Part shown: positions 1-64,000 of the stretch, one piece after another
Layout of the letters: every line of letters begins with the position of its first letter
Numbering within the stretch: position 1 is the stretch's first letter
NCBI GenBank assembly: GCA_963678065.2
Contig: CAXXVZ010000002.1
Coordinates: 416,001-480,000 of the forward strand
Origin: Treponemataceae bacterium
GTDB taxonomy: Bacteria; Spirochaetota; Spirochaetia; Treponematales; Rectinemataceae
Direction of reading: 5' to 3'
Length of the DNA: 64,000 nt
Made by a program: the position numbers and the translations under genes
The notes under the pieces: generated by a model
Database searches by the model: none
The model's input: only the letters and a program-made list of their open reading frames with translations
What the model was told of the DNA's origin: nothing

Positions 1-3
1 ACA

Positions 4-699
4 TCATTGCCCGTGCGGCGGAAGTTTCGTGAGTTCGGCCCCGAAGGGATCGTCCGACTCGAGGCTCTCCTCGAGCACCTCGAGCTCGGACTGCAGCTCG
101 GCGATATTGTCTTCCTGCAGGCGGGCGAGCTGGCGCTCGAGGGAGGATTCGAGGAGCCCGAAGGTGTGCTCGAGCCGCGCTCCCGCATCCGCGACCTGAG
201 CCTCCGAACCTCCCCGCTTCTCAAGCTCGATGGCCAGGCGAGTCAGGCGGGAGGCCGCCTCGCCCTGGTAGCTCAGAAAGGCGTGGGCAGCAGGCGCGTC
301 CTTCGGGTCGGATTCGACGTCGGAGGCTATCGCGTCCAGGAGCTCCGCGATGCGCGAACAGCGGCGGGAAAGGGGATTCGAGCGGCCGAGTTCCGGAATC
401 CTTTCGCGAAGGGAAGCGGCGGCGGCCCTGCCCGCGGCGATGGTCTTTCGGGCGAGTTCCGCGTCGACATAGTCCGTGACAAAGGGCTTTTCGGACCGGG
501 CGCCCGCGCCGCCGAGGCCCGAAACCAGAAACCACAGCGCTGTGTAGCCCGCGACGCCTGCGCCCGCACTCCAGGGAAGCGGCAGACCGACGACAAGCCA
601 GAACAGGAAAAAAAGGGAAGCCGCGCCGAGAGACGATACCAGGGCGGCCAGACCGGAGCCGCCTCCCGGGACGCGACCGGGACCCCCTGCCAGCCTCAC
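4..699 (-). CDS. XpaC-like (5-bromo-4-chloroindolyl phosphate hydrolysis family) membrane protein
   Basis: Two N-terminal TM segments followed by a helical domain with 'DPKD...FLSY' and a C-terminal 'L.EDNIAELQSELEVLE', typical of the XpaC family. The stop overlaps a further ATG at the window edge. Confidence 0.7.
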   Translation of the reverse strand: MRLAGGPGRVPGGGSGLAALVSSLGAASLFFLFWLVVGLPLPWSAGAGVAGYTALWFLVSGLGGAGARSEKPFVTDYVDAELARKTIAAGRAAAASLRERIPELGRSNPLSRRCSRIAELLDAIASDVESDPKDAPAAHAFLSYQGEAASRLTRLAIELEKRGGSEAQVADAGARLEHTFGLLESSLERQLARLQEDNIAELQSELEVLEESLESDDPFGAELTKLPPHGQ

Positions 700-1568
700 T
701 TCGTATCTCCCCCGGGGCCCGGGGATGCCCCGAGACTCGGCGCCTCGAGCTTCGTTATGTCCGCCTCGAGGATGGAACTCAGCGCCTGCGCCAGCTGCTC
801 GCGGTCCGCGGCCGAGGTGACACGGGCGCCGAGGGAGGCGAATCGCTGGAAATAGTCGGAGGCGATGTCGAAACCGACGAAGCTGAGCAGCGTCGATGAG
901 GTCGAGACGACGAGGCCCTCGCGCGAAGCCGAATTGCGATTGGCGTAGAGCGCTTCGATGGTTTTATCCGGCTCGATGCCCTTCGTGTTCTCGCCGTCGG
1001 TGATGATCACGAGAGAGCGGAGTATGGTCCCGGATTGGGCGAGCCATTCCGCGCCGAGCTGGATGGCCTCGCCGATCGCGGTATTTCCGCCCGGAGAAAA
1101 GTTGTCCGGATTCTCCGTGGTGGCCTTGAGCTTCACGATCCCCGCGGCGTCGAGCGGCGTCAGAGGCAGGACAGGATACACGACTTCGTTGAATTTCAGG
1201 AGCCCGACCTTGATCACCTGACCCGGGGGCGACGACGCGACGAGTTTTTCCAGAACCCGCTCGACCTCGGCGAGGGCGGCGGCGGCCTGGATGTACTTTG
1301 GCTTCCCCCCCGACTTGGGCGCGGCGGACATGGAACTCGATACATCGACCGCGATGACGACGCTGATCCCGAGATCGTCGCGGGACGCGAGGGCCGCGTT
1401 GAAGTCGTCGCCGAAGCGGAGGACATAGGCTCCACTCCCGCCTGCGGCGCTGCCTTTTGCGCCGGGCTTCGTACCCGGAGTGAGCAGCTCGGGGAGGATG
1501 AATGTGAGAAGGATTGCCGCGACCACCATGACGATCGCGACCGCCGGAATCGATTTCCCGCTCCGCAT
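696..1568 (-). CDS. Membrane-anchored von Willebrand factor A (vWA) domain protein
   Basis: N-terminal TM helix; MIDAS motif 'VDVSSSM', plus 'GNTAIG' and 'ITDG'. Confidence 0.9.
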   Translation of the reverse strand: MRSGKSIPAVAIVMVVAAILLTFILPELLTPGTKPGAKGSAAGGSGAYVLRFGDDFNAALASRDDLGISVVIAVDVSSSMSAAPKSGGKPKYIQAAAALAEVERVLEKLVASSPPGQVIKVGLLKFNEVVYPVLPLTPLDAAGIVKLKATTENPDNFSPGGNTAIGEAIQLGAEWLAQSGTILRSLVIITDGENTKGIEPDKTIEALYANRNSASREGLVVSTSSTLLSFVGFDIASDYFQRFASLGARVTSAADREQLAQALSSILEADITKLEAPSLGASPGPGGDTK

Positions 1569-1575
1569 GACCAGC

Positions 1576-3261
1576 CTACTCGAAGCTCAGGAACTGGACC
1601 GCGACGCGGCGGTTGGCGTCCGGCACATTCGGGTCAACCGGTTCGTCCCAGCCGCGACCCTCCGTTATCACGCGCTCCGGATCGACCTTGAAGCGCTGGA
1701 TGAGCAGCTTCTTGACGAATTCGGCGCGCCGCTTCGAGATGAGCTTGGCCTGGGCGCTCGCCTCTATGAAGGCCTGCTGCCCCTGTTCTTTGAAGGCCGC
1801 GACCTTCGAGGTATCGAGGTGGCCGACGAGCTTGACCATCGTCGTGCCGAGGAAGCCCATCTGCTCGGCGATTTTGCCGAGCTGCCGCATGTTCTGCCGG
1901 ATCTCCTCGGAGCTGGAGTCGGGATCGAAGTCGAGGCGCTGGGCCTCGAAGAAGAGCTTGATATCCTTCGCGAGCACGAGACGCTGGTTCTCGAGGTCGT
2001 TGATGTCGAGCGCGGCCTTGCGATTGAAACTGTCCTGGATGAGGTTCTTCTGGCCGGCGAAACGGCCGGTCTTGGCTGCTGCCTTGAGGCCCGCCGTATT
2101 GATGACCCGCTCTGCCTCGTAGGAAGCCTCGGGCGGCAGGACGCCGAGCAGCTTGTAGTACTCCTGGCTGAGGAAAAACAGCTTGCTCGCCCCGATCTGG
2201 TTTTCCGGGTCGAAAAACATCGTGGACTCGGGGAGGTTTGCGAGGTGCACCTCGTCGAGAAGGCCCTTGGCCTCCGCCGCGCCACCCGCGAGCTTGTAGA
2301 AAGAGGCCATGGCCGCGTAGGCGGTGTCCGGATTCGTCTTCAGGAGTTCGTAGCCATCGAGCATGCCGGTTACGAGACCCGCGACGAGGTCGGGCTTCTC
2401 GCGCGCAAAATCGTTCCGCGCGACGATGACGTCGGCTATGAGCTGGTTCGCGTCCCGCGAGGTTATGAGAAGCCGGGTTCCCGGCACATATCCGGAATTG
2501 CCCTCCTTGACCGCGTCCGTGAGGAAGGGGGTCCAGGTCACCCAGGCGGCGATGCCTTTGTTGTCGCGGAAGGTCTTGAGCGCGGCCGGGCCGTCGTCGA
2601 CGTGGACGACTTTCACGTCCTTCGGGCTTATGTCGAGCTGGGCGAGATACCAGAGGAGAAAAAAGGAGTAGGGCGAAGGCGAACTCGTCAGTATCGTCTT
2701 GCCTTTGAGTTCCTGAGGATTTTTTACGAAATCGCGGACGAGGATGCCGTCGCCGCCTACCGACCAGTCGAAGAGACCGACGACTTGCGGGACGACGCGC
2801 TTGTCGCCGTGAAGGGCGTCGTACAGAAGAGGAAGGCCGTCCATGCTCGACCAGATGAGAGGATAGCGGCCGGAAGCGAAGCCGTTCATCTGGGCCTGTG
2901 CGCTTTCCTCGCGCACGAGTTCCACAGCGAATTTATGGTTTTTATAAAAAAGCGAGTTCTTGTCCGGCGCTGATCCGCCGTTCGCGGCGAACAGGGCCGC
3001 ATATCCGCCCCAGGTATCCAGAGGAATGCGGACGAGAGGCACGGGACCCTCGCCCAGATCGACACTCGAGAGCGCGTAGCCGCCTATCCCCGCGATCCTG
3101 AGAGGCTCGACCTTGGCGGCCGGAAGCTTCTCGGTGCCCGGAATCGCCGCGATGGCGCCTGGAGTCGCCCTGGAACCGGAAGGAGTCGCGAAACGCCAGA
3201 TAAGGACTCCGCCGACGATGACAAGGAGAAAGACCAGCCCGATCCAGAACGACTTTTTCAT
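1576..3261 (-). CDS. NMT1/SsuA-like substrate-binding domain fused to a C-terminal OmpA-like peptidoglycan-binding domain
   Basis: True start is MKKSFWIG at 3261 (GGAGG RBS). TM anchor, 'DWSVGGDGIL' and 'WTPF' binding-protein motifs, and OmpA motifs 'GHLD', 'SKRRAEFVK', 'GRGWDEP...NRRV'. Confidence 0.85.
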   Translation of the reverse strand: MKKSFWIGLVFLLVIVGGVLIWRFATPSGSRATPGAIAAIPGTEKLPAAKVEPLRIAGIGGYALSSVDLGEGPVPLVRIPLDTWGGYAALFAANGGSAPDKNSLFYKNHKFAVELVREESAQAQMNGFASGRYPLIWSSMDGLPLLYDALHGDKRVVPQVVGLFDWSVGGDGILVRDFVKNPQELKGKTILTSSPSPYSFFLLWYLAQLDISPKDVKVVHVDDGPAALKTFRDNKGIAAWVTWTPFLTDAVKEGNSGYVPGTRLLITSRDANQLIADVIVARNDFAREKPDLVAGLVTGMLDGYELLKTNPDTAYAAMASFYKLAGGAAEAKGLLDEVHLANLPESTMFFDPENQIGASKLFFLSQEYYKLLGVLPPEASYEAERVINTAGLKAAAKTGRFAGQKNLIQDSFNRKAALDINDLENQRLVLAKDIKLFFEAQRLDFDPDSSSEEIRQNMRQLGKIAEQMGFLGTTMVKLVGHLDTSKVAAFKEQGQQAFIEASAQAKLISKRRAEFVKKLLIQRFKVDPERVITEGRGWDEPVDPNVPDANRRVAVQFLSFE

Positions 3262-3348
3262 GCAGGCCTCCATATGAAGGATAGGAAAGGGCAGGTCAGC
3301 TGTCAATGTGCGTGCGGCGCCGCGGCGCGATGCGGGCCAATCGCCGCC

Positions 3349-3567
3349 ATGCTCACCGAGGGCGGGTGCAGCGTTTTCACGGCCGCAGACGAAAAACAGG
3401 GCGATTTCGCTGTCCGGTGCCCGCAGGAACAGGGCAATTCCAGTATTCTCGTGGAAATCGGCGGAAGCGCAAAAGAAAGGAAGAAGGCCGATTTCGTCAT
3501 CCGCGACGATATCGACTACCCCGCTGGCCGCGCGATACCGATGTGGGCGCTGGGATTCATGTACTGA
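3349..3567 (+). pseudogene. C-terminal remnant of an AAA ATPase (AAA_14/DUF4143-type)
   Basis: Ends 'GDF...VEIGGSAKERKKADFVIRDDIDYPAGRAIPMWALGFMY', matching the conserved C-terminus (EIGG...DDI...IPLWLFGFLY) of this family. No P-loop region is present. Confidence 0.6.
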
Positions 3568-3666
3568 GCGCCCCCGTATTGCCTCATCCAGAAATCTAAC
3601 CGAAGGAAGGGCCCCTTGCCTCCCCGCCGCGGAGGGTTTAGCATCGTCATTCTGAAGGAGTTCAGA

Positions 3667-5106
3667 ATGACGATGGATCTCAGGCGGCTTCTCGAGGCCG
3701 CGCTTCCGAAAGGCGTCGAGTGGGCCGGCCTGCGCCGCGTCCGCACCAACTCGCGCTCCTACACGGCCAAGGACGGGAAATTCGAGTCTTCGTTCGACTT
3801 CGTCGACGAGGGATACATGATCGAGGTGCTCGCGGACGGGCAATTCGGCTACGCTTGCCTCGTCTCCGCCGATCCTGAGGGATTGCGGGCGGCAGCGGAA
3901 CGGGCCCTCGAACTCGCGCAGGCGGCGGTGCCTTTCGCCATCCATCGCTTCGGCGCCGGGGTGAGACCAGCAACCATCCTGCGCTACGAGAGCGCGCGGA
4001 AACTGCGGTCGGTCTACACGGCCGACACCCTCTCGCGGCACGCCGTCCGCCTCACCGAGGCGATGCGGATCTCGGACAAGATCGTCCAGGCCTTCGCAGA
4101 AATCGAAACGCGGGACATCGAGACCGAAATCGTCTCGACCTCGGGGGCCGATATCGCCCAGTTCACGCACATCCTCGGCTACGGGACCCAGGCCATCGCG
4201 CGCGACGGGACGGTCACCCAGCGCAGGACCCTGAACGGGCCGCGCGGCAGGACCCTCCAGGGCGGCCGCGAGCTTCTCGACCTGGAAGGCGGAATCGAGG
4301 AAGCCAGAAAGGCGGCCGAACAGGCCATCGAGCTTCTCAGTGCGGCGGAATGCCCGAACGGAGTGGCCGACCTCGTCCTCGCCCCGGATCAGATGATGCT
4401 CCAGATCCACGAATCCGTCGGCCATCCCCTCGAGCTCGACCGCATACTCGGCGACGAGCGCAACTACGCGGGCTCCACCTTCGTCAAACTCTCGGACATC
4501 GGCAGCCTGCGCTACGGATCAAAGCTCATGAACATCAGCTTCGATCCGACGATCCCGAACGAGCCCGCCTCCTACGGGGCCGACGACATCGGCGCTCCGG
4601 CCGCGAAGGAGTACCTCATAAAGGACGGCATCCTCGTTCGCGCCCTGGGGAGCCTGGAGAGCCAGGCCCGCACGGGCAAGCCGGGCGTCGCCAACCAGCG
4701 CGCCCAGGACTGGTTCCGCGCTCCGATCGACCGCATGGCCAACCTCAACCTGGAGCCGGGCGCGGACAGCTTCGACACGATCATTTCTTCCATAGAAAAG
4801 GGAGTTTTCATGGAGGCGAACCGCTCCTGGTCGATCGACGATTACCGCAACAAGTTCCAGTTCGGCTGCGAGTACGGCAGGCTCATCGAGAACGGCAAGC
4901 TCGGGAAGGTCGTGCGGAATCCGAACTACCGCGGCGTCTCGGCGACTTTCTGGAGGAACCTCTGCGCGGTCGGCGACAGCTCCACTTTCGAGGTGTACGG
5001 GACCCCGAACTGCGGAAAGGGCGAGCCCAACCAAGTGATCACCGTCGGCCACGCGAGCCCGGTTTGCGCCTTCCGCGGCGTCGAAATCTTCGGAGGTGAA
5101 GCATGA
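3667..5106 (+). CDS. tldD: TldD/PmbA family metalloprotease, catalytic subunit
   Basis: HExxGH motif 'IHESVGHPLE', 'RMAN', C-terminal 'CGKGEPNQ'; AAGGAG RBS. Confidence 0.9.
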   Translation: MTMDLRRLLEAALPKGVEWAGLRRVRTNSRSYTAKDGKFESSFDFVDEGYMIEVLADGQFGYACLVSADPEGLRAAAERALELAQAAVPFAIHRFGAGVRPATILRYESARKLRSVYTADTLSRHAVRLTEAMRISDKIVQAFAEIETRDIETEIVSTSGADIAQFTHILGYGTQAIARDGTVTQRRTLNGPRGRTLQGGRELLDLEGGIEEARKAAEQAIELLSAAECPNGVADLVLAPDQMMLQIHESVGHPLELDRILGDERNYAGSTFVKLSDIGSLRYGSKLMNISFDPTIPNEPASYGADDIGAPAAKEYLIKDGILVRALGSLESQARTGKPGVANQRAQDWFRAPIDRMANLNLEPGADSFDTIISSIEKGVFMEANRSWSIDDYRNKFQFGCEYGRLIENGKLGKVVRNPNYRGVSATFWRNLCAVGDSSTFEVYGTPNCGKGEPNQVITVGHASPVCAFRGVEIFGGEA

Positions 5107-6488
5107 AGGCCGGAACCACTTCCGCGCGCGGTCCAGCGGCCACGCGCGATCTCGAGGCGGTCTTCGACCGCGCCTGCGATCTCCTCTTGAGCGAACTAGC
5201 GTCAGGCGAGGCCGCCGCGATCGAATTCTCGGGGGAGAACTCGACCTTCATGCGCTTCAACGGAGCGAAGGTGCGCCAGATCGGGACGGTCGACAGGGCC
5301 CTCGTCGAGTTCAAGTACTACCGCGACGGAAGGACGATCGGAAGTTCGGTCCAACTCGGCGGCGACGAATCGGAGGACAGGGAGCGGACAGTCCGCGCCC
5401 TCGCGCGCGCACGGCGTGAGGCAGCCCTGTTGCCGGAGGATCCCTACCAGACGCTGCCGACAGCGGCAGGCGTCTCGCGGGAGAGCTTCACGGGCTCTCT
5501 GCCCGGGAACGCGCGCATTCCCGAGGAAGTCCTTGCGCCCGCGAAGTCCATCGCGGAGGTGGGGGCCGATTTCGTCGGCATCCACAGTCAGGGACCGGTC
5601 TGCCGGGGAGCCGCGAACAGCCGGGGTGCCCGTCACTGGTTCGCGACCGAGACCTTCGCGACCGACTACTCCGCACATCTTCCGAGCGGCAAGGCGGTCA
5701 AATCCTGCTACGCGGGCAGGACCTGGGATGGCGCCGAATACCGGCGCAGGCTCGAATCCGAGCGCCCCAAGCTCGAAGCCATGGGCAGGGCGGAGAAACA
5801 GCTCGCCCCGGGCGAGTACCGCGTCTACATCGCCCCCGACGCGCTCGCCGAATTCATGGTTTTCTTCTCCTGGAACGGCCTCTCCGAGCGGGAGATCCGC
5901 GAGGGTGAAAGCGCGTGGATCGCCCTCAAGGAAGGGCGCAGCTCGCTGTCGCCGAAATTCGACCTCACGCAGGACTTCGGACTCGGCGTCATGCCGCGCT
6001 TCAACTCGCTCGGCGAGGTGGCCCCGGAACGCCTGCCTCTCATTGAGGGTGGCAGGCTCGCGAACACCCTGGTCTCGGCCCGCAGCGCGGTGCAGTACGG
6101 AATCGCGTCCAACGCCGCCCCCGAGGGCGAGTTCCTGCGCTCCGGCGCGATAGGCTCAGGCGGGCTGGCCGCGGACAGGGCATTGGAGGCCCTCGGCACC
6201 GGGCTCTTCATCTCCAACCTGCACTACCTCAACTGGAGCGATTTCGACTCCGCCCGCGTGACGGGTATGACCCGCTTCGCCTGTCTCTGGGTCGAGGGCG
6301 GCAGGATCGTCGCCCCGATAAAGGACATGCGCTTCGACGAGAGCCTCTACCGGCTCTGGGGCGACAAACTCGCCGCGGTGACCGCCGAGCGATCCCTCGT
6401 CGTCGAGACCGGGAGTTATTTCTTCCGCAGCCTCGAGGGTTCCCTGTTGCCGGGCATGCTGGTGGACGGGTTTACCCTGACGCTCTGA
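5103..6488 (+). CDS. TldE/PmbA family partner subunit
   Basis: ATGA overlap with tldD; 'LAPGEYRVY' and 'TGMTRFA' motifs; no HExxH. Confidence 0.85.
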   Translation: MKAGTTSARGPAATRDLEAVFDRACDLLLSELASGEAAAIEFSGENSTFMRFNGAKVRQIGTVDRALVEFKYYRDGRTIGSSVQLGGDESEDRERTVRALARARREAALLPEDPYQTLPTAAGVSRESFTGSLPGNARIPEEVLAPAKSIAEVGADFVGIHSQGPVCRGAANSRGARHWFATETFATDYSAHLPSGKAVKSCYAGRTWDGAEYRRRLESERPKLEAMGRAEKQLAPGEYRVYIAPDALAEFMVFFSWNGLSEREIREGESAWIALKEGRSSLSPKFDLTQDFGLGVMPRFNSLGEVAPERLPLIEGGRLANTLVSARSAVQYGIASNAAPEGEFLRSGAIGSGGLAADRALEALGTGLFISNLHYLNWSDFDSARVTGMTRFACLWVEGGRIVAPIKDMRFDESLYRLWGDKLAAVTAERSLVVETGSYFFRSLEGSLLPGMLVDGFTLTL

Positions 6489-6501
6489 ACGGCCGGGAGG
6501 G

Positions 6502-6858
6502 TCACTTCCCGGCAGCGACCGAGGCCCCGCTCGTCGCATCGAGCTTCGCCTTCGCGTAGGGCGGGATCGAGAAGGCGATGACGGCGACGAGGAGAATGCC
6601 GATGATGGCCGGCGCGCGCCAGGAGCGCTTCACGCCCGCGCGGGGTCCGAAAAACCTCGCGCGGATGACGCAGGTTGTGCCCGCGAAGAGGGCGCAGATG
6701 GCGGTCGCAATGGGTGCAAAGGTGCACAGCGACTTGTAGCCGAGCACGTTCTCCCAGCTCGCCCCGGCTCTCGGGACGAGGGTTGCGACCGCGGCGGCCG
6801 CGAAGAGGGCGCTCAGGCCGAGCAGGGGGAGATAGAGCCTCTGGCTTCTGTTTTCCAC
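6502..6858 (-). CDS. Small 3-TM membrane protein with a C-terminal DATSGAS motif
   Basis: Hydrophobic segments and 'NVLGYKSLCTFAP'; GGAGG RBS upstream of a GTG start; follows the TetR gene. Confidence 0.7.
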   Translation of the reverse strand: MENRSQRLYLPLLGLSALFAAAAVATLVPRAGASWENVLGYKSLCTFAPIATAICALFAGTTCVIRARFFGPRAGVKRSWRAPAIIGILLVAVIAFSIPPYAKAKLDATSGASVAAGK

Positions 6859-6876
6859 GATTTCCTCCGATAGGTA

Positions 6877-7554
6877 TCAAGATTTCCGGTTCAGATCCGG
6901 GTCGATGACGATTTTCCGTTTGTCCGGGGGGATGCTGATCCCCTTCTCGGCGAAGAGCGCGGACCAGGCTTTGGCCGCGACCTCGCCGCCGTACTCGTCG
7001 ATCCCCGCGACGATGCCGTACATCATCACGGAACCTGCCGCGAGGAGCTTTCGCAGGATGGCCTTGTCCGAGTTTTCCTCGTCGTAGCCGACAAGGACGG
7101 CGAGGGCCATCCCGAGCGAGAAGGTCCAGAGCCAGTCGTAGATGCGGTCCAGGGTGGCAGGATCGAAGGCTGCGAGGCGCTCGTCCTCGGGCATGCGCTC
7201 GCGGTTCGATCGCCTGAAGCGGTCGAAGACCCCCGAGGCCTTGCCGCCCCGGTAGAGCGCCATGAAGAGTTTGGGCTCATCGCGCGCGAAGGCGATGAAA
7301 CCCGCCCCGCTGTTGAGGAAGGAGCCCGTCGACCAGGGCCGGGAGCAGTACTCGTCGAGCCTGCGGACGATCTCCTCAAGGAGCCAGTCCGAGAGTTCCT
7401 CCATCGAGGCGAAAGCCCCGTAGACGGGCGCCACCGAGACGCCGAGCCTTGCGCCGACGGCGCGGGCTGTCAGCGCGTCCCAGCCCTGTGCGCGGACAAG
7501 CTCCAGGGCGGCCCGGCCGACCTCATCAGGCGAAAAACTGGTGCTTCGCGGCAT
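6877..7554 (-). CDS. TetR/AcrR family regulator
   Basis: N-terminal HTH 'LTARAVGARLGVSVAPVYGAF'. Confidence 0.9.
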   Translation of the reverse strand: MPRSTSFSPDEVGRAALELVRAQGWDALTARAVGARLGVSVAPVYGAFASMEELSDWLLEEIVRRLDEYCSRPWSTGSFLNSGAGFIAFARDEPKLFMALYRGGKASGVFDRFRRSNRERMPEDERLAAFDPATLDRIYDWLWTFSLGMALAVLVGYDEENSDKAILRKLLAAGSVMMYGIVAGIDEYGGEVAAKAWSALFAEKGISIPPDKRKIVIDPDLNRKS

Positions 7555-7580
7555 GCTCCGGACTCCTTTGGATTACATTC

Positions 7581-7609
7581 ATTATATAACATGCGTTAGG
7601 TAACGTCAA
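7581..7609 (-). promoter_or_regulatory. Sigma70 promoter of tetR with a likely autoregulatory operator
   Basis: TTGACG-17-TATAAT on the minus strand; the spacer contains the inverted repeat TAAC-atgc-GTTA (7587-7598). Confidence 0.75.
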
Positions 7610-7696
7610 CTATTTAACCCGGGATTCTTCTGCGACATGTCGAAAAGAAAGGCTGATCCTGATGTCGTCCGGCAACAAAGCCAAGCTTCTAGTTGT

Positions 7697-9448
7697 TCAA
7701 GGCGCAGCGCGGGCCGCTCGAATTCGATTATATTCTTCTACCATGATGGCCAGGTCGGAGGGATCGGTATCTGCCCCTTCGTCGTTGGGCTTGAGCAGGG
7801 CAGCAGGGAGGCGGTCGCTCTCCGGGCCGAGCCCCTCACGCCGGTTGTATTCGCGGCTGGCAAGGGTGACTCTATTGGCGAAGCTCTCGAGATCATGCTT
7901 GCTCCAGTCGAGCCCGACGGCTCCGCGGATGAGGATTCCCAACTCGTCCCACTTTATGAAGTCCCGGAAGAAGCGGCAGAGGATCATGCAGTCGAAGATG
8001 CATGAACGATCCTCGTAGTCGATATGCTTTTCGGCCTTGCCGACGATCACTTCCGGTTTGATCTCCCCACTCAACTCGGCCTTGTAGAAGGTGCCGCGCA
8101 GATGGCAGGCGCCGCGGGCCGCTGTGGCGTAGGAGAGTCCCATGCCCTTGAGCACGCGCGGATCGAAACCTGCCGGTTCGAGGCCTTTTACGTGGACCGC
8201 GATGTCCTCCAGGCCCCATGCCTGTGCGGCCGATTTGATCCCGCCGGCCAGTATCTCCCCGACGCCCTCCCGCCGCGAGATTGCACCGAAGAGCTCGGCC
8301 ATGCGGTCGCTCTGCCCGTAGTCGATGTCGAAATCAGACTTGCCGCGCAGTCTCGCCTCGACGGCGAAGGCGCTGATGTTGCCGGCGCTCATCGTATCGA
8401 TGCCGAGCCTGTCGCAGACGTCGTTGAGCCATGCGACCTCCTCCAGCGGCGCTACGCAATTGAGGCCGCCCAAGGCGTAGATCGTCTCGTACTCCGGACC
8501 GTCCAATTCGAGGCCGGCGTGGCGACCGGCCTTGAGGCGGCTTTTTTTGGTACACTGGAGAAAACAGCTCGGACAACCGTGGTTGGACACCTCGAAATGC
8601 TCGTTCATGTAGTCGGACGAGAGTTCCTGCCAGCGGTCGAAAGTGCCGGATTGCCAGTATCGTGTCGGAAAGCATTTCATGGCATTGGTCACGACGACCT
8701 GGCTGGGCGTTCCGCGCCTGCGGTAGTTTTGGGTGATCGGGGAATCCTTCCACTTTTGCGCCAGGATCCGGTTGAATTCCAGGAGGGCCGCCTTGTCGGC
8801 CGCCGCGACCCGGAGAGAGCCCGCGAAGGTCATGGCCTTGACGCCCTTGGCTCCGAGCACGGCGCCCATACCGCCCCGGCCGAGGCTGCGCCAATGGTCG
8901 CTCTTGATGCAGGCGAAGGCAACCCTGTTTTCCCCGGCCGGGCCGATGGTGAGGGCGGACGCGCCCGCGGCCGAGCGGGCGAGGACATAGTCCTCCGTGG
9001 CGTAGGTTTCCCAGCCCTGTAGCTCTCCGGCTTCCTCGAAGGATACTCCCTTCTCGTCGAAGCGCAGCCAGACCGGTCGGTCGCTTGCGCCTCTCAGCAC
9101 GATCGCGTCGATGCCGCAGCCTTTGATCTTGTCGACAGCCGTTCCCCCGCAGTAACTCTCGCCATAGCCCCCGGTGGCCGGGCTCTTGGCGTAGGCGCCG
9201 AATCGCGCCCGGCCCCAGACCTTGGTATGGGAAAGCGGTCCGGCAGCCAGCACGAAGATCGCCTCGGGAGCCAGCGGATCGACCCCTGGTGGATTCTCAT
9301 CGAGAAGGAGATGTGTACCGAGCCCCTTTCCGCCCAAGGTGCGCTCGAGTAGGCTGTCCGGCAGTTCGGCGAATTCGAACCGACGCCGTGTCAGATCGAC
9401 CCGCAATATCCTCTTGAAAAAGCCGTTCACGAAAGAGGTTGCCGCCAT
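7697..9448 (-). CDS. aor: Aldehyde:ferredoxin oxidoreductase (W/Mo-pterin AOR family)
   Basis: 'GRGGMGAVLGAK', 'CPSCFLQC', 'GPEYET', 'GIDTMSAG', 'RGACHL' motifs; GGAGG RBS before ATG 9448. Confidence 0.92.
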   Translation of the reverse strand: MAATSFVNGFFKRILRVDLTRRRFEFAELPDSLLERTLGGKGLGTHLLLDENPPGVDPLAPEAIFVLAAGPLSHTKVWGRARFGAYAKSPATGGYGESYCGGTAVDKIKGCGIDAIVLRGASDRPVWLRFDEKGVSFEEAGELQGWETYATEDYVLARSAAGASALTIGPAGENRVAFACIKSDHWRSLGRGGMGAVLGAKGVKAMTFAGSLRVAAADKAALLEFNRILAQKWKDSPITQNYRRRGTPSQVVVTNAMKCFPTRYWQSGTFDRWQELSSDYMNEHFEVSNHGCPSCFLQCTKKSRLKAGRHAGLELDGPEYETIYALGGLNCVAPLEEVAWLNDVCDRLGIDTMSAGNISAFAVEARLRGKSDFDIDYGQSDRMAELFGAISRREGVGEILAGGIKSAAQAWGLEDIAVHVKGLEPAGFDPRVLKGMGLSYATAARGACHLRGTFYKAELSGEIKPEVIVGKAEKHIDYEDRSCIFDCMILCRFFRDFIKWDELGILIRGAVGLDWSKHDLESFANRVTLASREYNRREGLGPESDRLPAALLKPNDEGADTDPSDLAIMVEEYNRIRAARAAP

Positions 9449-9464
9449 AAGCCTCCCCCTTTGT

Positions 9465-10622
9465 TCATATCGCCACCTGCTCAATCAGGTCCGAAGGCAC
9501 GCTCATCGAAGGCAACTCCAGTCCATCGCAGAAGAAGTGGATCGATCCATCCAGCCACTTCGCGACAGTGACCTTTCTTTTCCGGTCCGTTTTGCCTCTA
9601 CCGCGGGAAATCAGGAGATGTCTGTATTTCTCGGGCTCCGGCAGATTTTCGACGCTGATTTCGCACTCCGTGCTGTAGCAGAAAATCCTGCGGAGGTCGG
9701 TGCCATCGAGTATCGGAACGTGGTAATCCTCGAGTCCCCGGGGTTTACCGGCTACAAGGGCGTTGAGCGAGACCACCTTCCGGCAGCGGAAAAAGATGTC
9801 GGTCTCAACAATGGATTCAGTTTGTGCGTCTTCCAGTGCCTTCTTCAGTTTCTCTATTTCACTTTCCATCCGGCGCGCGATGCATGTACTCTTTGCAGGG
9901 TTCAAGGGAAGAATATCGATTCCGAGTTTATCGCAGGCTTGGGCGAAAAAAGTGCGCTGCTCCAACCCCATCAATTCCTGTTCCAGGGTCAGATGGATCC
10001 GCTTATCGGTTATCAACGCTTTCTGACAGCAGAGCGAGACAGGTATCCCGTATCGTTCCAGCCATGCCCAAAGGAGTCGCATGGGAACTGAAATGCCCTT
10101 GTCGTGTTCGATCGCTGCCAGAGTTACTCCGGTATCGTCATCCTGGAGCAGATGGAGCGAGCAAATCGTCGCGTCTTTTTTGAGCCATTGTCCCTGGACG
10201 GCGAGGTGCACAAGGCATCGGCCGAACCCGCCGGCTTGCCCGACCTCCTGCCTTGCGTCGGTTCTCGATCGTTGTCCCATCCACAGACCCCGGGACATCA
10301 ACCATCGCCTCAGAGTCTCATGGTCGACGGCTATTCCCTGTGCGTTCAGGGTCTTGCAGAACTCCGTCGGACCCAAGCCTCTGTAGGGACCTGCATACTG
10401 CGAGAGCACCCATTCCTTGAAGGATCCCGCGTAGGACCTGTTCGATTGACGGCCTTTGTTTCGATGCTCGATACCCCGGGGTCCCTCTTCCAAATACCGT
10501 TTCCAGAGCCGGCGCATCTGCCTGTAGGAGAGATTGAGCTCGTCTGCGGCGGCACTCAGAGATTCTCTTCCGGCACGGACCTCTTCGAGAATCGTACACC
10601 GCAAATCCAAGGTTCCCCTCAT
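9465..10622 (-). CDS. Catalytically degenerate ISNCY/IS1202-like transposase derivative (intact HTH region, DDE motifs lost); candidate transcription factor
   Basis: The N-terminus 'LSYRQMRRLWKRY.EEG..G..H.NKGR.SNR' and 'GPT...HETLRRWL...GLW', and C-terminal 'D.H.P...DL..IFC' and 'V.KWLDGS.H' match this transposase family. The catalytic motif positions read HLAVQ, LCCQK and PAKSTCIARR. Confidence 0.8.
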   Translation of the reverse strand: MRGTLDLRCTILEEVRAGRESLSAAADELNLSYRQMRRLWKRYLEEGPRGIEHRNKGRQSNRSYAGSFKEWVLSQYAGPYRGLGPTEFCKTLNAQGIAVDHETLRRWLMSRGLWMGQRSRTDARQEVGQAGGFGRCLVHLAVQGQWLKKDATICSLHLLQDDDTGVTLAAIEHDKGISVPMRLLWAWLERYGIPVSLCCQKALITDKRIHLTLEQELMGLEQRTFFAQACDKLGIDILPLNPAKSTCIARRMESEIEKLKKALEDAQTESIVETDIFFRCRKVVSLNALVAGKPRGLEDYHVPILDGTDLRRIFCYSTECEISVENLPEPEKYRHLLISRGRGKTDRKRKVTVAKWLDGSIHFFCDGLELPSMSVPSDLIEQVAI

Positions 10623-10682
10623 TCAGTCACCTCCGATCTGGAGCAGGTAAGCAACCGGGTGCCAACATTTTTTGCACAAGGA

Positions 10683-10711
10683 ATGGTATGGCTGAATTTG
10701 TTGTTTGTCAA
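10683..10711 (-). promoter_or_regulatory. Sigma70 promoter of the transposase-derived gene and aor
   Basis: TTGACA-17-TACCAT on the minus strand; perfect SD GGAGGTGA just before ATG 10622. Confidence 0.7.
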
Positions 10712-10733
10712 TTGTTAATTGTTAACAATTGAC
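10707..10733. promoter_or_regulatory. Palindromic operator, GntR-like
   Basis: GTCAATTGTTAA-ttg-TTAACAATTGAC with perfect 12-bp arms; overlaps the -35 of the minus-strand promoter. Confidence 0.65.
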
Positions 10734-10782
10734 GTGTCCGTCTATTTGCAAGAACATTTGTTATACTTAAATAATAACCGAT

Positions 10783-10846
10783 TGACAGATCTAAAGAGTT
10801 TAATCAACAGCAAAAATTGACCGCGTAAGACTTTGATAGATAGCAT
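10783..10846 (+). promoter_or_regulatory. 18-bp directional site 1 plus promoter
   Basis: TGACAGATCTAAAGAGTT (10783-10800), then TTGACC (10817)-18-TAGCAT. Confidence 0.6.
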
Positions 10847-10882
10847 CTACCGTATTTGAAAGATCGTCATCAGGAGGCGTGT

Positions 10883-12190
10883 ATGAAGAGATCACTTTTC
10901 TTGGCTTTTGCCGCGATCATGTTCTTCTCGTTGATATCCGATATCACGGCGCAGTCGGCGAAAAAAGTCGCACTGACCTGGTGGGTGTATCCCCGCTTTA
11001 CGACCGCGGGCAAGGACCCCGGCGTCTACGAGCAGGAGATCGCCGACCGGTACTGCAAGGAGAATCCGAACGTCTCCATAAAGGTCGAGGCGCTCTCCTA
11101 CAACGGCGGGCCAGCCAAGGTCAATGTCGCGATCGCCACAGACTCCATGCCAGACTTGCTGATCGACGATCCGATCCGGCTCATCGCGGACTATGCGGCC
11201 CGGGGCGCCCTCGTTCCGATGGACGATGTCATCGACTTGAAGACCATCCAGCCCGGCTTCCTCGCGGACTGCTACATGGATGGCAAGATGTATATGTACC
11301 CAATTTCGGCGCTATGCTACTGCGTCGGCGTAAACAAAACAGCCTTCGAGAAGGCCAAGGCCCTCGACAAGTTGCCGCTAAACAGGCCTGATCGCAGCTG
11401 GACCTTCGACGAGTACACGAAGGCCCTCGAGGCCGTCAAAGGCTTGCCGGGCATGTACGCGACCGCCTTGTGGGCGGGGAACGAGCAGGGAGACTCCGCC
11501 GGGAGGCTGCTCGTCCAGAACTGGGGCGCGCAGCTCTTCTCTGCCGGCAACAAGCGCATCACCCTGAACGACGCGGCGGGCGTCAAGGGCATGGAGTGGC
11601 TCCTCAGTCTGAAGACGAAGGGACTGCTGGCGCCCGGCGTCGAGAGCCTGACCATGACGGACATGATCGACCTCTTCAACCAGGGGCGAGTCGCCGTTGG
11701 AACCTACTATTCGTCCGACCAATACGCGGTGCTCCTGGGCATGCAGAAGGAGAAGAAGGCCGCCGATTTCGAGCTGGTCTTCTTCCCCTATCCGACGGCG
11801 CCAGGGGTCAAGTCTGTGACCACCCTCGCGCAGACCGGGATCTCCGTGTTCAAGAACACCGATCCCGACAAGATCGCGGCGGCGAAGAAGTTCGCGAAAT
11901 GGGTCTGCACGACACCCGATATCGTCGCGATGTCGCAGGGACATATCCCCGCGGTCAAAGGCCTGCCCGCCCTTGGCGATACCAAGAACTGGTCCGAGCT
12001 CAAACTCATGGAGAAGTGGGGCGCCGCGAACTCAGTCTATTCCGGTCGCACGCTGAAGGGATTGTCCGAGATCAGGACCTTCTGGTTCCCGAATCTCCAA
12101 GCTATGTTCACCGGCGCGAAGACCCCCAAGCAGGCCCTCGACGACTTCGTGACAAGCGCGAACAAGGTGATGGAGAAGTATTACCCGTAA
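10883..12190 (+). CDS. Carbohydrate ABC transporter substrate-binding protein (CUT1)
   Basis: Signal peptide; SBP_bac_1-like 'MPDLL' and 'DGKMYMYP'; AGGAGG RBS. Confidence 0.9.
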   Translation: MKRSLFLAFAAIMFFSLISDITAQSAKKVALTWWVYPRFTTAGKDPGVYEQEIADRYCKENPNVSIKVEALSYNGGPAKVNVAIATDSMPDLLIDDPIRLIADYAARGALVPMDDVIDLKTIQPGFLADCYMDGKMYMYPISALCYCVGVNKTAFEKAKALDKLPLNRPDRSWTFDEYTKALEAVKGLPGMYATALWAGNEQGDSAGRLLVQNWGAQLFSAGNKRITLNDAAGVKGMEWLLSLKTKGLLAPGVESLTMTDMIDLFNQGRVAVGTYYSSDQYAVLLGMQKEKKAADFELVFFPYPTAPGVKSVTTLAQTGISVFKNTDPDKIAAAKKFAKWVCTTPDIVAMSQGHIPAVKGLPALGDTKNWSELKLMEKWGAANSVYSGRTLKGLSEIRTFWFPNLQAMFTGAKTPKQALDDFVTSANKVMEKYYP

Positions 12191-12213
12191 GTGCTTTCGA
12201 CGATCGCTGGCAT

Positions 12214-12269
12214 CGTACCCGGCGCCGAACCCTGTTTGCCGCAAGGCTGCGAGGGGGGCGCCGGGTACG
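12214..12269. other. GC-rich hairpin downstream of the SBP gene
   Basis: 13-bp arms CGTACCCGGCGCC ... GGCGCCGGGTACG. Confidence 0.5.
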
Positions 12270-12488
12270 CTCGTTCCGCGCAGCCCTCGAGCGGGGAAGT
12301 GCCTATGACATCGAGGGAGAGGGACAGCGCGCCCGGGCGCATGGCTCGCTTGAAAAGGCTTGAGAGCGCCTGCGGAAAGGGTCGCTCGGGACATACGGCA
12401 TTTTCGCGGGGCACACGAACCCGAGGGCTCTACGAGTCCGGAATGCTCCGCAAGCCCTCCGCGCCCGTCCGCCGCATGATCGGCGCGA

Positions 12489-12550
12489 TGACATTTCTAA
12501 AGAGCAGATGAGCCTGTCGCTTTGGCATATCCATGGGATTGCCCTATAGT
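12489..12550 (+). promoter_or_regulatory. 18-bp directional site 2 plus internal promoter
   Basis: TGACATTTCTAAAGAGCA (12489-12506), then TTGGCA (12522)-17-TATAGT. Confidence 0.7.
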
Positions 12551-12593
12551 GTGCCTGTCCAGAATGCCAGCGAAGCCGACGAGGAGCCAGCGG

Positions 12594-13478
12594 GTGCGTG
12601 AAAGAAAAGCGCGCGTCACGGGCAAGGAGATCGCGGCCGGCTATATCTTCGTCCTGCCGGCACTGCTATTCTTTCTTGTCTTTCAGATTTATCCCCTCTT
12701 CCGAACCGTGGCCCTGAGCCTCATGGAATACGCCGGCAAGTCCTTCCGTTTCGTCGGCCTCCAGAACTACCGCGACCTCGCCGCGAATCCCGTCTTCCTG
12801 AAATCGATCATCAACTCGACCCTCTTCGTCGTCCTGAACGTGCCTGTAATCATCGTTTTCGCCCTCGCCATTTCCTTCTTCATCTACCGCAAGTCGACAA
12901 GGTCACTCGGGTTCTACCGCATCGCCTTCTACCTTCCCTCGGTCGCGTCGATCGTCACGATCTGCATTGTCTGGAAGAACATGCTGAACCCGATAATGGG
13001 CCTGATCAACTATCTGACCGGCAGGATGGGAATACCGCCCATCAACTGGCTCGGGAGCAATTACGCCCTGGGTACCCTCTCCCTCATACTCTTCTCGATC
13101 AACGTCGGTATGTCGATCATTCTCTACATCGCCGCGATGCAGGGAATCTCTCACGAGATAACCGAAGCGGCGCTGATCGACGGCGCGAACAAGTGGACCC
13201 TCTTCGTGAGAATCATCATCCCTCTCGTGGGGCCGACGACGCTATTTGTCATAGTCATCAACACGATCAACCTCTTTCAGTCATTCGCCCTCGTGAATCT
13301 CATGACCAAGGGCGGTCCCTTCTATTCCACGACGACGATCGTATTCCAGCTCTACGAGACGGCTTTCGGACTCCAGAAATTCGGACTCGCCTCGGCGATG
13401 GGCATCTGTCTCGGAGTGATCATATCGCTTGTTTCGGTATTCCAGTTCAAGATCGCCGACAGGACCACAGGGTCCTGA
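12594..13478 (+). CDS. Carbohydrate ABC permease
   Basis: EAA motif 'EAALIDGA'; GTG start after GAGGAG (start uncertain). Confidence 0.9.
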   Translation: MRERKARVTGKEIAAGYIFVLPALLFFLVFQIYPLFRTVALSLMEYAGKSFRFVGLQNYRDLAANPVFLKSIINSTLFVVLNVPVIIVFALAISFFIYRKSTRSLGFYRIAFYLPSVASIVTICIVWKNMLNPIMGLINYLTGRMGIPPINWLGSNYALGTLSLILFSINVGMSIILYIAAMQGISHEITEAALIDGANKWTLFVRIIIPLVGPTTLFVIVINTINLFQSFALVNLMTKGGPFYSTTTIVFQLYETAFGLQKFGLASAMGICLGVIISLVSVFQFKIADRTTGS

Positions 13479-13500
13479 TCCGGTGGAAGGGAAAAGCCTC

Positions 13501-14349
13501 ATGCGCCAGGTACACGGAACGATAGACGGGACACGATGGAAGATCGCCGAGCGGGTCACCTCGGCGCTGATTTTCATTATCGCGCTGCTCTTCCTGTTCC
13601 CCTTCTACTGGACCTTGACGGGCGGGTTCAAGACTCGCTTTGACCTCATGGGCTTCGTCCCGCAATGGTTCCCCCTGCACCCGACGCTCGACAACTTCAC
13701 CAAGATATTCTCGAAGACCGGCGGACGCTGGCTCTTCAACAGCGTAGTCATGGCCAGTTCCTACACATTCCTGACGGTCCTCGTGTGCACGATGGCAGGC
13801 TACTCCCTCGCGAAGAAGCGCTTCCCGGGCAGGCAGATGATCTTCTGGATGTTCATCATGGTGATGGCGATACCGAAGAACACCATGCTCGTCCCCCTCT
13901 TCCTCCTCATAAAGGACCTCAGGATCGTGGACAACTATCTCGGCGTGATCCTTCCCTTCATAGCATGGCCCTTCGGCATATTCCTGATGAGGCAGTTCAC
14001 GCAGACCCTTCCCGACGAGCTCTTCGACGCAGCGAAGATAGACGGAGCTTCCGAATATTATATCTTCGTCAAGATAGTCGTTCCCCTCGTCGTTCCGGGG
14101 ATTATAAGTCTCTCGGTCTTTGCCTTCAGGGACAGCTGGAACGACTACTTCTGGCAACTCATCGCCCTGTCCCGCGGATCGATGAAGACTCTGCCATTGG
14201 GTATAGCGGCCATGATGGACGAGACTTTCGTCGAATACGGAATGCTCATGGCGGGGAGCGTTGTCGCCTCTCTTCCGATCATCATTGTCTTCCTCGTCTT
14301 CCAGAGGTATTTCACGGCGGGCATCGCGATGAGTGCCGTCAAAGGTTGA
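13501..14349 (+). CDS. Carbohydrate ABC permease
   Basis: 'DAAKIDGA', 'WNDYFW', C-terminal 'AVKG'. Confidence 0.9.
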   Translation: MRQVHGTIDGTRWKIAERVTSALIFIIALLFLFPFYWTLTGGFKTRFDLMGFVPQWFPLHPTLDNFTKIFSKTGGRWLFNSVVMASSYTFLTVLVCTMAGYSLAKKRFPGRQMIFWMFIMVMAIPKNTMLVPLFLLIKDLRIVDNYLGVILPFIAWPFGIFLMRQFTQTLPDELFDAAKIDGASEYYIFVKIVVPLVVPGIISLSVFAFRDSWNDYFWQLIALSRGSMKTLPLGIAAMMDETFVEYGMLMAGSVVASLPIIIVFLVFQRYFTAGIAMSAVKG

Positions 14350-14629
14350 AAGCAGCTCATCGCTCCGAGGGGCCCATCCTGCCCGGCGAAGGATCGCTCC
14401 GGCGAGCCAGGAGGATGCGCATAGTCACCATGCGCCACGAGGAGGACAGCCTCCCTGTCCGCGACCTCGCCCGAAGTCTCCGGAAGCGACATGAAGAATA
14501 TGAGTTCGCTCAACGGCCTCGGACGCGAAGTCGATTGCCAGAGGCGATGAGACAGTCGAAGCGGGTTAGCCGGTTCGGCACTCGTTCCCGTCTTCGCGGA
14601 TATGATGCAAGTGCATTTGGAGGTGGAAA

Positions 14630-15838
14630 ATGAAGGTATCAGGACTTGAGACGATCAGGCTCGGGGAATTCCCCAGCATCCTTTTTCTCCGGGTTCACAC
14701 GGATGAAGGCCTCATCGGCCTCGGCGAGAACTGCGTCGGCGTGGAGGCTGTCGAAGCCTTCATCCACGAAACGATCGCGCCGCGCATCCTGGGGAAGGAT
14801 CCCCTCGCGATTACGGCGATACACGAATCCCTTCACCAGGACTTCATAGGATTCGCCGGTTCCTCGGCCGCGGTGCGTGGCGCATCGAGCCTGGACATAG
14901 CCTTGTGGGACATTCTGGGACAGGCGACATCCTGTCCGATCTACCAACTCCTGGGCGGCAAGGTCCGCGACCGCATCCGCGTCTACAACACCTGCGCAGG
15001 CTCCGCCTACGCGCGCGGCTCGTCGAATATAGACCGGAACAGGAAAGCCCAGATCGGCACGCCGACAGGCGTGGATTTCGAGGACTTGATAGGTTTCATC
15101 AATTCGCCCGACGAGCTTGTGGCCAGCCTGAAATCTATGGGCATGACGGCGATGAAGATCTGGCCATTCGACGAGGCGGCGATGCGCTCGGGCGGGCAGA
15201 CGATTTACAAATCGGACCTGCGCGACGGCGTGGACATCTTCCGCAGGGCGCGCGAGGCCGCAGGTCCGGATTTCGACATCATGCTCGAGATGCATTCGCT
15301 CTGGTCCTGTCCGGCGGCCACGATGATCGCGGGGGCGGTCTCCGAATACTCGCCATTCTGGATAGAGGACGCGCTGCGGCACGAAAGCACCGAGGCGCTG
15401 GTCCGGTTCAAGCGCTCAACCTCCATCCCGGTGACAGTTGGGGAGACGACCGGCACGAGGTGGGACTATCATCGCCTGCTCTCCTCCCGGGCGGTGGATC
15501 ATGTGATGTTCGATCCTGGTTGGGTGGGGGGTATCACCGAGGCGGTGAAGGTCATCGCGCTCGCGTCGACCTACGGTGTTCCGGTCGCGCCGCACGACTG
15601 CACGGGTCCCGTCGTGCTCACGGTAGGCACCCACCTGGGAATCGCGTCCCCGACCATCGAACTTCAGGAAATGGTGCGCAATTTCTATTTCGGCTGGTAC
15701 GCCGATATGCTGACGGAGCTCCCGGCCTATTCGGACGGCCACATCTCCCCCCCATCCGGGCCCGGGCTGGGCACCGCCCTGCAGCCAGGGATAAGCGAAC
15801 GGAGCGACGCGATCGTGCGGTGGAGCAGGCTTGGGTGA
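14630..15838 (+). CDS. Mandelate racemase/enolase superfamily acid-sugar dehydratase
   Basis: 'DIALWDILG...PIYQLLGG', 'MKIWPFD', metal ligands E/E/E, 'PHDCTGP'. Confidence 0.9.
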   Translation: MKVSGLETIRLGEFPSILFLRVHTDEGLIGLGENCVGVEAVEAFIHETIAPRILGKDPLAITAIHESLHQDFIGFAGSSAAVRGASSLDIALWDILGQATSCPIYQLLGGKVRDRIRVYNTCAGSAYARGSSNIDRNRKAQIGTPTGVDFEDLIGFINSPDELVASLKSMGMTAMKIWPFDEAAMRSGGQTIYKSDLRDGVDIFRRAREAAGPDFDIMLEMHSLWSCPAATMIAGAVSEYSPFWIEDALRHESTEALVRFKRSTSIPVTVGETTGTRWDYHRLLSSRAVDHVMFDPGWVGGITEAVKVIALASTYGVPVAPHDCTGPVVLTVGTHLGIASPTIELQEMVRNFYFGWYADMLTELPAYSDGHISPPSGPGLGTALQPGISERSDAIVRWSRLG

Positions 15839-15910
15839 GAAACCCGCGCGGCGAAGACCGCGCGGCACTCCGGCGACACTGGTACAAGGATGGGGATCAG
15901 GAAGCCCCGC

Positions 15911-16963
15911 TCATCTTCCCAACCCCTCCTCGAACATGGCGACGGCGTTTCCCATCGGCGTGTCCAGTTCGAGAAAGTGGGTAGGCGCGAGGATGTAGCC
16001 CGAGCCGCCCGAAGCGGCCACGATGCGTCGCGTTTCCTTTCGGACCTCATCGGGATTCCCGTGGGCCAATATGCTCTGGAGGCCTACCATACCGTGAAAA
16101 ACGATATGCCTCCCGAAATCCCTGAACAGCCCTCCGGCGTCCATACCCTCGGCCTCTACCTGTACGGCCTGGTAGATATCGAGACCCAGATCGATCCAAT
16201 GGGGGATGTGGGCGCGGTTCGATCCGCAGGAGTGGAGCATCACTTTCGCGCCATATTTGTGGCCAAGGTCGATGAAAGCCCTGAGCTTGGGCGCGAAGAC
16301 TGTTTTCCACGAATCTATGTTCATGAGGGGTCCGTTCTGGGTTCCGTAGTCGTCGCCAATCCAGAGCACGTCGATCTTGCCATTGGCCTTTCGCAGCGCC
16401 CGTTCGGCGACTTCGAGGAGTATCTCCTGCCGTTTCTCCAGGAGGGCGAGTCCCACCGGATCTTCGAGGGCTATATCGACGAGGACTTGCTCCATGCCCC
16501 GTCCGAAGGATGTGCCATTGATGAGGTCCATTATTCCTGGATGGCCAAACACGACGACATACTTGTCGCGGATGCGGTCGCAGCGGCTCTCAATGTCCGA
16601 AAAGTCAAAAAGGTCGGGCGAGGGCCACGGATACGCCTCGACCTCGTCCATGGACGAGATGTCCGCGAAAGGCCGATACTCGACCTCATCGTAGGTTCCA
16701 TAGATGTTGACGACGGGACGGCGACGGACTCCCCACATGTCCGTGAAGAAACCGCGCTCATCCTTTTCATAAGGAGCGCGGAAGTCGTGATGCATGAGGT
16801 GGCGGAAGTCTATGTCGAGGAGCTCAAGAGCCTCGTCGTAGCTGCCGGCCCCGAGGTGGCGGACGAGGCGCTCGGGAACTTGTCCCTCGGCGATGCAATC
16901 GATGGGCGGCCTGTCACAGCGTTCATGCTTCATCGTCGCCTCGAAACGCGAGCGGTGAGTCAT
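15911..16963 (-). CDS. Uroporphyrinogen decarboxylase/MtaA-CmuA family protein
   Basis: 'GDDYGTQNG', 'HSCG', 'GYILAPTH'. Confidence 0.85.
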   Translation of the reverse strand: MTHRSRFEATMKHERCDRPPIDCIAEGQVPERLVRHLGAGSYDEALELLDIDFRHLMHHDFRAPYEKDERGFFTDMWGVRRRPVVNIYGTYDEVEYRPFADISSMDEVEAYPWPSPDLFDFSDIESRCDRIRDKYVVVFGHPGIMDLINGTSFGRGMEQVLVDIALEDPVGLALLEKRQEILLEVAERALRKANGKIDVLWIGDDYGTQNGPLMNIDSWKTVFAPKLRAFIDLGHKYGAKVMLHSCGSNRAHIPHWIDLGLDIYQAVQVEAEGMDAGGLFRDFGRHIVFHGMVGLQSILAHGNPDEVRKETRRIVAASGGSGYILAPTHFLELDTPMGNAVAMFEEGLGR

Positions 16964-17997
16964 CGTTGAATCCGCCCCTCTGTCTCGCCGGCCGCCAGGG
17001 CGCGAACTTCGTCGAGCGAACAGAGATTGAAGTCGCCGGGAATCGAGTGTTTGAGGCAGGAGGCGGCTACGGCGAACTCGATGCAGTCCTGGAAGGAAAG
17101 CCCCGAGAGCATCGAGTAGATCAGACCGCCGGAGAAGGAATCCCCTCCGCCGACCCTGTCCACGATCGGTTCGATCATGTATTTCCTGCTCGAATAAACA
17201 GTTCTTCCATCGCAGAGCATGCCGCTCCAGCCATTCGCGGAGGCCGAGATGCTCTGTCTGAGCGTGGTCGCGACTGACTTGAATCCGAACTTCGCGGCGA
17301 GGCGCTTCGCGAGTTCGGCATAGGACTCTTCGGGGAGCAGACCCTTCGAGGAATCGCTGCTTTCGGCCTTCATGCCGAAGACTTTCTCGGCGTCCTCCTC
17401 GTTGCCGATGAGAACATCGACACGCTCCATGATGCCGGGCATGATGCGCTGGGCTTCCTGCGGCGACCAGAGCTTGGCGCGGTAGTTGAGGTCACAGCTG
17501 ACGGTGAGGCCGGCAGCCTTGGCCGCGACCAGGGCTTCGGATAGCCGCGCCCGCGGCTTCTCTCCGAGGGCGGGCAGTGTTCCCGAGAAGTGGAACCAGT
17601 CCTTGCCGGCGCATATCTCGTCCCAGTCGTAGTCTCCCGGACCCGAATCGCAGATGGCGCTCCGGGAGCGGTCGTATATGATCTTGGAGGGCCGCTGAGC
17701 CGCGCCGGTCTCGAGGTAGAAGAGGCCGAGTCGTTCACCGCCCCTCGCCACGTGGTCGACATTGACTCTGAAACGGGAGAGGTAGTCCAGACAGGCCTGT
17801 CCTATCTCGTTCGCGGGAACCTTGGAGACCACATAGGCCTCCATGCCGAAGTTGACAAGCGATACCGCGGCGTTCGCTTCAGCCCCCGTGTAGCGGACAT
17901 CGAAACTGTTCGCCTGGACGAAACGCTCGACGCCGGGCGGCGCGAGTCTGAGGAGGAGTTCTCCGAAGGTGACGATTTTCTTCTTGTCCGTGTCCAT
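16960..17997 (-). CDS. kdgK: 2-keto-3-deoxygluconate kinase (PfkB family)
   Basis: 'FGELLLRL', 'DLNYR', 'DRVGGGDSF'; AGGAGA RBS. Confidence 0.85.
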   Translation of the reverse strand: MDTDKKKIVTFGELLLRLAPPGVERFVQANSFDVRYTGAEANAAVSLVNFGMEAYVVSKVPANEIGQACLDYLSRFRVNVDHVARGGERLGLFYLETGAAQRPSKIIYDRSRSAICDSGPGDYDWDEICAGKDWFHFSGTLPALGEKPRARLSEALVAAKAAGLTVSCDLNYRAKLWSPQEAQRIMPGIMERVDVLIGNEEDAEKVFGMKAESSDSSKGLLPEESYAELAKRLAAKFGFKSVATTLRQSISASANGWSGMLCDGRTVYSSRKYMIEPIVDRVGGGDSFSGGLIYSMLSGLSFQDCIEFAVAASCLKHSIPGDFNLCSLDEVRALAAGETEGRIQR

Positions 17998-18044
17998 CCC
18001 GTTCTCCTGTGTTCGAGCCCGCCCGGCGGATGTCCGCTCGGACA

Positions 18045-18890
18045 TCATTGTTTCACGGCTCCCGCGGTCAGCCCGGCGGTTATCTGCTTCGCGGCGACGA
18101 AATACATGACAGTCACCGGGACGCTTGCGATCATGGAAGCGGCAAACAACCTTCCCCAGGCCACCTGGTCGCCGATTATCAGGTCGGCTATCGCGAGCAT
18201 GACTGTGAAGCGTTTCTGGCTGTTGATGAGGATGAAGGCCATGAGATAGTCGTTCCAGACTCTGGTGAAGGTGTAGATGGCCGTGGCCACGATCCCCGGC
18301 GCCGCCACCGGAACGATAATCTTCATGATAATTGTAAATCGCGAGTAGCCATCGAGGAGAGCCGCTTCCTCGAGCTCGCGTGGGATGCTCTTGAGATACG
18401 TGATGAATATCCAGGTCGCATATGGAATGGATAGCACAGGATATACGAAGAACAGGGACCCGGTGGTATTGCTGATGCCGAGTTTGGACAAGAGGACGTA
18501 GAAGGGGATGAACAGCATGAACAGTGGTATGAGGTAGGTGAAGAGCACGAACTGGGCCATGATCATCTTGCCCCTCATCTTCTGCCTGCCGATCGCGTAG
18601 CCAGCGAGAAGGCTCACGAAAATCGTGATGAAGGTCGAGCCTCCGGAAATGTAAATGGAATTGAGCAGGCTGCGCATGAAAGCGCCGTTGGTCAGTATCC
18701 AGGCATAATGATCGAAAATGACCTTTCCGGGCCAGAAGGTCGGGATCCTGCCGATTATCTCCCTCGTGGGCTTGAGTGACGATATTGCCAGCCAGTAGAT
18801 GGGGAAGAGCGTCCAGATCAGGAGCATCAGGGCGAAGAAGTAGATTGCCAGGAGCCGCAGTTTCCTGTACAAGGCACCCCTGTCGATCAT
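18045..18890 (-). CDS. Carbohydrate ABC permease
   Basis: 'EEAALLDG', 'WNDYL'. Confidence 0.9.
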   Translation of the reverse strand: MIDRGALYRKLRLLAIYFFALMLLIWTLFPIYWLAISSLKPTREIIGRIPTFWPGKVIFDHYAWILTNGAFMRSLLNSIYISGGSTFITIFVSLLAGYAIGRQKMRGKMIMAQFVLFTYLIPLFMLFIPFYVLLSKLGISNTTGSLFFVYPVLSIPYATWIFITYLKSIPRELEEAALLDGYSRFTIIMKIIVPVAAPGIVATAIYTFTRVWNDYLMAFILINSQKRFTVMLAIADLIIGDQVAWGRLFAASMIASVPVTVMYFVAAKQITAGLTAGAVKQ

Positions 18891-19801
18891 GAATGCTCTC
18901 CTTTTATGAGGTTCCTGATGACAGGTATCATGATCAGGAGCATGACCGGCATCGTCAAAAGCGAGGATGCGGACGCCCTTCCGAGGAATCCCATTCCGCG
19001 AAGCCCGAATGCGTAGTTCCAGGTGACGATCGAGATTATGGAGGTCGAGGTTCCCGGACCTCCTCCGGTCAGGAGCCAGGGGGTCTCGAAGTCGTTGATC
19101 GTCCATATCAGGGACACGAGGGTCGTGACCAGGACGATGCCTTTGATGGATGGAAGCGTAATGTAGAGGAATTCGTGCCATTTATTGGCACCGTCAATCC
19201 TTGCGGCTTCGTACAGCTCGTCGGGCACGGTCTGGAGTCCGGCCAGGACATTTATCGTGAAGAAGGGCGTGCCCCTCCAGATATTCACCAGAATCATCGA
19301 GAACATGGCCATCACGGGAGTCGAGAGCCATCCGATCGGCTTCGATATCAGTCCCAGGTTCAGGAGCGCGTAATTGAATATGCCGCCATTGCCGGTGTAC
19401 AGGGAACTCCATATGTAGATTGCGACGACGCCCGGGATCGTCCATGGAAGCAGAAATGCCGGACGCAGGATTCGCTTGTTGAAGATGAAGCCTCGCTTGA
19501 AAAGGTTCCCGTGGAGGAGCAAGGCAATGGCGAGTCCCAAGACCAGCTTGCCGGCAACGGCTCCAATGGAGTAGACAGCCGTGTTGGCGGCGCTTTGCCG
19601 GAAAGCCTCGTCATCGAGCAGATATGCGTAGTTGGACAATCCCGTGAATTTCGCCTCGGAGCCGATTTTCTTGTCGGTGAAGCTGTTGTAAACAGTCCAG
19701 GCTATCGGGAATACCATGCCGACGATGAGGATGATCATTGCCGGGGCAGCGATCGCGTACGGGAATATATCGATTCTTTTTTTTCCCCTTGTCGGAGCCA
19801 T
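18887..19801 (-). CDS. Carbohydrate ABC permease
   Basis: 'YEAARIDGA', 'TGGGPG'. Confidence 0.9.
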   Translation of the reverse strand: MAPTRGKKRIDIFPYAIAAPAMIILIVGMVFPIAWTVYNSFTDKKIGSEAKFTGLSNYAYLLDDEAFRQSAANTAVYSIGAVAGKLVLGLAIALLLHGNLFKRGFIFNKRILRPAFLLPWTIPGVVAIYIWSSLYTGNGGIFNYALLNLGLISKPIGWLSTPVMAMFSMILVNIWRGTPFFTINVLAGLQTVPDELYEAARIDGANKWHEFLYITLPSIKGIVLVTTLVSLIWTINDFETPWLLTGGGPGTSTSIISIVTWNYAFGLRGMGFLGRASASSLLTMPVMLLIMIPVIRNLIKGEHS

Positions 19802-19894
19802 GGTACTCTGCCCTCCAATTGCGCCCGGCAGGATCGAGGGGCAAGCTGGTTGCCTGCTCCGCGATCCTACTGGATCAGATCGGTCAAACCGCGA

Positions 19895-21205
19895 TCAGTT
19901 TTTCGCTTTTTTCAAATCGTTGACGATCTTTCGGCATTCGTCGGCGAAGCGCTTCGCGGCGGCCTCGACCGTCATCTTGTCCGTCACCATCCAGGAATGC
20001 AGCTTGTTGGGGAACATCTGGTTCAGCACCACGCCCTGTATCGGCGTCATGGCCTTGCTGGGATACTCCTCCGAGTAACCGGTCTCGGCCGACTCGATGA
20101 CGGCCTTGTTCACAGGATCGTTCGTGAAGAACGGATCGGTCAGGCTGCGGGCATATACCGGCATGGAGAGGGGGGCGAAGGCTTTGACCCAGGGATCGTA
20201 CCAACTCTTGTCCAGGACGTACTTCGTCAGTTTCTTCGCGGTGTCCTGGTTGGTCGGATTCTTAAAGACCATGAAGCCGCTGCCCACCAGTATGGAGAAC
20301 CTGCCCTTGGGTCCGGCCGGCCAGGGCGCGACGCCCGTGTTGGCCCAGATATCCGGGGCGTCCTTCTTGAGCGACGCGGCGATCGAGGGAAGATTGAGGA
20401 TGAAGCATGCCGATCCCGAAAGGTAGGCCTTGTTGTTGTACATGTCGTCGCCAGTGACGCCATCGGGATTGTTCGATTCCGCGATGATGTCGGCGATCAC
20501 CTTGTAGGCCTGGATGGATTGCGGGGAATCAGCTATTACCTCGTCATCCTTGATAATGCCGCCGCCGTAGCTCCAGAGGACGGAGTTCATCATGTTCTTG
20601 TGGTCCGTCGCAGTGGGGCCAAAGCCGAACGCGACGCCCCAGATGCCGTCCTTGGGGGAGGTGGTCGCCTTGGCCTGAACGCGCAGTTCTTCCCAGGTCT
20701 TGGGCGGAGCGGTGAAACCAGCCTTGGCGAGCAGGTCCTTCCTGTACCACATCGGGTAGCACTGTAAGGTGTGCGGGACAGCATAGAACTTGCCGTTGAA
20801 AGCTCCCCAGTTCTTGGCCGAGCCGAACATCTTGCCGTTGTCCTTTTCGACTTCGGCGAGGACGTCGCTTACATCCACGATAAGTCCCTTGTCCGCGTAC
20901 TCGACACATTTGGATTGATACGTGTAGCAGACATCCGGCGGCTGCTTCGCCTCTACGGCGGCCGCGAGCTTCTGCATGAGAACGGCATTATCCATGATTT
21001 CGCAGGTCACGTTGATGCCATTCTTCGCGCCGTATTCCTCGAATCTCGCCTTCAGCGCGTCATTCGCCTCGGGAACGAATGTTTTCTGAACCCAGACGAT
21101 CAGGGATTTGGGTTTCGCCTGCGCTCCTACCATTGAAGTAGCAGCCAGTGCCAGCGCTACCACCACGATCAGAAGCTTCGTTCTATTGTTCTTCAGCATT
21201 GTCAT
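19895..21205 (-). CDS. Carbohydrate ABC substrate-binding protein
   Basis: Signal peptide; 'PPDV', 'WYRKDLL', 'PKTWEEL'; GAGGAGG RBS. Confidence 0.9.
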   Translation of the reverse strand: MTMLKNNRTKLLIVVVALALAATSMVGAQAKPKSLIVWVQKTFVPEANDALKARFEEYGAKNGINVTCEIMDNAVLMQKLAAAVEAKQPPDVCYTYQSKCVEYADKGLIVDVSDVLAEVEKDNGKMFGSAKNWGAFNGKFYAVPHTLQCYPMWYRKDLLAKAGFTAPPKTWEELRVQAKATTSPKDGIWGVAFGFGPTATDHKNMMNSVLWSYGGGIIKDDEVIADSPQSIQAYKVIADIIAESNNPDGVTGDDMYNNKAYLSGSACFILNLPSIAASLKKDAPDIWANTGVAPWPAGPKGRFSILVGSGFMVFKNPTNQDTAKKLTKYVLDKSWYDPWVKAFAPLSMPVYARSLTDPFFTNDPVNKAVIESAETGYSEEYPSKAMTPIQGVVLNQMFPNKLHSWMVTDKMTVEAAAKRFADECRKIVNDLKKAKN

Positions 21206-21432
21206 TCAGATACCTCCTCGAAAAGGGCTTAGTGTCCGCTACCCGGATTACAAGGTTCCTCTGAACGCTTGAAATCCTCCGCTATCCCCTTGTTTCTTCC
21301 ATCGTTCTCCCGGTCCCAATCCCGAGACAGACGTTGATTCGTTCTGGGCAGGCAACCACAGGGGCTTGGTCGGCCAGAATCTGTGCTACGCGCTCCGTTG
21401 ATTGTTCCTCCTTGCTCCTTTTCCACGCCTGC

Positions 21433-21494
21433 ATGCTAAACGAGCCACATTCCTGGGTCAAAATGCCGGATGAATACACTCGATAGAATTGTCA
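21433..21494 (-). promoter_or_regulatory. 18-bp directional site 3 plus promoter
   Basis: Minus strand TGACAATTCTATCGAGTG (21494-21477), then TTGACC (21461)-17-TAGCAT. Confidence 0.75.
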
Positions 21495-21547
21495 TGACGG
21501 ACCGCCGCCAGGAAAGCGCGACAGCCTCCTTGCCTGAGTTTTTTCGC

Positions 21548-22591
21548 TTAACGCTGGATGCGGCCCGAGCCACCGCTGCGAATCAGCTCCATGATTTCGT
21601 CGAAGCTCACGAGATTGAAGTCGCCGTGGATCGTGTGCTTCAGACAGGAGGCGGCAGCGGCGAATTCCACGGTTTCCTGCAAGTCCTGTCCTGTCAACAA
21701 GCCATAAATGATCCCGGAGGAAAAAGCATCGCCGCCACCGATCCGGTCGACGACGGGATCGATATGGTACTTGCGGCTCATGTAGAAATCCTTCCCGTCG
21801 AAGAGGAAGCCGGACCAGTCATTCACCGAAGCGGAGACACTTTCCCGCAATGTTATCGACACATGTGTGAAGCCGAAGCGTTCGACCAGCTGGCGGGCGA
21901 CGTCCTGGTAGCCCTGTTCATCCAGCTTGCCGGCATGGACATCGGTGCCGCGGGCCTTGATGCCGAACAGGAGCTCGACCTCCTCCTCGTTGGTGAACAG
22001 GACGTCAACGTACTGCATGAGGTCGCCCATCTCCTTGCGCGCCTTTTCGACCGACCAGAGCTTGCGCCGGAAGTTGAGGTCGGCGCTGACTGTGACGCCA
22101 TGCCTCTTCGCCGCGGCACAAGCCTCCTTGGTGATGGCTGCGACGCTGTCCGACAGGGCCGGCGTGATACCGGTAAAATGGAACCAGTGCTTTCCCGCGA
22201 AGATCGCGTCCCAGTCGAAATCTCCTGCGGAAAGCTCGTTGATGGAACTGCCCTTGCGGTTGTACAGGAAGGTGGAGGGACGCTGGGAGGCGCCCGTCTC
22301 GACGTAGTAGATGCCGAGGCGGAAACCGTTCTTCTTCACGTGGTCGAGATTGAGGCCGAACTGCCGGAGGTAGTTCAGGCAAGCTTCCCCGATGGCATTG
22401 TCGGGAACGCTCGATACCATGTAGCTCGTAACGCCGTACTGAACCAGCGACACGCCGAGGTTCGCCTCCGCGCCTGAGTAGCTCACGTCGAATTCGCGGG
22501 CCTGGACGAGGCGCTCATGGTGCTTTGTCGATAACCTCATCATGAGTTCACCAAAGAAGACGGCCTTCTTGTCAGTCGCCACCTTGGTCAT
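21548..22591 (-). CDS. kdgK: 2-keto-3-deoxygluconate kinase, second paralog
   Basis: 'FGELMMRL', 'DRIGGGDAF'; start MTKVATDKK overlaps the eda stop. Confidence 0.85.
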   Translation of the reverse strand: MTKVATDKKAVFFGELMMRLSTKHHERLVQAREFDVSYSGAEANLGVSLVQYGVTSYMVSSVPDNAIGEACLNYLRQFGLNLDHVKKNGFRLGIYYVETGASQRPSTFLYNRKGSSINELSAGDFDWDAIFAGKHWFHFTGITPALSDSVAAITKEACAAAKRHGVTVSADLNFRRKLWSVEKARKEMGDLMQYVDVLFTNEEEVELLFGIKARGTDVHAGKLDEQGYQDVARQLVERFGFTHVSITLRESVSASVNDWSGFLFDGKDFYMSRKYHIDPVVDRIGGGDAFSSGIIYGLLTGQDLQETVEFAAAASCLKHTIHGDFNLVSFDEIMELIRSGGSGRIQR

Positions 22592-23253
22592 CTCACGCTC
22601 CCGGCGCGGGCATCGCGCACGATCTGAATCATCCTGCGGGCGTTGGCGGTGATGGCGGGATAGTCCCTGGCCGCCATCATGGCCTTCGGAACCAGGGCGC
22701 CGCCGACGCCGACGGCGATCGCGCCCGCCTTGATGAATGCCCCGGCGGTTTCGAAGTCGACGCCCTTGGTTGGCAGGAGCTCGATCTGGGGCAGGGGCTC
22801 CTTGACGGCCTTGAGGAAATCCGGGCCGCCGACGTTCTGGGCCGGAAATACCTTGACCACGTCGGCGCCGCCCTTCCAGGCGCGCAGTATCTCCGTCGGC
22901 GTCATCGCGCCGGGCATGACGGGAATGCCATAGGAGTGACACAGGTCGACCGTCCCCTGGTCGAAGGTAGGTCCCACGATGAAATGCGAGCCGGCGAGGA
23001 TGGCCAGGCGGGCGGTCTCGGCGTCGAGAACAGTGCCGGCCCCCACATAGATGTCGAGGTCGCGCAGACCGCGCACAACATCCTTGATTATCTCGAGGGC
23101 CCACGGGATGGTCATGGTGATTTCTATGAATTTGATGCCGCCCTCGTGAAGGGCCTTAGCCACTGCTCCCAAGTCTACCGGATTCTCCGTCCGTATCACC
23201 GCCACCACGCCGGTTTCCCTGAGCGAACATATCAATCCATCCTTGTGCGTCAT
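22588..23253 (-). CDS. eda: KDPG/KHG aldolase
   Basis: 'VVAVIR', 'GAGTVLD', 'PTE', 'VKVFPA'. Confidence 0.88.
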   Translation of the reverse strand: MTHKDGLICSLRETGVVAVIRTENPVDLGAVAKALHEGGIKFIEITMTIPWALEIIKDVVRGLRDLDIYVGAGTVLDAETARLAILAGSHFIVGPTFDQGTVDLCHSYGIPVMPGAMTPTEILRAWKGGADVVKVFPAQNVGGPDFLKAVKEPLPQIELLPTKGVDFETAGAFIKAGAIAVGVGGALVPKAMMAARDYPAITANARRMIQIVRDARAGSVR

Positions 23254-23264
23254 TCTCCCCCCCT

Positions 23265-24161
23265 CTATTTTGACCGGGCCATGAAACCCCTGACCTGTTC
23301 TTTCTGTTCCTGGCTGAGCGGTTCGAGAGGGGAGACTGGCTTCCCGGAACCGAAACCGATAGCGGCCAATGCCTGCTTGATCCCGGAGATCCAGTTCGGG
23401 CCGGCGCGGACGATGTTTTCGCGGAGGACCTCGATGCGCGCCTGAGCCGCGGCGAGCTCGTCCCAATCGCCCCGACCCGCCGCCCGCCAGGCGCGGATAA
23501 AGGTCTGCGGCTCCACATTGGCGCAGACCGGTACGACGCCCCGCGCGCCCGCCCTCAATCCTTCAGCGATGCCGGGCTCGTCACCCATGAAGACCTTGAG
23601 GCCATGGGGTCCGCCTTCGCCAAGGAGACGACGGAAATACCCCATGTCGCCCGAGCTTTCCTTGCAATACTCGATCGTGCCGAGCCGGGCGAGTTCCGTC
23701 ACAACCTCGACGGGCACCTGGGAGCCGGTGCAGCTCGGTATGTTGTAGGCGATCATCTTCATTCCCCGGGCACCGGCCGCGCACTCCCGGAACAGGCGCA
23801 GATACTCGCCTGGCGTACGCAGAGTGATGTAATACGAGGGGGCGACGACGAAGTACTCGAAACCCGAGGCCGCGAGTATTTCGACGCGTTCCAGTATCCG
23901 TCTGGTGGAACTGTCCATGGCGCCGCCCAGAAGAGGCAGCTTGTCTCCCGCCTCGTCATGGGCGATCTCGATCATGCGCCGCCATTCGACTGCGGTGAGC
24001 AAGGGGCCCTCTCCGGCCGAGCCGCCCACGAACAGGCCATCGACGCCCGCGTCGACCAGGCGTCGCATCATCAGCCTGAAGGCCGCCTCATCCACGCGAT
24101 CCTCCGCGTCGACCGGCGTGATCACCGGAACGATGACACCAGACAATTCGTTTCGCTTCAT
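23265..24161 (-). CDS. DHDPS/NAL family aldolase or dehydratase
   Basis: 'GGSAGEG', 'YNIPSCTG', 'KESSGD'. Confidence 0.88.
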   Translation of the reverse strand: MKRNELSGVIVPVITPVDAEDRVDEAAFRLMMRRLVDAGVDGLFVGGSAGEGPLLTAVEWRRMIEIAHDEAGDKLPLLGGAMDSSTRRILERVEILAASGFEYFVVAPSYYITLRTPGEYLRLFRECAAGARGMKMIAYNIPSCTGSQVPVEVVTELARLGTIEYCKESSGDMGYFRRLLGEGGPHGLKVFMGDEPGIAEGLRAGARGVVPVCANVEPQTFIRAWRAAGRGDWDELAAAQARIEVLRENIVRAGPNWISGIKQALAAIGFGSGKPVSPLEPLSQEQKEQVRGFMARSK

Positions 24162-24181
24162 ATCAGTCCTTCCTTCGTCCG

Positions 24182-25327
24182 TCAGACTGCGGTGTTCAGG
24201 GGATACTTGCCGGCTGCGAGCGCCTCCTCGAACAGCGCAATCACGTTTTCCGGTGGAACGTCGGGCTGGATGCAATGCACGGCGGAGCAGATGTAGCCGC
24301 CTCCTGGCCCCAGGTCCGCAATCCGGCGGCGAACCTCCGCGCGCACCTCCGCCGGCGTGCCTCTGGGCAGGACGGCCTGCGTGTCGATCCCTCCGCAGAA
24401 GGAAAGTCGCCTGCCAAACTCCCGTTTCAGGCGGGCCGTGTCTCCCATGTCGCCCGCCGAGACCTGCACCGGGTTCAGGAGCTCCACGCCGAGTTCGATC
24501 AGGTCGCCGATCAGGGGATAGATGTTCCCGTCGGTGTGGTAGAAGATTTTTGCTTTCGTCTTTCGCCTGATCGCGGACATGATCTCCGCGTGGAAGGGCT
24601 TGATGAGCCCGCGATACATGCCCGGCGAGATCAAGAGGGTATCCTGGCCCGCCAGATCGTCGCCCATGACAAGGACGTCGATGCAGTCGCCGGCCTCTTT
24701 GAGCAATCCTTCCACGGCCGCGAGCTGGAGGTCGGTCACCTTGCGCATCAGCGCTCTGGCGAAGTCCGGGTCCCCCGCCAGGTCCATCATCCAGTTCTCG
24801 ATGCCGCGCAGCATGCCGCAGTACTCGAAGGGCGACACGCCAGAAAGCGCCACGACGGCGTAGCCGGAATCCTGGATCTCCCGCGCCCTGGCCGCCATGC
24901 CGGCGAAGCGGACAGGATTGGCGAGGTCAGGCCAGGGGTGCCGCGCGATGTCGTCGATCGCGGCCTGCCCGAGAGGTGGCTTGGAGATCTCGTAATAGTG
25001 GCCGCCGGGCGCGCGAGACCAGGGGATGCCCCAGCCGTCCACGAAGGCGTCGCCGGGCAGTTCCCGCTCGTTGACCGTCGGCGCCGGGCCTGCCGTCAAC
25101 ATGCGCCCGTCGGATCCGAAACGCCGCATGACTTCCTCGTCGAGCAGGGAGTACTGGAGGGCGCGCCAGAAAACCTTGGTCTGGCTACTGATATGGAGGT
25201 GAGCCTTGAGACGATCGTAGGCCGCCGCCAGCATGGTTGTGGCGCCGGATGCGCCGATGAAAATCGGCACACGGTCCGGCTCCTCGTGATTCAAGGCGCA
25301 GAGCACCCGTTCGCGCGAGGTCATCAT
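24182..25327 (-). CDS. UroD/MtaA-CmuA family protein
   Basis: 'HEEPDRVP', 'GDDLAGQ', 'HTDG', 'HCIQPDVPPEN'. Confidence 0.88.
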   Translation of the reverse strand: MMTSRERVLCALNHEEPDRVPIFIGASGATTMLAAAYDRLKAHLHISSQTKVFWRALQYSLLDEEVMRRFGSDGRMLTAGPAPTVNERELPGDAFVDGWGIPWSRAPGGHYYEISKPPLGQAAIDDIARHPWPDLANPVRFAGMAARAREIQDSGYAVVALSGVSPFEYCGMLRGIENWMMDLAGDPDFARALMRKVTDLQLAAVEGLLKEAGDCIDVLVMGDDLAGQDTLLISPGMYRGLIKPFHAEIMSAIRRKTKAKIFYHTDGNIYPLIGDLIELGVELLNPVQVSAGDMGDTARLKREFGRRLSFCGGIDTQAVLPRGTPAEVRAEVRRRIADLGPGGGYICSAVHCIQPDVPPENVIALFEEALAAGKYPLNTAV

Positions 25328-26385
25328 ACCCTTCCCTCCCCTTTCGCGTCGTCTTCATCGAAGTCCAGCCCGAAATCCCGCGCCAGGCCGCGCAGGCTGG
25401 CGAGCACGTCCTCGGGCAGGCGCAACCCGTCCCTCAGCGCCGCCCTCCGGCGTTCCCACTCCATCTCCCCGGGCAGGTAGATCCGCTTTGCGCCGACCGC
25501 CTTGGGTGCTTGCCTGATCTCGCCGACGAGCTTGGCCACGCGCGACTTGAAAACGTCGACGGGCATGAAGGACGCGATGTCGATGGCGGTGAACGAGAGC
25601 GACTGGTTGACCCGCTCCGGGCCCATCACCCAGCTCGTGACTTCGCTGCCGACCGCGCCTCCGGAGATCAGCCCGGTGAGTATCTCGATCAGCAGGGCCA
25701 GGCCGAATCCCTTGTGGCCGGCCATCGGCATGAGCGCGCCGACCCGCGGATACCCGGACGGGTCGGTCGTGGTCAGCCCGTCCCCGTCGAGCAGCCAGCC
25801 CTCCGGTATCTTCTCGCCCACCGCCTGCGCCCTGTAGATCTTGCCGGCGGCCACGACACTCGTCGCGATGTCGAGGAACACCGCTTCTCCCGAGCCGTCG
25901 GGCACCGCGTATGCGATGGGATTGGTTCCGAGCACCGACCCGCGCGAGCCGGGAGCCGACACGCCGGGATCGACATTGCACATGCTGAGGCCGATGCAGT
26001 CCGCCTGGGCGGCCATGTTGGCATAGTAACCGGCGGCTCCGAAATGGCCGGAGTTCCTCACCGTGACAAAGGCCAGTCCCGCCACGCGAGCCTTGTCGAT
26101 GGCGGTGCGCATGGCCGTGAGGGCGCTCGTGATGGGCATGGAATGGTTGCCGTCGAAAAGCGCCCAGGCCGGGCCTTCGGCCACGAGCGAGGCCTCGGCC
26201 CGGATGTCCATCTTCCCGTCGCGGAAGTTTTTCAAAAGCCCTCTCAGCTGCTTTGTCCCGTGCGTGTGGGTGCCCCAGCTGTCGGTCATCACCAGGACCT
26301 CCGCGACCGCCGCCGCGTCCTCCTCGCTCATGCCTGCCCGGGCCATGGCCCTTACGCAGAATTTCTCCAAGGTTTCAGTTCGCAT
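25324..26385 (-). CDS. Ldh_2 family NAD(P)-dependent oxidoreductase (malate/L-lactate/ureidoglycolate DH-like)
   Basis: 'THG', 'HFGAAGYY', 'GTNPIA', 'DIATS', 'GHKG', 'LPGE'. Confidence 0.9.
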   Translation of the reverse strand: MRTETLEKFCVRAMARAGMSEEDAAAVAEVLVMTDSWGTHTHGTKQLRGLLKNFRDGKMDIRAEASLVAEGPAWALFDGNHSMPITSALTAMRTAIDKARVAGLAFVTVRNSGHFGAAGYYANMAAQADCIGLSMCNVDPGVSAPGSRGSVLGTNPIAYAVPDGSGEAVFLDIATSVVAAGKIYRAQAVGEKIPEGWLLDGDGLTTTDPSGYPRVGALMPMAGHKGFGLALLIEILTGLISGGAVGSEVTSWVMGPERVNQSLSFTAIDIASFMPVDVFKSRVAKLVGEIRQAPKAVGAKRIYLPGEMEWERRRAALRDGLRLPEDVLASLRGLARDFGLDFDEDDAKGEGRV

Positions 26386-26407
26386 ATTCTCTCCTGCTTC
26401 TTTCAGT

Positions 26408-27253
26408 TCATCCCTTGACCGCGCCGATGGTGAGTCCCTGCACGATATAGCGCTGGGCCAAAATGAACAGCAGCAGCATGGGCAGGATCGCGATGATCGC
26501 CGCGGCCATCATCGGGCCCCACTGGTAGGTGTCCGCGGTCAGGAAGCCGGCCACGCCCAGGGGAAGGGTCATGAGCCTGTCGTTGGTGATCAGTGTCGCG
26601 GCATACAGGAATTCATTCCATGAAGTCGTAAACGAGAAAATCGCCGCCGTGGCTACGCCCGGCGCGGCCAACGGAAGGAGGATCCGGGACAGGATACCCA
26701 GGGGCGCGCATCCGTCGATCCGCCCCGCGTCGACCAATTCCTTCGGCAGGGTCTTGAAATACCCGTACAGCAGCCAGGTGCAGAAGGGGACGCTGAAGGT
26801 CTCGTGGGCGAGGACCAGGCCCAGGAACGTGTCGACCAGTCCCAGCTGGTTGAGCACGAGGAACAGCGGAATGAACAACAGGCCCTTGGGTATCACGTAG
26901 GAGAAGAAGATCGAAAGGGCCAATACCCGCCTGCCCCGATACCGGAAATGGGTCAGGCTATAGGCCGCCAGGATGCCCACGGCCAGGGCCATAATGGTGC
27001 TGGTCGCGGCGAGGAGCGTGCTGACCTCGATCCACTTGATGATCTCGTGCTGCTTGAACACTTCTATATAGTTAAAAAGCGTCAGCTTGGTCGGGAACAG
27101 GATCTGTGCGGTATTGAAGACGTCCCGGCCCTTCTTGAGGGAAGTCAGGAAAATCCAGTAGACGGGGAAAGCCGCGAACAGCGAAAGGGCAATGAGACTG
27201 CCGTATACAACAAGAGCCTGGAGGGGGCTGGGACGTCGCCTGGTGATGATCAT
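26408..27253 (-). CDS. Carbohydrate ABC permease
   Basis: 'DAGRIDG', 'WNEFLYA'. Confidence 0.9.
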   Translation of the reverse strand: MIITRRRPSPLQALVVYGSLIALSLFAAFPVYWIFLTSLKKGRDVFNTAQILFPTKLTLFNYIEVFKQHEIIKWIEVSTLLAATSTIMALAVGILAAYSLTHFRYRGRRVLALSIFFSYVIPKGLLFIPLFLVLNQLGLVDTFLGLVLAHETFSVPFCTWLLYGYFKTLPKELVDAGRIDGCAPLGILSRILLPLAAPGVATAAIFSFTTSWNEFLYAATLITNDRLMTLPLGVAGFLTADTYQWGPMMAAAIIAILPMLLLFILAQRYIVQGLTIGAVKG

Positions 27254-28173
27254 TCTTCGTCTCCCAGGATGCGCGGGACAAGCAGCATGATGAATATGAC
27301 AATCAATGGTGTCGTGATGAGTGAGACCGCCATCGCGTACCCGAAGCGGCTGCCCAGAAAACTGAGCTGATAGGCGTAGGTGACGAAGATGTGGGTGCTG
27401 AAGCTTGGTCCCCCGCCGGTCATCACCCACAGGAGTTCGAAGTCATTGAATGTCCATATTGTCGAAAGGATGACCACAATCAGAACGACCGGACGCACGC
27501 CTGGTATCGTGATAGCGCGCAAGCGCTGCAAGGCCGATGCGCCATCGATCTCGGCTGCCTCGTAGAGCTCGTTGGAGATGGACTGCATCGCGGCGAGAAT
27601 CGTGATCATGAAGAAGGGAAAGCCTCGCCAGATATTGGCGAAGATGACGGCTCCCCGCGCCAGGACCTTTTCCGCGAGCCATGCGGGAGGGATCTTCATC
27701 AGGCCGGTCTTCTGGATGATGAAGTTGAGGACGCCGCCCGTCTGGTCGAACATCCAGCGGAACATCAATCCGACGACCAGGGTCGGTATTATCCAGGGGA
27801 TCATCATCCAGCCGCGGAAGAACCTCTGTCCAACCACCTGCTCGTTGAGGAAGAGCGCCGCGATGAACCCAAGCAAGACCTTGAAAACCACGGAGGCCGC
27901 GGCGTAGAGGATCGTATTGAACAGAACTTCGGCGAAGGCGCGGTCCTTGGTCAGCAATTCGACGTAGTTCCCGAGGCCGATGTATTTTCCGGGGCTTCCC
28001 ACGATCTTCGACTGCAAACTGCCGATGACCGAGTATCCGATGGGGTACAGCAGCAGGCAGGCGAGCACGAGGACGAGGGGGGTTATGTACAGTAATCCCG
28101 CAGTGGATTGTTCGTAACGCCTTCCCTGACTGGCGCCTGATCTATTTCGCAAGGATTGGAACAGCATCGGCAT
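27250..28173 (-). CDS. Carbohydrate ABC permease
   Basis: 'YEAAEIDGA', 'TGGGP'. Confidence 0.9.
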   Translation of the reverse strand: MPMLFQSLRNRSGASQGRRYEQSTAGLLYITPLVLVLACLLLYPIGYSVIGSLQSKIVGSPGKYIGLGNYVELLTKDRAFAEVLFNTILYAAASVVFKVLLGFIAALFLNEQVVGQRFFRGWMMIPWIIPTLVVGLMFRWMFDQTGGVLNFIIQKTGLMKIPPAWLAEKVLARGAVIFANIWRGFPFFMITILAAMQSISNELYEAAEIDGASALQRLRAITIPGVRPVVLIVVILSTIWTFNDFELLWVMTGGGPSFSTHIFVTYAYQLSFLGSRFGYAMAVSLITTPLIVIFIMLLVPRILGDEE

Positions 28174-28267
28174 ATCACTCCCTAATGGTGGCACAGGAAC
28201 TTTCGAAAAGGCCGGATCAGGCCCCCGCGGAGGGTTCGTGGGAAACGCCTCCGGAGGGCCCCGGGCG

Positions 28268-29563
28268 TTATTGAAGCGATGTCTGGATGCGTTTGAGCGT
28301 CTCGACAGCCTCGCCGATCGCCTGGTCCGCGGTCCACTTGTCGCTCAGGACGCGAACCATCATCTTCGCCAGGACCAGCTGCTTGAACTCTTCCAGCGCC
28401 AGGGCCGTGACCGGCCCCGGGTAGCCGGGGTAGTAGACGTAGGGTGCCGAATCGGCGAGCGGCTTGAGCGAGCGATCCTGCCAGATCGGGAGCTTGGTGA
28501 GGTCGATGTACACCGGCACGCGGAATCCGCTCATCGCGGTGAGGAGCTCCTCCTGATTGTCCTTCCCGCTGAGATTCCGGACAAGGTCCTTGGCCAGGTC
28601 GGGGTACTTGGTGGTGCCGGGAATGAAAAGGACCCACACATCGCCCTGGATGAAACGGCCTGCCGGGCCCGCCGGGAAAAGCTTGAATACGGAGTTGCCG
28701 AACAGCGTGGGGTCGTTGGCCTTGAGCCAGACCGCGACACTGCCGGTGTTCTCGATGAATCCGACCTTCCCGGTCTGGTATGCATTGTTGTTCCCCGCGT
28801 CGTCCCAGGTGATCACATCCTTCGGGAACACGCCGTCCACGTACGCGTCCTTGATGAGCTTGATCGCCGCACGGGTCTGCGGGGAATCCAGGACTATGCT
28901 CTTGCCGTCTTTACTGAAAACCGCTCCGCCGTAGGACAGGATCATGGCCTGGTTGTGGCGTTCCGCGTCGTAGGCCGTGGCCGAAACCTGGTGCCCCAAG
29001 CCCCAGACAGTGGGCGGATTGTTGATGGCCCTGGCCGCCTTGATCAGGTCATCCCAGGTGTCCGGAACGGCGATGCCCTTGGCGTCCAGGAGGTCCTTGC
29101 GGACGTAGGACATCTCGGAGCTGCCGAGGAAGGGGACGGCCGTGAACTTCCCCTCGGGGGTCGTGACCGCGGCGATCGCCCCTTTGGCGAAGCCGCCCAT
29201 GTTGCCGTTGAGTTCCTTGGCGAGGTCGGTCACATCCTGCACGAGGTTGGCGCGCAGGAGCTTCGGCAGCCATGAGATGTTGATGAGCATGACATCCGGC
29301 AGGGTCTTGCTCTCGATCGCCGCATCGATGCGGGGATACATGATCTTGTCCGAGTTCTGCGAATACTCGAGATCCACTCCCTTGGACTGGGCCCATTCGA
29401 GGGCATAGGACTTGAGCAGTCCTTCCGTGGCCTTGACCAGGAAGGGGTGGTCGACCCACATGCGCATCTTGGGTCGAGTCGTCTGCGCGGTGACAGAGAG
29501 CGCCGTCACGAGGACGAGCAGACTCAGCAGACACATTTTCTTGACACTCGTAATCCTCATCAT
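28268..29563 (-). CDS. Carbohydrate ABC substrate-binding protein
   Basis: Signal peptide; 'LPDV', 'RKDLL', 'WDDAGNNNAY'. Confidence 0.9.
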   Translation of the reverse strand: MMRITSVKKMCLLSLLVLVTALSVTAQTTRPKMRMWVDHPFLVKATEGLLKSYALEWAQSKGVDLEYSQNSDKIMYPRIDAAIESKTLPDVMLINISWLPKLLRANLVQDVTDLAKELNGNMGGFAKGAIAAVTTPEGKFTAVPFLGSSEMSYVRKDLLDAKGIAVPDTWDDLIKAARAINNPPTVWGLGHQVSATAYDAERHNQAMILSYGGAVFSKDGKSIVLDSPQTRAAIKLIKDAYVDGVFPKDVITWDDAGNNNAYQTGKVGFIENTGSVAVWLKANDPTLFGNSVFKLFPAGPAGRFIQGDVWVLFIPGTTKYPDLAKDLVRNLSGKDNQEELLTAMSGFRVPVYIDLTKLPIWQDRSLKPLADSAPYVYYPGYPGPVTALALEEFKQLVLAKMMVRVLSDKWTADQAIGEAVETLKRIQTSLQ

Positions 29564-29623
29564 CCTCAACCTCCTCTAAAGATCAATCGAAAACCGGGCC
29601 ACCCGGGCCGCGGTGAGACATCC

Positions 29624-30733
29624 TCAGTAAGTTCCGATTTCCAGACCCCGCTCGACGAAATGACGGTAGGTTGCGTACTCGACCTTATGGCTCACGCTGT
29701 GGTCGCTCTGCAGCACATACCCGCTGCCCGCCATGGCCGCCGGAAGCTTTTTCTCCAGCTCGGCATCGACCAGCGCGAGGTCGTTCGTTTCCAGGACCCT
29801 TTCGTCCATCCCTCCGATCAGGGCTATCTTTTCGCCGAAATTGCGCTTGATCCTCACGAGGTCCATGCCCGCTTTGACCTCGATGGGTTGGAGGCAATTG
29901 ATACCTGCCTCGATGAGATGCGGGATGAGCGCCTCGACGAAGCCGTCGCAGTGCAGGACGACAGGCAGGCCGCGGCTGTGGGCGAAATCGAAAAGTCGCT
30001 TGTGGGCGGGAAAGATAATCTCTCTATACATGTGCGGGGACATGAACGGAGTGCCCTTGTAGCCGAGATCATCCCAGACCCAGAGCCCATCCGGCAGGCC
30101 TTCTCTTTCGAATAGTATTTCCAGCAACTTGATCGTCACTTCGGCGAAAGTCAAAGCCATCTCGCTCACCCACTCGCCATCGAGGGCCATACCGGCGAGC
30201 AAGTGTTCGTGGCCGCACATCGGGGACATGAGATCGAAGGCTGCGATCGTACCGCAGTTGAAGAACAGGGAATCGCGCGCGCACTTCGCGCGCAGGTTCC
30301 GGTAGTGCTCGAAATCGATGCGCCGTTCGTAGCTCCGCTCGTCCCGCAGATGGGGCAGGATGAGCTCTTCCCAACTCTGACGATCCCTGACGGTGAAATC
30401 CACGTGCTCGGGAGCGCCCGAACCGTTTTTCAGCCAGCGCAGGTAGGCGCCATTCCCGTCCCGTATCAGCTTGACCGAATCATTCTCCTCGACGACGGTC
30501 TCGCCGGCATCGAGGTCGGCCATGAGATTCACCGCCTTCCACGACATCGGCGTGACTTCCCCGCCCGTCCGCCGGATGTCGAGCCCGAAATGGTCGCTCG
30601 CCGCATCCGGCCTTTCCAGATATCCCTGCTCTGTCCAAGCCTGAGCGGTTTCTCCCCAAAAGACCTCGAACAGGCCTATCCTGTCGACCGGTTCGTGCCT
30701 GAGTATCCGGGAGAATCTCTCCTTTCCGTCCAT
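29624..30733 (-). CDS. UroD/MtaA-CmuA family protein
   Basis: 'WDDLGYK', 'HCDG', 'SDHSV'. Confidence 0.85.
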   Translation of the reverse strand: MDGKERFSRILRHEPVDRIGLFEVFWGETAQAWTEQGYLERPDAASDHFGLDIRRTGGEVTPMSWKAVNLMADLDAGETVVEENDSVKLIRDGNGAYLRWLKNGSGAPEHVDFTVRDRQSWEELILPHLRDERSYERRIDFEHYRNLRAKCARDSLFFNCGTIAAFDLMSPMCGHEHLLAGMALDGEWVSEMALTFAEVTIKLLEILFEREGLPDGLWVWDDLGYKGTPFMSPHMYREIIFPAHKRLFDFAHSRGLPVVLHCDGFVEALIPHLIEAGINCLQPIEVKAGMDLVRIKRNFGEKIALIGGMDERVLETNDLALVDAELEKKLPAAMAGSGYVLQSDHSVSHKVEYATYRHFVERGLEIGTY

Positions 30734-30793
30734 TTTCGACTCCTTGTCTTTTTCATGCGTTCCGGACTCACCATCCCGGCAGTCCCGTCCGCA

Positions 30794-31567
30794 TTACGAA
30801 CCTTTTTCCTTGGCGCCCCGAACCGCGGGTGTTTTTTCCGCCGGATTTGCCTGGCGTTCCGTGTCGTCGGTCTGTTGGGCTATGAGGGTGAGATTGGACT
30901 CCGATACCTCGATGTGGCGCGTCATCGCAGCGCGCGCGAGCTCCGGGTTTTTCTCCCTGAGCGCCTCGATAATGCGCATATGGCCATTCTTCGCCTCCTC
31001 GAGCGCACGGGCGGAATAGGCGTAGTCGAAGAGGTTGATCATGATGCTCTTGAGCGGCTGCAGGAGGGAACTGAAGAGCGGATTCCTGGTTACGCTCGCG
31101 ATGGTCTGGTGGAATTTGAAATCGAGCAGTGTCATCTTCTCCCGGACATGGAGGTTCGCCCTCATCTCACAGGCGATGTCCTCCAGGTTTTCGATGTCCT
31201 CTTTGGTCGCGCGAAGGGCCGCCAGCTCGCAGGCCTTGACCTCGAGAACGGATCGTATCTCGAAGTAATCCCTGATCGTCAAATCGTTCAGGACCATAAA
31301 GCGGTTCATCATGTCGCTGAGATCGGTCGGCTTGGGTTTGGTGATGTAGCTGCCGTCTCCGTTCTTCACCTCAAGCAGGCCGCGGGCTTTGACGTTGCGC
31401 AGGGCTTCCCGCATGATATTCCGGCTGACGCCGAACTGATCGGCCAGACTCTGTTCGGAAGGTAGTTTTTCCCCCACCTTGAGCCTGCCGCACAGGATGG
31501 CCTCTTCCAGCGAGGCTGCGACCATTTCGTGTTTGTTGTTGGTTTGAATCTTGGCAAAACTCGCCAT
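30794..31567 (-). CDS. FadR/GntR family regulator
   Basis: 'LPSEQSLADQFGVSR..REAL'; FCD domain 'DFKFH'. Confidence 0.92.
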   Translation of the reverse strand: MASFAKIQTNNKHEMVAASLEEAILCGRLKVGEKLPSEQSLADQFGVSRNIMREALRNVKARGLLEVKNGDGSYITKPKPTDLSDMMNRFMVLNDLTIRDYFEIRSVLEVKACELAALRATKEDIENLEDIACEMRANLHVREKMTLLDFKFHQTIASVTRNPLFSSLLQPLKSIMINLFDYAYSARALEEAKNGHMRIIEALREKNPELARAAMTRHIEVSESNLTLIAQQTDDTERQANPAEKTPAVRGAKEKGS

Positions 31568-31587
31568 CCGATTCCCTCTCTTTGAAA

Positions 31588-31639
31588 CCTATAGACCTGT
31601 AGGATAGGTCAAGCTACACCCGTTTTGCGTATCTGGCAA
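31588..31639 (-). promoter_or_regulatory. Promoter and FadR-type operator of the fadR-like gene
   Basis: TTGCCA-17-TAGCTT on the minus strand, followed by the inverted repeat GACCT-n7-AGGTC (31594-31610). Confidence 0.55.
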
Positions 31640-31730
31640 GAAGATTTTTTGGCTTTTCGGACTTTTCAGGATCGCAGCTGGATTTTTTATCGTGCGTAGA
31701 GAATACGTAAGCCGCCGGGATTGACGAGCC

Positions 31731-32396
31731 TCACGACACCTTGCCCGCCCGGGCTTCGCGAATGATGCCGATCATCTTACGCGCGTTTTCAGTGATGGCC
31801 GTGTAGTCCCTGGCCGCGATGAGTTCCTTGCCGACAATGATCCTGCCGACACCGACGGCGATGGCTCCAGCCTGAATGTAGGCGGCAGCCGTCTGGAAAT
31901 CGACGCCGTTCGTGGGCAGGATTTCCACCTGGGGGAGGGGTTCTTTGACCGCCTTGATGAAGTCGGGACCGCCGACGTTCTTCGCGGGGAAGAGCTTGAC
32001 CGCGTCGACGCCCGCCTTCCAGGCGCCGAGGATTTCCGTCGGCGTCATGGCCCCTGCCACGACCGCCTTTCCGTACTGGTGGCAGATATCCACCATACCC
32101 TGGTCGAAGTTGGGTCCGACGAGGAACTCGGCCCCGGCGAGGATGGCCGCCCGCGCGGTCTGCGCGTCCAGCACGGTGCCGGCGCCGATATAGAAGTCGC
32201 TCCCCTTCATGCCTTCCGACGTCTCGCGTATGCAATCGAGCGCGTCGGGCATCGTCATCGTGATCTCGAGCAGGCGGATGCCGCCCTCCCGCAGTGCCCT
32301 CGCGACGGGCACGAGATCGACCTGGCTGTCGACCCGAAGCACGACAACTACCCCCGTTTCCTTCAACGCCGAAACAACCTCGATCTTGCTGGGCAC
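31731..32396 (-). CDS. eda: KDPG/KHG aldolase, second paralog
   Basis: GTG start with GGAGGG RBS; 'GAGTVLD', 'VKLFPA'; same length as the first copy (666 bp). Confidence 0.88.
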   Translation of the reverse strand: MPSKIEVVSALKETGVVVVLRVDSQVDLVPVARALREGGIRLLEITMTMPDALDCIRETSEGMKGSDFYIGAGTVLDAQTARAAILAGAEFLVGPNFDQGMVDICHQYGKAVVAGAMTPTEILGAWKAGVDAVKLFPAKNVGGPDFIKAVKEPLPQVEILPTNGVDFQTAAAYIQAGAIAVGVGRIIVGKELIAARDYTAITENARKMIGIIREARAGKVS

Positions 32397-32418
32397 GGTA
32401 TTCCCTCCGGATGACCGA

Positions 32419-32479
32419 ATCATAAACCCGGAATGATCCCTTGGCCAGAAAAGCCCACGCTCACTCGATAGAAATGTCA
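32419..32479 (-). promoter_or_regulatory. 18-bp directional site 4 plus promoter
   Basis: Minus strand TGACATTTCTATCGAGTG (32479-32462), then TGGCCA (32447)-17-TATGAT. Confidence 0.7.
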
Positions 32480-32514
32480 GGGCGAAGAGAATCCCCGCGC
32501 CGGTCATTTCTGCT

Positions 32515-32577
32515 GGTCATTTCTAATGAGTGTTATCACCTGCGCCGCTTTATCATGAAGGCACCATGTTGTATCGT
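32515..32577 (+). promoter_or_regulatory. 18-bp directional site 5 plus weak promoter
   Basis: GGTCATTTCTAATGAGTG (32515-32532), with a partial tandem copy GGTCATTTCT at 32502. Candidate promoter TTTATC (32549)-17-TATCGT is ambiguous. Confidence 0.55.
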
Positions 32578-32613
32578 CCAAGCCATGCAGATGAAAAGAG
32601 CTGGAGGATCCGA

Positions 32614-33408
32614 ATGAAAGTCGACTTGTCGGGGCGCGTAGCCATCATCACGGGCGCCTCCGGGGGGATCGGGAAGGCTATCGCCCGTTGTCTCCTGGAG
32701 AACGGGGCCATCGTCGTCAACGCCGATCTCGACAGGGAAGGCGGCCAAAAGGCGCTCGAGGAACTTTCCGGGATCGGCCCCTTCGAGTACCGCGACACGG
32801 ACGTAGCATCGATGGCGAGTGTCCAGGCCCTCGTCGACGGTGTCATAAAGGACCATGGCAGGATCGACATACTCGTGAACAACGCGGGCGTCAATATTGC
32901 CGGGCACAAGCGTGCCGACATCGACGGGTTTCCGGACGACGAGTGGGAACGCATCCTCTCGGTGGACCTGGACGGCGTGTACAACTGTTCGAAGCTCGTG
33001 GCACGGGAAATGATCGCGAAGTCATCGGGAAGGATCGTCAACATCGGCTCGGTCTTCGGCCTCGTTCCCGCGCGGAAGCAGATCGCATTCACGGCGGCCA
33101 AGGCCGCCGTGCACAACATGTCCCGCTCCATGGCGCTCGAACTCGCGCCGCACGGGATCCTCGTGAACGCCGTCGCTCCGGGATCGATCCAGCTTGAAGG
33201 CACGAAGAGCCTGTTCTACGTCAAGGGAGCCGACTTCGACGACATGACGAGCCGCATGCTTTCTCACATTCCCCTCGGTCGTCCCGGCGTGCCCGAGGAG
33301 ATCGCGGGGATCGTCGCCTTCCTCTGCGCAAAGGAGAGTTCCTACATCACAGGTCAGGTCATCGCCGTGGACGGAGGATGGACCTGTGGATATACGAGGG
33401 ATTTCTAG
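32614..33408 (+). CDS. SDR family oxidoreductase
   Basis: 'TGASGGIG', 'NNAG'; the YxxxK position reads FTAAK. Confidence 0.9.
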
Positions 33409-33504
33409 TCAGCATTGACAGGAGCGGTTGAGTACGGTATTTATTAGCGTTGCCCGCCGTATGCGCCCCCAGCGTGCGCCAACAGTCCGAGAGGTACGCC
33501 CATC

Positions 33505-34176
33505 ATGCTTGCACCGGTCGACAAGAGTTCACTTTCCGTCGAAGTCGCCAACAATATCCGCTTGGGCATACTTAGTGGAAGAATCCAGCCGGGACAAAAA
33601 CTCCTCGAGCAGGAACTTTCCGAACAGCTGAACACGAGCAGGGGACCGATCAGGGATGCATTCATACGCCTCGAGCAGGAAGGTCTGGTCCTCCGGGAGC
33701 CCAACCGGAGCGTCAAGGTCGTCATCATGACCGAGGAGGACATCGAGGAGATCCACAGTCTCAGGCTCTCGATGGAGCAGTTGGCCCTGCGCTACATCTG
33801 CAGCGGCCGCTCAAAACCGGACGTTTCGCGCTTGCGGACCATCGTCGATAAACTTCGCACCAGCATCACCGAAGGCGCCGTTCTGGAACAAGCCGTCGAA
33901 ATGGACCTCGAATTCCACGAGGAAATTGTGCGGGCTTCGGGCCACAGACGGCTCCACAAGCTCTGGCTGAGCCTCAAGCCTCAGATCGGTTTTCTCATCT
34001 ATACGAAGAACATCCATAATGTCTACAACTTTGCCGGCGGTTCAGACCAACACGAAGAGCTTATCGAAGCGATCGAAAAAATGGAAATCGCGAAATGCGA
34101 GAAAATAATCCGCGAGCATCTTAACAGCGTCCTCAATACTTTGCTCGAAAGCTATCGTGCGAAACCCGGCGCCTGA
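33505..34176 (+). CDS. GntR (FCD) family regulator
   Basis: 'LNTSRGPIRDAF', 'DLEFH'; TTGACA at 33415 upstream. Confidence 0.9.
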   Translation: MLAPVDKSSLSVEVANNIRLGILSGRIQPGQKLLEQELSEQLNTSRGPIRDAFIRLEQEGLVLREPNRSVKVVIMTEEDIEEIHSLRLSMEQLALRYICSGRSKPDVSRLRTIVDKLRTSITEGAVLEQAVEMDLEFHEEIVRASGHRRLHKLWLSLKPQIGFLIYTKNIHNVYNFAGGSDQHEELIEAIEKMEIAKCEKIIREHLNSVLNTLLESYRAKPGA

Positions 34177-34260
34177 CCGGGTGTAAGGCGCTCTGCCTCG
34201 TTCTCTGCCTCGTCTCCTTCCTGAACGACAGCGTCGGGCATTCCGCTGTGGGTCCGGGCG

Positions 34261-34323
34261 GGACATTTCTAAGGAGCAGGGCGAGCCTGCACCTTGTGGT
34301 TCCCGGACCTGCAAACCTATCAT
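34261..34323 (+). promoter_or_regulatory. 18-bp directional site 6 plus promoter (likely leaderless mRNA)
   Basis: GGACATTTCTAAGGAGCA (34261-34278), then TTGTGG (34294)-18-TATCAT; ATG 7 nt later. Confidence 0.65.
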
Positions 34324-34329
34324 TCGGCC

Positions 34330-35334
34330 ATGAAGAGCCATATCAGCGCGGTGCTCGATCGGGAAACCCTCCTCTTGCTGTACCGGAAGATGGTCGAGAT
34401 ACGCAAATGCGAAGAGCGCCTTATCAAGTCCTTCCAGGCAGGGCTCATTTACGGCGGCTGCCACACCTACATCGGAGAGGAGCCGATCGCGACAGGCCTG
34501 AGCGCCCACCTCAGGAAAGACGACTATGTATTCGGAACGCATCGAGGTCATGGGCACGCGATCGCCAAGGGGCTGGAACCTTTCGAACTGTTCGCGGAGC
34601 TCTACGGTCGCTCAGGCGGCGCTTCCGGCGGCCGCGGAGGCAGCATGCACCTGTTCAAGCCCGAAATAGGACTCATGGGCACGAACGGCATCGTGGGACC
34701 AAGTATCCTTCTCGCGACGGGCGCCGCCTATGCCTTCAAGCTCAACAGGACCGATCGCGTCGCCGTGGCCTATTTCGGCGACGGGGCTGTCAACAACGGG
34801 GCATTCCACGAAGGCTGCAACATGGCTGCCAATTGGGAGCTTCCCGTCATACTCGTGTGCGAGAACAATCTCTACGCGACTGAGGTTCCCTTCTCCTCGG
34901 TGACGAAGCAGACCAGCGTCGTCAAGCGGGCCGCGGGCTATGGGCTCAGGTGCGCCGTCGCCGATGGCACCGACATGCTCGAAGTCTACGCCAGAGCCGG
35001 TGATGCGATCGCGCTCGCCCGCGCGGGCAAGGGCCCGACCCTCCTCGAGTTCAAGACCTATCGGCATCGTTCGCACGCCGAGGGCATGCCCGAGTCCGGC
35101 TATCGGTCCAGGGAAGAGGTCGAGCACTGGAAAAAACGCGATCCGATCAAGCGGTTCTCGGAGTACATCACGGCGGGTTCGATCGCGAGTGCCGATGAAT
35201 TGGCCGCCATTGACCGGGAGATCGCGAAGAAGATCGATGTTTCCAATGCGGAGGCCTTGAAGAGCCCTTCCCCCGATCCATCGACCGAGTTCGACCATGT
35301 CCTCGCGGACCCATCAGGAGGAGCCCGTGCGTGA
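34330..35334 (+). CDS. TPP-dependent dehydrogenase E1 alpha (acetoin/pyruvate DH-like)
   Basis: 'HRGHGH', 'GGSMH', TPP motif 'GDGA...ENN'. Confidence 0.9.
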   Translation: MKSHISAVLDRETLLLLYRKMVEIRKCEERLIKSFQAGLIYGGCHTYIGEEPIATGLSAHLRKDDYVFGTHRGHGHAIAKGLEPFELFAELYGRSGGASGGRGGSMHLFKPEIGLMGTNGIVGPSILLATGAAYAFKLNRTDRVAVAYFGDGAVNNGAFHEGCNMAANWELPVILVCENNLYATEVPFSSVTKQTSVVKRAAGYGLRCAVADGTDMLEVYARAGDAIALARAGKGPTLLEFKTYRHRSHAEGMPESGYRSREEVEHWKKRDPIKRFSEYITAGSIASADELAAIDREIAKKIDVSNAEALKSPSPDPSTEFDHVLADPSGGARA

Positions 35335-36304
35335 GCTCAGCTATATCGAGGCGGCGCGCGAGGCCCTCACCGAGGAGATGGCCCGCGATTCCACGATCTT
35401 CGTCGTCGGCGAGGGCATAGGTCGCCGTGGCGGAAATTTTAGCACGACGGTCGGCTTGTTCGATCGCTATGGCCCCGAGCGCCTGTGCGACACTCCCATC
35501 AGCGAGCGCGGATTCACGACCATGTGCATCGGCGCGGCGGCGGCCGGCGCACGGCCTGTGGTTGACTGCATGTTCGTCGACTTCGCCCTCGACGCGATCA
35601 GCGATCTCGTGAACCAGGCATCAAAGATGCGGTGGATGAGCGGCGGCCGTGTCAGCGTACCGATCGTCGTCAGAGCATGTATGGGCATCTTCTCCTCGGG
35701 AGCGGCGCACCATTCAGGAAACTATTACTCGTTCTTTGCCCACATCCCGGGTTTTCATGTCGTTCTACCCGCCACGCCCGCCGATGCGAAGGGTCTTCTC
35801 AAGACATCCCTTCGCTCGAAGGACCCCGTTATTTTTCTCGAGCACCGTGCCCTGCTCGGATTGAAGGGACCGGTGCCCGAGGGAGAATATGCCATTCCCT
35901 TCGGCCAGGCGGCTGTCGTTCGCGAGGGACGGGATATGACGATTGTGGCCATCTCGGCGATGGTGCCGCGCAGCATCGAGGCCGCGCAGGTTCTCGAAAA
36001 AGAAGGCATCTCGGTAGAGATCATCGATCCACGGACCGTGGCTCCCCTCGACATAGAAACTATTCGCCGGTCGGTCTCGAAAACAGGCAGGCTGCTCATC
36101 GTCGAGGAGGACTACGCGCCCTGCAGCGTGGCCGCGGAAATCGCCGCGCGCATCTGCGACGAGTCCTTCGATGATCTCGATGCGCCGATCCGCAGGCTTC
36201 ATGCCGGTTTCGCGCCGGCGCCCTATAGTCCCTCGCTCGAGAAAGCCGTAATCATCAGCGCCGATTCCATCGTCCGCAGCGTCCGCGAGCTGCGGGCGGA
36301 ATGA
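35327..36304 (+). CDS. TPP-dependent dehydrogenase E1 beta
   Basis: 'DTPISE', 'DAKGLL', 'IDPRTVAPLD'. Confidence 0.9.
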   Translation: MRELSYIEAAREALTEEMARDSTIFVVGEGIGRRGGNFSTTVGLFDRYGPERLCDTPISERGFTTMCIGAAAAGARPVVDCMFVDFALDAISDLVNQASKMRWMSGGRVSVPIVVRACMGIFSSGAAHHSGNYYSFFAHIPGFHVVLPATPADAKGLLKTSLRSKDPVIFLEHRALLGLKGPVPEGEYAIPFGQAAVVREGRDMTIVAISAMVPRSIEAAQVLEKEGISVEIIDPRTVAPLDIETIRRSVSKTGRLLIVEEDYAPCSVAAEIAARICDESFDDLDAPIRRLHAGFAPAPYSPSLEKAVIISADSIVRSVRELRAE

Positions 36305-36313
36305 GGTCATCCC

Positions 36314-37429
36314 ATGGCTAGCGACGTCATCATTCCCCGCATCGGGTGGTCGATGGAGAAGGGCGTATTCGTCGAATGGCTCAGGAAGGAGGGAGACGCA
36401 ATCGCTGTTGGCGATGCGCTGTTCCTCATCGAAGCCGACAAGGCAAACGCGGAAGTCGTCTCGGAGGAGGCGGGCGTCCTGCACATCTTTCCGGGACGGG
36501 CGAAGCAGGGTGACGAACTGATGGTCGGCACCGTGATCGGCTGCCTCCTCGATGCGGGTGAGGCCCTGCCCGGAGACGTTGCGCCAGCAGGCGCGGCGCC
36601 CGCGGAGGTTCCTGCAGGAGCTGCACTGCCCGCCAGCCCGGCTGCGATGCCCCCCGGGCCTCCCGGACAAGCGCCAGAGCATGGATCCAGGATCGTTTCC
36701 TCCCCGCGCGCCCGCCGGGTATCCAGGGAATTGGGTGTAGATTTGATCGGGCTTGCAGGCTCAGGCAAGGGCGGCCGGATAATCGAGCGCGATGTCCGGA
36801 GAGCGGTGACCGCGCCGGAACGGAGGCAGGCATCGGAGTATCTGGCGGACCGGACTTCGATCCTGTCCACCATCCGCCTGACCGTGGACGCGACCGAACT
36901 CGTGTCGCTTCTCGAACGGCTTTGCAGCTCGGGGGCCGACGCCCGTCTCGCACCGGGCCGCTATCGGGGGCTTCTCGTCAAGTTCGCCGTTTCGGCCTAT
37001 CAACATGCCTTTGACGCAGCGAATGCCGGAGCGGGCGCCGACATCGCCTACGGTTCCTTAGTGGATGAGAGGATCTCCTGGGACTCCCTCCGCGGTGCGC
37101 GGCGAAAAGGTCTGGATGAACTTGCCCTCGAACTCGATTCGGGCGAAGGCAAAGCAGGCAGTCTTTCGGGTCTGGAATCTTTCGCCTTCATCGATCTTGG
37201 CGCCTTCGGCGTCGACGAGTACATTCCCGGCGTCGAGATCCCCTCCAGTCTACTCCTCTGTTTCGGCCGACTCATCGAGGGAAAGGTGCAGGAGAAAGTC
37301 CAGTCCCGCACCCAAACCCTGAAAATCGGCCTCTCCTTCAAGGAGAATCTCGTCAGCTTTGCGCAGGCGTCCCGATTCCTGGGAAACCTCGGATCCGCAC
37401 TCCTCGACCCTGTTCTCTGGCTCCTCTGA
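36314..37429 (+). CDS. E2-like protein: lipoyl and E1/E3-binding domains with a degenerate acyltransferase domain
   Basis: Lipoyl motif 'EADKA'; PSBD 'SPRARR...GSGKGGRI...DV'; the catalytic DHRxxDG position reads 'FKENLVSF'. Confidence 0.75.
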   Translation: MASDVIIPRIGWSMEKGVFVEWLRKEGDAIAVGDALFLIEADKANAEVVSEEAGVLHIFPGRAKQGDELMVGTVIGCLLDAGEALPGDVAPAGAAPAEVPAGAALPASPAAMPPGPPGQAPEHGSRIVSSPRARRVSRELGVDLIGLAGSGKGGRIIERDVRRAVTAPERRQASEYLADRTSILSTIRLTVDATELVSLLERLCSSGADARLAPGRYRGLLVKFAVSAYQHAFDAANAGAGADIAYGSLVDERISWDSLRGARRKGLDELALELDSGEGKAGSLSGLESFAFIDLGAFGVDEYIPGVEIPSSLLLCFGRLIEGKVQEKVQSRTQTLKIGLSFKENLVSFAQASRFLGNLGSALLDPVLWLL

Positions 37430-37530
37430 ATCCATGCGCGCGATGACCGCGCACGAATGATTCAGGGCATGTTCGCGCACAGAGAGGCCGATCGCGTCGT
37501 CATGTGGGACTTCCCGCGGCCACCGATGGT

Positions 37531-38502
37531 CTAGCCGGCCACCCCATTCACGATATTCGGGAGTTTCTGTCTCCTGATCGCGATGGCGACAGTCTTCGCC
37601 GCGTCGGTACGGAGCTTGAGGACAGCCTGGGGACTCGCCGACGCAATGTGCGAATTGATGATCACGTTCTCCATGCCGACGATCGGGTGGTCGTGGTTGA
37701 TCGGCTCTGGATCGGTAACGTCCATCGCGGCGGCGGCTATCTGGCCCGAGCGGAGCGCGGCGACGAGGTCATCGGTGCGCACCAAGGTGCCCCGCGAAAT
37801 GTTGACGAAAAGGCAACCTCGCTTCATCTTCGCGATCGACGATGCGTTGATCATGTACCGTGTCGTCTCCGTGCTGGGGCAGTGGAGGGTGACTATATCG
37901 CTCTGCGCATAGAGTTCGTCGAGGGTGACGGGCTCTACTCCATCGGCGCGCATCTTCGCCGCGTCGACGGCCGGATCGAAGGCAATCAGCTTGCACTTGA
38001 AGGGCCTGAGCCTTAGTGCAACTTCCCTGCCGATCTTGCCATAGGCAACGATGCCGACGGTCTGGTCCTTGAGGCTCCGCATGGCCTCGATAGGCACGGC
38101 GAGGCCCCATTCCCCATTGCGGACTTTCACGCCGTTTTGGGTGATCCTTCGGCAGAGGTCAAGTATCATCGCAAGCGTATGGTCGGCCACTTCATCCGTG
38201 CAGAAATCGGGGATGTTGCAGACAGGTATGCCCTTCGCCGCCGCGGCCTTGAGGTCGACATTGTCTACGCCGATGCCATAGCGCACGATAACCTTGCAAC
38301 GCTTCATCGCGCCGATGATGTCGGCGTTGACTGGCGCGAACTGGGTTATGACATAGTCCGCATCCTCCACGAGGGCCGCGAGGGCGGCCGGATCCTTGCC
38401 GGACTTGTTGGCTTTGAGTTCGCAACCGAGGGGTTCGATGATCGTTCGCTCGATCTCGACATCGTCGAAGGCATAATCGGTGATAACTGCTTTGGGCATC
38501 AT
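37531..38502 (-). CDS. D-isomer-specific 2-hydroxyacid dehydrogenase (CtBP-like)
   Basis: 'RYGIGVDNVD', 'GKIG', 'NISRG', 'MDV...EP', 'HIA'. Confidence 0.9.
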   Translation of the reverse strand: MMPKAVITDYAFDDVEIERTIIEPLGCELKANKSGKDPAALAALVEDADYVITQFAPVNADIIGAMKRCKVIVRYGIGVDNVDLKAAAAKGIPVCNIPDFCTDEVADHTLAMILDLCRRITQNGVKVRNGEWGLAVPIEAMRSLKDQTVGIVAYGKIGREVALRLRPFKCKLIAFDPAVDAAKMRADGVEPVTLDELYAQSDIVTLHCPSTETTRYMINASSIAKMKRGCLFVNISRGTLVRTDDLVAALRSGQIAAAAMDVTDPEPINHDHPIVGMENVIINSHIASASPQAVLKLRTDAAKTVAIAIRRQKLPNIVNGVAG

Positions 38503-38566
38503 ATTCTCCTTGCGATCATCCCCTATCATCCGCGGCTTCGGCGAGTCAATGAGAAAGCGCCCCCGT

Positions 38567-38605
38567 CACTCGATAGAAATGTCAGCATGACAATTCTATC
38601 GAGTG
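38567..38605. promoter_or_regulatory. Back-to-back 18-bp directional sites 7 and 8 at a divergent promoter
   Basis: CACTCGATAGAAATGTCA-gca-TGACAATTCTATCGAGTG. Plus promoter TTGACC (38621)-17-TAGCAT; minus -35 TTGACT at 38549 with a weak -10. Confidence 0.75.
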
Positions 38606-38675
38606 TACCAATCCGGCATTTTGACCCAAAAGTGCGGCTCGTCTAGCATGCAAACGTGGGATGGAGCAAGGGGAA

Positions 38676-40409
38676 ATGCAGATGAAATACGGCAAGCTCG
38701 ATCTTGACCCGGTCAAGAGTCCTGGAGTCCTCGATACGGCAACGTGGGACAAGGAAGGGCTCTGCCGCCTTATCGCCTCACGGGGATCCGCCTGGTTCGG
38801 CCTCTTCGACAGAGCGGCGCATGCGGAAATCCAGGAAAAACCATTTCATGGCATCGTCGCGGCCGGATCCGTCCTGGCACGCGAAGGGCGGCTCTATCTT
38901 TTGGCCCAGGTCGACGATGGACAATATGTCTTTCTCTCTCGTGGAAGCGTCGGGAGCAAAGATCTTCTGGGCAAGCCGCTCGCCGAACTCCGTTCAGAAG
39001 ATGATTCTCTCCTGTCTGCTTATCCAACCGACGCCTCTACCATCGACCGCTACTGTCGCACCTTGAATCCCCCCAACGCGCCGCGCGCGCTCGGAAGAAG
39101 ACCCCGACTCGGCATTGGCACCCGCATGACGACGCGGATCTGGCCGGGCATCTTCCAGGCGATGAGGAAAGGAGGTTTTGCGGCGAACGCCATCCAGAAC
39201 TCGGTGCGCGAACTGAACCTGCTGGGCCACCTCGAGGAGGGAAAGCCTCCCGAGAAGAACACAGCTTTCTGCTTCGGGGAAATCGAAAGCGGATACACGG
39301 GAAGCACCTTCGAGGGCCTCTGGGTCGCCGGCACCCTCGCCGCGCTCATGCACGAACATCCTCTCGTCTATGGCGCCGATGCCGACCACATCCAGCTCAA
39401 GCGATCTGATACCGGCCTGCGCCAGGCCCTGTCCGTCGTCGAGGCGGCGCGCTACTACAGTTTCTTCACCCTCGATCCCTCTGACATGCTCGATTACAAG
39501 GCATTGCATTGCACTCCTTCCGGCGACTCGCTCATTCGTGCCAAGGTGCCCGATGCGAGGCTTCGGAAGGAACTACTGGGCTGGCACAGCCGGGGAATCA
39601 GGATCGCCGGACGCAGCTACCATCCGGACGCCGACCTCATCGGAAGGCTCGTGGGGAAGTACTGGGATTCGATGCAGGGCGCTGAGGCCTTGGTATCGCG
39701 CATCAAGGCGCTCAAAGGGGTCGAACCATTCGACCTCGAATTTGCCTACGACGAGAATCCGCCCGAGGTCGCCGTCAGCGGGTCAATTTCCCTCGACGAG
39801 GAAAATCTCTTCGTCATGCGGGAAGTACAGAGGCGAGGCCTGCCCTTTACCCACATAGCGCCCAATCTCGGAGTGGAAAAAGGCAGGGACTACCGCCTCC
39901 CTGACGGACACGATGGACTCGCGGCGCGGCTTTCCTTGGCAGTCACGATGGCAGAGGAATTGGGCTTCATGGTGGACGTCCATTCCGCGGACGACCTCTC
40001 GCCGGCTACGCGGAAGGTCATCGGGAAGGCGGGGAGGGGCAGGCTCCACTACAAGATTTCCCCCAGTCTCATGTACCTCTTTGCCGAATGCGTCCATGAT
40101 CACTTTCCGGAGCTTTTCAGGCGATGGTGGGACGACGCTCTGGCCTATGCAGAGCGCGAGGCACACAGAGGGTCACCGATCGCCCGCGACTGTCTTGCCG
40201 CCCTGGATGCGAGCCCCGATCGCTCTCCCTCGCCCCGTCATGAGCTCTTCCACCAGTTTTACTTCGCTTTCCCGGGAAGGAGAGACGACGAGGGGCGCTT
40301 CGCCAACCGCGAGATCCTGTATTCCCTTTCATCCGAATTCTATGCGGATTACCAGTCGCGAGTGGCTCAAAGGTTGGGCGAGATAGCAGCTGATGTTTTC
40401 ATCACCTGA
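38676..40409 (+). CDS. Tagaturonate epimerase (UxaE) family protein
   Basis: 'LGIGTR', 'QNSVREL', 'GADADH', 'FTLD', 'HSADD'. Start is 38676 or 38682. Confidence 0.75.
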   Translation: MQMKYGKLDLDPVKSPGVLDTATWDKEGLCRLIASRGSAWFGLFDRAAHAEIQEKPFHGIVAAGSVLAREGRLYLLAQVDDGQYVFLSRGSVGSKDLLGKPLAELRSEDDSLLSAYPTDASTIDRYCRTLNPPNAPRALGRRPRLGIGTRMTTRIWPGIFQAMRKGGFAANAIQNSVRELNLLGHLEEGKPPEKNTAFCFGEIESGYTGSTFEGLWVAGTLAALMHEHPLVYGADADHIQLKRSDTGLRQALSVVEAARYYSFFTLDPSDMLDYKALHCTPSGDSLIRAKVPDARLRKELLGWHSRGIRIAGRSYHPDADLIGRLVGKYWDSMQGAEALVSRIKALKGVEPFDLEFAYDENPPEVAVSGSISLDEENLFVMREVQRRGLPFTHIAPNLGVEKGRDYRLPDGHDGLAARLSLAVTMAEELGFMVDVHSADDLSPATRKVIGKAGRGRLHYKISPSLMYLFAECVHDHFPELFRRWWDDALAYAEREAHRGSPIARDCLAALDASPDRSPSPRHELFHQFYFAFPGRRDDEGRFANREILYSLSSEFYADYQSRVAQRLGEIAADVFIT

Positions 40410-40424
40410 ATCGAGGAGGAATGC

Positions 40425-41102
40425 ATGCTATTGTTTATCGACAGCTCCGATCCCGCGGAAATAACCAAGGCCAGCGAATGGGGCGTGATCGATGGAGTCA
40501 CGACGAACCCCAGCGTCATCGCGAAGGGCGGGAGCGACATGAGGAAGACTCTCGCGAGGGTCCTCGATGTTTCGACCGGTCCCGTACTCTGCCAAGCCAT
40601 CGGCTGGGATGAGAAAGGCAGCCTGGTTGCGCAGGCGAAATGGCTCTCCGCCTATTCGGACCGCATCGTCGTCAAGCTTCCGATCTGCACCAGCGGCATC
40701 ATGGCGCTCAATCAGCTCAAGCGGGAAGTCCCGGGGATCAGGATCGCGATCACCTTGGTCTCCTCGCTCGCGCAGGCCTACCTCGCCGCGAAGGCCGGGG
40801 CTGACATTGTCGCGCTGTTCAACGGACCCCTCGAACAGAGCATCGACCAAGACGTCGACCTCGTCGGTCCTGTAAAAAAAATATATGCCAATTATGGCTT
40901 TGAAACGAAAATACTCTCCTGCGGCAGGTACCCCCGTTCCTTCGGCGAGTACGCTGTCGCGGGCACCGACATCTGCACGCTCAAATTCGAATTCCTCCCG
41001 CTCCTCTTCGAACATCCCTTCACCGAGAAGCGCCAGCGCGGCTTCCTGGCCGACTGGAAGAAGACCTTTGGCGACGAGACCTGGCCGAAGGCGGAATCAT
41101 GA
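40425..41102 (+). CDS. Transaldolase/fructose-6-phosphate aldolase family
   Basis: 'GVTTNPS', 'VVKLP'. Confidence 0.85.
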   Translation: MLLFIDSSDPAEITKASEWGVIDGVTTNPSVIAKGGSDMRKTLARVLDVSTGPVLCQAIGWDEKGSLVAQAKWLSAYSDRIVVKLPICTSGIMALNQLKREVPGIRIAITLVSSLAQAYLAAKAGADIVALFNGPLEQSIDQDVDLVGPVKKIYANYGFETKILSCGRYPRSFGEYAVAGTDICTLKFEFLPLLFEHPFTEKRQRGFLADWKKTFGDETWPKAES

Positions 41103-41881
41103 CATCGCTCGAATCCTTCAGGCTCGACGGCCGGGTTGCCATAGTGACCGGCGGTGCGCGCGGCCTGGGGCGGCAACATGCGATCGCCCTGGCCGAGGCC
41201 GGGGCGTCAGTCGCCATCTGCGATCTCCTCGAAGTCGAGGGCGAACGGACGAAGATAGAACTATCCGCCATAGGGAAGAAATCGTTATTCGGGAAAGTCG
41301 ACGTGAGCTCGGCCGAGCAGATAGAAGCATTCATCGAAGATGTCGTCGGGAAGTTCGGCCGTCTCGACATCCTCGTGAACAACGCAGGCAGGCCCTCGGA
41401 GGGCATAGCCCTCGACAGAGTGGACGACGACCTGTGGAGGAACATCATCGATGTCAACCTCTCGAGCCTTTTCTATTTCGGGAAGCGCGCAGCCCTGAAA
41501 ATGAAGGAATCCGGCGGGGGGAGCATCATAAATGTCGGTTCCATCAATTCGACTATCATCAGCAACATCGCTCCTCGCCACAACGTGACCTACTGCGTCT
41601 CGAAGGCGGGGGTAGCTCAGTTGTCACGCGGCATGGCCGCGGAGTGGGCGACATGGAACATCCGGGTCAATACCCTCGCGCCGGGCTACATCCTGACGGA
41701 CCAGACCGCGGCGAGCGCGAGCAATCCCGAGATCTACGAACGGAATATTCGCAATACGCCTATGGGACGATACGGCCGGATCGACGAGCTCAAGGGGGCT
41801 GTCGTTTTCCTGGCTTCCGACGCTTCGTCCTTCATGACGGGATCGCTGCTGACGATCGACGGCGGCTACACGATCTGGTGA
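41099..41881 (+). CDS. SDR oxidoreductase (gluconate 5-DH/KduD-like)
   Basis: 'TGGARGLG', 'NNAG', 'YCVSK'. Confidence 0.88.
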   Translation: MTSLESFRLDGRVAIVTGGARGLGRQHAIALAEAGASVAICDLLEVEGERTKIELSAIGKKSLFGKVDVSSAEQIEAFIEDVVGKFGRLDILVNNAGRPSEGIALDRVDDDLWRNIIDVNLSSLFYFGKRAALKMKESGGGSIINVGSINSTIISNIAPRHNVTYCVSKAGVAQLSRGMAAEWATWNIRVNTLAPGYILTDQTAASASNPEIYERNIRNTPMGRYGRIDELKGAVVFLASDASSFMTGSLLTIDGGYTIW

Positions 41882-41931
41882 ACATAGTCGGTGTTGCGAT
41901 AATTCTTTGGATTTCGACAGAGGAGCGCGGC

Positions 41932-42390
41932 ATGATAGCGGCAAAGCTGGAAAGAGCGGCAGAACAGATCGAGCTTACGCCAGCCTTCACAAAGGCATTC
42001 AAGTTCCTGATGGATGTGAGGAATCGCGATTTGCCTGAAGGGCGAGTCGAGATCGACGGTGACCTCGTCTACGCGATGGTGCAATCCTACGAGACGAACG
42101 CGAAGATGGTACCCACGTTCGAGGCACACCGCAGGTACGCGGACATCCAGTACATCACCGCAGGCGAGGAACTCATCGGCTGGGCGCCTCTCGAGAAGAT
42201 GAAGGCCACCGGGGACTACGACTCCGCCAAGGACGTCACCATCGGAACAGCTCGCGCGGAGGACGCAACCGGTGTGCGCCTGTTCGCCGGTGAACTGTGC
42301 GTCTTCTGGCCAAGCGATGCCCATGCCCCCAAGCAGGCCGTGGGCACGCCGATGAAAGTATCCAAGATCGTCGTCAAGGTCGCCGTATGA
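41932..42390 (+). CDS. YhcH/YjgK/YiaL (DUF386) protein
   Basis: 'EAHRRYADIQY', 'P.DAHAP', 'KIVVKV'; GAGGAG RBS. Confidence 0.88.
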   Translation: MIAAKLERAAEQIELTPAFTKAFKFLMDVRNRDLPEGRVEIDGDLVYAMVQSYETNAKMVPTFEAHRRYADIQYITAGEELIGWAPLEKMKATGDYDSAKDVTIGTARAEDATGVRLFAGELCVFWPSDAHAPKQAVGTPMKVSKIVVKVAV

Positions 42391-42520
42391 GGGCATTGCC
42401 CGCAAATGAGAGAATAGGGATGACCGGACTGAAAGGTAAGCCAAATCCGATTGAAAACATGGACCCTGATCGCGCCGGAATTTCATGAAACCGGCATATC
42501 TCTATTAGGAGGATCATCTC

Positions 42521-43396
42521 ATGAAGCTTGTGACTTTTGTTCAGGACAAGGCCGAGCGCCTTGGTGCCCTACATGCCGCGGAAGGCAAGGAGTGGGTAAT
42601 CGACCTCAACCTGGTTGAACCGAGGCTTCCGGGCACGATGATCGAATTTCTCGCCGCGGGCGCCGAAGCGCTGAAGCTGGCGCAGGCGGCCGTGACCAAG
42701 GCCACGCCGGCACAACGACTGGACCGTTCGGCCGTCGTCCTCAAGGCGCCGATCCCCCGGCCAGGGAAAATCATCTGCATTGGCCAGAACTATCTCGAGC
42801 ATGCCAAGGAGGGCGGCGATTCGAAACCACCATTCCCCATCATCTTCGGCAAATATTGCAACACCATCATCGGCCCCGGCGAAGCGATCATCATACCCAA
42901 GGCAGTGCTGAAGCCCGACTACGAAGGCGAGCTGGCCGTCGTGATCGGCCGACAGGGACGCGACATACCTGAAGCCGAGGCGCTCTCTTATGTCGCAGGC
43001 TACATGCCCCTGAACGATGTCAGCGCCCGCGACTGGCAGAACAGGACCGGGCAGTGGGTCATCGGCAAGACCTGCGACACCTTTTGCCCCATCGGTCCGG
43101 CCCTTGTGACGGCCGACGAAGTTCCCGACCCGCAGAACCTCAAACTACGCACAGTGATAGGCACCGAGCTGCTTCAAAGCGGCTGGACGGGCGACATGAT
43201 CTTCCCGATCGCCCACCTCATTTCCGACATGTCGCAGGTGATGACCCTCGAGCCCGGTGACATCATCGCCACCGGTACGCCCCCAGGAATCGGCGCCGTG
43301 CGCGTACCGCCTCGGTGGCTCCGGCCTGGCGAAACAATCCGGGTTGAGATCGACGGGGTCGGCGTTCTGGAAAATCCGATCAAAGCGCAGACCTGA
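42521..43396 (+). CDS. Fumarylacetoacetate hydrolase family protein
   Basis: 'GQNY.EH', 'DYEGEL', 'NDVSARD', 'TGTPPG'. Confidence 0.9.
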   Translation: MKLVTFVQDKAERLGALHAAEGKEWVIDLNLVEPRLPGTMIEFLAAGAEALKLAQAAVTKATPAQRLDRSAVVLKAPIPRPGKIICIGQNYLEHAKEGGDSKPPFPIIFGKYCNTIIGPGEAIIIPKAVLKPDYEGELAVVIGRQGRDIPEAEALSYVAGYMPLNDVSARDWQNRTGQWVIGKTCDTFCPIGPALVTADEVPDPQNLKLRTVIGTELLQSGWTGDMIFPIAHLISDMSQVMTLEPGDIIATGTPPGIGAVRVPPRWLRPGETIRVEIDGVGVLENPIKAQT

Positions 43397-43883
43397 AACA
43401 GGGCCGGGCGCCGGACGGGTCGAGCGCGGACCCGCGAAAAGCCGACGCCGGCGCTTCGAAGCATTCGAACTTCCTCGTTCTGGCAAAGCCGTTTTTCTCA
43501 TAGAGCGCGATGGCAGGCGCGTTGTGCTCGAGCACTTCGAGCTCGAAACGATGAACTCCCTCCGCTTTGAGAAATGCGATGAGTTCGCCCAGCAGCGCCC
43601 CGCCCGCTCCCCCCTGCGCCGGAATTCCTTCACCGTGCCTGTTCCGCCGCCATAGCAGCGCCGCAGGCCCCCCGTTCTCCCGACACCCGCAGAGGATGAA
43701 GGAGACGAGTCTCCCGTCGTCGAATCCCCCGATCGAGTATAAGGAGTTGAGATCGCGCGCCGCCATCATTTCGATGAATTTGTCGTAACTCATCCGCGTA
43801 TCGACTTCGTAATCGGAAAACGCCTCGACGAAAGCCCGGTATATGGCCTCCCGCGAGACACCTTTCAGCGTCCTGATTTCCAT
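43380..43883 (-). pseudogene. GNAT acetyltransferase with compensating frameshifts, probably truncated
   Basis: The motif 'CYGGGTGTVKEFRRRG' is found in the alternative frame between two G6 runs; 'LEVLEHNAPAIALYEKNGF' follows. Confidence 0.65.
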
Positions 43884-44011
43884 AGTCCTCCCTGGCACCG
43901 CGTCGCGGGCATGCGCCGGACCGCCGGAGCGCGCCCGACACACTGTGCCCCTGTCCGGCCGCGAAACTGATCGTGCGACGATGTGCATCCGCTTTTCGAG
44001 TCATTCGTGAA

Positions 44012-44180
44012 TCATGGAATGAAGTTCAGCAGATAGAACTGCGAGGACGAGTAGTATCGATACCCGTGCATAAGGTCCACGGAGTATGGCTTGGGCAGGC
44101 CGATCTGGTCTGGGTAGCATCTTCGCGGGAATGTCGAGTATATCCGCGACTTCGCCTATGGTGAAATCGTGCTTGATCCG
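44012..44180 (-). pseudogene. MerR-family HTH remnant (frameshifted)
   Basis: Manual translation gives 'FTIGEVADILDIPAKML', then in a shifted frame 'DQIGLPKPYSVDLMHGYRYYSSSQFYLLNFIP*'. Confidence 0.7.
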
Positions 44181-44201
44181 TCATTCATCCGGATGCAGCC
44201 A

Positions 44202-44801
44202 TCAGCGCCGGGCGAAGATTTCGACGAGTTTCTTCATGTATAATTCCATTTTCTTCTCAAGGTCGTACATTCCGTCATGGATGCACCAGTCATATACCAC
44301 TCCGCGGCTGGCGATGAAAAAAAATTCAGTGGCATCTTCGGGAGACATTTCCGCCTGGATCTCCTGACGGGCCTGCCCGCCCTCGATGACTTCCTTGAGA
44401 AGCTCCTGCATGTACCGGCCCTTTATCGCGAAAAACTTGTTTTTCGTGTTGTAGAGCTGAGAGATGTTGCTGAAGCCCCTTTTCTTGTTGTAGCGGGCAT
44501 AGTGCTTGAAGAAGAGGATGACCTGCTCGGAGGCCGACAACCCTGAGGTCCGCAGCCGCTGCGCCACAGTGGTCTCGAAATATTCGTCGGCTTTCTTGTA
44601 CAGGTCGAAGAAAATGTCTTCCTTGGACTTGAAATAGTGGTAGAATGTGCCGACCGATACTCCCGCCCCCCTGCTGATTTCTTCGATGGTTGTGTTGCTG
44701 AACCCCTTCTTGTCCATGAGGGCTACCGATACCTTGTATATTTCCTTTCTCGTCCTGTCTGCCTGAAGTTTTCGCGAAGTCGGTTTTTTTTCTTCTTCCA
44801 T
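44202..44801 (-). CDS. TetR/AcrR family regulator
   Basis: 'TTIEEISRGAGVSVGTFYHYFKSKEDI'. Confidence 0.92.
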   Translation of the reverse strand: MEEEKKPTSRKLQADRTRKEIYKVSVALMDKKGFSNTTIEEISRGAGVSVGTFYHYFKSKEDIFFDLYKKADEYFETTVAQRLRTSGLSASEQVILFFKHYARYNKKRGFSNISQLYNTKNKFFAIKGRYMQELLKEVIEGGQARQEIQAEMSPEDATEFFFIASRGVVYDWCIHDGMYDLEKKMELYMKKLVEIFARR

Positions 44802-44934
44802 GCTGCGTCACCTTTCCTGTGATCCTGATTCCCGTTCTCCATTTTCACCCGAAGGACTTCATTCGTCCGGAATCGAGCGGCCATGATGAAGCGGACTGTC
44901 ATGATAAATCGAAATTGGAAAATCCGATAAATTC

Positions 44935-44981
44935 CATTCACCGAACGCATTGACTGTATGTCTGAATATCGCTTATGTCAA
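44935..44981 (-). promoter_or_regulatory. tetR promoter and operator
   Basis: TTGACA-17-TACAGT on the minus strand, followed by CATTCACCGAACGCATTGA (plus-strand reading). Confidence 0.6.
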
Positions 44982-45180
44982 CTGGACAATTACATGGGCT
45001 GGGCAAGCTGAAAGGCAGAACATCCCGGACTCACGCATTATTGAAAAAGTTCTTGGTTCGTACACCGATAGTGATCTGGCGATGTACCTCGGGATGGCGG
45101 CGATCGGAATATAGCGAAAGGATTCGTCGCCGCTTCCGATTTCCATTGAGTGTCGAATGCATTCTGTATGTTTCAAATGA

Positions 45181-45224
45181 AGGCAGGTTGAACTTCCGGA
45201 ATCCGGAGTTCAACCTGCCTTTTT
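45181..45224. terminator. Rho-independent terminator-like hairpin
   Basis: AGGCAGGTTGAACT(T)CCGGA-a-TCCGGAGTTCAACCTGCCT followed by TTTT. Confidence 0.65.
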
Positions 45225-45245
45225 GTATTAGCCCGCGTGGATGTT

Positions 45246-46238
45246 TCAGGTTGAGCTGAACGGTGCACGCTCGATTTCGTCCGAGATGATCGGATTGACA
45301 TGGGGATAGATGCTGCCGGGCGCTCCGTAGGTCAGACAGGGGATGAAGTTTCCGGCTGGACAGCAGGTCTCGCAGACCCGGCGCACTTCCGCCCGGATTT
45401 CGGCTTCGGTCGCATCCTGCCGGTCGACGATAGCCGCATCGATGCCGCCCATCAGGGTCAGGCGGCCCGCGACCTGCGCTTGAATTTTTGCGATATCGTT
45501 CTGGGGGAGCACACCCTGCCAGATGTCCACTCCTATTTCCACCAGATCGTCGACGATCGGCTCAAGGAAGGAATCGGCGTGGTGCATGACGAGGACCCCG
45601 GCTTCATGGAATCTGGCGTAGAGCCTGGCGTAGAGTGGTTTCAGAAATTCCCGCCAGGTGTCGGGGCTCATGAACAGGCTGTGCTTGGTGCCCCAGTCGT
45701 CGTGGGACAGAATGATGTCGGGCTTGAGATTGTCGATCAGCAGTCCGGCGTAGGTCATCCGGTATTCGAAAAGGGCGTTCAGGAGCTCGTGCATGGATTC
45801 CGGCTCGGCCAGCAGATTGACAAGGGCGTCCTCGAAGCCCATCAGGAAATGGGATTGTTCGAAAATGCCGGTGGCCATGAAACCGGTGATCATTTTTTCG
45901 TTCCGGTCGGTGGCATCGCGGGTGGCCAGGGCGGCTCTCCAGTCGGCGCTGTTTGCCGCCAAGTCGGGCACTTTGACATAGTCGCGCCAGGCTGTGATGT
46001 CGGGCAGCACCTTGTCGTCGGCGGTTACATGGGGCATGGCGGCAAACTGGTCTTCCGGCCAGACGATGGTGGTGCCCCAGCGATCTTTGGAAATGCTGCC
46101 CCTGATGCGGTTGCCGGAAGTGTAGGCCCGCACCGGGTCATTCATGATCAAGGCGAAGGGCTGATATTGGTTGACCAGCCGGTCCGGCCTGCCGTGGGGG
46201 CGAATGGTTTCCAGCAGATTTTCCTTGGCAGTCAGCAT
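45246..46238 (-). CDS. UroD/MtaA family protein (O-demethylase methyltransferase-like)
   Basis: 'DRWGTT..WP', 'HDDWG', 'HHADS', 'IPCLTYG'; GGAGG RBS. Confidence 0.82.
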   Translation of the reverse strand: MLTAKENLLETIRPHGRPDRLVNQYQPFALIMNDPVRAYTSGNRIRGSISKDRWGTTIVWPEDQFAAMPHVTADDKVLPDITAWRDYVKVPDLAANSADWRAALATRDATDRNEKMITGFMATGIFEQSHFLMGFEDALVNLLAEPESMHELLNALFEYRMTYAGLLIDNLKPDIILSHDDWGTKHSLFMSPDTWREFLKPLYARLYARFHEAGVLVMHHADSFLEPIVDDLVEIGVDIWQGVLPQNDIAKIQAQVAGRLTLMGGIDAAIVDRQDATEAEIRAEVRRVCETCCPAGNFIPCLTYGAPGSIYPHVNPIISDEIERAPFSST

Positions 46239-46284
46239 CGTGTTCCTCCATTGGTAATTTACGGACATCACAGTCATGACACGA

Positions 46285-47214
46285 TCAGTCAGGTTGTCGC
46301 GGCGTCGAATCCTTGTTGGATGCGGTGGACCGGATCAGCCCCAGGACACCGGGGACGGAATAGATGATCAGGGCGAGCCAGATGAACCCGAAAACGATCA
46401 GTTGCCCCGGACCGAAGTCTTCCTTGTAGACGAATATTCCCAGGGCCAGGACAATGGTCGGCGATATGTACTGCAGGAATCCCACGGTGAATATCGGAAT
46501 GCGCCTGGCGCCGGCCGCGAACAGGAGAAGGGTGGAAGCCGTCGCTATGCCGCCGCCGATCAACAGAAGGGCCGACCTCATATCCAGTATCGCGAAATAC
46601 CCCGATCCGACAGACTCGGTATAGACCACATAGCCCAGGGCGATCGGCAGCATGAACATGATTTCGTAGAATATGGAATACAGGGAATTTATTTTGATTT
46701 TCTTTTTAATGATGCTATAGACGGAAAAAGAAAACGCCAGAGTCAGGGCCAGGACCGGAACGCTCCTGTATTGGATCATCTTCACCGCCACTCCGAAAAA
46801 TGCCAGACCCAGGGCGATTCTTTGATGAATCGTCAATCTTTCTTTCAGGAAAACCATCCCGAGAAATACGACGACGATCGGATATATGTAATACCCCATG
46901 CTCAGCTCGACGAGATGGTTTGTCACGATCGCCAGCAGGTAAGCCACCCACTGGACAGCCAGAGAGAGGCTCGCGAGCAGGTAGAGGATGAGGTTTTTCC
47001 TGTCCTTCAAAGGCTCTAGGATGCGTTTCGGTCTGTAGATGATGGCCAGGAGGACAAGCAGAAAAACGAAAGACCACAATGCCCGGTGGGCGAGGATGGT
47101 CAGGGGATCGATCTTCTGCATCAATTTCCAGTATGCGGGCAGCAGTCCCCAGATCAGGTATACGGCAGTGATGTATACTAGGCCACGCTTCTGTTCCTTG
47201 CCTTTCCCTTCCAT
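46285..47214 (-). CDS. rarD: RarD/EamA family transporter
   Basis: 'WGLLPAYW', 'ILAHR', 'SMGYYIYP', 'GFLQYISPT'. Confidence 0.85.
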   Translation of the reverse strand: MEGKGKEQKRGLVYITAVYLIWGLLPAYWKLMQKIDPLTILAHRALWSFVFLLVLLAIIYRPKRILEPLKDRKNLILYLLASLSLAVQWVAYLLAIVTNHLVELSMGYYIYPIVVVFLGMVFLKERLTIHQRIALGLAFFGVAVKMIQYRSVPVLALTLAFSFSVYSIIKKKIKINSLYSIFYEIMFMLPIALGYVVYTESVGSGYFAILDMRSALLLIGGGIATASTLLLFAAGARRIPIFTVGFLQYISPTIVLALGIFVYKEDFGPGQLIVFGFIWLALIIYSVPGVLGLIRSTASNKDSTPRQPD

Positions 47215-47230
47215 TCCTCCCTCCGATACG

Positions 47231-47271
47231 AAAAAGCCCCGGCGCGGATTTACCGCATCGGGGCTTTTTTT
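47231..47271. terminator. Bidirectional rho-independent terminator
   Basis: AAAAAGCCCCG...CGGGGCTTTTTTT. Confidence 0.75.
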
Positions 47272-47324
47272 CATCCGGAATCAGCCTGATACGAGCGCGT
47301 CACACTCATGACCGCGAAAAATCC

Positions 47325-48635
47325 TCACATCGGTCCCATCATCTTGTTCGGCAGCCAGAGTATGATGTCGGGGAAAAGGAAGATCAGAGCCAGCGCGACC
47401 ACAAGGGCCCCGAGGAAGGGCATGACGCCTTTGTAGATTGTCTTGAAGGGGATGCCCGTGATGTTGCCCGTAATGAAGACGTACAGTGCTATGGGCGGTA
47501 TAAGGCCGCCGATCATCAGGGTGATGCTGATCATGATGCCGAACCAGATGGGATCGTAGCCCAGGGCGAGCGCGGTCGGAAGGAAAATGGGGGTGGCGAG
47601 GACCATGAACGCGAGGTCGTCCATGATCGAGCCGCCGACGAGGTAGATCACGATGATCGCGATCATTATCGCGTATGGGGGAAATGGCAGCGCCGATGCC
47701 CAATCCGCGGTCTTGAAGGGGATTTCGGTAATTGTCAGGAAATGTCCGAAGATGTTCGAACCGGCGATCAGCATGAGGGTCATGATAGAGGTTTTGAGAG
47801 CTCCCTTGATGGATTTCTTGATCATCGCGAAACTGACTTCCCGCCGCACCAATGCCAGCACGAAGACAGCTACGGTTCCGATCGTGCCCGCTTCCGTGGG
47901 GCTGAAGAAGCCGACCATCATACCGCCGATGACGATGGCGAAAACGCCAAGAACCACGAGCACTTCAGGCAGCACCTTGAATCGCTCGATCCAGGTCGCG
48001 CCTTCGCCTCTGGGCGCTATGCTGGGCTTCAGGGTGACCCATATCGCGATAACCAGCATGAAGAGAACCATGATCATCAGCGCCGGCATTATTCCGGCGA
48101 GGAAGAGGCGGCCTATCGATTGCTCGCAGATCAGACCGTAGAGTATCAGGACCGTGCTCGGGGGCAGGATCATGCCGATCGTGCCTACCGACGCTACCGT
48201 TCCGGCGGAGAGCTCCTTCTTGTAGCCAAAGCGGTCCATTTCCGGAATCGCGAGTCCCGCGAAGGTGCCGACTGTCGCGAGGGTGGATCCGCACATGGCC
48301 TTGAAGGCTGTCGCTCCCACTACCGTGGTCATCGCGAGGCCGCCGGGGACGCGTCCGAACCATTTGTACGCGCCGCCATAGAGCCGCTTGGCAATGTCGG
48401 TGTTCGCGGCAAACTCACCCATCAGGACGAAGAGCGGAATCACCGTGTAACTGTACGTGGTAAAGACGTCGAAAAAGTCCTTCACGACCAGATTGGACGC
48501 GGGGATGAAAGACATGAGGGTCGTGAAACCGAAAAAACCGACGAGCACCATGCAATAAGCCATTTCCAGGCCAGTCAGGAAGAGGAAGAGCATCGCTACG
48601 ATGCCGACGAGGCCGACAAGTACTTCGTGGCTCAT
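47325..48635 (-). CDS. dctM: TRAP transporter large permease
   Basis: 'IPLFVLMG', 'ILPPS', 'DPIWFG'. Confidence 0.9.
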   Translation of the reverse strand: MSHEVLVGLVGIVAMLFLFLTGLEMAYCMVLVGFFGFTTLMSFIPASNLVVKDFFDVFTTYSYTVIPLFVLMGEFAANTDIAKRLYGGAYKWFGRVPGGLAMTTVVGATAFKAMCGSTLATVGTFAGLAIPEMDRFGYKKELSAGTVASVGTIGMILPPSTVLILYGLICEQSIGRLFLAGIMPALMIMVLFMLVIAIWVTLKPSIAPRGEGATWIERFKVLPEVLVVLGVFAIVIGGMMVGFFSPTEAGTIGTVAVFVLALVRREVSFAMIKKSIKGALKTSIMTLMLIAGSNIFGHFLTITEIPFKTADWASALPFPPYAIMIAIIVIYLVGGSIMDDLAFMVLATPIFLPTALALGYDPIWFGIMISITLMIGGLIPPIALYVFITGNITGIPFKTIYKGVMPFLGALVVALALIFLFPDIILWLPNKMMGPM

Positions 48636-49138
48636 TATGCGCCTTCCTTTGCTTCTCCGGCCTCACCGCCGCGAAGGACTTCGATCAAATCATACAGAAT
48701 CGTCATGCTCTGAAAAAAGAAACTGAACGAGAGGGCGAAAACGATGGGATAATACGGGATCTTGAAGCTCGGACTCAATTCTCCGGTCCTCTTCACATCC
48801 ACCCCGTATAGGTAGAAGTTGTAACAGACAAAGAGAAACAGGAAGATGCCCAGCAGCCTGGTCACAATCGTCATTGTCTTCTGCGTCTTCGGCTTCAGTT
48901 TTTCCAGGACGAGGTCGACCTGAACCTGCGCTTTGAGGAAAGTCGCGTAGGGAACGGAAAAACCGAAAACGATCGCCCCGCCGTACTGGATGATTTCCAT
49001 CGATCCAGTGATGGGATGTCCGAAATTTCGCAAGATCACATCACAGAGGGTGACAAGAACCATCACCACCAGAACTCCGCCGGACACAATGTAAAGAAGA
49101 GTATCCATCTTCTTTATACCGGCCATCACATGCTTCAT
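48635..49138 (-). CDS. dctQ: TRAP transporter small permease
   Basis: 4 TM helices; 'DVILR...PITGSMEI'. Confidence 0.88.
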   Translation of the reverse strand: MKHVMAGIKKMDTLLYIVSGGVLVVMVLVTLCDVILRNFGHPITGSMEIIQYGGAIVFGFSVPYATFLKAQVQVDLVLEKLKPKTQKTMTIVTRLLGIFLFLFVCYNFYLYGVDVKRTGELSPSFKIPYYPIVFALSFSFFFQSMTILYDLIEVLRGGEAGEAKEGA

Positions 49139-49261
49139 ATTGATTCCCCCGTAGCTTGAAAAGTCGCGTCGGAGCGGGCTGGCTCCGCTCCGGCGCGACC
49201 GGAATACCGGCATCCGGCGCAGCGGGGAAGACCTCGATGAGGCATCCCCAGGCGGAAAAAA

Positions 49262-50317
49262 CTATTGATTCTTCTGGAGGAAATCCAGACAGAACTTGAG
49301 GGCGTCGTCCCCGGGAAGACCCTTGGACTTGGTCATGGCCACGTACGCGTCGAGAATGGGCTTCATGAGGGCGGCGGTGGCAGCCTGATCCTGCTTCGAG
49401 ACTTCAAGGAACTTCACGCCTTTCTGGACGGCGAAATCCTTCGCCTTGGCATCCAGCTCCAGCCAGAGCTTGCCGATCTTCTCGTTGTAGGCGTCATTGA
49501 TCTTTTCAATGGCCTTGCGGTCTTCGGGCTGTATGGAATTCCATTTGTCCTTGTTCATGATCACATACATGGAAGTCATGTATGACAGGCCATAATCCTC
49601 GATGACCGTCTTGACGACTTCGCCGATCTTGTAACCCTGCAGGGCTTCGATCGGGAAGAGTGTGCCGTCGATGACGCCGCGCTGGATCGAGTCGTAGGCA
49701 TCGCTGACGGGCATGGTTACAGGGGCGCCGCCGAGGTTTGTCACGATGTCGGCATTTTCGGCATTCGCCTTGATCCTGAGTCCCTTCACTTCCTTGATGG
49801 AACTGATGGATTTCTTCGTCATGATGAAGCCGGGGGCCGCACCGTGGAGGAACATGACCTGGACATCGTTGAATTCTTTCGGTTGGAATTTCTTGTAGTA
49901 GGCGTTCGCCAGCTTGCTGGCCTGGTATCCGCTCACGTATCCGAGCGGCTGCTGAAGCACTTCGGAAAGGGGAAGCCTTCCGGGAGCGTAGGCCAAAAGG
50001 CATCCCGCCATGTCCGCTATTCCCTTGACGACAGCGTCATAGGCCTGCATGGGCGGAGAGAGGGTGTTTCCGGGGAATGTGCTGACCTTCACCCTGCCTG
50101 AGGTGGCTTCATCGACATCCTTGCCCCATTCGGCCGCCAGCTTCGCCATCGGATGACTCGCGGGCCAGATCAGAGAATAGCGCAGCTTTATCTCTTTGAC
50201 CTGCGAAAAAACAGGGGTGATGCTCACTGCGAGCAGAAGCACGACTAGGGCGACCGTTATGGATCGCATCATAACGCTGCGTGAATTGTACGACGAAAAA
50301 CGTACCTTCTTTGCCAT
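49262..50317 (-). CDS. dctP: TRAP transporter substrate-binding protein
   Basis: 'GIADM', 'GLRIK', 'GVIDG', 'MNKDKWNSI'. Confidence 0.88.
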   Translation of the reverse strand: MAKKVRFSSYNSRSVMMRSITVALVVLLLAVSITPVFSQVKEIKLRYSLIWPASHPMAKLAAEWGKDVDEATSGRVKVSTFPGNTLSPPMQAYDAVVKGIADMAGCLLAYAPGRLPLSEVLQQPLGYVSGYQASKLANAYYKKFQPKEFNDVQVMFLHGAAPGFIMTKKSISSIKEVKGLRIKANAENADIVTNLGGAPVTMPVSDAYDSIQRGVIDGTLFPIEALQGYKIGEVVKTVIEDYGLSYMTSMYVIMNKDKWNSIQPEDRKAIEKINDAYNEKIGKLWLELDAKAKDFAVQKGVKFLEVSKQDQAATAALMKPILDAYVAMTKSKGLPGDDALKFCLDFLQKNQ

Positions 50318-50442
50318 GACTTCCTCCTTGAAACTCATAGAATGCTTTCACCGAACCATATGTATATTCTCACGTTTTCCCCATTTGTCAAGGAAAACCA
50401 TTTCTTTTTTCCGTTGACAAAAACCGTGAAACAAGGAATTAA

Positions 50443-50465
50443 TGAATCTATTCACTGAATGCACT
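50443..50465. promoter_or_regulatory. TetR-type operator in the dctP/aldehyde dehydrogenase divergent region
   Basis: TGAATCTATTCA-c-TGAATGCACT; similar to the sites at 44935 and 56664. Confidence 0.55.
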
Positions 50466-50508
50466 ATAGGTATATTCTACATTGTATTTACATTGGAGGG
50501 AGACGGCC

Positions 50509-51888
50509 ATGGAAGATGCGACGAAAAGGGTGGCAGCCCTTATGGAGCGAGCCAGGAAAGCGCAGGCGGCGATCGAGTACTGGTCGCAGGAACAGGTCGA
50601 TACGATGACGAAGGCGCTCGTCTGGACCGCGGTGAAACCCGGCAATATCGAGGCGATATCCAGACTCGCGGTGGAAGAGTCGCAGCTCGGCAATTATCAG
50701 AGTAAATATACAAAGCTGCAGAAAAAACTCCGCGGAGCGCTGCGGGACATGACCGGCAAGAAATCCGTCGGCATCATCGACGAGGATACCGAGAAAGGCA
50801 TCATCAAGATCGCGAAGCCTGTCGGCGTGATCGGAGCCCTTATTCCCTGCACGAATCCCGAAGCGACGCCGGTGTTCATGTCCATTTCCGCCATCAAAGG
50901 AAGAAACGCGATAATCCTCGCGCCGCACCCCCGCACGAAAAAGACCAACGCCTTCATCGTGGGCCTTCTCCGGGAGACCCTGAAAAAATATGGCGCTCCG
51001 GAAGACCTCATCATCGCCATGGAAGAGCCCAGCATGGAAGATTCTGGCGCGCTGATGAAGCAGTGCGATCTCATCGTGGCCACCGGAGGCACTCCCCTCG
51101 TCAAGGTCGCCTACAGTTCAGGCACGCCTGCCTACGGTGTCGGCGCGGGAAACGCCGTGGTGATAGTGGACGAGACGGCCGACATCGCGGAAGCAGCCCG
51201 AAAGATCATGCTTTCGAAGACCTTCGATTTCGCCACGAGCTGCTCCTCCGAAAACTCGATCCTCGTCGTGGACGCGATCTACGACAGGCTCATGGCGGCA
51301 CTCACGGCGGAAGGCGGCTACCTCGTCGACGCCGAAGGTAAGAAGAAGCTGCAGAACCTCCTGTGGGAGGATGGACACCTCAGCCGCAACGTCACCGCCC
51401 AGCCCGCGGCGAAGCTCGCCGCGATGGCCGGCATCGAACTTCCGGAAGGACGCTCCTTCTTCATGGTTCCCGAGACGGGAGTCGGACCCGATTTCCCCTT
51501 CTCGGGAGAGAAAATGTGCGTGGTGCTGACCGTCTACCGGGTGGCGGATTTCAACGCCGCCGTGGACATGGTCAACGCCATCACTTCGTTCCAGGGAATG
51601 GGCCACTCCTGTGGGCTCTACAGCGTCGACAGGGATCGGATCGTCGAGCTGGGCCTCAGGACCAAGGTCAGCCGGATCATGATCCGCCAGCCCCAGTGCT
51701 ACGGCAACACCGGCAACTGGGAAAACGGCATGCCCTTCACCATGACACTCGGCTGCGGCACCTGGGGCGGCAACATCACCACCGAAAACGTGCACTGGAA
51801 GCACATGATCAATGTCACCTGGGTCTCCCTTCCGATCGTGGAAAAAATCCCCGACGACAGGGACCTCTTCGCCGGCGTGATGGACTAA
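50509..51888 (+). CDS. CoA-acylating aldehyde dehydrogenase (SauS/AdhE-ALDH-like)
   Basis: 'PCTNP', 'ATGG', 'GVGAGN', catalytic 'TSCSSEN', 'TLGCGTWG'. Confidence 0.88.
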   Translation: MEDATKRVAALMERARKAQAAIEYWSQEQVDTMTKALVWTAVKPGNIEAISRLAVEESQLGNYQSKYTKLQKKLRGALRDMTGKKSVGIIDEDTEKGIIKIAKPVGVIGALIPCTNPEATPVFMSISAIKGRNAIILAPHPRTKKTNAFIVGLLRETLKKYGAPEDLIIAMEEPSMEDSGALMKQCDLIVATGGTPLVKVAYSSGTPAYGVGAGNAVVIVDETADIAEAARKIMLSKTFDFATSCSSENSILVVDAIYDRLMAALTAEGGYLVDAEGKKKLQNLLWEDGHLSRNVTAQPAAKLAAMAGIELPEGRSFFMVPETGVGPDFPFSGEKMCVVLTVYRVADFNAAVDMVNAITSFQGMGHSCGLYSVDRDRIVELGLRTKVSRIMIRQPQCYGNTGNWENGMPFTMTLGCGTWGGNITTENVHWKHMINVTWVSLPIVEKIPDDRDLFAGVMD

Positions 51889-52119
51889 AGGCGGGGGTTC
51901 ATCCGGAGCCCTGCCGGACTTCAGCGGCACTGCGGCAGGACTTCTGTGGCGCTTCGGCAGGACTGAAACCGCGCCAAAAACAAGGGCCCGTCCGTCTCCG
52001 ATACCGGAGGGGCGGGTTTTTTCATATCCGGGGACCATCCGCGACCGGAATTCCGCAAAGAAAACAGGCAGGAAGACCATTCGGTCTCCCTGCCCGCATC
52101 CTCAATACCCTGTCGCTTT

Positions 52120-53784
52120 TCAGGCCTTGATCTTGTCCGGAGTCAGCGTGCGGTAATAGCTCCCGCAGAGATGTTTCGGGTTGATGGCTTCGCGCACCTT
52201 GTACTGATAGGCCGTTACGAGGGGCTGCGCGAGCTTGACGTACATCGCGTCGTGCTCTTCCTGCGTGAAGCCGAAGCCGTCTTCCCTGCGGAGATCCTGG
52301 TTCCAGTGCCCCATGTCCACGCCGAGTCCCTTCTCGTACATCCAGCGCTGGGTGTCGTTGATGAAGTCCGCTGTTCCCTTGATCGATTCTTTGTCATGGG
52401 CATCGAAATTGACGAAGAATTCCCATCCCGTGGGGCCGCCGCCGCCGATGATGCATACGCTGCCCATGTCGGAGTCGCCGCCCGTCGCCGCAATGCAGGT
52501 TTTTTCGGTCTCCCATTTTTTCTTGAGGGCGGAGGCTTCTTCCATGACGCTGGCGCTGACGAAGACGTTTCCGGAGAGACCGAAATTGCCCTCATAGGCG
52601 CCGCAGAGCACGTAATTCAGGTTCTTGTGGCCGAGGCGGATGAGGTAGAGGAGGACGTAGTCGACCATCTCCTTGTCCATCATGAACTCGTTCTTCCAGC
52701 CGCCCGTGAGTTCGAGCACCTTGCTGAGCGCCGCTTCCTTGTACTCGGTGTCCCGCTTCGTGACGCCGGCGATGACGACCTGTATCTCGATCTTCATGTC
52801 GTCGTTGATCTTCTTCAGTTCGGGATCGGCGACGAGTTCGGGAATATCGCAGAGCTGCTTGTCGGGATCGGTGAGGATCTTGATCATCGCGGTCTTGATA
52901 TCGCGGCCGAACATGTTGAACTGCCGGTGTCCGAGGAAGAGGACGTCGTTTTCATGGAGGAGGGCGATGGCCCTGGCATAGTCGCCCCAGGTCTTGAAGC
53001 AGAGCGTGTAGGCCTTGAAATTGTCGGGGAGATCGGCCTTGTAGGCGGGGACGGTTCCCCTCGTGGGGATGAAGGTCGGACCCGGCCAGGGATGGAGGCG
53101 GATGGCCATCCGGGTGCAGACGCCGAGCGAGCCGGTGCTGCCCTGGAACCCGCGCAGGATTCCCCTGGTGCTCGGTCCCGGGCCTTCGCCGCAGAACCAG
53201 CCGGAACCTGCGCCGAGCGATCCGGTTCGCACGACTTCGCCATTCGGGAAGACCCACTCGGCGCCCAGCATGTTTTCGCTGGCGCAGCCCATGGAGATGG
53301 AGGTCGGGCCGAAGCCCACCCAGCCCGCCGTGCTCGCCAAGGGCGCGCTGGAGCAGCCCACGCCGGGGACGTTCAGGGTGAGGCCGACTTTCATCGCCTC
53401 GGCCTGGACCACGGCGCCGATCGCGTAGGGCTCGACGATGGCGAACATGTTCTTGTCGTCGATTTCGATGCTGCGCATCCGCCTCATGTCGAGCTGGATG
53501 GCGTAGTCCGAGTCGATGTAGCCCATGGCGGACCAGAAGGTCGTCGATGCCTTGAACTTGATGCTGTACTTGTTGCAGATGTGGACGATTTTCTGCACTT
53601 CCGCCGTGGTTCCCGGCAGAAGCACGGCCTGAGGCAGGGGGGTCTTGTGGCCGTAGGGCCCGTAGTGAGCGGAGGACTGCGAGGCGATACAGCGGTAGGT
53701 CTCCAGTATGCCCTTGTCCTGCGAGATGTTGCGCTCCCCGACTATGCTCTCGAGAGCCTTGTATATTTCGTTTGAAAGAGCCAT
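52120..53784 (-). CDS. FAD-binding oxidoreductase (VAO/PCMH/GlcD fold)
   Basis: 'PQAVLLPGTTAEVQ', 'DMRRM', 'GEGPGP..RG', 'GSLGVCT'. Confidence 0.85.
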   Translation of the reverse strand: MALSNEIYKALESIVGERNISQDKGILETYRCIASQSSAHYGPYGHKTPLPQAVLLPGTTAEVQKIVHICNKYSIKFKASTTFWSAMGYIDSDYAIQLDMRRMRSIEIDDKNMFAIVEPYAIGAVVQAEAMKVGLTLNVPGVGCSSAPLASTAGWVGFGPTSISMGCASENMLGAEWVFPNGEVVRTGSLGAGSGWFCGEGPGPSTRGILRGFQGSTGSLGVCTRMAIRLHPWPGPTFIPTRGTVPAYKADLPDNFKAYTLCFKTWGDYARAIALLHENDVLFLGHRQFNMFGRDIKTAMIKILTDPDKQLCDIPELVADPELKKINDDMKIEIQVVIAGVTKRDTEYKEAALSKVLELTGGWKNEFMMDKEMVDYVLLYLIRLGHKNLNYVLCGAYEGNFGLSGNVFVSASVMEEASALKKKWETEKTCIAATGGDSDMGSVCIIGGGGPTGWEFFVNFDAHDKESIKGTADFINDTQRWMYEKGLGVDMGHWNQDLRREDGFGFTQEEHDAMYVKLAQPLVTAYQYKVREAINPKHLCGSYYRTLTPDKIKA

Positions 53785-53796
53785 GTGCATCCTTCC

Positions 53797-55071
53797 TTAT
53801 TGCGCCATTTCGACAAGCTCGACGATATCGAGAACCTCGATCGTCCTTCCGTTCTCGTCTTTCACGTCACGGAAATTGGCCTCGCACCAGGGGCAGGCAG
53901 TCACGAGCGCTTTGGCGCCCGTCGCGTTCGCTTCCGTGATGCGCTCGGAAGCCGTCCAGGAGGAAAACTCCGGGCTCGTTTCGCTGCATCCGCCGCCTGC
54001 GCCGCAGCACCAGGAGTATTCGCGGATCCTCTCCATTTCGACAAGTTCCACGCCGGGAATGCTCGCGAGGACCCTGCGCGGGGCGTCGTAGATGCCGTAG
54101 GCGCCGTTGAAGCGGGGGCGCCTCGGTTCCCAGGTGTGCACCTGGTTGAGGATCTTCTTTTCTTTGCCCGCCCAGGGGATGAAGGCCTCGCCGAGACGTC
54201 CGAGGTGGCAGGGATCGTGGTAGGTGACGGACATCGGGATGGATTTCGTGAAGACAATCTTCCCCTCGCCGATGAGTCTGTCCAGGTACTCGACGACGTG
54301 GACCACTTCGATCTCGAGTCCAAGTTTGGCGTACTGGCGCTTGAAGGCGTGGTAGCAGTCGGAGCAGGGAGTCACTATGGTCTTCACGCCGGCGGCCACG
54401 AAGGCCTTGATGTTGGCCTCGGCGCTCTTCGCGAAGTCGCTCTTGAAGCCCATCTGGAGGGCGCGACCGGCGCAGCACATGTCGGCGGCGTCCATGTAGC
54501 CGAGATCCACGTCAGCCTTTTTCAGGATGCGGACCGCCGACTGGGCAATTTTTGACAGCTTCTGGTCGTAACTGTACTTGCAGCCGGGGAAGAACAGTAC
54601 TTCGGCTTTCTCGTTCGTCAGGTCTTTGAGTCCGAGACCGTTCGCCCAGGCGGCGCGGTCGGCCTTCTTCTTCCCGACGATCATGGTCTTCTCTTTCGCG
54701 AGGGATCCGATGATTTCAGTCTGTCCTGGCAAGGTCTTTCCCGCTTCCACGGCGTAGGCCTTGAGCTCGATGTTGTGCTCGAGCGGCTCCAGGTTGTAGC
54801 GCGTCACCTTGCAGGCCACATCGCAGGCTCCGCAGGAGGTGCAGGTGTGGATGACTTCGGTCGTTTTCTCCGAGAGGTCGGCGTCTTTCGTGAGAAGGGC
54901 GAGTCCCAGCTCGAAACGACCGCGCGCTGAATACGCGTTGAAGTTGGCGTACGAGATGCTCGGGCAATTCTCGCCGAAGCGCAGACTCTTCACTTTGTCG
55001 AAGGGAATCCATTTGCAGCCAAGGCAATTGCTGCAGCGTTCCTCCATCGGTCTATAATCTGACAATGCCAT
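53797..55071 (-). CDS. Fe-S/CCG domain protein (GlcF/GlpC/HdrD-like)
   Basis: CxxCxxC...CP, CxxCxxCxxxC, 'CCAG', 'YHDPCHLGR', 'CCGAGGG'. Confidence 0.9.
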   Translation of the reverse strand: MALSDYRPMEERCSNCLGCKWIPFDKVKSLRFGENCPSISYANFNAYSARGRFELGLALLTKDADLSEKTTEVIHTCTSCGACDVACKVTRYNLEPLEHNIELKAYAVEAGKTLPGQTEIIGSLAKEKTMIVGKKKADRAAWANGLGLKDLTNEKAEVLFFPGCKYSYDQKLSKIAQSAVRILKKADVDLGYMDAADMCCAGRALQMGFKSDFAKSAEANIKAFVAAGVKTIVTPCSDCYHAFKRQYAKLGLEIEVVHVVEYLDRLIGEGKIVFTKSIPMSVTYHDPCHLGRLGEAFIPWAGKEKKILNQVHTWEPRRPRFNGAYGIYDAPRRVLASIPGVELVEMERIREYSWCCGAGGGCSETSPEFSSWTASERITEANATGAKALVTACPWCEANFRDVKDENGRTIEVLDIVELVEMAQ

Positions 55072-55072
55072 C

Positions 55073-56551
55073 TCACACCCCCTGTAGACCGAGCTTGCCG
55101 GTATTCATGATGTTGTTCGGGTCGAAGATACCCTTCATCCTCTGCAGGATGATTGCGGACTGGGCGTCCTTGTTGAGCTGGAGCTGCGCCCAGATGCCAT
55201 GCGGCCGAAGGTAGTAGGCTCCCATCTGCGCGAAGGCTTCGCTCGCATGCGTGAAGAGCTTTTTGGCGCAGGAGACTTCCCCCGCATTCGCGGCGTCATA
55301 GGGAATGATGAATTCGCAGTGATAGCTCGTTCCCATGTTCTGAGGCTGGATGTAGACGCCGATGTCCTTCGGGCAAATTCCAGCGGCCAAGGCGAGCGAG
55401 GTCATCTTCGCGATGAATTCCGGCGTGCGGTCCAGCGTCGTCGTAAAGAAAATCTCGGCGAAGGAACCCTTGGCGGCTTCCTTCCAGTAGACCGGTCCGC
55501 AGGACTTCGTGACCTTCGAGTAGGCCTCGGCCCCCGAAATTCCCGGAAGGGCGGGGAGCATTTTCAGTCCGAACCCTTGAGCGATATCCGCTATGTCGAG
55601 CGCATGGGCCTGTGCGCGCTGCTCCGGAAGGAGGCTCTGTCCGGAGACGCCGACGAGGGCTGTCCAGGCGGGCAACTCGCCCATCATTTCCGCGATCTGC
55701 GCGGCGCTCTCGCCGAGCAGGGAGGCGAGGGTGGAAGCGTTCACGATCATCATCTCGGTGCCCAGGCGAAGTCTCTCGACCCTGTACACGAAATCGGTGA
55801 GGTCTTCGACCTTCGCGGCCGGCACGAAGTACATTTTGTGCGCGGGGGAGGCCGCTTCGCACTTCAGCGAAGCCCAGGTCACGATGCCCATGCTCCCCTG
55901 CGATCCCGAGAGGATGCGGTAGAAGTCGAGCATCATCGGTCCCGTTCCGCCGACCTGCCATTTTTCGGCGCCCTGCTGCTTGGCGACATCGAGCGGACCG
56001 CCGCCGGCTTCGCCCGTATACATGCGGTTTCCGTCGCCCCAGACCACCTCGGTGCACCTCAGCGGATCGATGAAGTTCCACTGGTGCAGCGCGTTCAGCC
56101 GCGGCTCGATGTCGAGGACGCTGGCCACTACCGATTTGCCCGCCTTGGGCGCGAGCGGCATGGAAATCTCGAGGTCTTCCTTCGCGAGCGCCTCGCAGAG
56201 TTCGCCGTAGGTCACGCCGGGCTCGACGATCGCGACCCGCTGCTGCCTGTTGATGCTGATGATCTTCTTCATACCGCTCAGGTCGACGATGACCGCTTCC
56301 GGCACGCCGGGAACCGTATCGCCGCGCTGGCGCGATCCCGTCGAGCTCACGGGAACGAGAGGAGTCTTCGTTTCGTTCGCCAGCTTCACGATGCGCTGGA
56401 CTTCGTCGGCGCTCTTCACCTTGACGACAAGGCGCGGCATCATAGGCGCGGCGAAACTTCCGTCCCGCGAATACCGCTCGAGTGTCTTCGCATCATCGGC
56501 AAGGTTTTCCCTGCCGACGATTTCTGCCAATTTTTCTGCAAGACCATCCAT
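55073..56551 (-). CDS. FAD-binding oxidoreductase (VAO/PCMH/GlcD fold)
   Basis: 'DLSGMKKI', 'EPGVTY', 'GSMGIVT', 'FDPNNIMNTGK'. Confidence 0.88.
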   Translation of the reverse strand: MDGLAEKLAEIVGRENLADDAKTLERYSRDGSFAAPMMPRLVVKVKSADEVQRIVKLANETKTPLVPVSSTGSRQRGDTVPGVPEAVIVDLSGMKKIISINRQQRVAIVEPGVTYGELCEALAKEDLEISMPLAPKAGKSVVASVLDIEPRLNALHQWNFIDPLRCTEVVWGDGNRMYTGEAGGGPLDVAKQQGAEKWQVGGTGPMMLDFYRILSGSQGSMGIVTWASLKCEAASPAHKMYFVPAAKVEDLTDFVYRVERLRLGTEMMIVNASTLASLLGESAAQIAEMMGELPAWTALVGVSGQSLLPEQRAQAHALDIADIAQGFGLKMLPALPGISGAEAYSKVTKSCGPVYWKEAAKGSFAEIFFTTTLDRTPEFIAKMTSLALAAGICPKDIGVYIQPQNMGTSYHCEFIIPYDAANAGEVSCAKKLFTHASEAFAQMGAYYLRPHGIWAQLQLNKDAQSAIILQRMKGIFDPNNIMNTGKLGLQGV

Positions 56552-56663
56552 CGTCTACCCCCAATTGAAATTTCCACCTGTCCGCATCCGGTACTGGCGA
56601 TGATTACGCACGCCGGCGCGTTCGGGAGTTCAATAGTTCGGATACCTATCCGAGTTTTTCCAA

Positions 56664-56715
56664 AGTGCATTCACTGAACGCGTTCAGTCTAAACGACGTT
56701 TTCCGATTCTGTCAA
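56664..56715 (-). promoter_or_regulatory. Promoter and TetR-type operator of the flavoprotein operon
   Basis: TTGACA-18-TAGACT on the minus strand; perfect palindrome TGAACGCGTTCA (56675-56686). Confidence 0.65.
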
Positions 56716-56811
56716 TCAAATATTTTCGGTCCGGGGCGGCGATGAAAATCGTCCGAGATACTCCCGTTCGTCGACGCGGAATGCCATACAATCAAAATGG
56801 CAAATTATGCA

Positions 56812-56861
56812 TTGACAAGTGCCGAATCAGGGTTTATCATAAATCAAACGTTTGATTTATG
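56812..56861 (+). promoter_or_regulatory. Sigma70 promoter with a perfect 24-bp LacI-type operator
   Basis: TTGACA-17-TATCAT; CATAAATCAAACGTTTGATTTATG (56838-56861). Confidence 0.8.
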
Positions 56862-56872
56862 GAGATCCGAGC

Positions 56873-58747
56873 ATGGTGATCCGAAAACCGGTGTTCGCTG
56901 AGCTGAAAGTTCCGGAGATCTCGCCCTCGGGCTGGCTGAAGAGACAGCTCTCGATCCAGCTGCACGGGCTGACCGGGAACCTGGACAAATTCTGGCCGGA
57001 TGTCAGGGACAGCAGATGGTTCGGCGGCTCCTGCGAAGGCTGGGAGAGGGCGCCCTACTGGCTGGATGGGGCTCTACCCCTGGCATATCTCCTCGCCGAC
57101 GGCGAGCTGATCGGGCGGATAGAAAAGTATCTGGACTACATCATCGGTCACCAGGAATCAGACGGCTGGCTGGGGTCCAAGGACATGAACAGCCAGCTTT
57201 CATCGACAGGATCGGACGGGAATTACGATATCTGGCCTCAGTTCCTCATGCTCAAGGTGCTGGTCCAGTATTACGGGATCAAGGAAGAGCCGAGGGTCCT
57301 GGATTGCATCGAGAGGGCCTTGCGCTCGGTGGACAACCATATAAACAGGTATCCGATCTTCAATTGGGCGCAATTCAGATGGTTCGAGGCGCTGATCTCC
57401 ATACTCTGGCTGCATGAAAAAACGAAAGAAGCCTGGCTGATCGACCTTGCGATAAAGCTGAAATCCCAGGGCTTCGATTGGAAAGAGTTTTTCAAGAACT
57501 GGCCCTTCAAAAATCCGACGCCCAAAAATACATGGAACTACATGTCCCATGTCGTGAACAACGCCATGGCTGTCAAGTCCTCGGCTCTGTGGTACAGAAT
57601 CTCGGGGGAAAACGATGATCTTCTCGCCGTCGACAGCATGATTTCCCAGCTGCATGAGTTCCATGGGACGGCGGTGGGCACCTTCACGGGCGACGAGTGC
57701 CTGGCGGGCACGAGCCCGATACACGGCACGGAACTCTGCGCGGTCGTGGAATACATGTTCTCCCTGGAAGAGATCATCAGAAGTACCGGAAAGCTGGAAT
57801 ACGCGGACAGGCTGGAGACGATCGCCTTCAACGCGCTTCCGGCGACCCTCTCCGACGACATGTGGAGTCATCAGTACGATCAGCAGGTCAATCAGATACA
57901 GTGCAGCGTGGGCGATGCCTGGCCCTGGCTCACGAATGGTGGAGAATCCAACATATTCGGCCTCGAGCCGAATTTCGGCTGCTGTACCGCGAATATGCAC
58001 CAGGCCTGGCCGAAATTCGCGAAGTCGCTCTGGCTGCGGGGCGAAAACGATGATCTGACGGTCGCCAGCCTGGCGCCCTGTGAAATAAACGCGAAGATCA
58101 AGGGCCAACCGGTGCGCATATCGGTCGAAGGCGATTATCCCTTCGGCGATCATGTGGAAATCGCCATCGAGAACGCGAAGGCGATCCACTTCTCCATCCA
58201 TATCAGAGTGCCGGAATGGGCCGGCAGGATACGCGTCTCGCGCTCCGGCGAGCGCATCGCGCCGGCCTCGGGCCTGGTGCGCATCCCGATCGACGCCGAA
58301 CGCGAACGAGTGACGATAGACCTCGATCCGGAAATACGTATCCTGACCCGGAGCGCGCGCTCGGTGTCGGTGCAAAGAGGCGCCCTCGTATATGCGCTGC
58401 CCATCCGTCCTGTATGGAAAAGAATCAACGAATCGATGGAAGGACGGGAGCTTCCCCACGGCGACTGGGAATTGTATCCGGCCACGCCGTGGAATTACGC
58501 GCTCTCCAGCCGCGGGATGAGGGCCGGCGCCTGCGAAGTCGGCGAGATTCCCTTCTCGGGCGACGCGCCTCCGATAAAGATCGCGGCGAAGGGGAAGGAA
58601 GTCAGGAACTGGGAGCGAACAGGGGGCTGCATCGCCGCGCCGCCTGAAACGATGGAGCTCGGAATGGAGAAGGACCTGGAACTCGTGCCCTACGGCTGCG
58701 CGAAACTGCGGATCGCGGAGTTTCCGTGGGCGGGGGATGCGCGATGA
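56873..58747 (+). CDS. Glycoside hydrolase family 127/146 (beta-L-arabinofuranosidase-like)
   Basis: 'WER.PYWLDG', 'HVVN', 'ELC.VVE', 'CCTAN..Q.WP', 'LVPYG...LRI.EFP'. Confidence 0.85.
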   Translation: MVIRKPVFAELKVPEISPSGWLKRQLSIQLHGLTGNLDKFWPDVRDSRWFGGSCEGWERAPYWLDGALPLAYLLADGELIGRIEKYLDYIIGHQESDGWLGSKDMNSQLSSTGSDGNYDIWPQFLMLKVLVQYYGIKEEPRVLDCIERALRSVDNHINRYPIFNWAQFRWFEALISILWLHEKTKEAWLIDLAIKLKSQGFDWKEFFKNWPFKNPTPKNTWNYMSHVVNNAMAVKSSALWYRISGENDDLLAVDSMISQLHEFHGTAVGTFTGDECLAGTSPIHGTELCAVVEYMFSLEEIIRSTGKLEYADRLETIAFNALPATLSDDMWSHQYDQQVNQIQCSVGDAWPWLTNGGESNIFGLEPNFGCCTANMHQAWPKFAKSLWLRGENDDLTVASLAPCEINAKIKGQPVRISVEGDYPFGDHVEIAIENAKAIHFSIHIRVPEWAGRIRVSRSGERIAPASGLVRIPIDAERERVTIDLDPEIRILTRSARSVSVQRGALVYALPIRPVWKRINESMEGRELPHGDWELYPATPWNYALSSRGMRAGACEVGEIPFSGDAPPIKIAAKGKEVRNWERTGGCIAAPPETMELGMEKDLELVPYGCAKLRIAEFPWAGDAR

Positions 58748-59670
58748 AAAAGAACCCGTTTGGAAAAGCGGTGGCGAAGGAGCTCGCGTACAATGGACAG
58801 CTGTATCTTCTGTCCCTGCCCGCCATCCTGTACTTCCTGATATTCTGCTATTTCCCCATGTACGGCGTCCAGATCGCGTTCAAGGACTTCAATCCCGTGC
58901 TCGGAATAACCGGAAGCCACTGGAACGGATTCAAACAGTTCGTCAGATTTTTCAATTCCTATCAGTTCACGATCGTCTTCAAGAACACGATCGTGCTCAG
59001 TCTCTACAGCCTGATCGCCGGATTTCCGATCCCCATCATCCTTTCGCTCTTCCTGAACCAGATGCGCGGGCGAACTTTCAAGAAAATCGTCCAGACGGTG
59101 ACCTTCGCCCCGCACTTCATCTCCATACCGGCCATGGTGGGAATGCTCATCATCATGCTCTCCCCCAACACGGGCATACTCAACAAGCTGATCAGCTTTC
59201 TTTCCGGAAAGGACGCGGGCGTCATCATCGGCAACACTTCGATTTTCAGCTCGCTCTATGTCTGGTCGGGAATCTGGCAACACATGGGCTGGGAGGCGAT
59301 CATCTACATCGCGGTGCTGACCTCGGTGAACCCCGAGCTCTATCAGGCGGCAGAAATCGACGGAGCCGGAAAACTCAGAAAGATACTGTCCATCGACATC
59401 CCCGCGATCATCCCGACCGCCGTGACCCTGCTGATTCTCAACTCGGGCAGGATCCTCAGTGTCGGGTTCGAGAAGGTCTTCCTGATGCAGAACAGCATGA
59501 ACGCGAGCGTCTCGGAAGTGATATCCACCTATGTCTACAAGGTCGGGTTGATAGGCGCGGATTACAGTTACTCGGCCGCGATCGGATTGTTCAACTCGGC
59601 CATCAATCTGGTGATCTTGCTGGCTGTGAACAATATCGCGAGAAAGACCAGCGATATCAGCCTCTGGTGA
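58744..59670 (+). CDS. ABC permease (LplB/YteP-like)
   Basis: 'PMYGVQIAFKD', 'APHFIS', 'AAEIDGA'. Confidence 0.9.
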   Translation: MKKNPFGKAVAKELAYNGQLYLLSLPAILYFLIFCYFPMYGVQIAFKDFNPVLGITGSHWNGFKQFVRFFNSYQFTIVFKNTIVLSLYSLIAGFPIPIILSLFLNQMRGRTFKKIVQTVTFAPHFISIPAMVGMLIIMLSPNTGILNKLISFLSGKDAGVIIGNTSIFSSLYVWSGIWQHMGWEAIIYIAVLTSVNPELYQAAEIDGAGKLRKILSIDIPAIIPTAVTLLILNSGRILSVGFEKVFLMQNSMNASVSEVISTYVYKVGLIGADYSYSAAIGLFNSAINLVILLAVNNIARKTSDISLW

Positions 59671-59699
59671 TGCTGAAAAACTGATCGAGGAAAGCGGCG

Positions 59700-60572
59700 A
59701 TGAAATTGAGCAAGAACGACCTGGTATTCGAAATATTCGTCAATCTCTTCTTCGTACTCCTGCTGTTGCTCGTCCTGTATCCTCTGTACTTCATCGTGAT
59801 AGCCTCGGTGAGCAATCCGGATCTCACCAATGCCGGAAAGGTGTGGATACTGCCGCGCGATTTCAATTTCGACGGGTACAAGGTGCTCTTCGGGGATCCG
59901 AGAACCTGGATCGGCTACAGGAACACCCTTGTCTACACCTTCGTCGGCACCCTGATCAATCTGCTCTTCACCCTGCCGGCCGCCTACGCCCTGTCCCGAA
60001 AGCAGTTCAAGGCCCGGAAAATCATCAACAAATTCTTCCTGTTCACGATGTTCTTCTCCGGCGGACTCATCCCGACCTACCTTCTGATCAAGAATCTGGG
60101 CATGCTGGATACGATCTGGGCGATCGTGCTTCCGAACGCGGTATCGGTCTGGAACCTCCTCATCACGCGGACTTATTTCCACGAGAGCATACCGGAGGAA
60201 CTCGCGGATTCGGCCTTCATCGACGGATGTTCGCATATACGGTTCTTTCTCTCCGTCGTCATGCCTCTTTCCAAAGTCATCATCGTCGTGATCGCCCTGT
60301 TCTACGGTGTGAGCCACTGGAACGGCTTCTTCCAGGCCCTGATCTATCTCAACGACCCCGGGAAAATCCCCCTTCAGCTCTTCCTGAGGGATATCCTGAT
60401 CCAGCAGCAAAACGTATCCGTCGCTCCGGAAATCGCCAACAGCCTCCGGTACACGGCGAATCTGGTGCAGTATTCCATGATCGTGATCGCGGCCGGCCCC
60501 ATTCTCGTCCTCTATCCCTTTGTCCAGAGATTCTTCGTCAAGGGCGTAATGATCGGCTCGATCAAGGAATAG
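59700..60572 (+). CDS. ABC permease (LplC/YtcP-like)
   Basis: 'FFSGGLIPTY', 'YPFVQRFFVKGVMIGSIK'. Confidence 0.9.
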   Translation: MKLSKNDLVFEIFVNLFFVLLLLLVLYPLYFIVIASVSNPDLTNAGKVWILPRDFNFDGYKVLFGDPRTWIGYRNTLVYTFVGTLINLLFTLPAAYALSRKQFKARKIINKFFLFTMFFSGGLIPTYLLIKNLGMLDTIWAIVLPNAVSVWNLLITRTYFHESIPEELADSAFIDGCSHIRFFLSVVMPLSKVIIVVIALFYGVSHWNGFFQALIYLNDPGKIPLQLFLRDILIQQQNVSVAPEIANSLRYTANLVQYSMIVIAAGPILVLYPFVQRFFVKGVMIGSIKE

Positions 60573-60716
60573 CATCATGTCCGGAACGGCGCATGGTGAG
60601 GTTCCACGGCAGATTTTCATCAAGGAGGTGACGCTGTTTTCTCACGGAACGCGCGGTGCTCTTGCGCCAAAGCCGCGTTCGGACGCCAGAAGTCATTACC
60701 CATGGAGGAGATCGAG

Positions 60717-62339
60717 ATGAAGAAGATCAGAGTCGCATGCCTGATTGCCGTCTTCGGAATCATCCTGGCAGGGACCCTTTCCGCTCAGACGGGCAGCCAG
60801 CAAGCCGCGGACAGAATGAAGAATTTCAACGCGACAGGATATCCTGTCGTCAAGGAACCCGTGACCATAACGATCGCGGCGAAGCACGACATCGCGAAAG
60901 GCCAGAAAAAATACTCCGAGATGCAGGTTTTCAAGGAGATCGAGGCTAGGACCAATGTCAGGATCAACTGGATAGAGATTCCGTCCAGCGCCTGGGTGGA
61001 GAAGAAAAACCTGATGTTCGCCTCCGGCGATCTTCCGGACGCCTTCTGGGGCGAGGGGATCGACGATACAGACATCCTCGCGAATATGGGGAACCTCGTT
61101 CCGATGAACGACCTTCTGAACAAATACGGGCCGAGGATAAAGAAAGTCTTCGCCACGAGGCCCGAGACGAAGAGAACGGTGACCGCTTTCGACGGCAACA
61201 TCTATTCCCTGTTCCGCGTCAGGGAAACCTATTTCCCGGCGACCAGGACCGTCATCGGGATCAACAAAAAATGGCTGGACACTCTCGGTCTCCAGGTCCC
61301 GAAGACGATGGACGAGCTGTATGCGGTCCTGAAACAGTTCAGGGCCCGCGATCCGAACGGCAACGGGAAGGCCGACGAGATCCCCCTCACCTACATGTAC
61401 GCCCTCGGCTCGGGCTCGGTCAGGAATCCGAGCGACCTCTTCGCTCCCTTCGGAGTCTACGACAACACCTCCAACAACGTCCTCACCTATCACCTGATGA
61501 CCAGGAACAACGAAGTCGTGTTCACTCCGGCCGATCCCGGATACAGGGCGGCGATGAACTGGCTCGCGAAATTGTATGCGGAAAACCTGCTCGACAAGGA
61601 GGTCTACGCGGCGACTTCGAATACCTACTACGCCAAGACGAGAAACGCGGACGATATCGTCGGCGTCGTCATCGACTGGACCATCAACAGCGCGGTCGGA
61701 AACGACAGGGACAAGAATTTCGTGCAGCTTCCCCCGCTCACCGGACCGGCCGGCGACAAGGGCTGGACAGTGGTCTCGGGATCGCAGATAGCGAGAAACA
61801 TGTTCCTGATCACCAAAAAGAACAAATTCCCCGAAGCCACGATGCGCTGGGTGGATGAGTTCTACGACCCGTTGACATCGCTGCAGACCTTCTGCGGGCC
61901 CCTGGGAGAAATGTACAAGAAGGACGCGAAGGGCATTCTCGTGCCGATCGATCCGCCGGAAGGCGTCAACTTCGAGTCCTGGAAATGGGGAAACGCCGCG
62001 GCCGACTCTGGCGCCTACGCCGCGCTCAAGGAGTACGAGTCGATGCTCCAGCCAACTGCCTCCCAGATAGCGCGGTATGCGGCGGAGCGCGTCGTCCAGC
62101 CCTATCTGCAGAAGGACCCCTACCCCAATTTCCTGTTCTCCCCCGATGATCTGTCTGTCCTGAGGCAGATAATGCCCGAGATAAACAGCTATGTCCAAAT
62201 GATGCAGGCGAAGTTCGTCGTCGAAGGCGGCGTCGACGCGAAGTGGGAGGGATATGTCGCGCAGCTCAAGAGGATGAAGCTGGACGAAGCGATGGCCATC
62301 TTCTCGAGAGTGTACAAAAAGTCCCTTGATCAGGACTGA
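60717..62339 (+). CDS. ABC substrate-binding protein (LplA-like)
   Basis: Signal peptide; 'ASGDLPD', 'DPNGNGKADEIP'; GGAGGAG RBS. Confidence 0.9.
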   Translation: MKKIRVACLIAVFGIILAGTLSAQTGSQQAADRMKNFNATGYPVVKEPVTITIAAKHDIAKGQKKYSEMQVFKEIEARTNVRINWIEIPSSAWVEKKNLMFASGDLPDAFWGEGIDDTDILANMGNLVPMNDLLNKYGPRIKKVFATRPETKRTVTAFDGNIYSLFRVRETYFPATRTVIGINKKWLDTLGLQVPKTMDELYAVLKQFRARDPNGNGKADEIPLTYMYALGSGSVRNPSDLFAPFGVYDNTSNNVLTYHLMTRNNEVVFTPADPGYRAAMNWLAKLYAENLLDKEVYAATSNTYYAKTRNADDIVGVVIDWTINSAVGNDRDKNFVQLPPLTGPAGDKGWTVVSGSQIARNMFLITKKNKFPEATMRWVDEFYDPLTSLQTFCGPLGEMYKKDAKGILVPIDPPEGVNFESWKWGNAAADSGAYAALKEYESMLQPTASQIARYAAERVVQPYLQKDPYPNFLFSPDDLSVLRQIMPEINSYVQMMQAKFVVEGGVDAKWEGYVAQLKRMKLDEAMAIFSRVYKKSLDQD

Positions 62340-62493
62340 GAGGAGCTCCGGGCTTCATCGGCGTCATCTCCGGGCGGGATGGCGCCGATAATCTTTTTGT
62401 CCGCAGATTTCGCAGAGCCGCGCCATGCCTGTCCGGCCCGGCCCGGCCCGGACAGGCATACCGCTATACCGTGGCGCGTCAAAAGGAATATCC

Positions 62494-63282
62494 GTGAAGA
62501 ACTGTCTCATCGATCTCGATGGAACCATCTACCGGGGAGAAAGGCCCATAGAGCACGCCGCTGCCTTCATCGAATACCTGAAGCGCATCGGGAAAAAGTA
62601 TCTGTTCGTGACGAACTGCCCCTGGAACAGCCCCGCCCGGATCGCGAAAAAGCTTAAGACCATGGGCATCGACGCCGGTGGCGGCAGGGTGCTCTCAAGC
62701 GGCGTTGTCGCCCTGGAATACATACGGGAACATCATCCCGGGAGGAAGGTCTACGCCATCGGCTCTCAGGACTATCTGGAGATGCTCGCGTCGGGCGGAA
62801 TCATTCTGTCCGACGATGAGCCGGACATCGTCCTCGTGGGCTTCGATCCGGATTTCACCTACGCCAAGATGGAGGCGGCCAGCGCTTTCATTCTGCGGGG
62901 AGCCCTCTTCCTGGGAACGAATATCGACGCGACCATTCCCCACGGCGACGCGATCATTCCCCACACCGGGGCGATACTGGCTTCCATCGCGACGGCCACG
63001 GGGAAAACGCCGACCTGTTTCGGGAAGCCCTCGCATTTCATGCTCGACGCGGCCACGAAGGTTATGGGCTGCGGAAAGGACGAATGCGTCGTCATCGGCG
63101 ACAGGATCGATACGGATATCGCATGTGCGGTATCGAACGGCATCCCGGGATACCTCGTCCTGACCGGGTCGTCGACGCGCGAAACGCTCCGGGAGACGGT
63201 CGCGGACAGCGCTATCGCTCCGACCCTCGTCGTCGATAATCTGGGTGAACTCATCGAACTGGACAAAGAAGGGAGGCTCTGA
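62494..63282 (+). CDS. HAD-IIA (NagD-like) phosphatase
   Basis: 'DLDGT', 'TN', 'GKPS', 'GDRIDTDI'; GTG start after AAGGA. Confidence 0.9.
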   Translation: MKNCLIDLDGTIYRGERPIEHAAAFIEYLKRIGKKYLFVTNCPWNSPARIAKKLKTMGIDAGGGRVLSSGVVALEYIREHHPGRKVYAIGSQDYLEMLASGGIILSDDEPDIVLVGFDPDFTYAKMEAASAFILRGALFLGTNIDATIPHGDAIIPHTGAILASIATATGKTPTCFGKPSHFMLDAATKVMGCGKDECVVIGDRIDTDIACAVSNGIPGYLVLTGSSTRETLRETVADSAIAPTLVVDNLGELIELDKEGRL

Positions 63283-63283
63283 A

Positions 63284-64000
63284 ATGGTGGTCAATCCATG
63301 CGATCCCGGCGCGCTCCGGGGCGGCCGGTGGCTGCGGTGCAATTTCCACACACACGCGGGCACAGGCCCCGGAACGTGCGGCTCGAATGGCCTGGAGGAC
63401 GTGATCGAGGCGTACAGACAAAGCAAGTACGATGTCCTGACCATCTCGAACCACGACATCTTCACCAGGACAGAGCAGCTCTCGTCGGGCATCAGGATGG
63501 TCCACGGAGTCGAATACAGCACGCCTCCGCACATGCTCACGATCGGAGTCGAAAAGCATTGGGGTAAATCCCACCAGGAGACCATCGGCCTCGCGAACGA
63601 GTCCGGCGGATACGTGATCCTCTGCCACCCCAACTGGATGGGAAAGGGATACTGGAGCCGCGAAGCTCTGGACGGCACATCGGGCTACAAGGGGATAGAG
63701 ATTCTGAATCCCGTGATTTACCGGCTCTCGGGATCGGGTTATGCCTGCGACGTATGGGACTATCTGTTGTCCCGGGGAAAGCTCGTGTTCGGATTCGGAA
63801 ACGACGATTTCCACATCTGGTACGATCTCGGAAGAAGCTGGACGATGGTAAACGCCGTCTCCGACAGCTGGAACGACATCAGAGCGGCCATGGAATCGGG
63901 GCGGCTCTATGTGTCCACCGGCCTTCGCCTCGACAGCCTCGAACTGAAGGATGGCTCTCTCCACATCAAGGCCGGCTACTTCACCGAGACCTACGTGAAC
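63284..64000 (+). CDS. PHP-family (CehA/McbA-like) metallohydrolase, truncated by the window end
   Basis: Manual translation gives 'RCNFHTH', 'ISNHD', 'GVEY', 'CHPNW', 'GNDDFH'. It is not listed in the ORF track because there is no stop in the window. Confidence 0.8.
   Translation, partial: MVVNPCDPGALRGGRWLRCNFHTHAGTGPGTCGSNGLEDVIEAYRQSKYDVLTISNHDIFTRTEQLSSGIRMVHGVEYSTPPHMLTIGVEKHWGKSHQETIGLANESGGYVILCHPNWMGKGYWSREALDGTSGYKGIEILNPVIYRLSGSGYACDVWDYLLSRGKLVFGFGNDDFHIWYDLGRSWTMVNAVSDSWNDIRAAMESGRLYVSTGLRLDSLELKDGSLHIKAGYFTETYVN

Follow-up and report, generated by a model that had tools for sequence, protein, structure and literature searches.

What is an intact gene for a catalytically dead transposase doing beside an island of sugar-acid genes whose promoters are preceded by words from the ends of insertion sequences? 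The question is raised by a 64,000-nucleotide stretch of a Treponemataceae genome (hereafter the window), for which a first-pass annotation had proposed that a transposase homolog of the IS1202/ISNCY type was exapted as an activator acting through IS-end-like sites. The comparisons described here favor the reading that a transposase of the ISTde1 subgroup (IS1202 family) has been domesticated as a site-specific transcription activator of the island, to which we assign a probability of roughly 0.6. Because an intact host gene is accompanied by ancestral end words at a fixed distance before the sugar-acid promoters, the likeliest role of the dead transposase is that of a gene switch, probably an on-switch. 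The dead gene and its immediate surroundings comprise the following features:

9465..10622, minus strand: DDE-dead IS1202/ISTde1-type transposase homolog, 385 aa, putative transcription regulator
10627..10634, minus strand: Shine-Dalgarno sequence GGAGGTGA of this gene, 4 nt upstream of the ATG, read from the sequence
10683..10711, minus strand: its sigma70-type promoter, TTGACA (10706-10711), 17 bp, TACCAT (10683-10688)
10719..10728, no strand: palindrome TTGTTAACAA, candidate GntR/FadR operator (TKGT-N2-ACMA), adjoining the -35 box on its upstream side
7697..9484, minus strand: aldehyde ferredoxin oxidoreductase gene, immediately 3' of the dead-transposase gene

The 385-aa open reading frame is uninterrupted, and its product consists of two HTH domains, an RNase H fold without catalytic residues and a beta-barrel, ending in VAI. 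In Pfam the protein matches only HTH_28/29/32 (residues 8-108), and its top NCBIfam match is transpos_ISNCY_2 (NF033594), with 148 bits where the cut-off is 250 and an active relative reaches 381. The catalytic columns hold L140, Q200 and A249/R250 instead of D, D and E, and the hallmark of active IS1202 transposases, a DDE triad with Q seven residues past the E, is absent from the protein. The initial description of an intact homolog with a retained HTH region and a missing triad, preceded by a canonical promoter and a perfect Shine-Dalgarno sequence, was therefore accurate. The structures closest to the predicted model are IstA (8q4d, E 3.5e-13), TnsB (7svw) and MuA (4fcy), with TM-scores of only 0.24-0.39 because the model arranges the domains differently. 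A regulator of the TldR/dCas12f type, with the RuvC fold of TnpB/Cas12f, was considered and rejected: the fold of the model is that of DDE transposases/integrases, and the profiles matched are HTH and ISNCY ones.

The segment KRIHLTLEQELMG of the dead protein aligns with DREPTLQEQLEG of active relatives, a feature of the ISTde1 subgroup (bioRxiv 10.1101/2022.12.17.520857), and the dead clade is monophyletic (26 rows, SH-aLRT 99) and nested within active elements that have ACTC..TAGAAATGTC ends and 15-17 bp duplications. By these sequence comparisons the protein descends from the IS1202 family, ISTde1 subgroup. An origin from a separate 19-row clade with CCAA/CCAC-type ends was rejected, as the dead clade falls outside that clade in the tree. 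As predicted at the outset, related genomes hold further dead homologs: 41 of the best 120 homologs are DDE-dead, intact and as distant as ~33% identity, 38 of them without any DDE residue and three retaining one. All 41 keep the HTH motifs S.R[QH] and HET[LV]RRW and 37 end in A(I/M/V), whereas the basic linker motif ahead of the catalytic core persists in 2/41 dead and 62/79 active homologs. Mean identity in HTH1 is 58% among dead and 49% among active proteins; in the RNase H domain the figures are 38% and 63%. For the dead orthologs L031 and L032, dN/dS is ~0.11 (0.072/0.679; HTH region, 0.047/0.882), as compared with 0.053/0.678 for the adjoining kinase gene, which indicates purifying selection, in agreement with the expected ratio below one.

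The dead gene is single-copy in the window genome (G000) and in five other carriers (G301-G305), and a search of these six carrier genomes turned up no active copy. Around the dead-gene loci L001, L031-L034 and L042 no pair of IS ends was detected, the best candidates being 10-14/26 identical as against 17-26/26 in active elements with a called end pair; neither TGT...ACA terminal inverted repeats with an inner repeat nor, for want of ends from which to read it, a 15-17 bp target duplication was recovered at these loci, and there are no multiple copies. Thus, catalysis and IS ends have been lost, the gene is single-copy and under purifying selection, and the HTH recognition motifs are retained, a combination of catalytic death, immobility and constraint that, judged from sequence, marks a domesticated transposase.

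The putative regulon and the regulators and sites within it are as follows:

10856..43396, no strand: sugar-acid uptake and catabolism island, proposed regulon
30794..31567, minus strand: second GntR/FCD regulator
33505..34176, plus strand: GntR/FCD (FadR-type) regulator, candidate repressor acting at the palindrome TTGTTAACAA; for the motif, the main alternative binder
10784..10799, plus strand: weak IS-end-type site GACAGATCTAAAGAGT, TTGACC at 10817, TAGCAT at 10841, heading a sugar ABC binding-protein gene (10856-12190)
12490..12505, plus strand: site GACATTTCTAAAGAGC, TTGGCA at 12522, TATAGT at 12545, heading two permease genes and a mandelate-racemase-family dehydratase gene
21478..21493, minus strand: site GACAATTCTATCGAGT, TTGACC at 21456-21461, TAGCAT at 21433-21438, heading ABC transporter, PfkB (KdgK-like) kinase and URO-D-family genes
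32463..32478, minus strand: site GACATTTCTATCGAGT, TGGCCA at 32442-32447, TATGAT at 32419-32424, heading a KDPG aldolase gene
32516..32531, plus strand: site GTCATTTCTAATGAGT, TTTATC at 32549, TATCGT at 32572, heading a short-chain dehydrogenase gene, then the GntR gene at 33505
34262..34277, plus strand: site GACATTTCTAAGGAGC, TTGTGG at 34294, TATCAT at 34318, heading E1-alpha/E1-beta/E2 2-oxoacid dehydrogenase genes
38568..38583, minus strand: site GACATTTCTATCGAGT, TTGACT at 38544-38549 (+18), without a clear TAnnnT -10, heading a D-2-hydroxyacid dehydrogenase gene
38589..38604, plus strand: site GACAATTCTATCGAGT, TTGACC at 38621, TAGCAT at 38644, heading UxaE-like epimerase, transaldolase-family, SDR and FAA-hydrolase genes

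The island encodes three ABC transporters, two KdgK-like kinases and two KDPG aldolases, along with UxaE-like, Ldh_2, DHDPS-family, URO-D-family and 2-oxoacid dehydrogenase genes. The motif, GACA(T/A)TTCTAnnGAG(T/C), has seven strong occurrences in the window and a single weak one. A search of the window with GACAWTTCTANNGAG gave eight matches at up to two mismatches, six of them exact (1.87 expected; eight reached in 0/100 shuffles), and in the 5.27-Mb genome seven of the nine matches at up to one mismatch lie inside the window. When a weight matrix was derived solely from sites outside this genome (33, in five genomes) and scanned over the whole window genome, the seven strong sites took ranks 1-7 (25.4-26.6 bits; next match 17.4), bearing out the expectation that matches would be confined to the island. 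Site 10784, the promoter geometry of which is its sole support, scores 13.3 bits (rank 19 among the 31 matches listed). The annotated picture of eight directional sites co-oriented with promoters is upheld insofar as all eight face the downstream gene and seven are followed by a TAnnnT -10 where one would be expected, but has to be qualified for this weak site and for 38568-38583. The sites are single and directional, 15-18 bp upstream of the -35 boxes.

The motif proved, as had been suspected from IS1202/ISNCY ends, to equal the inner repeat of active IS1202/ISTde1-type ends, which carry two repeats each. Position counts for 40 regulatory sites and the outer repeat of 74 active right ends yield a common consensus, G-A-C-A-T-T-T-C-T-A-W-n-G-A-G-Y, in line with ISTde1 ancestry; the regulatory sites have dropped the TTGACA that terminates almost all of these right ends. 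Thus, the sites equal the ancestral end repeat, one per promoter, facing the -35 box from ~16 bp upstream, with the center near -60. The active relatives themselves seek out promoters: TTGAC lies immediately beside the 15-17 bp duplication in 30/39 active insertions (background 0.15%), and in 24 of these 30 a -10 follows at 16-18 bp (background 68/1080), so that these elements come to lie directly against the -35 box of sigma70 promoters.

In two rival readings the sites are not regulatory. The sites could be neutral scars of earlier promoter-targeted insertions, and the gene a slowly decaying transposase; solo IS ends before promoters do exist in genomes without a detected homolog (G505, G354 and one in G626). 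However, these still have the terminal CTTGACA, or something close to it, with the -35 box ~23 bp away, and the island sites do not. Together with the dN/dS of 0.11, the intact dead homologs down to ~33% identity, sites kept amid diverging flanks and orthologous genes still led by sites after rearrangement, this makes the scar reading very improbable. Alternatively, the protein could be a guard that covers end-like sites or poisons active transposase and so keeps the promoter-seeking IS off these genes. That active relatives land in the same zone, 15-17 bp upstream of -35, fits, as does the lack of active copies in the carriers searched, yet the sites are limited to one metabolic regulon among all promoters of the genome, and the gene has a metabolic-type operator and moves together with the island; we consider this reading unlikely.

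Across genomes, gene and sites go together as anticipated. Among the 25 genomes of one family, exact sites number 5-8 in each of four full-length carriers, two in a partial carrier at a contig end and 0-2 in the other 20 genomes, which are without the whole gene; the carriers are few and related, so the counts across them (G301, 7; G302, 7; G303, 8; G304, 5; G305, 1) are not independent. The lone exact site of G305 is without a convincing promoter, and four one-mismatch sites stand at operon heads. TAnnnT occurs at +37..41 of 23/35 exact sites and on the opposite side of 0/35, leaving 12/35 without a -10 at the modal distance, and the best promoter lies at 14-18 bp in 25/35 as against 4/35. 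Although flanks diverge, the sites are kept, and although gene order is rearranged, the same genes are still site-led (UxaE-like, KDPG aldolase and Ldh_2, in four genomes each); lone sites on other contigs precede ilvC-like, GH2 and RraA-like genes. Divergent promoters have one outward-facing site each, as an asymmetric binder would require, most pairs being 5-40 bp apart. Putative cognate sites at host promoters thus co-occur with the gene, as the GntR gene does equally.

The latter observation bears on who reads the sites. The GntR gene at 33505-34176 and the dead transposase occur in the same 4/401 genomes of the class, and in G000 and G302-G305 the GntR gene lies inside a site-led operon, compatible with autoregulation, so that the GntR/FadR protein might bind the motif and the dead transposase be a passenger with a different role. 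PMC4494728 gives the GntR/FadR operator consensus as TKGT-N2-ACMA in palindromic boxes, with exceptions in which some FadR-subfamily proteins bind non-palindromic direct repeats. Nevertheless, the motif is asymmetric, has no palindromic TKGT/ACMA boxes and matches the ancestral end repeat of the dead protein over 16 positions, unexpected for a GntR site, whereas the separate palindrome at the dead gene's promoter fits the consensus. Moreover, six isolated IS-end-type sites and sister dead transposases are present in G654, where a search at E <= 1e-35 gave no match to this GntR. We regard binding of the motif by GntR as unlikely. The second GntR has no separate best match in the islands examined from other carriers.

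In each of G301-G305, the five further carriers compared, a close match to the TTGTTAACAA palindrome stands at the equivalent place, and L064 has a weaker match; TTGACA likewise precedes the orthologs L031-L034, L042 and L064. The dead-transposase gene is probably repressed by a GntR protein at this palindrome, and, given a 16-nt gap to an ATG with a Shine-Dalgarno sequence, the aldehyde ferredoxin oxidoreductase gene is probably co-transcribed with it.

Under the activator reading, both HTH domains would bind the asymmetric 16-18 bp site. The flank of the site that once faced the transposon tip would now face the promoter, and the dead catalytic core and beta-barrel would therefore point at RNA polymerase, which they could recruit or stabilize by reusing the promoter-finding ability of the ancestor. 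A point against this reading is that the sites lie ~16 bp from the -35 box, unlike the 7 + 16 = 23 of a freshly inserted end, and so the geometry is not simply inherited. Release of the GntR/FadR protein from the palindrome by a sugar-acid intermediate would complete a two-step cascade. Turnover by ClpXP may shut the activator off, with the conserved C-terminal A(I/M/V) as the tag; MuA ends in the ClpX tag RRKKAI (PMC8138137). The chief competitor is that the protein binds the sites and represses or only modulates the promoters. It might, for instance, obstruct the alpha-CTD/UP region or keep polymerase trapped in a dead-end complex, which the ancestor may do at its targets too. Every line tying protein to site applies equally here, and a good TTGAC -35 is present in 13 of the 25 promoters located 14-18 bp from exact sites, which may therefore need no activator. 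Repressor sites, however, mostly overlap the core promoter, and these lie entirely upstream of -35 at nearly fixed distance and orientation; a GntR-type operator at the gene's own promoter also seems to suit a repressor-then-activator cascade better. Repression is thus an unlikely alternative, albeit the most serious one, and we retain the activator reading.

More tentatively, at slightly under even odds, we propose that an IS family that recognizes sigma70 promoters as its targets, probably through the RNA polymerase bound to them, was pre-adapted as a transcription factor, and that in Spirochaetia one transposase lost catalysis but kept end binding and polymerase contact, giving a new class of bacterial activator under a GntR repressor, with a sugar-acid regulon run from former end repeats. 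Such a conversion may also have occurred repeatedly (the G654 lineage; other dead lineages). We found no published account of such a protein, or of this promoter targeting, in the literature searched. As protein, sites, regulon and living ancestors are all visible together, how a transcription factor arose can be tested directly; the predicted activator/site pair would be new and orthogonal, and some genes annotated as transposases would be regulators, a warning for annotation.

Compared with active IS1202/ISTde1 elements (10.1101/2022.12.17.520857; PMC10132070; NF033594), the dead protein lacks the DDE triad, the QAKGRVER motif, TGT...ACA ends and target duplication and is single-copy, and the repeats are scattered singly before host promoters. 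For long-duplication members no conserved target was found (PMC10132070), whereas the insertions analyzed here abut -35 boxes, linking the origin of the regulator to a targeting rule. Tn7 TnsB, IS21 IstA and MuA, the best structural matches of the predicted model, likewise have asymmetric repeated end sites but are active enzymes with partner ATPases. At lac, CRP acts as a class I activator from a site centered near -61.5; the sites described here are similarly centered near -60 and entirely upstream of -35, but the protein has an unrelated fold, an asymmetric site and no known ligand-binding domain, with control seemingly via synthesis and perhaps turnover. The bacterial precedents found in the literature searched come from the RNA-guided TnpB nuclease and none from a DDE transposase: TldR repressors and dCas12f-sigmaE activators (bioRxiv 10.1101/2023.11.30.569447; PMC13472631) also derive from a transposon-encoded protein that lost its catalytic triad and transposon ends and gained new neighbors, but that protein is an accessory nuclease, TnpB/Cas12f, targeted by guide RNA, whereas the present one derives from the transposase itself and appears to read the old end sequence via its HTH domains. 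Co-option of a transposase and its end sequences as a network of factor and sites is a familiar idea for eukaryotes, where hosts keep ALP2, CSB-PGBD3, PIF/Harbinger-derived proteins and Mutator AtMu1 for DNA binding, with element ends as sites. FHY3/FAR1 are further transcription factors of such origin. The eukaryotic cases are chromatin-based; here a bacterial sigma70 regulon is concerned, with fixed spacing between site and -35 box and an ancestor already homing to promoters.

The gene from which this analysis proceeds is a transposase that has turned into a fixed host gene.

9465-10622, minus strand: open reading frame of 385 aa, a DDE-less homolog of IS1202-family transposases (hereafter the dead transposase)

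The gene is the sole match across its 5.27-Mb genome. The first-pass annotation had described a transposase homolog that kept its helix-turn-helix (HTH) region and lost the DDE triad; indeed, Pfam detects HTH domains only, and the columns of the three catalytic positions hold L140, Q200 and A249/R250. The NCBIfam hit to ISNCY_2 scores 148 bits against a cut-off of 250 (381 for an active relative), and, between D and E, the protein carries the insertion that marks the ISTde1 subgroup. The predicted structural model (pLDDT 72.6) comprises two helical bundles, an RNase H-like core and a beta-barrel, with IstA, TnsB and MuA as the closest structural matches. The canonical promoter and Shine-Dalgarno site attributed to the gene can be read in the sequence (TTGACA-17-TACCAT and GGAGGTGA, respectively), and a search for inverted-repeat ends around the gene found none. 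An aldehyde ferredoxin oxidoreductase gene (7697-9484) comes after the dead transposase, and another is present in the island of G303, one of the other carrier genomes.

The triad is lost in 41 of the best 120 homologs listed (362 found), with all three residues gone in 38 of these and a single one retained in 3. In a quick LG+G4 tree of 135 rows, 26 dead rows form a single branch (SH-aLRT 99) nested among active elements with ACTC..TAGAAATGTC ends, and the DNA-backed loci belong to records whose titles name Spirochaetia or Spirochaetota. All 41 dead homologs retain the HTH motifs, but just 2/41 the basic linker; a DGTDL/DRTDL motif, with D306-G-T-D309-L-R as its invariant form, occurs in 41/41 dead versus 16/79 active proteins, and a C-terminal A(I/M/V) in 37/41 versus 1/79. 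The latter resembles the ClpX tag of MuA, RRKKAI (PMC8138137), a likeness that we take as a lead only. Purifying selection on triad-less orthologs had been anticipated, and dN/dS is 0.072/0.679 for the whole gene and 0.047/0.882 for the HTH region in the ortholog pair L031/L032, compared with 0.053/0.678 for the neighbouring kinase; this pair alone was used because dS was saturated in every other ortholog pair. No second clade member was found among the loci examined from the order-wide search (matches in 37/301 genomes) and the search of relatives (3/41), nor was any clade member found among the 80 loci of a metagenome scan, which served as a source of IS ends and targets. A two-piece match in G678 was left out of the analysis. 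Separately, an intact-looking DDE-dead homolog (L010, G122:C27; 395-aa open frame) sits on a long branch and is devoid of IS ends; its genome contains no match to GGACATTTCTAAATTG. Further DDE-dead representatives outside the clade, known from protein sequences, are P0131, P0133, P0143, P0152, P0160, P0170, P0194, P0221 and P0262 (20 were flagged among 146 new proteins, some truncated or frameshifted).

Judged by its sequence, the word repeated before the promoters of the sugar-acid island, GACA(T/A)TTCTAnnGAG(T/C), is the end repeat of the mobile ancestors of the dead transposase. The ends of active relatives consist of TGT followed by two repeat copies about 26 bp apart, and the inner repeat of such ends is described as an extra transposase binding site in PMC10132070. 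The relationship to IS1202/ISNCY ends proposed in the first-pass annotation is borne out: the 16-position consensus of 74 active right ends is also that of 40 regulatory sites, which lack nothing but the terminal TTGACA. The window holds 8 matches at up to two mismatches (1.87 expected) and 7 of the 9 matches at up to one mismatch genome-wide. Eight sites had been claimed for the island, with hits of a matrix scan expected to be confined to it. Using a weight matrix built from the sites of other genomes, seven window sites take the top ranks genome-wide, 8 bits clear of the next hit, whereas the eighth (10784) falls in the background range. Two near-copy stretches of site and promoter (21433-21495 and 38587-38649; same 16-bp site, TTGACC, TAGCAT) suggest duplication of a whole promoter module.

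The sites are directional with respect to promoters. A TAnnnT lies 37-41 nt downstream of 23/35 exact sites and on the other side of 0/35, and the best -35 box is 14-18 nt away in 25/35 (mode 16), so that the site spans roughly -52 to -67; these counts overstate independence because the sites are partly orthologous. Divergent promoters have a single outward-facing site apiece, and the promoter-facing side of the site is that which once faced the transposon tip. Two observations count against the reading of the protein as an activator at these sites: the spacing to the -35 box is 16 bp for the sites versus 23 bp for an inserted end (solo ends of G505, G354 and G626), and a good -35 box is found in 13/25 promoters, about half. 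The site before the UxaE-like gene lies 6 bp from the best -35 box in G302 and 15 bp in G301 (L221:10699 versus L239:1072), and another site (L230:2304) lies 26 bp away; these shifts of about one helical turn hint at phase dependence.

The active ISTde1-type ancestors target promoters, with the duplication ending flush at a -35 box that has a -10 box downstream. In bioRxiv 10.1101/2022.12.17.520857, the subgroup is defined by two features, duplications of 15-17 bp and the insertion that separates D from E. Among 39 distinct insertions for which both ends and a duplication were identified (L002-L171), the duplication is 15 bp (n=4), 16 bp (n=22) or 17 bp (n=13). TTGAC directly adjoins it in 30/39 and with up to one mismatch in 34/39 (background 0.15% and 3%, respectively), and a -10 box follows 16-18 bp beyond TTGAC in 24/30 insertions versus 68/1080 other TTGAC. 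The right end faces the promoter in 21 insertions and the left end in 13, an orientation that is fixed among copies of one element and varies between elements. According to PMC10132070, no conserved target was found for long-duplication members, and we found no report of -35 targeting by such elements in the literature searched, mostly without subscription papers. Related elements in Azospirillum records (L092-L098) adjoin dif-like sequences (CATAA-N6-TTATGG), which agrees with descriptions of the short-duplication subgroup.

The first-pass annotation also expected the motif to accompany dead orthologs, as is the case. The five other carriers (G301-G305) have one dead copy each, no active copies and 7, 7, 8, 5 and 1 exact sites. 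One family of 25 genomes, several of them incomplete, comprises four full-length carriers with 5-8 exact sites, a partial carrier with 2, each lying about 16-18 bp ahead of TTGACA, and 20 further genomes with 0-2. Although the islands are rearranged, UxaE-like, KDPG aldolase and Ldh_2 genes each have a site at their head in four genomes, and ilvC-like, GH2 and RraA-like genes on other contigs are preceded by single sites. The weakest carrier, G305, combines one exact site lacking a convincing promoter with four one-mismatch sites at operon heads. At least 5 exact sites occur in 6/401 genomes of the class sample: three are carriers, two contain IS ends or repeats bearing such ends, and in one the matches are scattered.

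High motif counts in genomes devoid of the gene were followed up: G626, G533 and G467 owe theirs to IS ends or to repeats that carry ends, the matches in G505 and G354 are solo ends with terminal CTTGACA or a near copy, and those in G343 and G468 (4/4 each) and G605 (3 of 5 viewed) are scattered and show no promoter geometry; G449, G504 and G562 (3 matches each) were left out of this check. The solo right ends of G626, G505 and G354 (L274, L278-L283; GGGACATTTCTATCGAGTCTTGACA, with CTTGAAA in L278/L279) lie 15-17 bp before -35-like boxes; neither an inner repeat nor a partner end was found nearby, nor a transposase homolog in these genomes. They may represent a halfway stage in the change from insertion scar to regulatory site. 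At L284 (G467:C6:40968-41346), three tandem 182-bp units each contain a right end of IS1202 type and together have the appearance of a MITE array.

Every computational test run came out in favour of the domesticated-transposase interpretation; that the protein activates transcription we infer from the site geometry. The HTH pair would bind the asymmetric site near -60, a class I activator position, and the rest of the protein would face RNA polymerase, reusing the contact by which its ancestor found promoters. The predicted complex with region 4 of the genome's own sigma70 scored 0.13 against a mark of 0.32, a value that counts neither for nor against such a contact.

Alternatively, the motif could be bound by the GntR/FCD protein encoded within the island (33505-34176, plus strand). 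Its gene is found in the same 4/401 genomes as the dead clade, so distribution cannot name the binder; however, the motif is identical with an IS end, is asymmetric and is separate from the palindrome TTGTTAACAA, all of which favour the dead transposase as the binder. That palindrome, or a close match, flanks the -35 box of the dead-transposase gene itself in 6/6 carriers examined, and TGTTAACA occurs in the window's contig only there. Because the palindrome fits the FadR-subfamily TKGT/ACMA boxes (PMC4494728), a repressor of the GntR type probably controls production of the putative activator. The GntR gene is itself part of a site-led operon, so that negative feedback may operate in this circuit. 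Four URO-D-family genes lie in and beside the island (15911-16963, 24182-25327, 29624-30733 and 45246-46277), with several more per related island.

The three DDE-dead paralogs encoded by genome G654 (L248, L261, L266) belong to a sister lineage; the genome also has six isolated sites, GGACATTTCTAAAT(T/A)G (L290-L295), four of which precede -35-like boxes by about 22-26 bp. Pfam identifies TPR proteins as the products of the genes behind L290 and L291, and the start of that behind L292 resembles that behind L290. A search of G654 for the island's GntR found none. Together, these sites and paralogs may form another regulon that shares this origin.

Within the IS1202 family, the dead transposase descends from the ISTde1 subgroup but does not pass as an active IS. 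No bacterial DDE transposase used as a regulator with end-type sites was found in the literature searched, mostly without subscription papers. In its mode of working, the protein is likened to eukaryotic transposase-derived factors, and activation is reported for a plant Mutator transposase in bioRxiv 10.64898/2026.08.24.746577. Among bacterial regulators, it parallels TldR and dCas12f (bioRxiv 10.1101/2023.11.30.569447); however, the latter originate from RNA-guided TnpB, whereas the protein described here originates from a DDE transposase.

Follow-up and report, generated by a model that had tools for sequence, protein, structure and literature searches.

What function can be ascribed to a gene that is derived from a transposase, has lost all of its catalytic residues and is still an intact reading frame? 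The question was raised by an ORF on the minus strand of the window (the whole 64,000-nt stretch of DNA that was analysed). A preliminary description had reported the loss of three catalytic motifs with neither stop nor frameshift, a family-like N-terminal DNA-binding region, neither IS ends nor space for a right one, and a TTGACA-17-TACCAT promoter with a Shine-Dalgarno sequence, considered unusual for an IS gene, and had proposed selection for a non-catalytic role over decay. The locus comprises:

9465..10622, minus strand: catalytically dead IS1202/ISNCY-derived gene (385 aa, ATG start)
7697..9448, minus strand: aldehyde:ferredoxin oxidoreductase gene (aor; ATG at 9448)
10683..10711, minus strand: promoter-like element of the dead gene, TTGACA (10711-10706), 17-nt spacer, TACCAT (10688-10683)
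10706..10734, no strand assigned: palindrome GTCAATTGTTAA-ttg-TTAACAATTGAC, containing the motif TGTTAACAATTGAC(A)

The ORF contained no internal stops, and its product was aligned collinearly from end to end with IS1202/ISNCY transposases, being 31-37% identical to the aligned DDE-intact proteins. In the D1 column, 'VQ[MFL]DGS' of DDE-intact relatives was replaced by 'LVHLAV' (D1 to L140), in the D2 column 'YCD' by 'CCQ' (D2 to Q200) and in the E column 'SPQAKGRVER' by 'NPAKSTCIAR' (E to A249; R instead of A in one alternative alignment, acidic in none); acidic residues were looked for at the catalytic positions and not found. HMM alignment gave a full-length match to NCBIfam transpos_ISNCY_2 (NF033594; residues 11-366 against model positions 2-358 of 368) at 148 bits, below the family cut-off of 250; DDE-less proteins scored 100-175 bits (11/11) and DDE-intact proteins 381-420 bits (6/6). 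The Pfam search returned HTH_28, HTH_29 and HTH_32 within residues 5-108 and nothing else, with no rve domain, and the residues of the HTH region that are invariant family-wide (S32, R34, R38, G47, H53 and T103) were retained. The family (subgroups ISTde1, IS1202 and ISAba32) is characterized, in bioRxiv 10.1101/2022.12.17.520857, by a DD pair, conserved between D1 and D2, and by a Q downstream of E. The dead protein keeps aspartates in 'QDDDTG', among them D161 of the pair, which was invariant across 66 sequences; seven residues past the E column it has I, not Q, as read from the alignment.

The protein consists of two HTH units (~2-110) followed by a degenerate RNase H-like core (~133-290), with a beta domain at the C-terminus (~300-370), an arrangement shared with the family. 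The AlphaFold model (pLDDT 76) contained the two HTH units, a beta1-3/alpha/beta4/alpha/beta5 core and the C-terminal beta domain, and its top Foldseek matches were IstA (E 1.5e-13), TnsB, MuA and retroviral integrases; the whole transposase architecture and the RNase H fold are thus predicted to be retained despite loss of the D-D-E triad. The only solved structure matched in a search by sequence was that of TnsB, weakly and in the HTH (E 0.0011), and matches in the ESM Atlas were exclusively to clusters labelled 'ISNCY family transposase'. On the points of catalytic loss, an intact frame and a family-like N-terminus the preliminary description was borne out.

The stop codon of the dead gene (9465-9467) is separated by 16 nt from the aor ATG, and the longest aor ORF, starting at TTG 9484, would overlap it. 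Because the gap is this short and no terminator-like site was found between them, the dead gene and aor are probably co-transcribed. In five true IS relatives the transposase stop was 72-248 nt from the right IS end, and no inverted repeats were found flanking the dead gene, in agreement with the claim that IS ends and room for a right end are lacking. The described promoter-like element and Shine-Dalgarno sequence (GGAGGTGA) were both present. Motif TGTTAACAATTGAC(A) was kept upstream of the gene in 5/5 loci, and the palindrome at the gene's promoter was unchanged in two diverged variants. The palindrome TTGTTAACAA was considered as a general motif and dropped, as it occurred at three genome sites only, the other two in unrelated AT-rich contexts. 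A motif TGTTAACAATTGACA began 96, 96, 81, 93 and 105 nt ahead of the start codon in the five loci, and true IS left termini lay 96-98 nt ahead of transposase start codons; that the motif is a remnant of an IS left end is an unproven idea, the sequence similarity being weak.

Among the 120 closest database proteins the exact D-D-E triad was present in 79 and lacking in 41, and these 41 formed one group, which a single branch of the tree (SH-aLRT 100) set apart from 25 and, later, from 34 DDE-intact proteins, with loci L163-L182 counted as DDE-intact from their side of the tree and catalytic residues checked individually for L002 and L211. The loss of the triad exceeds chance. The DDE-less family had a single origin and then diversified: its three catalytic positions were non-acidic in the 41 proteins except that the third column sometimes has E or D, its size was at least 41 clusters at 90% identity, and 10/14 further 50%-identity representatives examined also lacked the triad. 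The gene is therefore not a singleton without orthologs. Mean identity in the DDE clade was 0.64 for the core and 0.51 for the HTH region, as compared to 0.48/0.43 and 0.63/0.59, respectively, in the dead clades; conservation peaks in the catalytic core of the former and has shifted to the HTH region in the latter.

A dN/dS of 0.108 at dS 0.68 was obtained for the relative pair L003/L004, and comparison with a 99.4% identical strain (17-kb contig) gave 12 synonymous and 3 non-synonymous differences and no indel. The gene is kept by purifying selection, not decaying, and the proposal of selection for a non-catalytic role is supported by this and by the diversified, single-copy DDE-less clade. 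The gene was single-copy in 5/5 genomes examined (the window's genome G000 and G431-G434), and the traits of an exapted transposase were all observed, namely single copy, immobility, orthologues in several genomes and purifying selection. It was not found in 68 other genomes of the host's own family and 400 of its order that were sampled, and is an accessory gene. The dead protein was only 35-40% identical to the L003-L006 proteins, as against 70-75% for the neighbouring kinases, so orthology between the two dead subclades is not certain. The four closest homologues (P0002-P0005) were 50-81% identical to the dead protein, and metagenome contigs yielded, among the matches listed, homologues at 31-38% identity. 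A claim of expression was rejected because the two 151-nt contigs of one metatranscriptome that cover parts of the gene, from an 87-91% identical relative, were too weak a basis.

The end repeats of 8 true ISs (30 repeats, all from other organisms) were turned into a binding-site matrix, which was scanned over the window's 5.27-Mb genome, itself without any such IS. The top 4 matches, and 6 of the top 7, fell within 12.5-38.6 kb of the window. The resulting 19-bp box has the consensus cACTCgaTAGAAaTGTCA. All seven genome-wide matches of the pattern CTCNWTAGAAWTGWC, which was derived from these sites themselves, lay in the same interval, as did 4/6 genome matches of the 10-mer TAGAAATGTC. Boxes and genes of this sugar-acid island are as follows, orthology being to genes that flank the dead gene in the related loci L003-L006:

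10782..10800, minus strand: degenerate box, score 13.4, 16 nt upstream of the promoter-like TTGACC-18-TAGCAT (10817-10846, +) of the ABC binding-protein gene
10883..14349, plus strand: ABC sugar transporter 1 (binding protein 10883-12190, permeases 12522-13478 and 13429-14349), divergent from the dead gene
12488..12506, minus strand: box A, score 23.6, 15 nt upstream of TTGGCA-17-TATAGT, before the first permease gene
16960-18048, minus strand: PfkB kinase 2, 70% identical ortholog
21477..21495, plus strand: box B, score 19.0, 15 nt upstream of TTGACC-17-TAGCAT
21548-about 22600, minus strand: PfkB kinase 1, 69-75% identical ortholog
22588-about 23230, minus strand: KDPG aldolase, 63-64% identical ortholog
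23265-24275, minus strand: DHDPS-family gene, ortholog
24182-25327, minus strand: URO-D-like gene, ortholog
32462..32532, no strand assigned: box pair C1 (32462-32480, +, score 20.7) and C2 (32514-32532, -, score 16.1)
33505-34176: GntR/FCD gene, after the SDR gene 32614-33408 (+)
34260..34278, minus strand: box D, score 23.2, 15 nt upstream of TTGTGG-18-TATCAT
38567..38605, no strand assigned: box pair E1 (38567-38585, +, score 20.7) and E2 (38587-38605, -, score 19.0)

Box B reads towards ABC binding-protein gene 2 (19895-21205, -); C1/C2 separate a KDPG-aldolase gene (31731-about 32396, -) from the SDR gene, to which it is divergent; box D precedes the E1alpha/E1beta/E2 2-oxoacid dehydrogenase genes (about 34331-37429, +); and E1/E2 lie between a 2-hydroxyacid dehydrogenase gene (37531-about 38502, -) and a UxaE-like gene (38661-40409, +), which is followed by TAL_FSA, SDR, DUF386 and FAA-hydrolase genes. 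At least eight promoters of the island were preceded by a box, the genes served being those of ABC transporters, KDPG aldolase, SDR, 2-oxoacid and 2-hydroxyacid dehydrogenases and the UxaE-like protein. Two GntR/FCD regulators were present in the island, and no Rfam families were found over 9-40 kb of the window. This putative regulon in the adjacent catabolic island had not been foreseen in the preliminary description.

The boxes lay 13-17 bp upstream of a -35/-10 pair in constant orientation. In a sample of 18 boxes (8 in the window; L003-L006 contributed 10), a promoter-like pair that began 13-17 nt from the box's ACTC end scored at least 9/12 in 10/18 and at least 8/12 in 13/18; on the opposite side of the box a score of at least 8 was obtained in 0/18, and at random genome positions scores of at least 9 and at least 8 were reached in 0.19% and 1.4%, respectively. 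A TGT start was found in 16/16 true IS ends and, read by eye, at the equivalent place in 0/8 window boxes, so that the binding part alone survives and the cleavage terminus is lost. The matrix scan placed no box scoring at least 9 over the dead gene's own promoter. Autoregulation via boxes was considered and is unsupported, since that promoter has a different palindrome and the 10782-10800 box faces the divergent ABC promoter.

The same boxes in the same geometry were found in four Spirochaetota genomes with a family member (G431-G434), where matches of the pattern and of a reversed-pattern control numbered 11/4, 11/3, 19/2 and 12/3, the pattern matches being concentrated on the dead gene's contig; a few strong boxes lay far from the gene in G432 and G433. 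Forty same-family genomes without the gene gave 157 pattern matches against 122 for the control in total, which is background. Box-linked genes recurring across genomes were those for ABC sugar transporters, KDPG aldolase, URO-D-like protein, 2-hydroxyacid dehydrogenase, DUF386, SDR and GH2, and no active IS1202/ISNCY family member was found in the five box-carrying genomes. The sites thus show the marks of a local regulon: recurrence, a fixed promoter position, functionally related genes and co-occurrence with the candidate factor.

We consider it likely that the dead transposase is a transcription factor acting on end-derived boxes, and that it activates at least eight promoters of the island. 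On this view an IS1202/ISNCY transposase has lost all three catalytic residues, and its single-copy descendant is retained by purifying selection; the descendant would bind the 19-bp boxes, which are copies of the family's transposon-end binding site; and the bound boxes, 13-17 bp upstream of the -35, would act on the adjoining sugar-acid promoters. Transposase and end-binding sites would in this way have been co-domesticated, becoming a local transcription factor and its regulon. That the dead protein itself, rather than another, binds the boxes is suggested by their match to the end repeats of active relatives, by the family-invariant HTH residues it retains and by the absence of any active family member from these genomes. 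Binding would then regulate transcription, and the position of the box centre near -60, which is class-I-like, together with its strict orientation, points to activation as the sign. For the fullest form of the proposal, in which a DDE transposase became a dedicated activator and, co-domesticated with it, stripped-down end repeats became its boxes, placed at about -60 in a dozen promoters of a ~30-kb hexuronate/sugar-acid island, the arrangement being conserved across a diversified Spirochaetota family, the balance tips slightly in favour.

The protein might instead bind the same boxes as a repressor, keeping the transposase habit of pairing two ends, so that inverted pairs (C1/C2, E1/E2 and the L003-L005 pairs) are synapsed and divergent promoters looped or occluded until an inducer releases them. 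Sugar-acid regulons are classically repressor-controlled (KdgR, UxuR and ExuR), and inverted box pairs with their 'inside' ends facing were found within the window, where they occupy three divergent promoter regions, and again in L003-L005, L209 and L210; but single boxes A, B, D and 10782-10800 keep strict spacing and orientation to one promoter, and the predicted -35, -10 and start regions are all free of boxes, which makes repression the unlikely alternative to activation. It is more doubtful still that the domesticated DNA-binding protein has some other role, for instance an architectural one or control of itself and aor only, via TTGTTAACAA, the boxes being MITE or IS relics with some other binder or none at all. 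Indeed, no motif is co-inherited with the gene as strictly as the palindrome at its own promoter, which is not a box and is rare in the genome and unchanged between variants. Further regulators are present in the island, and a regulator other than the dead protein could in principle recognise the palindrome made by the tightly paired E1/E2. Relics, however, would not hold fixed promoter spacing and orientation (13/18), cluster in 0.5% of the genome or turn up repeatedly beside similar gene families across five genomes without an active member. A decaying IS relic, or a transposase still active through other residues, is close to refuted: the source annotations ('transposase' or 'hypothetical protein') and the 81% homologue present as two frameshifted fragments in one assembly would fit, but purifying selection, an old, diversified, single-copy family, the absence of IS ends or room for a right one, and the almost uniformly non-acidic catalytic positions of the 41 proteins stand against it.

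KdgR, UxuR and ExuR, of the IclR and GntR families, are the classical hexuronate/KDG regulators. The activator proposed here would resemble them in local control of sugar-acid transporters, KDG kinase, KDPG aldolase and dehydrogenases, whereas the dead protein belongs to neither family and the boxes are not their operators. In eukaryotes, co-domestication of a transposase as a regulator with the end sequences that it binds is a textbook way for new regulation to arise; there, the transposase-derived transcription factors FHY3/FAR1 and SETMAR use former terminal-repeat sites. The joint recruitment of a transposase DNA-binding domain and end-derived sites into a regulatory network would be common to both, but those proteins are eukaryotic and of other superfamilies. 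Eukaryotic factors of this origin are treated in bioRxiv 10.64898/2026.08.24.746577; full-text literature searches returned no bacterial DDE example of such co-recruitment.

The bacterial domesticated examples that surfaced in the literature searches were RNA-guided TnpB derivatives (TldR) and the still-catalytic RAYT. TldRs, outlined in bioRxiv 10.1101/2023.11.30.569447 as TnpB-derived nuclease-dead RNA-guided repressors, are likewise bacterial transposon-encoded nucleases that lost catalysis and were recruited as transcription factors of host genes; as summarized there, they derive from the accessory RuvC nuclease TnpB and find targets by guide RNA, whereas here the DDE transposase itself is predicted to recognise its targets, at former transposon-end sites, by means of its own HTH domains. 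TnpA_REP/RAYT, as presented in PMC8266576, is also a prokaryotic single-copy domesticated transposase linked to short repeated DNA sites, but is a Y1 (HUH) enzyme catalytically active on REP and not a dead DDE protein with promoter-linked boxes. With respect to IS1202/ISNCY elements, the predicted target boxes equal the subterminal end repeats of active members, and the dead gene differs in its lack of terminal inverted repeats and TGT termini and in its single-copy position within a catabolic operon.

The full circuit (dead DDE enzyme, boxes, promoters and target genes) can be read from sequence and, if true, provides a directly testable bacterial case in which the predicted 19-bp box specificity is known in advance. 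Checks of catalytic residues combined with end-motif scans can reveal such regulons elsewhere, and some genes annotated as 'ISNCY family transposase' are probably host regulators.

The open reading frame at 9465..10622 (-), derived from an IS1202/ISNCY transposase and here called the dead gene, encodes 385 aa without interruption. The preliminary description had held that all three catalytic motifs were lost without a stop or frameshift, and this was confirmed: the motifs read LVHLAV, CCQ and PAKSTCIAR as quoted, and alignment with DDE-intact relatives placed L140, Q200 and A249 in the catalytic columns. The sole Pfam assignments were helix-turn-helix (HTH) families, all within residues 5-108; an integrase-core (rve) domain was not detected in the protein. 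Of the proposed checks, HMM alignment matched the protein to nearly the whole NCBIfam ISNCY-2 transposase model (2-358 of 368), but its score of 148 bits is below the curated cut-off of 250 bits. In structure prediction (pLDDT 76) the protein retained two HTH units, an RNase H-like core and a C-terminal beta domain, resembling IstA, TnsB, MuA and retroviral integrases. The family-wide invariant residues are kept in the HTH units.

The claim that the gene lacks IS ends, with no room for a right end, also held. No flanking inverted repeat was found, and the stop codon lies 16 nt from the ATG of the adjoining aldehyde:ferredoxin oxidoreductase gene (aor), with the ribosome site GGGGGAGG in between, versus 72-248 nt from stop codon to right end in true IS relatives. 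A search for a second copy in the window's genome found none. The ends of true IS relatives (1.3-1.6 kb, three phyla) are all built alike, as read from loci L012-L018, L021-L028, L031-L036, L051/52, L063/64 and L164-L166: a TGT terminus followed by two ~19-bp repeats (AACTCnTTAGAAATGTCmC) ~25 bp apart at both ends, the left end lying 96-98 nt ahead of the start codon. In-frame stops occur in certain true IS relatives that are present in several copies in other Spirochaetota genomes (G055 and G070; loci L181 and L182), either one TGA or one TGA, two TAG and one TAA; this is ordinary IS decay, unlike the intact dead family. Judged by family features taken from 10.1101/2022.12.17.520857, the dead protein departs from an IS1202/ISNCY transposase in the defining tests of triad, ends, mobility and curated score, and by the usual criteria it is a domesticated transposase.

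The proposed search for syntenic orthologs was informative. At three loci of DDE-less relatives in other Spirochaetota genomes (L003, L004 and L006) the dead gene is flanked on both sides by a KDPG-aldolase/PfkB-kinase pair and adjoins ABC sugar transporter, SDR, DHDPS-family and URO-D-like genes; at a fourth (L005) it has a PfkB kinase on either side. Orthologues of these neighbours occur within 15 kb in the window (kinase 2, 68-71% identical; kinase 1, 69-75%; aldolase, 63-64%). At L004 8098-12852, and likewise at L003 and L006, the gene sits exactly between the tandem pairs, with ~28 nt from its stop to the second aldolase gene in L004 and a like arrangement in the other two; in L004 the aldolase copies are ~54% and the kinase copies ~53% identical to each other's window orthologue. 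The window island also contains three ABC systems, an enolase-superfamily enzyme, an Ldh_2 gene, two GntR/FCD regulators, a 2-oxoacid dehydrogenase complex, a 2-hydroxyacid dehydrogenase and a UxaE-like epimerase. A search of 40 same-family genomes recovered neither the dead gene nor the binding-protein gene beside it, which makes the island accessory. The downstream aor gene would presumably fit the sugar-acid theme if aldolase cleavage gives an aldehyde, as in non-phosphorylative sugar-acid routes. Several URO-D-like (uroporphyrinogen-decarboxylase family) paralogues, whose place in a sugar-acid pathway is not obvious, lie within sugar-acid clusters, some directly behind the transposon-end-like boxes described below:

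15911-16963 (-), URO-D-like paralogue, window
24182-25327 (-), URO-D-like paralogue, window
29624-30733 (-), URO-D-like paralogue, window
L209, URO-D-like paralogue in a sugar-acid cluster elsewhere
L210, URO-D-like paralogue in a sugar-acid cluster elsewhere
L006 6689-7831, URO-D-like paralogue in a sugar-acid cluster elsewhere

In L003-L005, inverted pairs of ACTCGATAGAAATGTCCCC precede the aldolase-kinase operon, within the intergenic DNA. This sequence is the subterminal repeat present twice per end in true IS relatives of Hydrogenedentota, Acidobacteriota and Spirochaetota. Eight true ISs, all from other organisms, supplied 30 end repeats as the only input to a weight matrix, with which the window's genome (5.27 Mb) was scanned on both strands. 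The top four matches, 6 of the top 7 and 7 of the top 14 fell in window 12.5-38.6 kb, a span amounting to 0.5% of the genome. One more box, the eighth and a weaker one (score 13.4, with 51 positions scoring at least 13 genome-wide), lies in the intergenic region that separates the ABC operon from the dead gene. Because intact members of this IS family are absent from the genome, the boxes are not ends of resident elements; the TGT terminus is present in 16/16 true IS ends and in 0/8 window boxes. In the four other genomes, matches to the box pattern versus a reversed-pattern control numbered 11/4, 11/3, 19/2 and 12/3 and concentrated on the dead gene's contig. The 40 same-family genomes without the dead gene gave 157 matches versus 122 for the control; those listed were scattered and nearly all had two mismatches, three having one, with 22 unlisted.

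All boxes face a promoter-like pair, promoters here being consensus matches only. Scoring covered 18 boxes, of which 8 are in the window and 10 in L003-L006: the -35 element had to start 13-17 nt from the ACTC end, the spacer had to be 16-18 nt long, and consensus matches were counted out of 12. At least 9 were reached at 10/18 boxes and at least 8 at 13/18; on the opposite side a score of 8 was reached at 0/18, and among random genome positions 0.19% reached 9 and 1.4% reached 8. Behind the window boxes lie the genes of ABC transporter 1 (binding protein, permease), ABC transporter 2, KDPG aldolase, SDR plus GntR, the E1/E2 dehydrogenase, the 2-hydroxyacid dehydrogenase and a UxaE-like operon with DUF386. 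Boxes in the other genomes precede URO-D-like, 2-hydroxyacid dehydrogenase, DUF386, GH2 glycosidase, KARI-like and xylose-isomerase-like genes; one adjoins an SDR gene and points away toward an unannotated ORF. From sequence we infer that the boxes define a regulon. Two modules, 21410-21495 (-) and 38587-38649 (+), each consist of a box, 15 nt, TTGACC, 17 nt and TAGCAT, are nearly identical over ~60 nt, precede different operons, and look like a duplicated regulatory cassette. The 330-nt gap at 12191-12521, which separates the ABC binding-protein gene from the first permease gene, contains box A (12488..12506, -) and an apparent internal promoter, and its ORFs look spurious.

On the most economical reading, the dead transposase would still use its conserved HTH units to recognise the end sequence of its ancestor, and stripped end repeats would have become fixed near position -60 of the island promoters, where the protein would act as a class-I-type activator. 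Binding of the boxes by this protein, control of transcription through that binding, and the sign of the effect are what we infer. The main alternative is a repressor acting by synapsis of paired boxes. Such pairs do lie between divergent genes, each box pointing at its own promoter; the fixed orientation and spacing favour a class-I-type activator. A signal might enter through the degenerate core or through palindrome-mediated control of the dead gene's own promoter. A full-text literature search found no bacterial DDE transposase serving as a transcription factor with end-derived operators; the nearest bacterial cases among the matches listed were RAYT/TnpA_REP and TldR.

The motif TGTTAACAATTGACA lies upstream of the dead gene at all five loci, as follows:

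Window 10706-10734, overlapping triplicate of the motif
L003 9884-9898, exact motif
L004 9890-9904, exact motif
L005 9899-9913, exact motif
L006 9908-9922, motif with one mismatch

It is the sole invariant block in otherwise unalignable upstream DNA, at loci whose proteins share only 35-40% identity with that of the window. The motif overlaps the -35 box, which its palindromic core TTGTTAACAA abuts. In the window, a 7-nt duplication (AACAATT) has produced a palindrome with 12-nt arms. The motif is unique in the window's genome at up to one mismatch, and 10704-10732 is unchanged in two diverged variants whose intergenic regions carry 15 differences each. Its distance from the start codon approximates that of the left terminus in true ISs.

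For L003/L004 (86% identical), the sole unsaturated pair usable, dN/dS was 0.108 at dS 0.68. A 17-kb contig from another run (99.4% identity across 9000-12200 of the window) differed at 15 positions in the dead gene, 12 synonymous and 3 non-synonymous, with no indel; the coding region also lacks indels in a ~96% identical contig. Mean pairwise identity among active transposases was 0.64 in the core versus 0.51 in the HTH region, and in two DDE-less subclades 0.63/0.59 in the HTH region versus 0.48/0.43 in the core; the strongest constraint has thus shifted from core to HTH region in both subclades. Counting against selective maintenance, a 15-kb metagenome contig from one assembly splits an 81% identical homologue into fragments P0161 and P0162 (146 and 113 aa), which have frameshifted tails and are otherwise identical to that homologue (cluster of P0002); they could reflect sequencing or assembly error or a real pseudogenised copy.

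Among the best 120 matches in 5.8 billion proteins, 79 had the exact D-D-E and 41 lacked it. In trees of 66 and 75 proteins, a single branch (SH-aLRT 100) set all 41 apart; the larger tree included nine more distant members, taken as DDE-intact with residues checked for L002 only, which grouped with the DDE-intact proteins. Since the ancestor must have been active and one branch separates the groups, the trees mean a single loss of the triad followed by diversification, and the dead protein belongs to an old DDE-less family. A profile built from the 41 ranked 40 of them first, and the next 38 new matches were all DDE-intact. NF033594 scores were bimodal, DDE-less proteins at 100-175 bits (11/11) versus DDE-intact at 381-420 bits (6/6). 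The DDE-less family is rare: the best 80 loci in a species-representative genome collection included four, all from Spirochaetota MAGs with exactly one copy each, and samples of 400 genomes from the phylum and 400 from the window's order yielded none, the sole strong match in the order being DDE-intact. The triad was absent from 10 of 14 further top representatives examined (from 1.84 billion 50%-identity representatives), two of the 10 forming a more distant subgroup. These two, P0179 and P0181 (~385 aa, 26-27% identical to the window protein), have lost the first catalytic aspartate ('WLFAYK', 'LLFSRT'), carry E or G at the second position, and may represent a further or deeper DDE-less branch.

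Follow-up and report, generated by a model that had tools for sequence, protein, structure and literature searches.

Eight 18-bp sequences stand at the heads of the operons of a cluster for sugar-acid uptake and catabolism (10883–43396) within a 64,000-nt stretch of a Treponemataceae bacterium genome, hereafter the window, and we were curious to know which protein reads them and where they came from. A sequence-only reading had described them as class I activator sites, and it named neither the binder nor the origin: the 18-mers match end repeats of the IS1202 family, and the gene of the likely binder, a DDE-dead transposase, lies just left of the range considered there. We think it likely that the 18-mers are IS1202-type end repeats that serve as operators of this adjacent dead transposase, which is predicted to be a class I-like activator.

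Eight 18-bp sites in a sugar-acid cluster

All eight 18-mers are present with the positions and strands first given for them, and the cluster behind them is the predicted regulon. Site 1 (10783–10800, +; -35 offset 34) heads the gene of solute-binding protein 1 and diverges from the dead transposase gene; it is the weakest of the eight, and the divergent arrangement is likewise found in genome G745. Site 2 (12489–12506, +; offset 33) precedes permease genes and an enolase-family dehydratase gene, and site 3 (21477–21494, −; offset 33) precedes ABC transporter 2, a KDG kinase gene and a UroD-like gene. The KDPG aldolase gene and a long leftward run are headed by site 4 (32462–32479, −; offset 32), an SDR gene and the gene of a GntR/FCD regulator by site 5 (32515–32532, +; offset 34), and the E1-alpha, E1-beta and E2 genes by site 6 (34261–34278, +; offset 33). 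Sites 7 (38567–38584, −) and 8 (38588–38605, +; offset 33) stand back to back, the former heading a 2-hydroxyacid dehydrogenase gene with no clear promoter, the latter UxaE-like, transaldolase, SDR, YhcH-like and FAH genes. Sites 3 and 8 belong to a single duplicated promoter, with downstream sequences 80% identical (other pairs at most 62%).

A pattern built from the eight sites matches those eight only in the genome, a test that is circular. A matrix whose training set consisted solely of 17 sites of three other genomes ranked seven of the eight as its top seven hits in the 5.27-Mb genome and site 1 as 13th. The earlier statement that copies are missing outside this island holds in this genome. 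A degenerate copy ahead of the gntR TTGACA (33397) scored 2.7 bits and was dropped. When 400 genomes of the order were searched with the strict motif, 36 had one to three hits and no clusters. The description of the sites as non-palindromic was borne out by a symmetry search, in which neither a dyad nor a direct repeat was found in the 18-mer.

Homologous clusters occur in G745, G1022 and G1112, all of them spirochaete genomes, and each of these genomes combines the cluster and the sites with one member of the transposase family, again dead. Since G1022 and G1112 belong to one genus, the four genomes represent three independent lineages. The UxaE-like gene was found in 0 of 40 relatives.

IS1202-type end repeats and a DDE-dead transposase

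The promoter motif matches the paired subterminal repeats of intact IS1202-family (ISTde1-type) elements. In nine intact relatives, two tandem, outward-pointing copies 24–26 bp apart were found at 13 of 18 ends, with the consensus TGACATTTCTATTGAGTT; the ends of five elements were set by multi-copy alignment and those of one by its 17-bp target duplication. The columns of the IS-end and window motifs correlate at 0.75, whereas 20,000 column shuffles gave at most 0.56; the comparison is partly circular because the core pattern used to choose the end copies was itself similar to the motif. A matrix built from IS ends only returned seven of the eight sites as the top seven hits in the window (site 1 came 14th, at 8.0 bits), and one IS end from genome G488 shares all but 2 of its 18 bases with the commonest site of the window. 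According to the family's description, the internal region of the IR generally serves transposase binding, and the ISTde1 subgroup of the IS1202 family, formerly ISNCY, corresponds to NCBIfam NF033594 (bioRxiv 10.1101/2022.12.17.520857).

The candidate binder is encoded at 9465–10622 (−). This IS1202/ISNCY-derived protein of 385 aa scores 148 bits against NF033594, below the curated cut-off of 250, and resembles the IS1202/ISTde1 transposases in its size (~385 aa) and in the helix-turn-helix (HTH) at its N terminus, followed by an RNase H fold, while the subterminal repeats of its intact relatives correspond to the 18-bp motif. Unlike those transposases, it retains none of the D, D, E triad, and its gene is single-copy; the IS-end matrix gave no site pair at either end of the gene, and element ends are not definable. 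The closest folds to its predicted model are IstA, TnsB and MuA. These three proteins bind asymmetric end repeats.

Proteins in which no more than one of D, D and E is retained account for 42 of 131 aligned homologues and form one group with a FastTree support of 1.0, which was recovered by IQ-TREE with 18 dead and 26 active proteins (100/100). The HTH is better conserved than the catalytic part in this DDE-dead clade: the first HTH has a mean identity of 0.62 and the RNase H part one of 0.45, compared with 0.47 and 0.66 among active proteins. For the dead transposases of G1022 and G1112, dN/dS is ~0.31 overall and falls to ~0.19 over the HTH; synonymous sites are close to saturation.

Could the 18-mers be mere relics of IS ends that have no binder, or be the targets of some unrelated protein, for example an AraC regulator encoded at another locus? 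IS ends can carry outward -35 boxes, the tip hexamer being TTGACA at three right ends, and the genome has 50 AraC-domain matches. However, none of these matches lies within ~70 kb of the window, and an AraC/XylS reader linked to the regulon was accordingly dropped as a candidate. Moreover, the repeats of IS ends are paired, at 18 and 42–44 bp from the tip -35, whereas the promoter sites occur one at a time, scattered over host promoters at a new spacing of 31–37 bp. Between strains, 0 of 18 site bases differ at one G745-type promoter, against 6 of 15 spacer bases. Among the 18 of 27 differences listed for strain contigs of run X18, a weak basis, site changes fall at positions 3 and 6 only, to letters that the motif allows. 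We regard both versions of this explanation as improbable.

Promoter geometry and mode of action

Offsets of 18–80 bp from site start to -35 were scanned with an approximate E. coli sigma-70 matrix. The best predicted promoter lies 32–34 bp from the site start in seven of the eight window sites and at 31–37 bp for 13 of 18 sites in the other three genomes, that is, fixed orientation and a 31–37 offset (a range picked after the data had been seen) are found in 20 of 26 sites; the 18 exclude four weaker G745 hits, one with a -35 at 37 and three without a promoter. By chance, the geometry was seen in 81 of 1500 random windows holding a promoter of at least 8 bits (5.4%), and in 0 of 29 chance pattern matches from other genomes. 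The exceptions are five of the 18 sites elsewhere and site 7, where TTGACT at offset 35 has no convincing -10 box. The near-fixed distance noted earlier was therefore confirmed for seven sites, but the promoter call at site 7 was not.

At site 6, and at the corresponding site in G745, the E1-alpha ATG comes 6 nt after the -10 box, and such a leaderless layout would place the site centre near -60.5. Activation by CRP is best near -61.5 and -71.5 (PMC4132738), and a class I position, upstream of the -35 and centred near -61 or -71, was found relative to predicted promoters for seven of eight sites here and 13 of 18 elsewhere. The dead transposase is predicted to bind the 18-mers through the HTH domains that it has kept and, from a position near -60, to activate transcription at the sigma-70 promoters that follow, with RNA polymerase putatively recruited via alphaCTD.

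The dead transposase might also bind the sites without being a class I activator, and instead repress, bend or bridge DNA or aid another factor. Transposases synapse and bend ends, and several sites would suit such a role: sites 7 and 8 are arranged back to back, as are pairs in G1022 and G1112, the G1022 site at 544183 lies immediately ahead of a ribosome-binding site and not upstream of a promoter, and a second candidate promoter, TTGCAA-18-AATAAT, lies immediately upstream of site 1. Good -35 boxes at several targets point the same way. However, the shared orientation and offset of those 20 sites, outside the core promoter, together with -35 boxes that are missing or poor behind several sites (TGGCCA, TTTATC, TTGTGG), are what an upstream activator predicts, and we consider the non-activator role unlikely. 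The class I position proposed from the sequence is partly supported: orientation and spacing are fixed across four genomes, and several -35 boxes are poor, but the site at G1022:544183 does not conform.

The GntR/FCD regulator and related systems

The GntR/FCD regulator (33505–34176, +) is co-inherited with the cluster, and its predicted target is not the 18-mer but a TTGT-N2-ACAA palindrome. Of 14 distant loci, four were checked, selected post hoc; all encode homologues that share its LNTSRGP(V/I)R helix, and TTGT-N2-ACAA lies 76–112 bp before each of these genes. In each of the four genomes, a GntR-type palindrome is also present at the -35 of the dead transposase gene itself. In the window it is TTGTTAACAA (10719–10728), which together with a half-site (block 10712–10728) abuts the -35 of the predicted promoter TTGACA-17-TACCAT (10683–10711, −; TTGACA-17-TACAGT in G745); the same block occurs in G745, G1022 and G1112 (one mismatch). 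This palindrome fits the FadR-subfamily operator (TKGT/ACMA boxes, PMC4494728), whereas the 18-mer has no such dyad, in agreement with the earlier remark that the sites are unlike typical GntR operators.

We doubt that the asymmetric site is read by the GntR/FCD protein itself, acting as an activator from -60 with the dead transposase as a passenger. Co-occurrence cannot tell the two proteins apart because both are found in all four genomes with sites, and there is precedent: in C. glutamicum, a site with its centre at -60 serves GntR1/2 in the activation of ptsG (PMC2230225), and the motifs recognized by some GntR proteins are non-symmetric (PMC4494728; NanR, PMC8012715). On the other hand, such a binder leaves the IS-end match unexplained, the same-helix homologues have the palindrome that is also present at the dead transposase promoter, and two homologues at 48–49% have no site on their short contigs. 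This makes the passenger explanation very improbable. At E 1e-40, a GntR orthologue was found in 0 of 400 genomes of the phylum, 0 of 68 of the family and 0 of 80 G745-related genomes, and the match in G1022 is split over two frames.

Two other GntR candidates were rejected. A FadR-type GntR gene (30794–31567, −) has its own promoter and dyad and is not needed for the motif; no orthologue of it was found in G745, G1022 or G1112 (best 27–34%), which argues against FadR or a FadR/GntR heterodimer as binder. Tandem double GntR-FCD proteins owed their high rank to summed domains only.

Returning to the dead transposase as activator, we propose that a sugar acid is the ligand of the GntR/FCD protein, which would control the dead transposase promoter through TTGT-N2-ACAA. 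A feedback cascade is suggested by the palindrome at the dead transposase -35 in four of four genomes and by the GntR/FCD gene lying behind a site: GntR would control the activator, which would turn on the catabolic operons and gntR.

Known systems share some of these features. As with CRP (PMC4132738) and C. glutamicum GntR1/2 (PMC2230225), the site has its centre near -60 and lies upstream of the -35; in contrast to these regulators, which act as dimers on near-palindromes, the window site is asymmetric and oriented, and polymerase contact is putative. TldR proteins, nuclease-dead TnpB regulators (PMC10705468), are likewise bacterial transposon proteins with a decayed active site and no element ends, kept for transcription control. 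Unlike TldR, which is RNA-guided, RuvC-derived and represses, the window DDE transposase is predicted to read DNA by its HTH and to activate. In the literature searched, no case of a bacterial DDE transposase turned transcription factor was found, TldR being the nearest.

In eukaryotes, transcription factors have arisen from DDE transposases, among them FHY3/FAR1, ZBED and SETMAR. They too reuse a transposase DNA-binding domain for gene control, sometimes on old element ends, but they derive from unrelated transposon families and serve RNA polymerase II, whereas a bacterial sigma-70 metabolic regulon is proposed here. Factors of this kind are treated in bioRxiv 10.64898/2026.08.24.746577. If our proposal is true, it would provide a bacterial counterpart of this route in which protein and binding sites are both traceable to a living IS family, and genes annotated 'ISNCY transposase' would include host regulators.

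It seems to us reasonably probable that this activator family stems from one domestication of an IS1202-type DDE transposase, in which catalysis was lost, end binding was kept, single repeats came to lie at -60 of host promoters, so forming metabolic regulons, and a GntR sensor supplied the ligand input. The inner repeat of the IS ends lies one helical turn further (42–44 bp) from the outward TTGACA tip, and activation may thus have begun at hybrid promoters made by the IS.

Sites and promoters of the sugar-acid cluster

All eight 18-mers described in the sequence-only reading are present in the window at the claimed positions and strands (gene-orientation starts 10783+, 12489+, 21494-, 32479-, 32515+, 34261+, 38584-, and 38588+), where they head transcription units of one sugar-acid cluster (~10.9-43.4 kb) comprising ABC transporters, KDG kinases, KDPG aldolases, a dehydratase, dehydrogenases, E1/E2 subunits, a UxaE-like gene, and a FAH-family hydrolase. 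Neither dyad nor repeat symmetry was found in the motif, in keeping with its description as non-palindromic, and the only clear duplicates are 21494 and 38588 (80% downstream identity). The claim that no copies lie outside this island also held: in the 5.27-Mb genome, a pattern from the eight sites matched those eight only, a circular test, and a matrix trained on 17 sites of three other genomes, hence non-circular, returned seven of the eight as its top seven matches, with 10783 ranking 13th.

Promoters were scanned at offsets (site start to -35 start) of 18-80 with an approximate sigma-70 matrix of E. coli frequencies. The near-fixed distance to the -35 box stood for seven of the eight sites, where the best predicted promoter starts at 32-34, and fell short at 38584, which has no convincing -10; centres predicted with this matrix (~-58.5 to -61.5) bear out the proposed position near -60. 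The chance rate of this geometry was 81/1500 (5.4%), and none of 29 chance pattern matches from other genomes had it. The -10 call at 34261 is supported by the E1-alpha ATG, which follows the box after 6 nt, likewise in the counterpart from the spirochaete genome G745. A second candidate promoter (TTGCAA-18-AATAAT; window 10746-10775, +) ends just before site 1, which could thus block one start and aid the next.

The first half of site 5 is tandemly duplicated (13 bp, window 32502-32514), a duplication absent from X18, a run of strain contigs. A YhcH/YjgK/YiaL-family gene (PF04074; window 41932-42390, +) lies between the SDR and FAH genes, and the cluster of another spirochaete, G1112, has one too. 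There are also four UroD/MtaA-like genes (window 15911-16963, 24182-25327, 29624-30733, and 45246-46277), with homologues recurring in the clusters of G1112 and its congener G1022.

The motif in other genomes and at IS ends

Among loci of named origin, the one closest to the window comes from a Spirochaetales MAG, which makes a spirochaete the probable host. Searching with the GntR/FCD gene (window 33505-34176, +) reached a second lineage, G745 (L058; strains L039 and L040), in which sites surround this gene at offsets 33 and 34. Between two strains, one G745 promoter differs at 0/18 site bases and 6/15 spacer bases. The dead transposase copy of G745 is divergent from a site heading a PEP synthase-like gene, the layout seen in the window before solute-binding protein 1. 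A screen of 390 class genomes added G1022 and G1112, two members of a single genus from another family; both carry the dead gene within homologous clusters, and in each, six of seven genome-wide pattern matches fall inside the cluster, the seventh in G1022 having the geometry and heading a KARI-like gene. The best predicted promoter lies at offset 31-37, a range set after the fact, for 13 of 18 sites in these three genomes, four weaker G745 matches being excluded (one with a -35 at 37, three without a promoter). Among the sites that do not fit are two at UxaE promoters lacking a -35 and G1022:544183, which lies immediately before a ribosome-binding site. One promoter preceding a solute-binding protein gene (L150:16291-16323; G1112:C7:39323, -) combines an 18-mer at offset 33 with a TTGTTAACAA palindrome against the -35.

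One intact relative, in G122 (L082), sits between 17-bp direct repeats, as long as those of the ISTde1 subgroup (bioRxiv 2022.12.17.520857), and carries two motif copies per end, as do multi-copy elements of G488, G121, G571, G415, and G430, whose ends were set by alignment of copies. The paired, outward-pointing motif, 24-26 bp apart, occurs at 13/18 ends of nine elements (consensus TGACATTTCTATTGAGTT). Compared column by column with the window motif, it correlates at 0.75, and 20,000 shuffles never exceeded 0.56. With the IS-only matrix, the top seven window matches were seven of the eight sites, and 10783 ranked 14th. The comparison is partly circular since IS-end copies were chosen with a core pattern resembling the window motif. 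Judged by sequence, the 18-bp motif is an IS end repeat. Elsewhere, a 15-bit copy at G000:C3:1827475 (-), directly followed by TTGACA as at an IS tip and without a second copy, is possibly a chance match or an end relic.

In intact elements, the tip hexamer (TTGACA at three right ends) lies 18 bp from the outer site and 42-44 bp from the inner one. The distance of 43-44 bp exceeds 33 bp by one helical turn, and CRP activates near -61.5 and also near -71.5 (PMC4132738); speculatively, the promoter spacing may derive from that of the inner site.

A dead transposase as candidate binder

The transposase encoded at window 9465-10622 (-) matches NF033594 below the cut-off and lacks D, D, and E. Among 131 aligned proteins, DDE is kept in 89, and the 42 keeping at most one residue fall in one group of the tree; when 18 dead and 26 active rows were taken from the alignment, the two kinds split with 100/100 support. 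The first HTH is better conserved than the RNase H part among dead proteins (0.62 and 0.45) and less well among active ones (0.47 and 0.66). The window genome, G745, G1022, and G1112 have one family member each, all open frames of 34-51% identity; dN/dS of the closest dead pair is ~0.31, and 0.19 in the HTH part, figures made rough by saturation. By these measures, the transposase appears dead yet kept. Its predicted structure (mean pLDDT 72.8) most resembles those of IstA, TnsB, and MuA. Whereas active IS1202 elements have DDE and ends, the window gene has neither, as no paired end sites were found flanking it. An aldehyde ferredoxin oxidoreductase frame (window 7697-9484, -) overlaps its end by 20 bp, which suggests co-transcription.

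Eukaryotes have transposase-derived factors. In open-access papers, we found no bacterial DDE-transposase-derived regulator; the nearest bacterial case found, TldR, is RNA-guided (PMC10705468).

GntR proteins as rival binder and upstream regulator

Two genes of the GntR family lie in the cluster, near which no AraC match was found. The GntR/FCD protein is a rival candidate for binding the 18-mer (see PMC8012715, PMC9728974) and for activating from -60, for which GntR precedent exists (PMC2230225). Its gene is present in 4/4 genomes, each time in a site-headed operon (split over two frames in G1022), and so co-occurs with the sites, as the dead transposase does. Co-occurrence alone being indecisive, the match of the 18-mer to IS ends decides for the dead transposase. 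FadR-subfamily GntR operators are dyads, unlike the 18-mer. The dead transposase is very likely the binder and, if it binds, likely an activator, predicted to work as class I activators do; that it both binds and activates is fairly probable overall.

In 4/4 genomes, a TTGTTAACA(A/G) palindrome abuts or overlaps a TTGACA that precedes the dead transposase gene; it agrees with the consensus of the FadR subfamily with a gap of 2 nt (PMC4494728). TTGT-N2-ACAA precedes the own gene in four distant GntR homologues with an identical recognition helix (4 checked of 14). We infer a cascade in which GntR would sense a sugar acid and control the dead transposase, which would in turn activate the operons and gntR.

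The FadR-type gene, of which no orthologue was found in G745, G1022, or G1112, is preceded by a promoter region of its own that contains a GACCT-N7-AGGTC dyad (window 31583-31610), probably an autoregulatory operator. Three proteins (P0170, P0182, and P0242; 457-523 aa) contain two GntR-FCD units in tandem, and two GntR homologues (48-49%) share a different element, GRATATCTTTKTAGA, upstream of their own promoters (L041:173-245 and L042:868-940).
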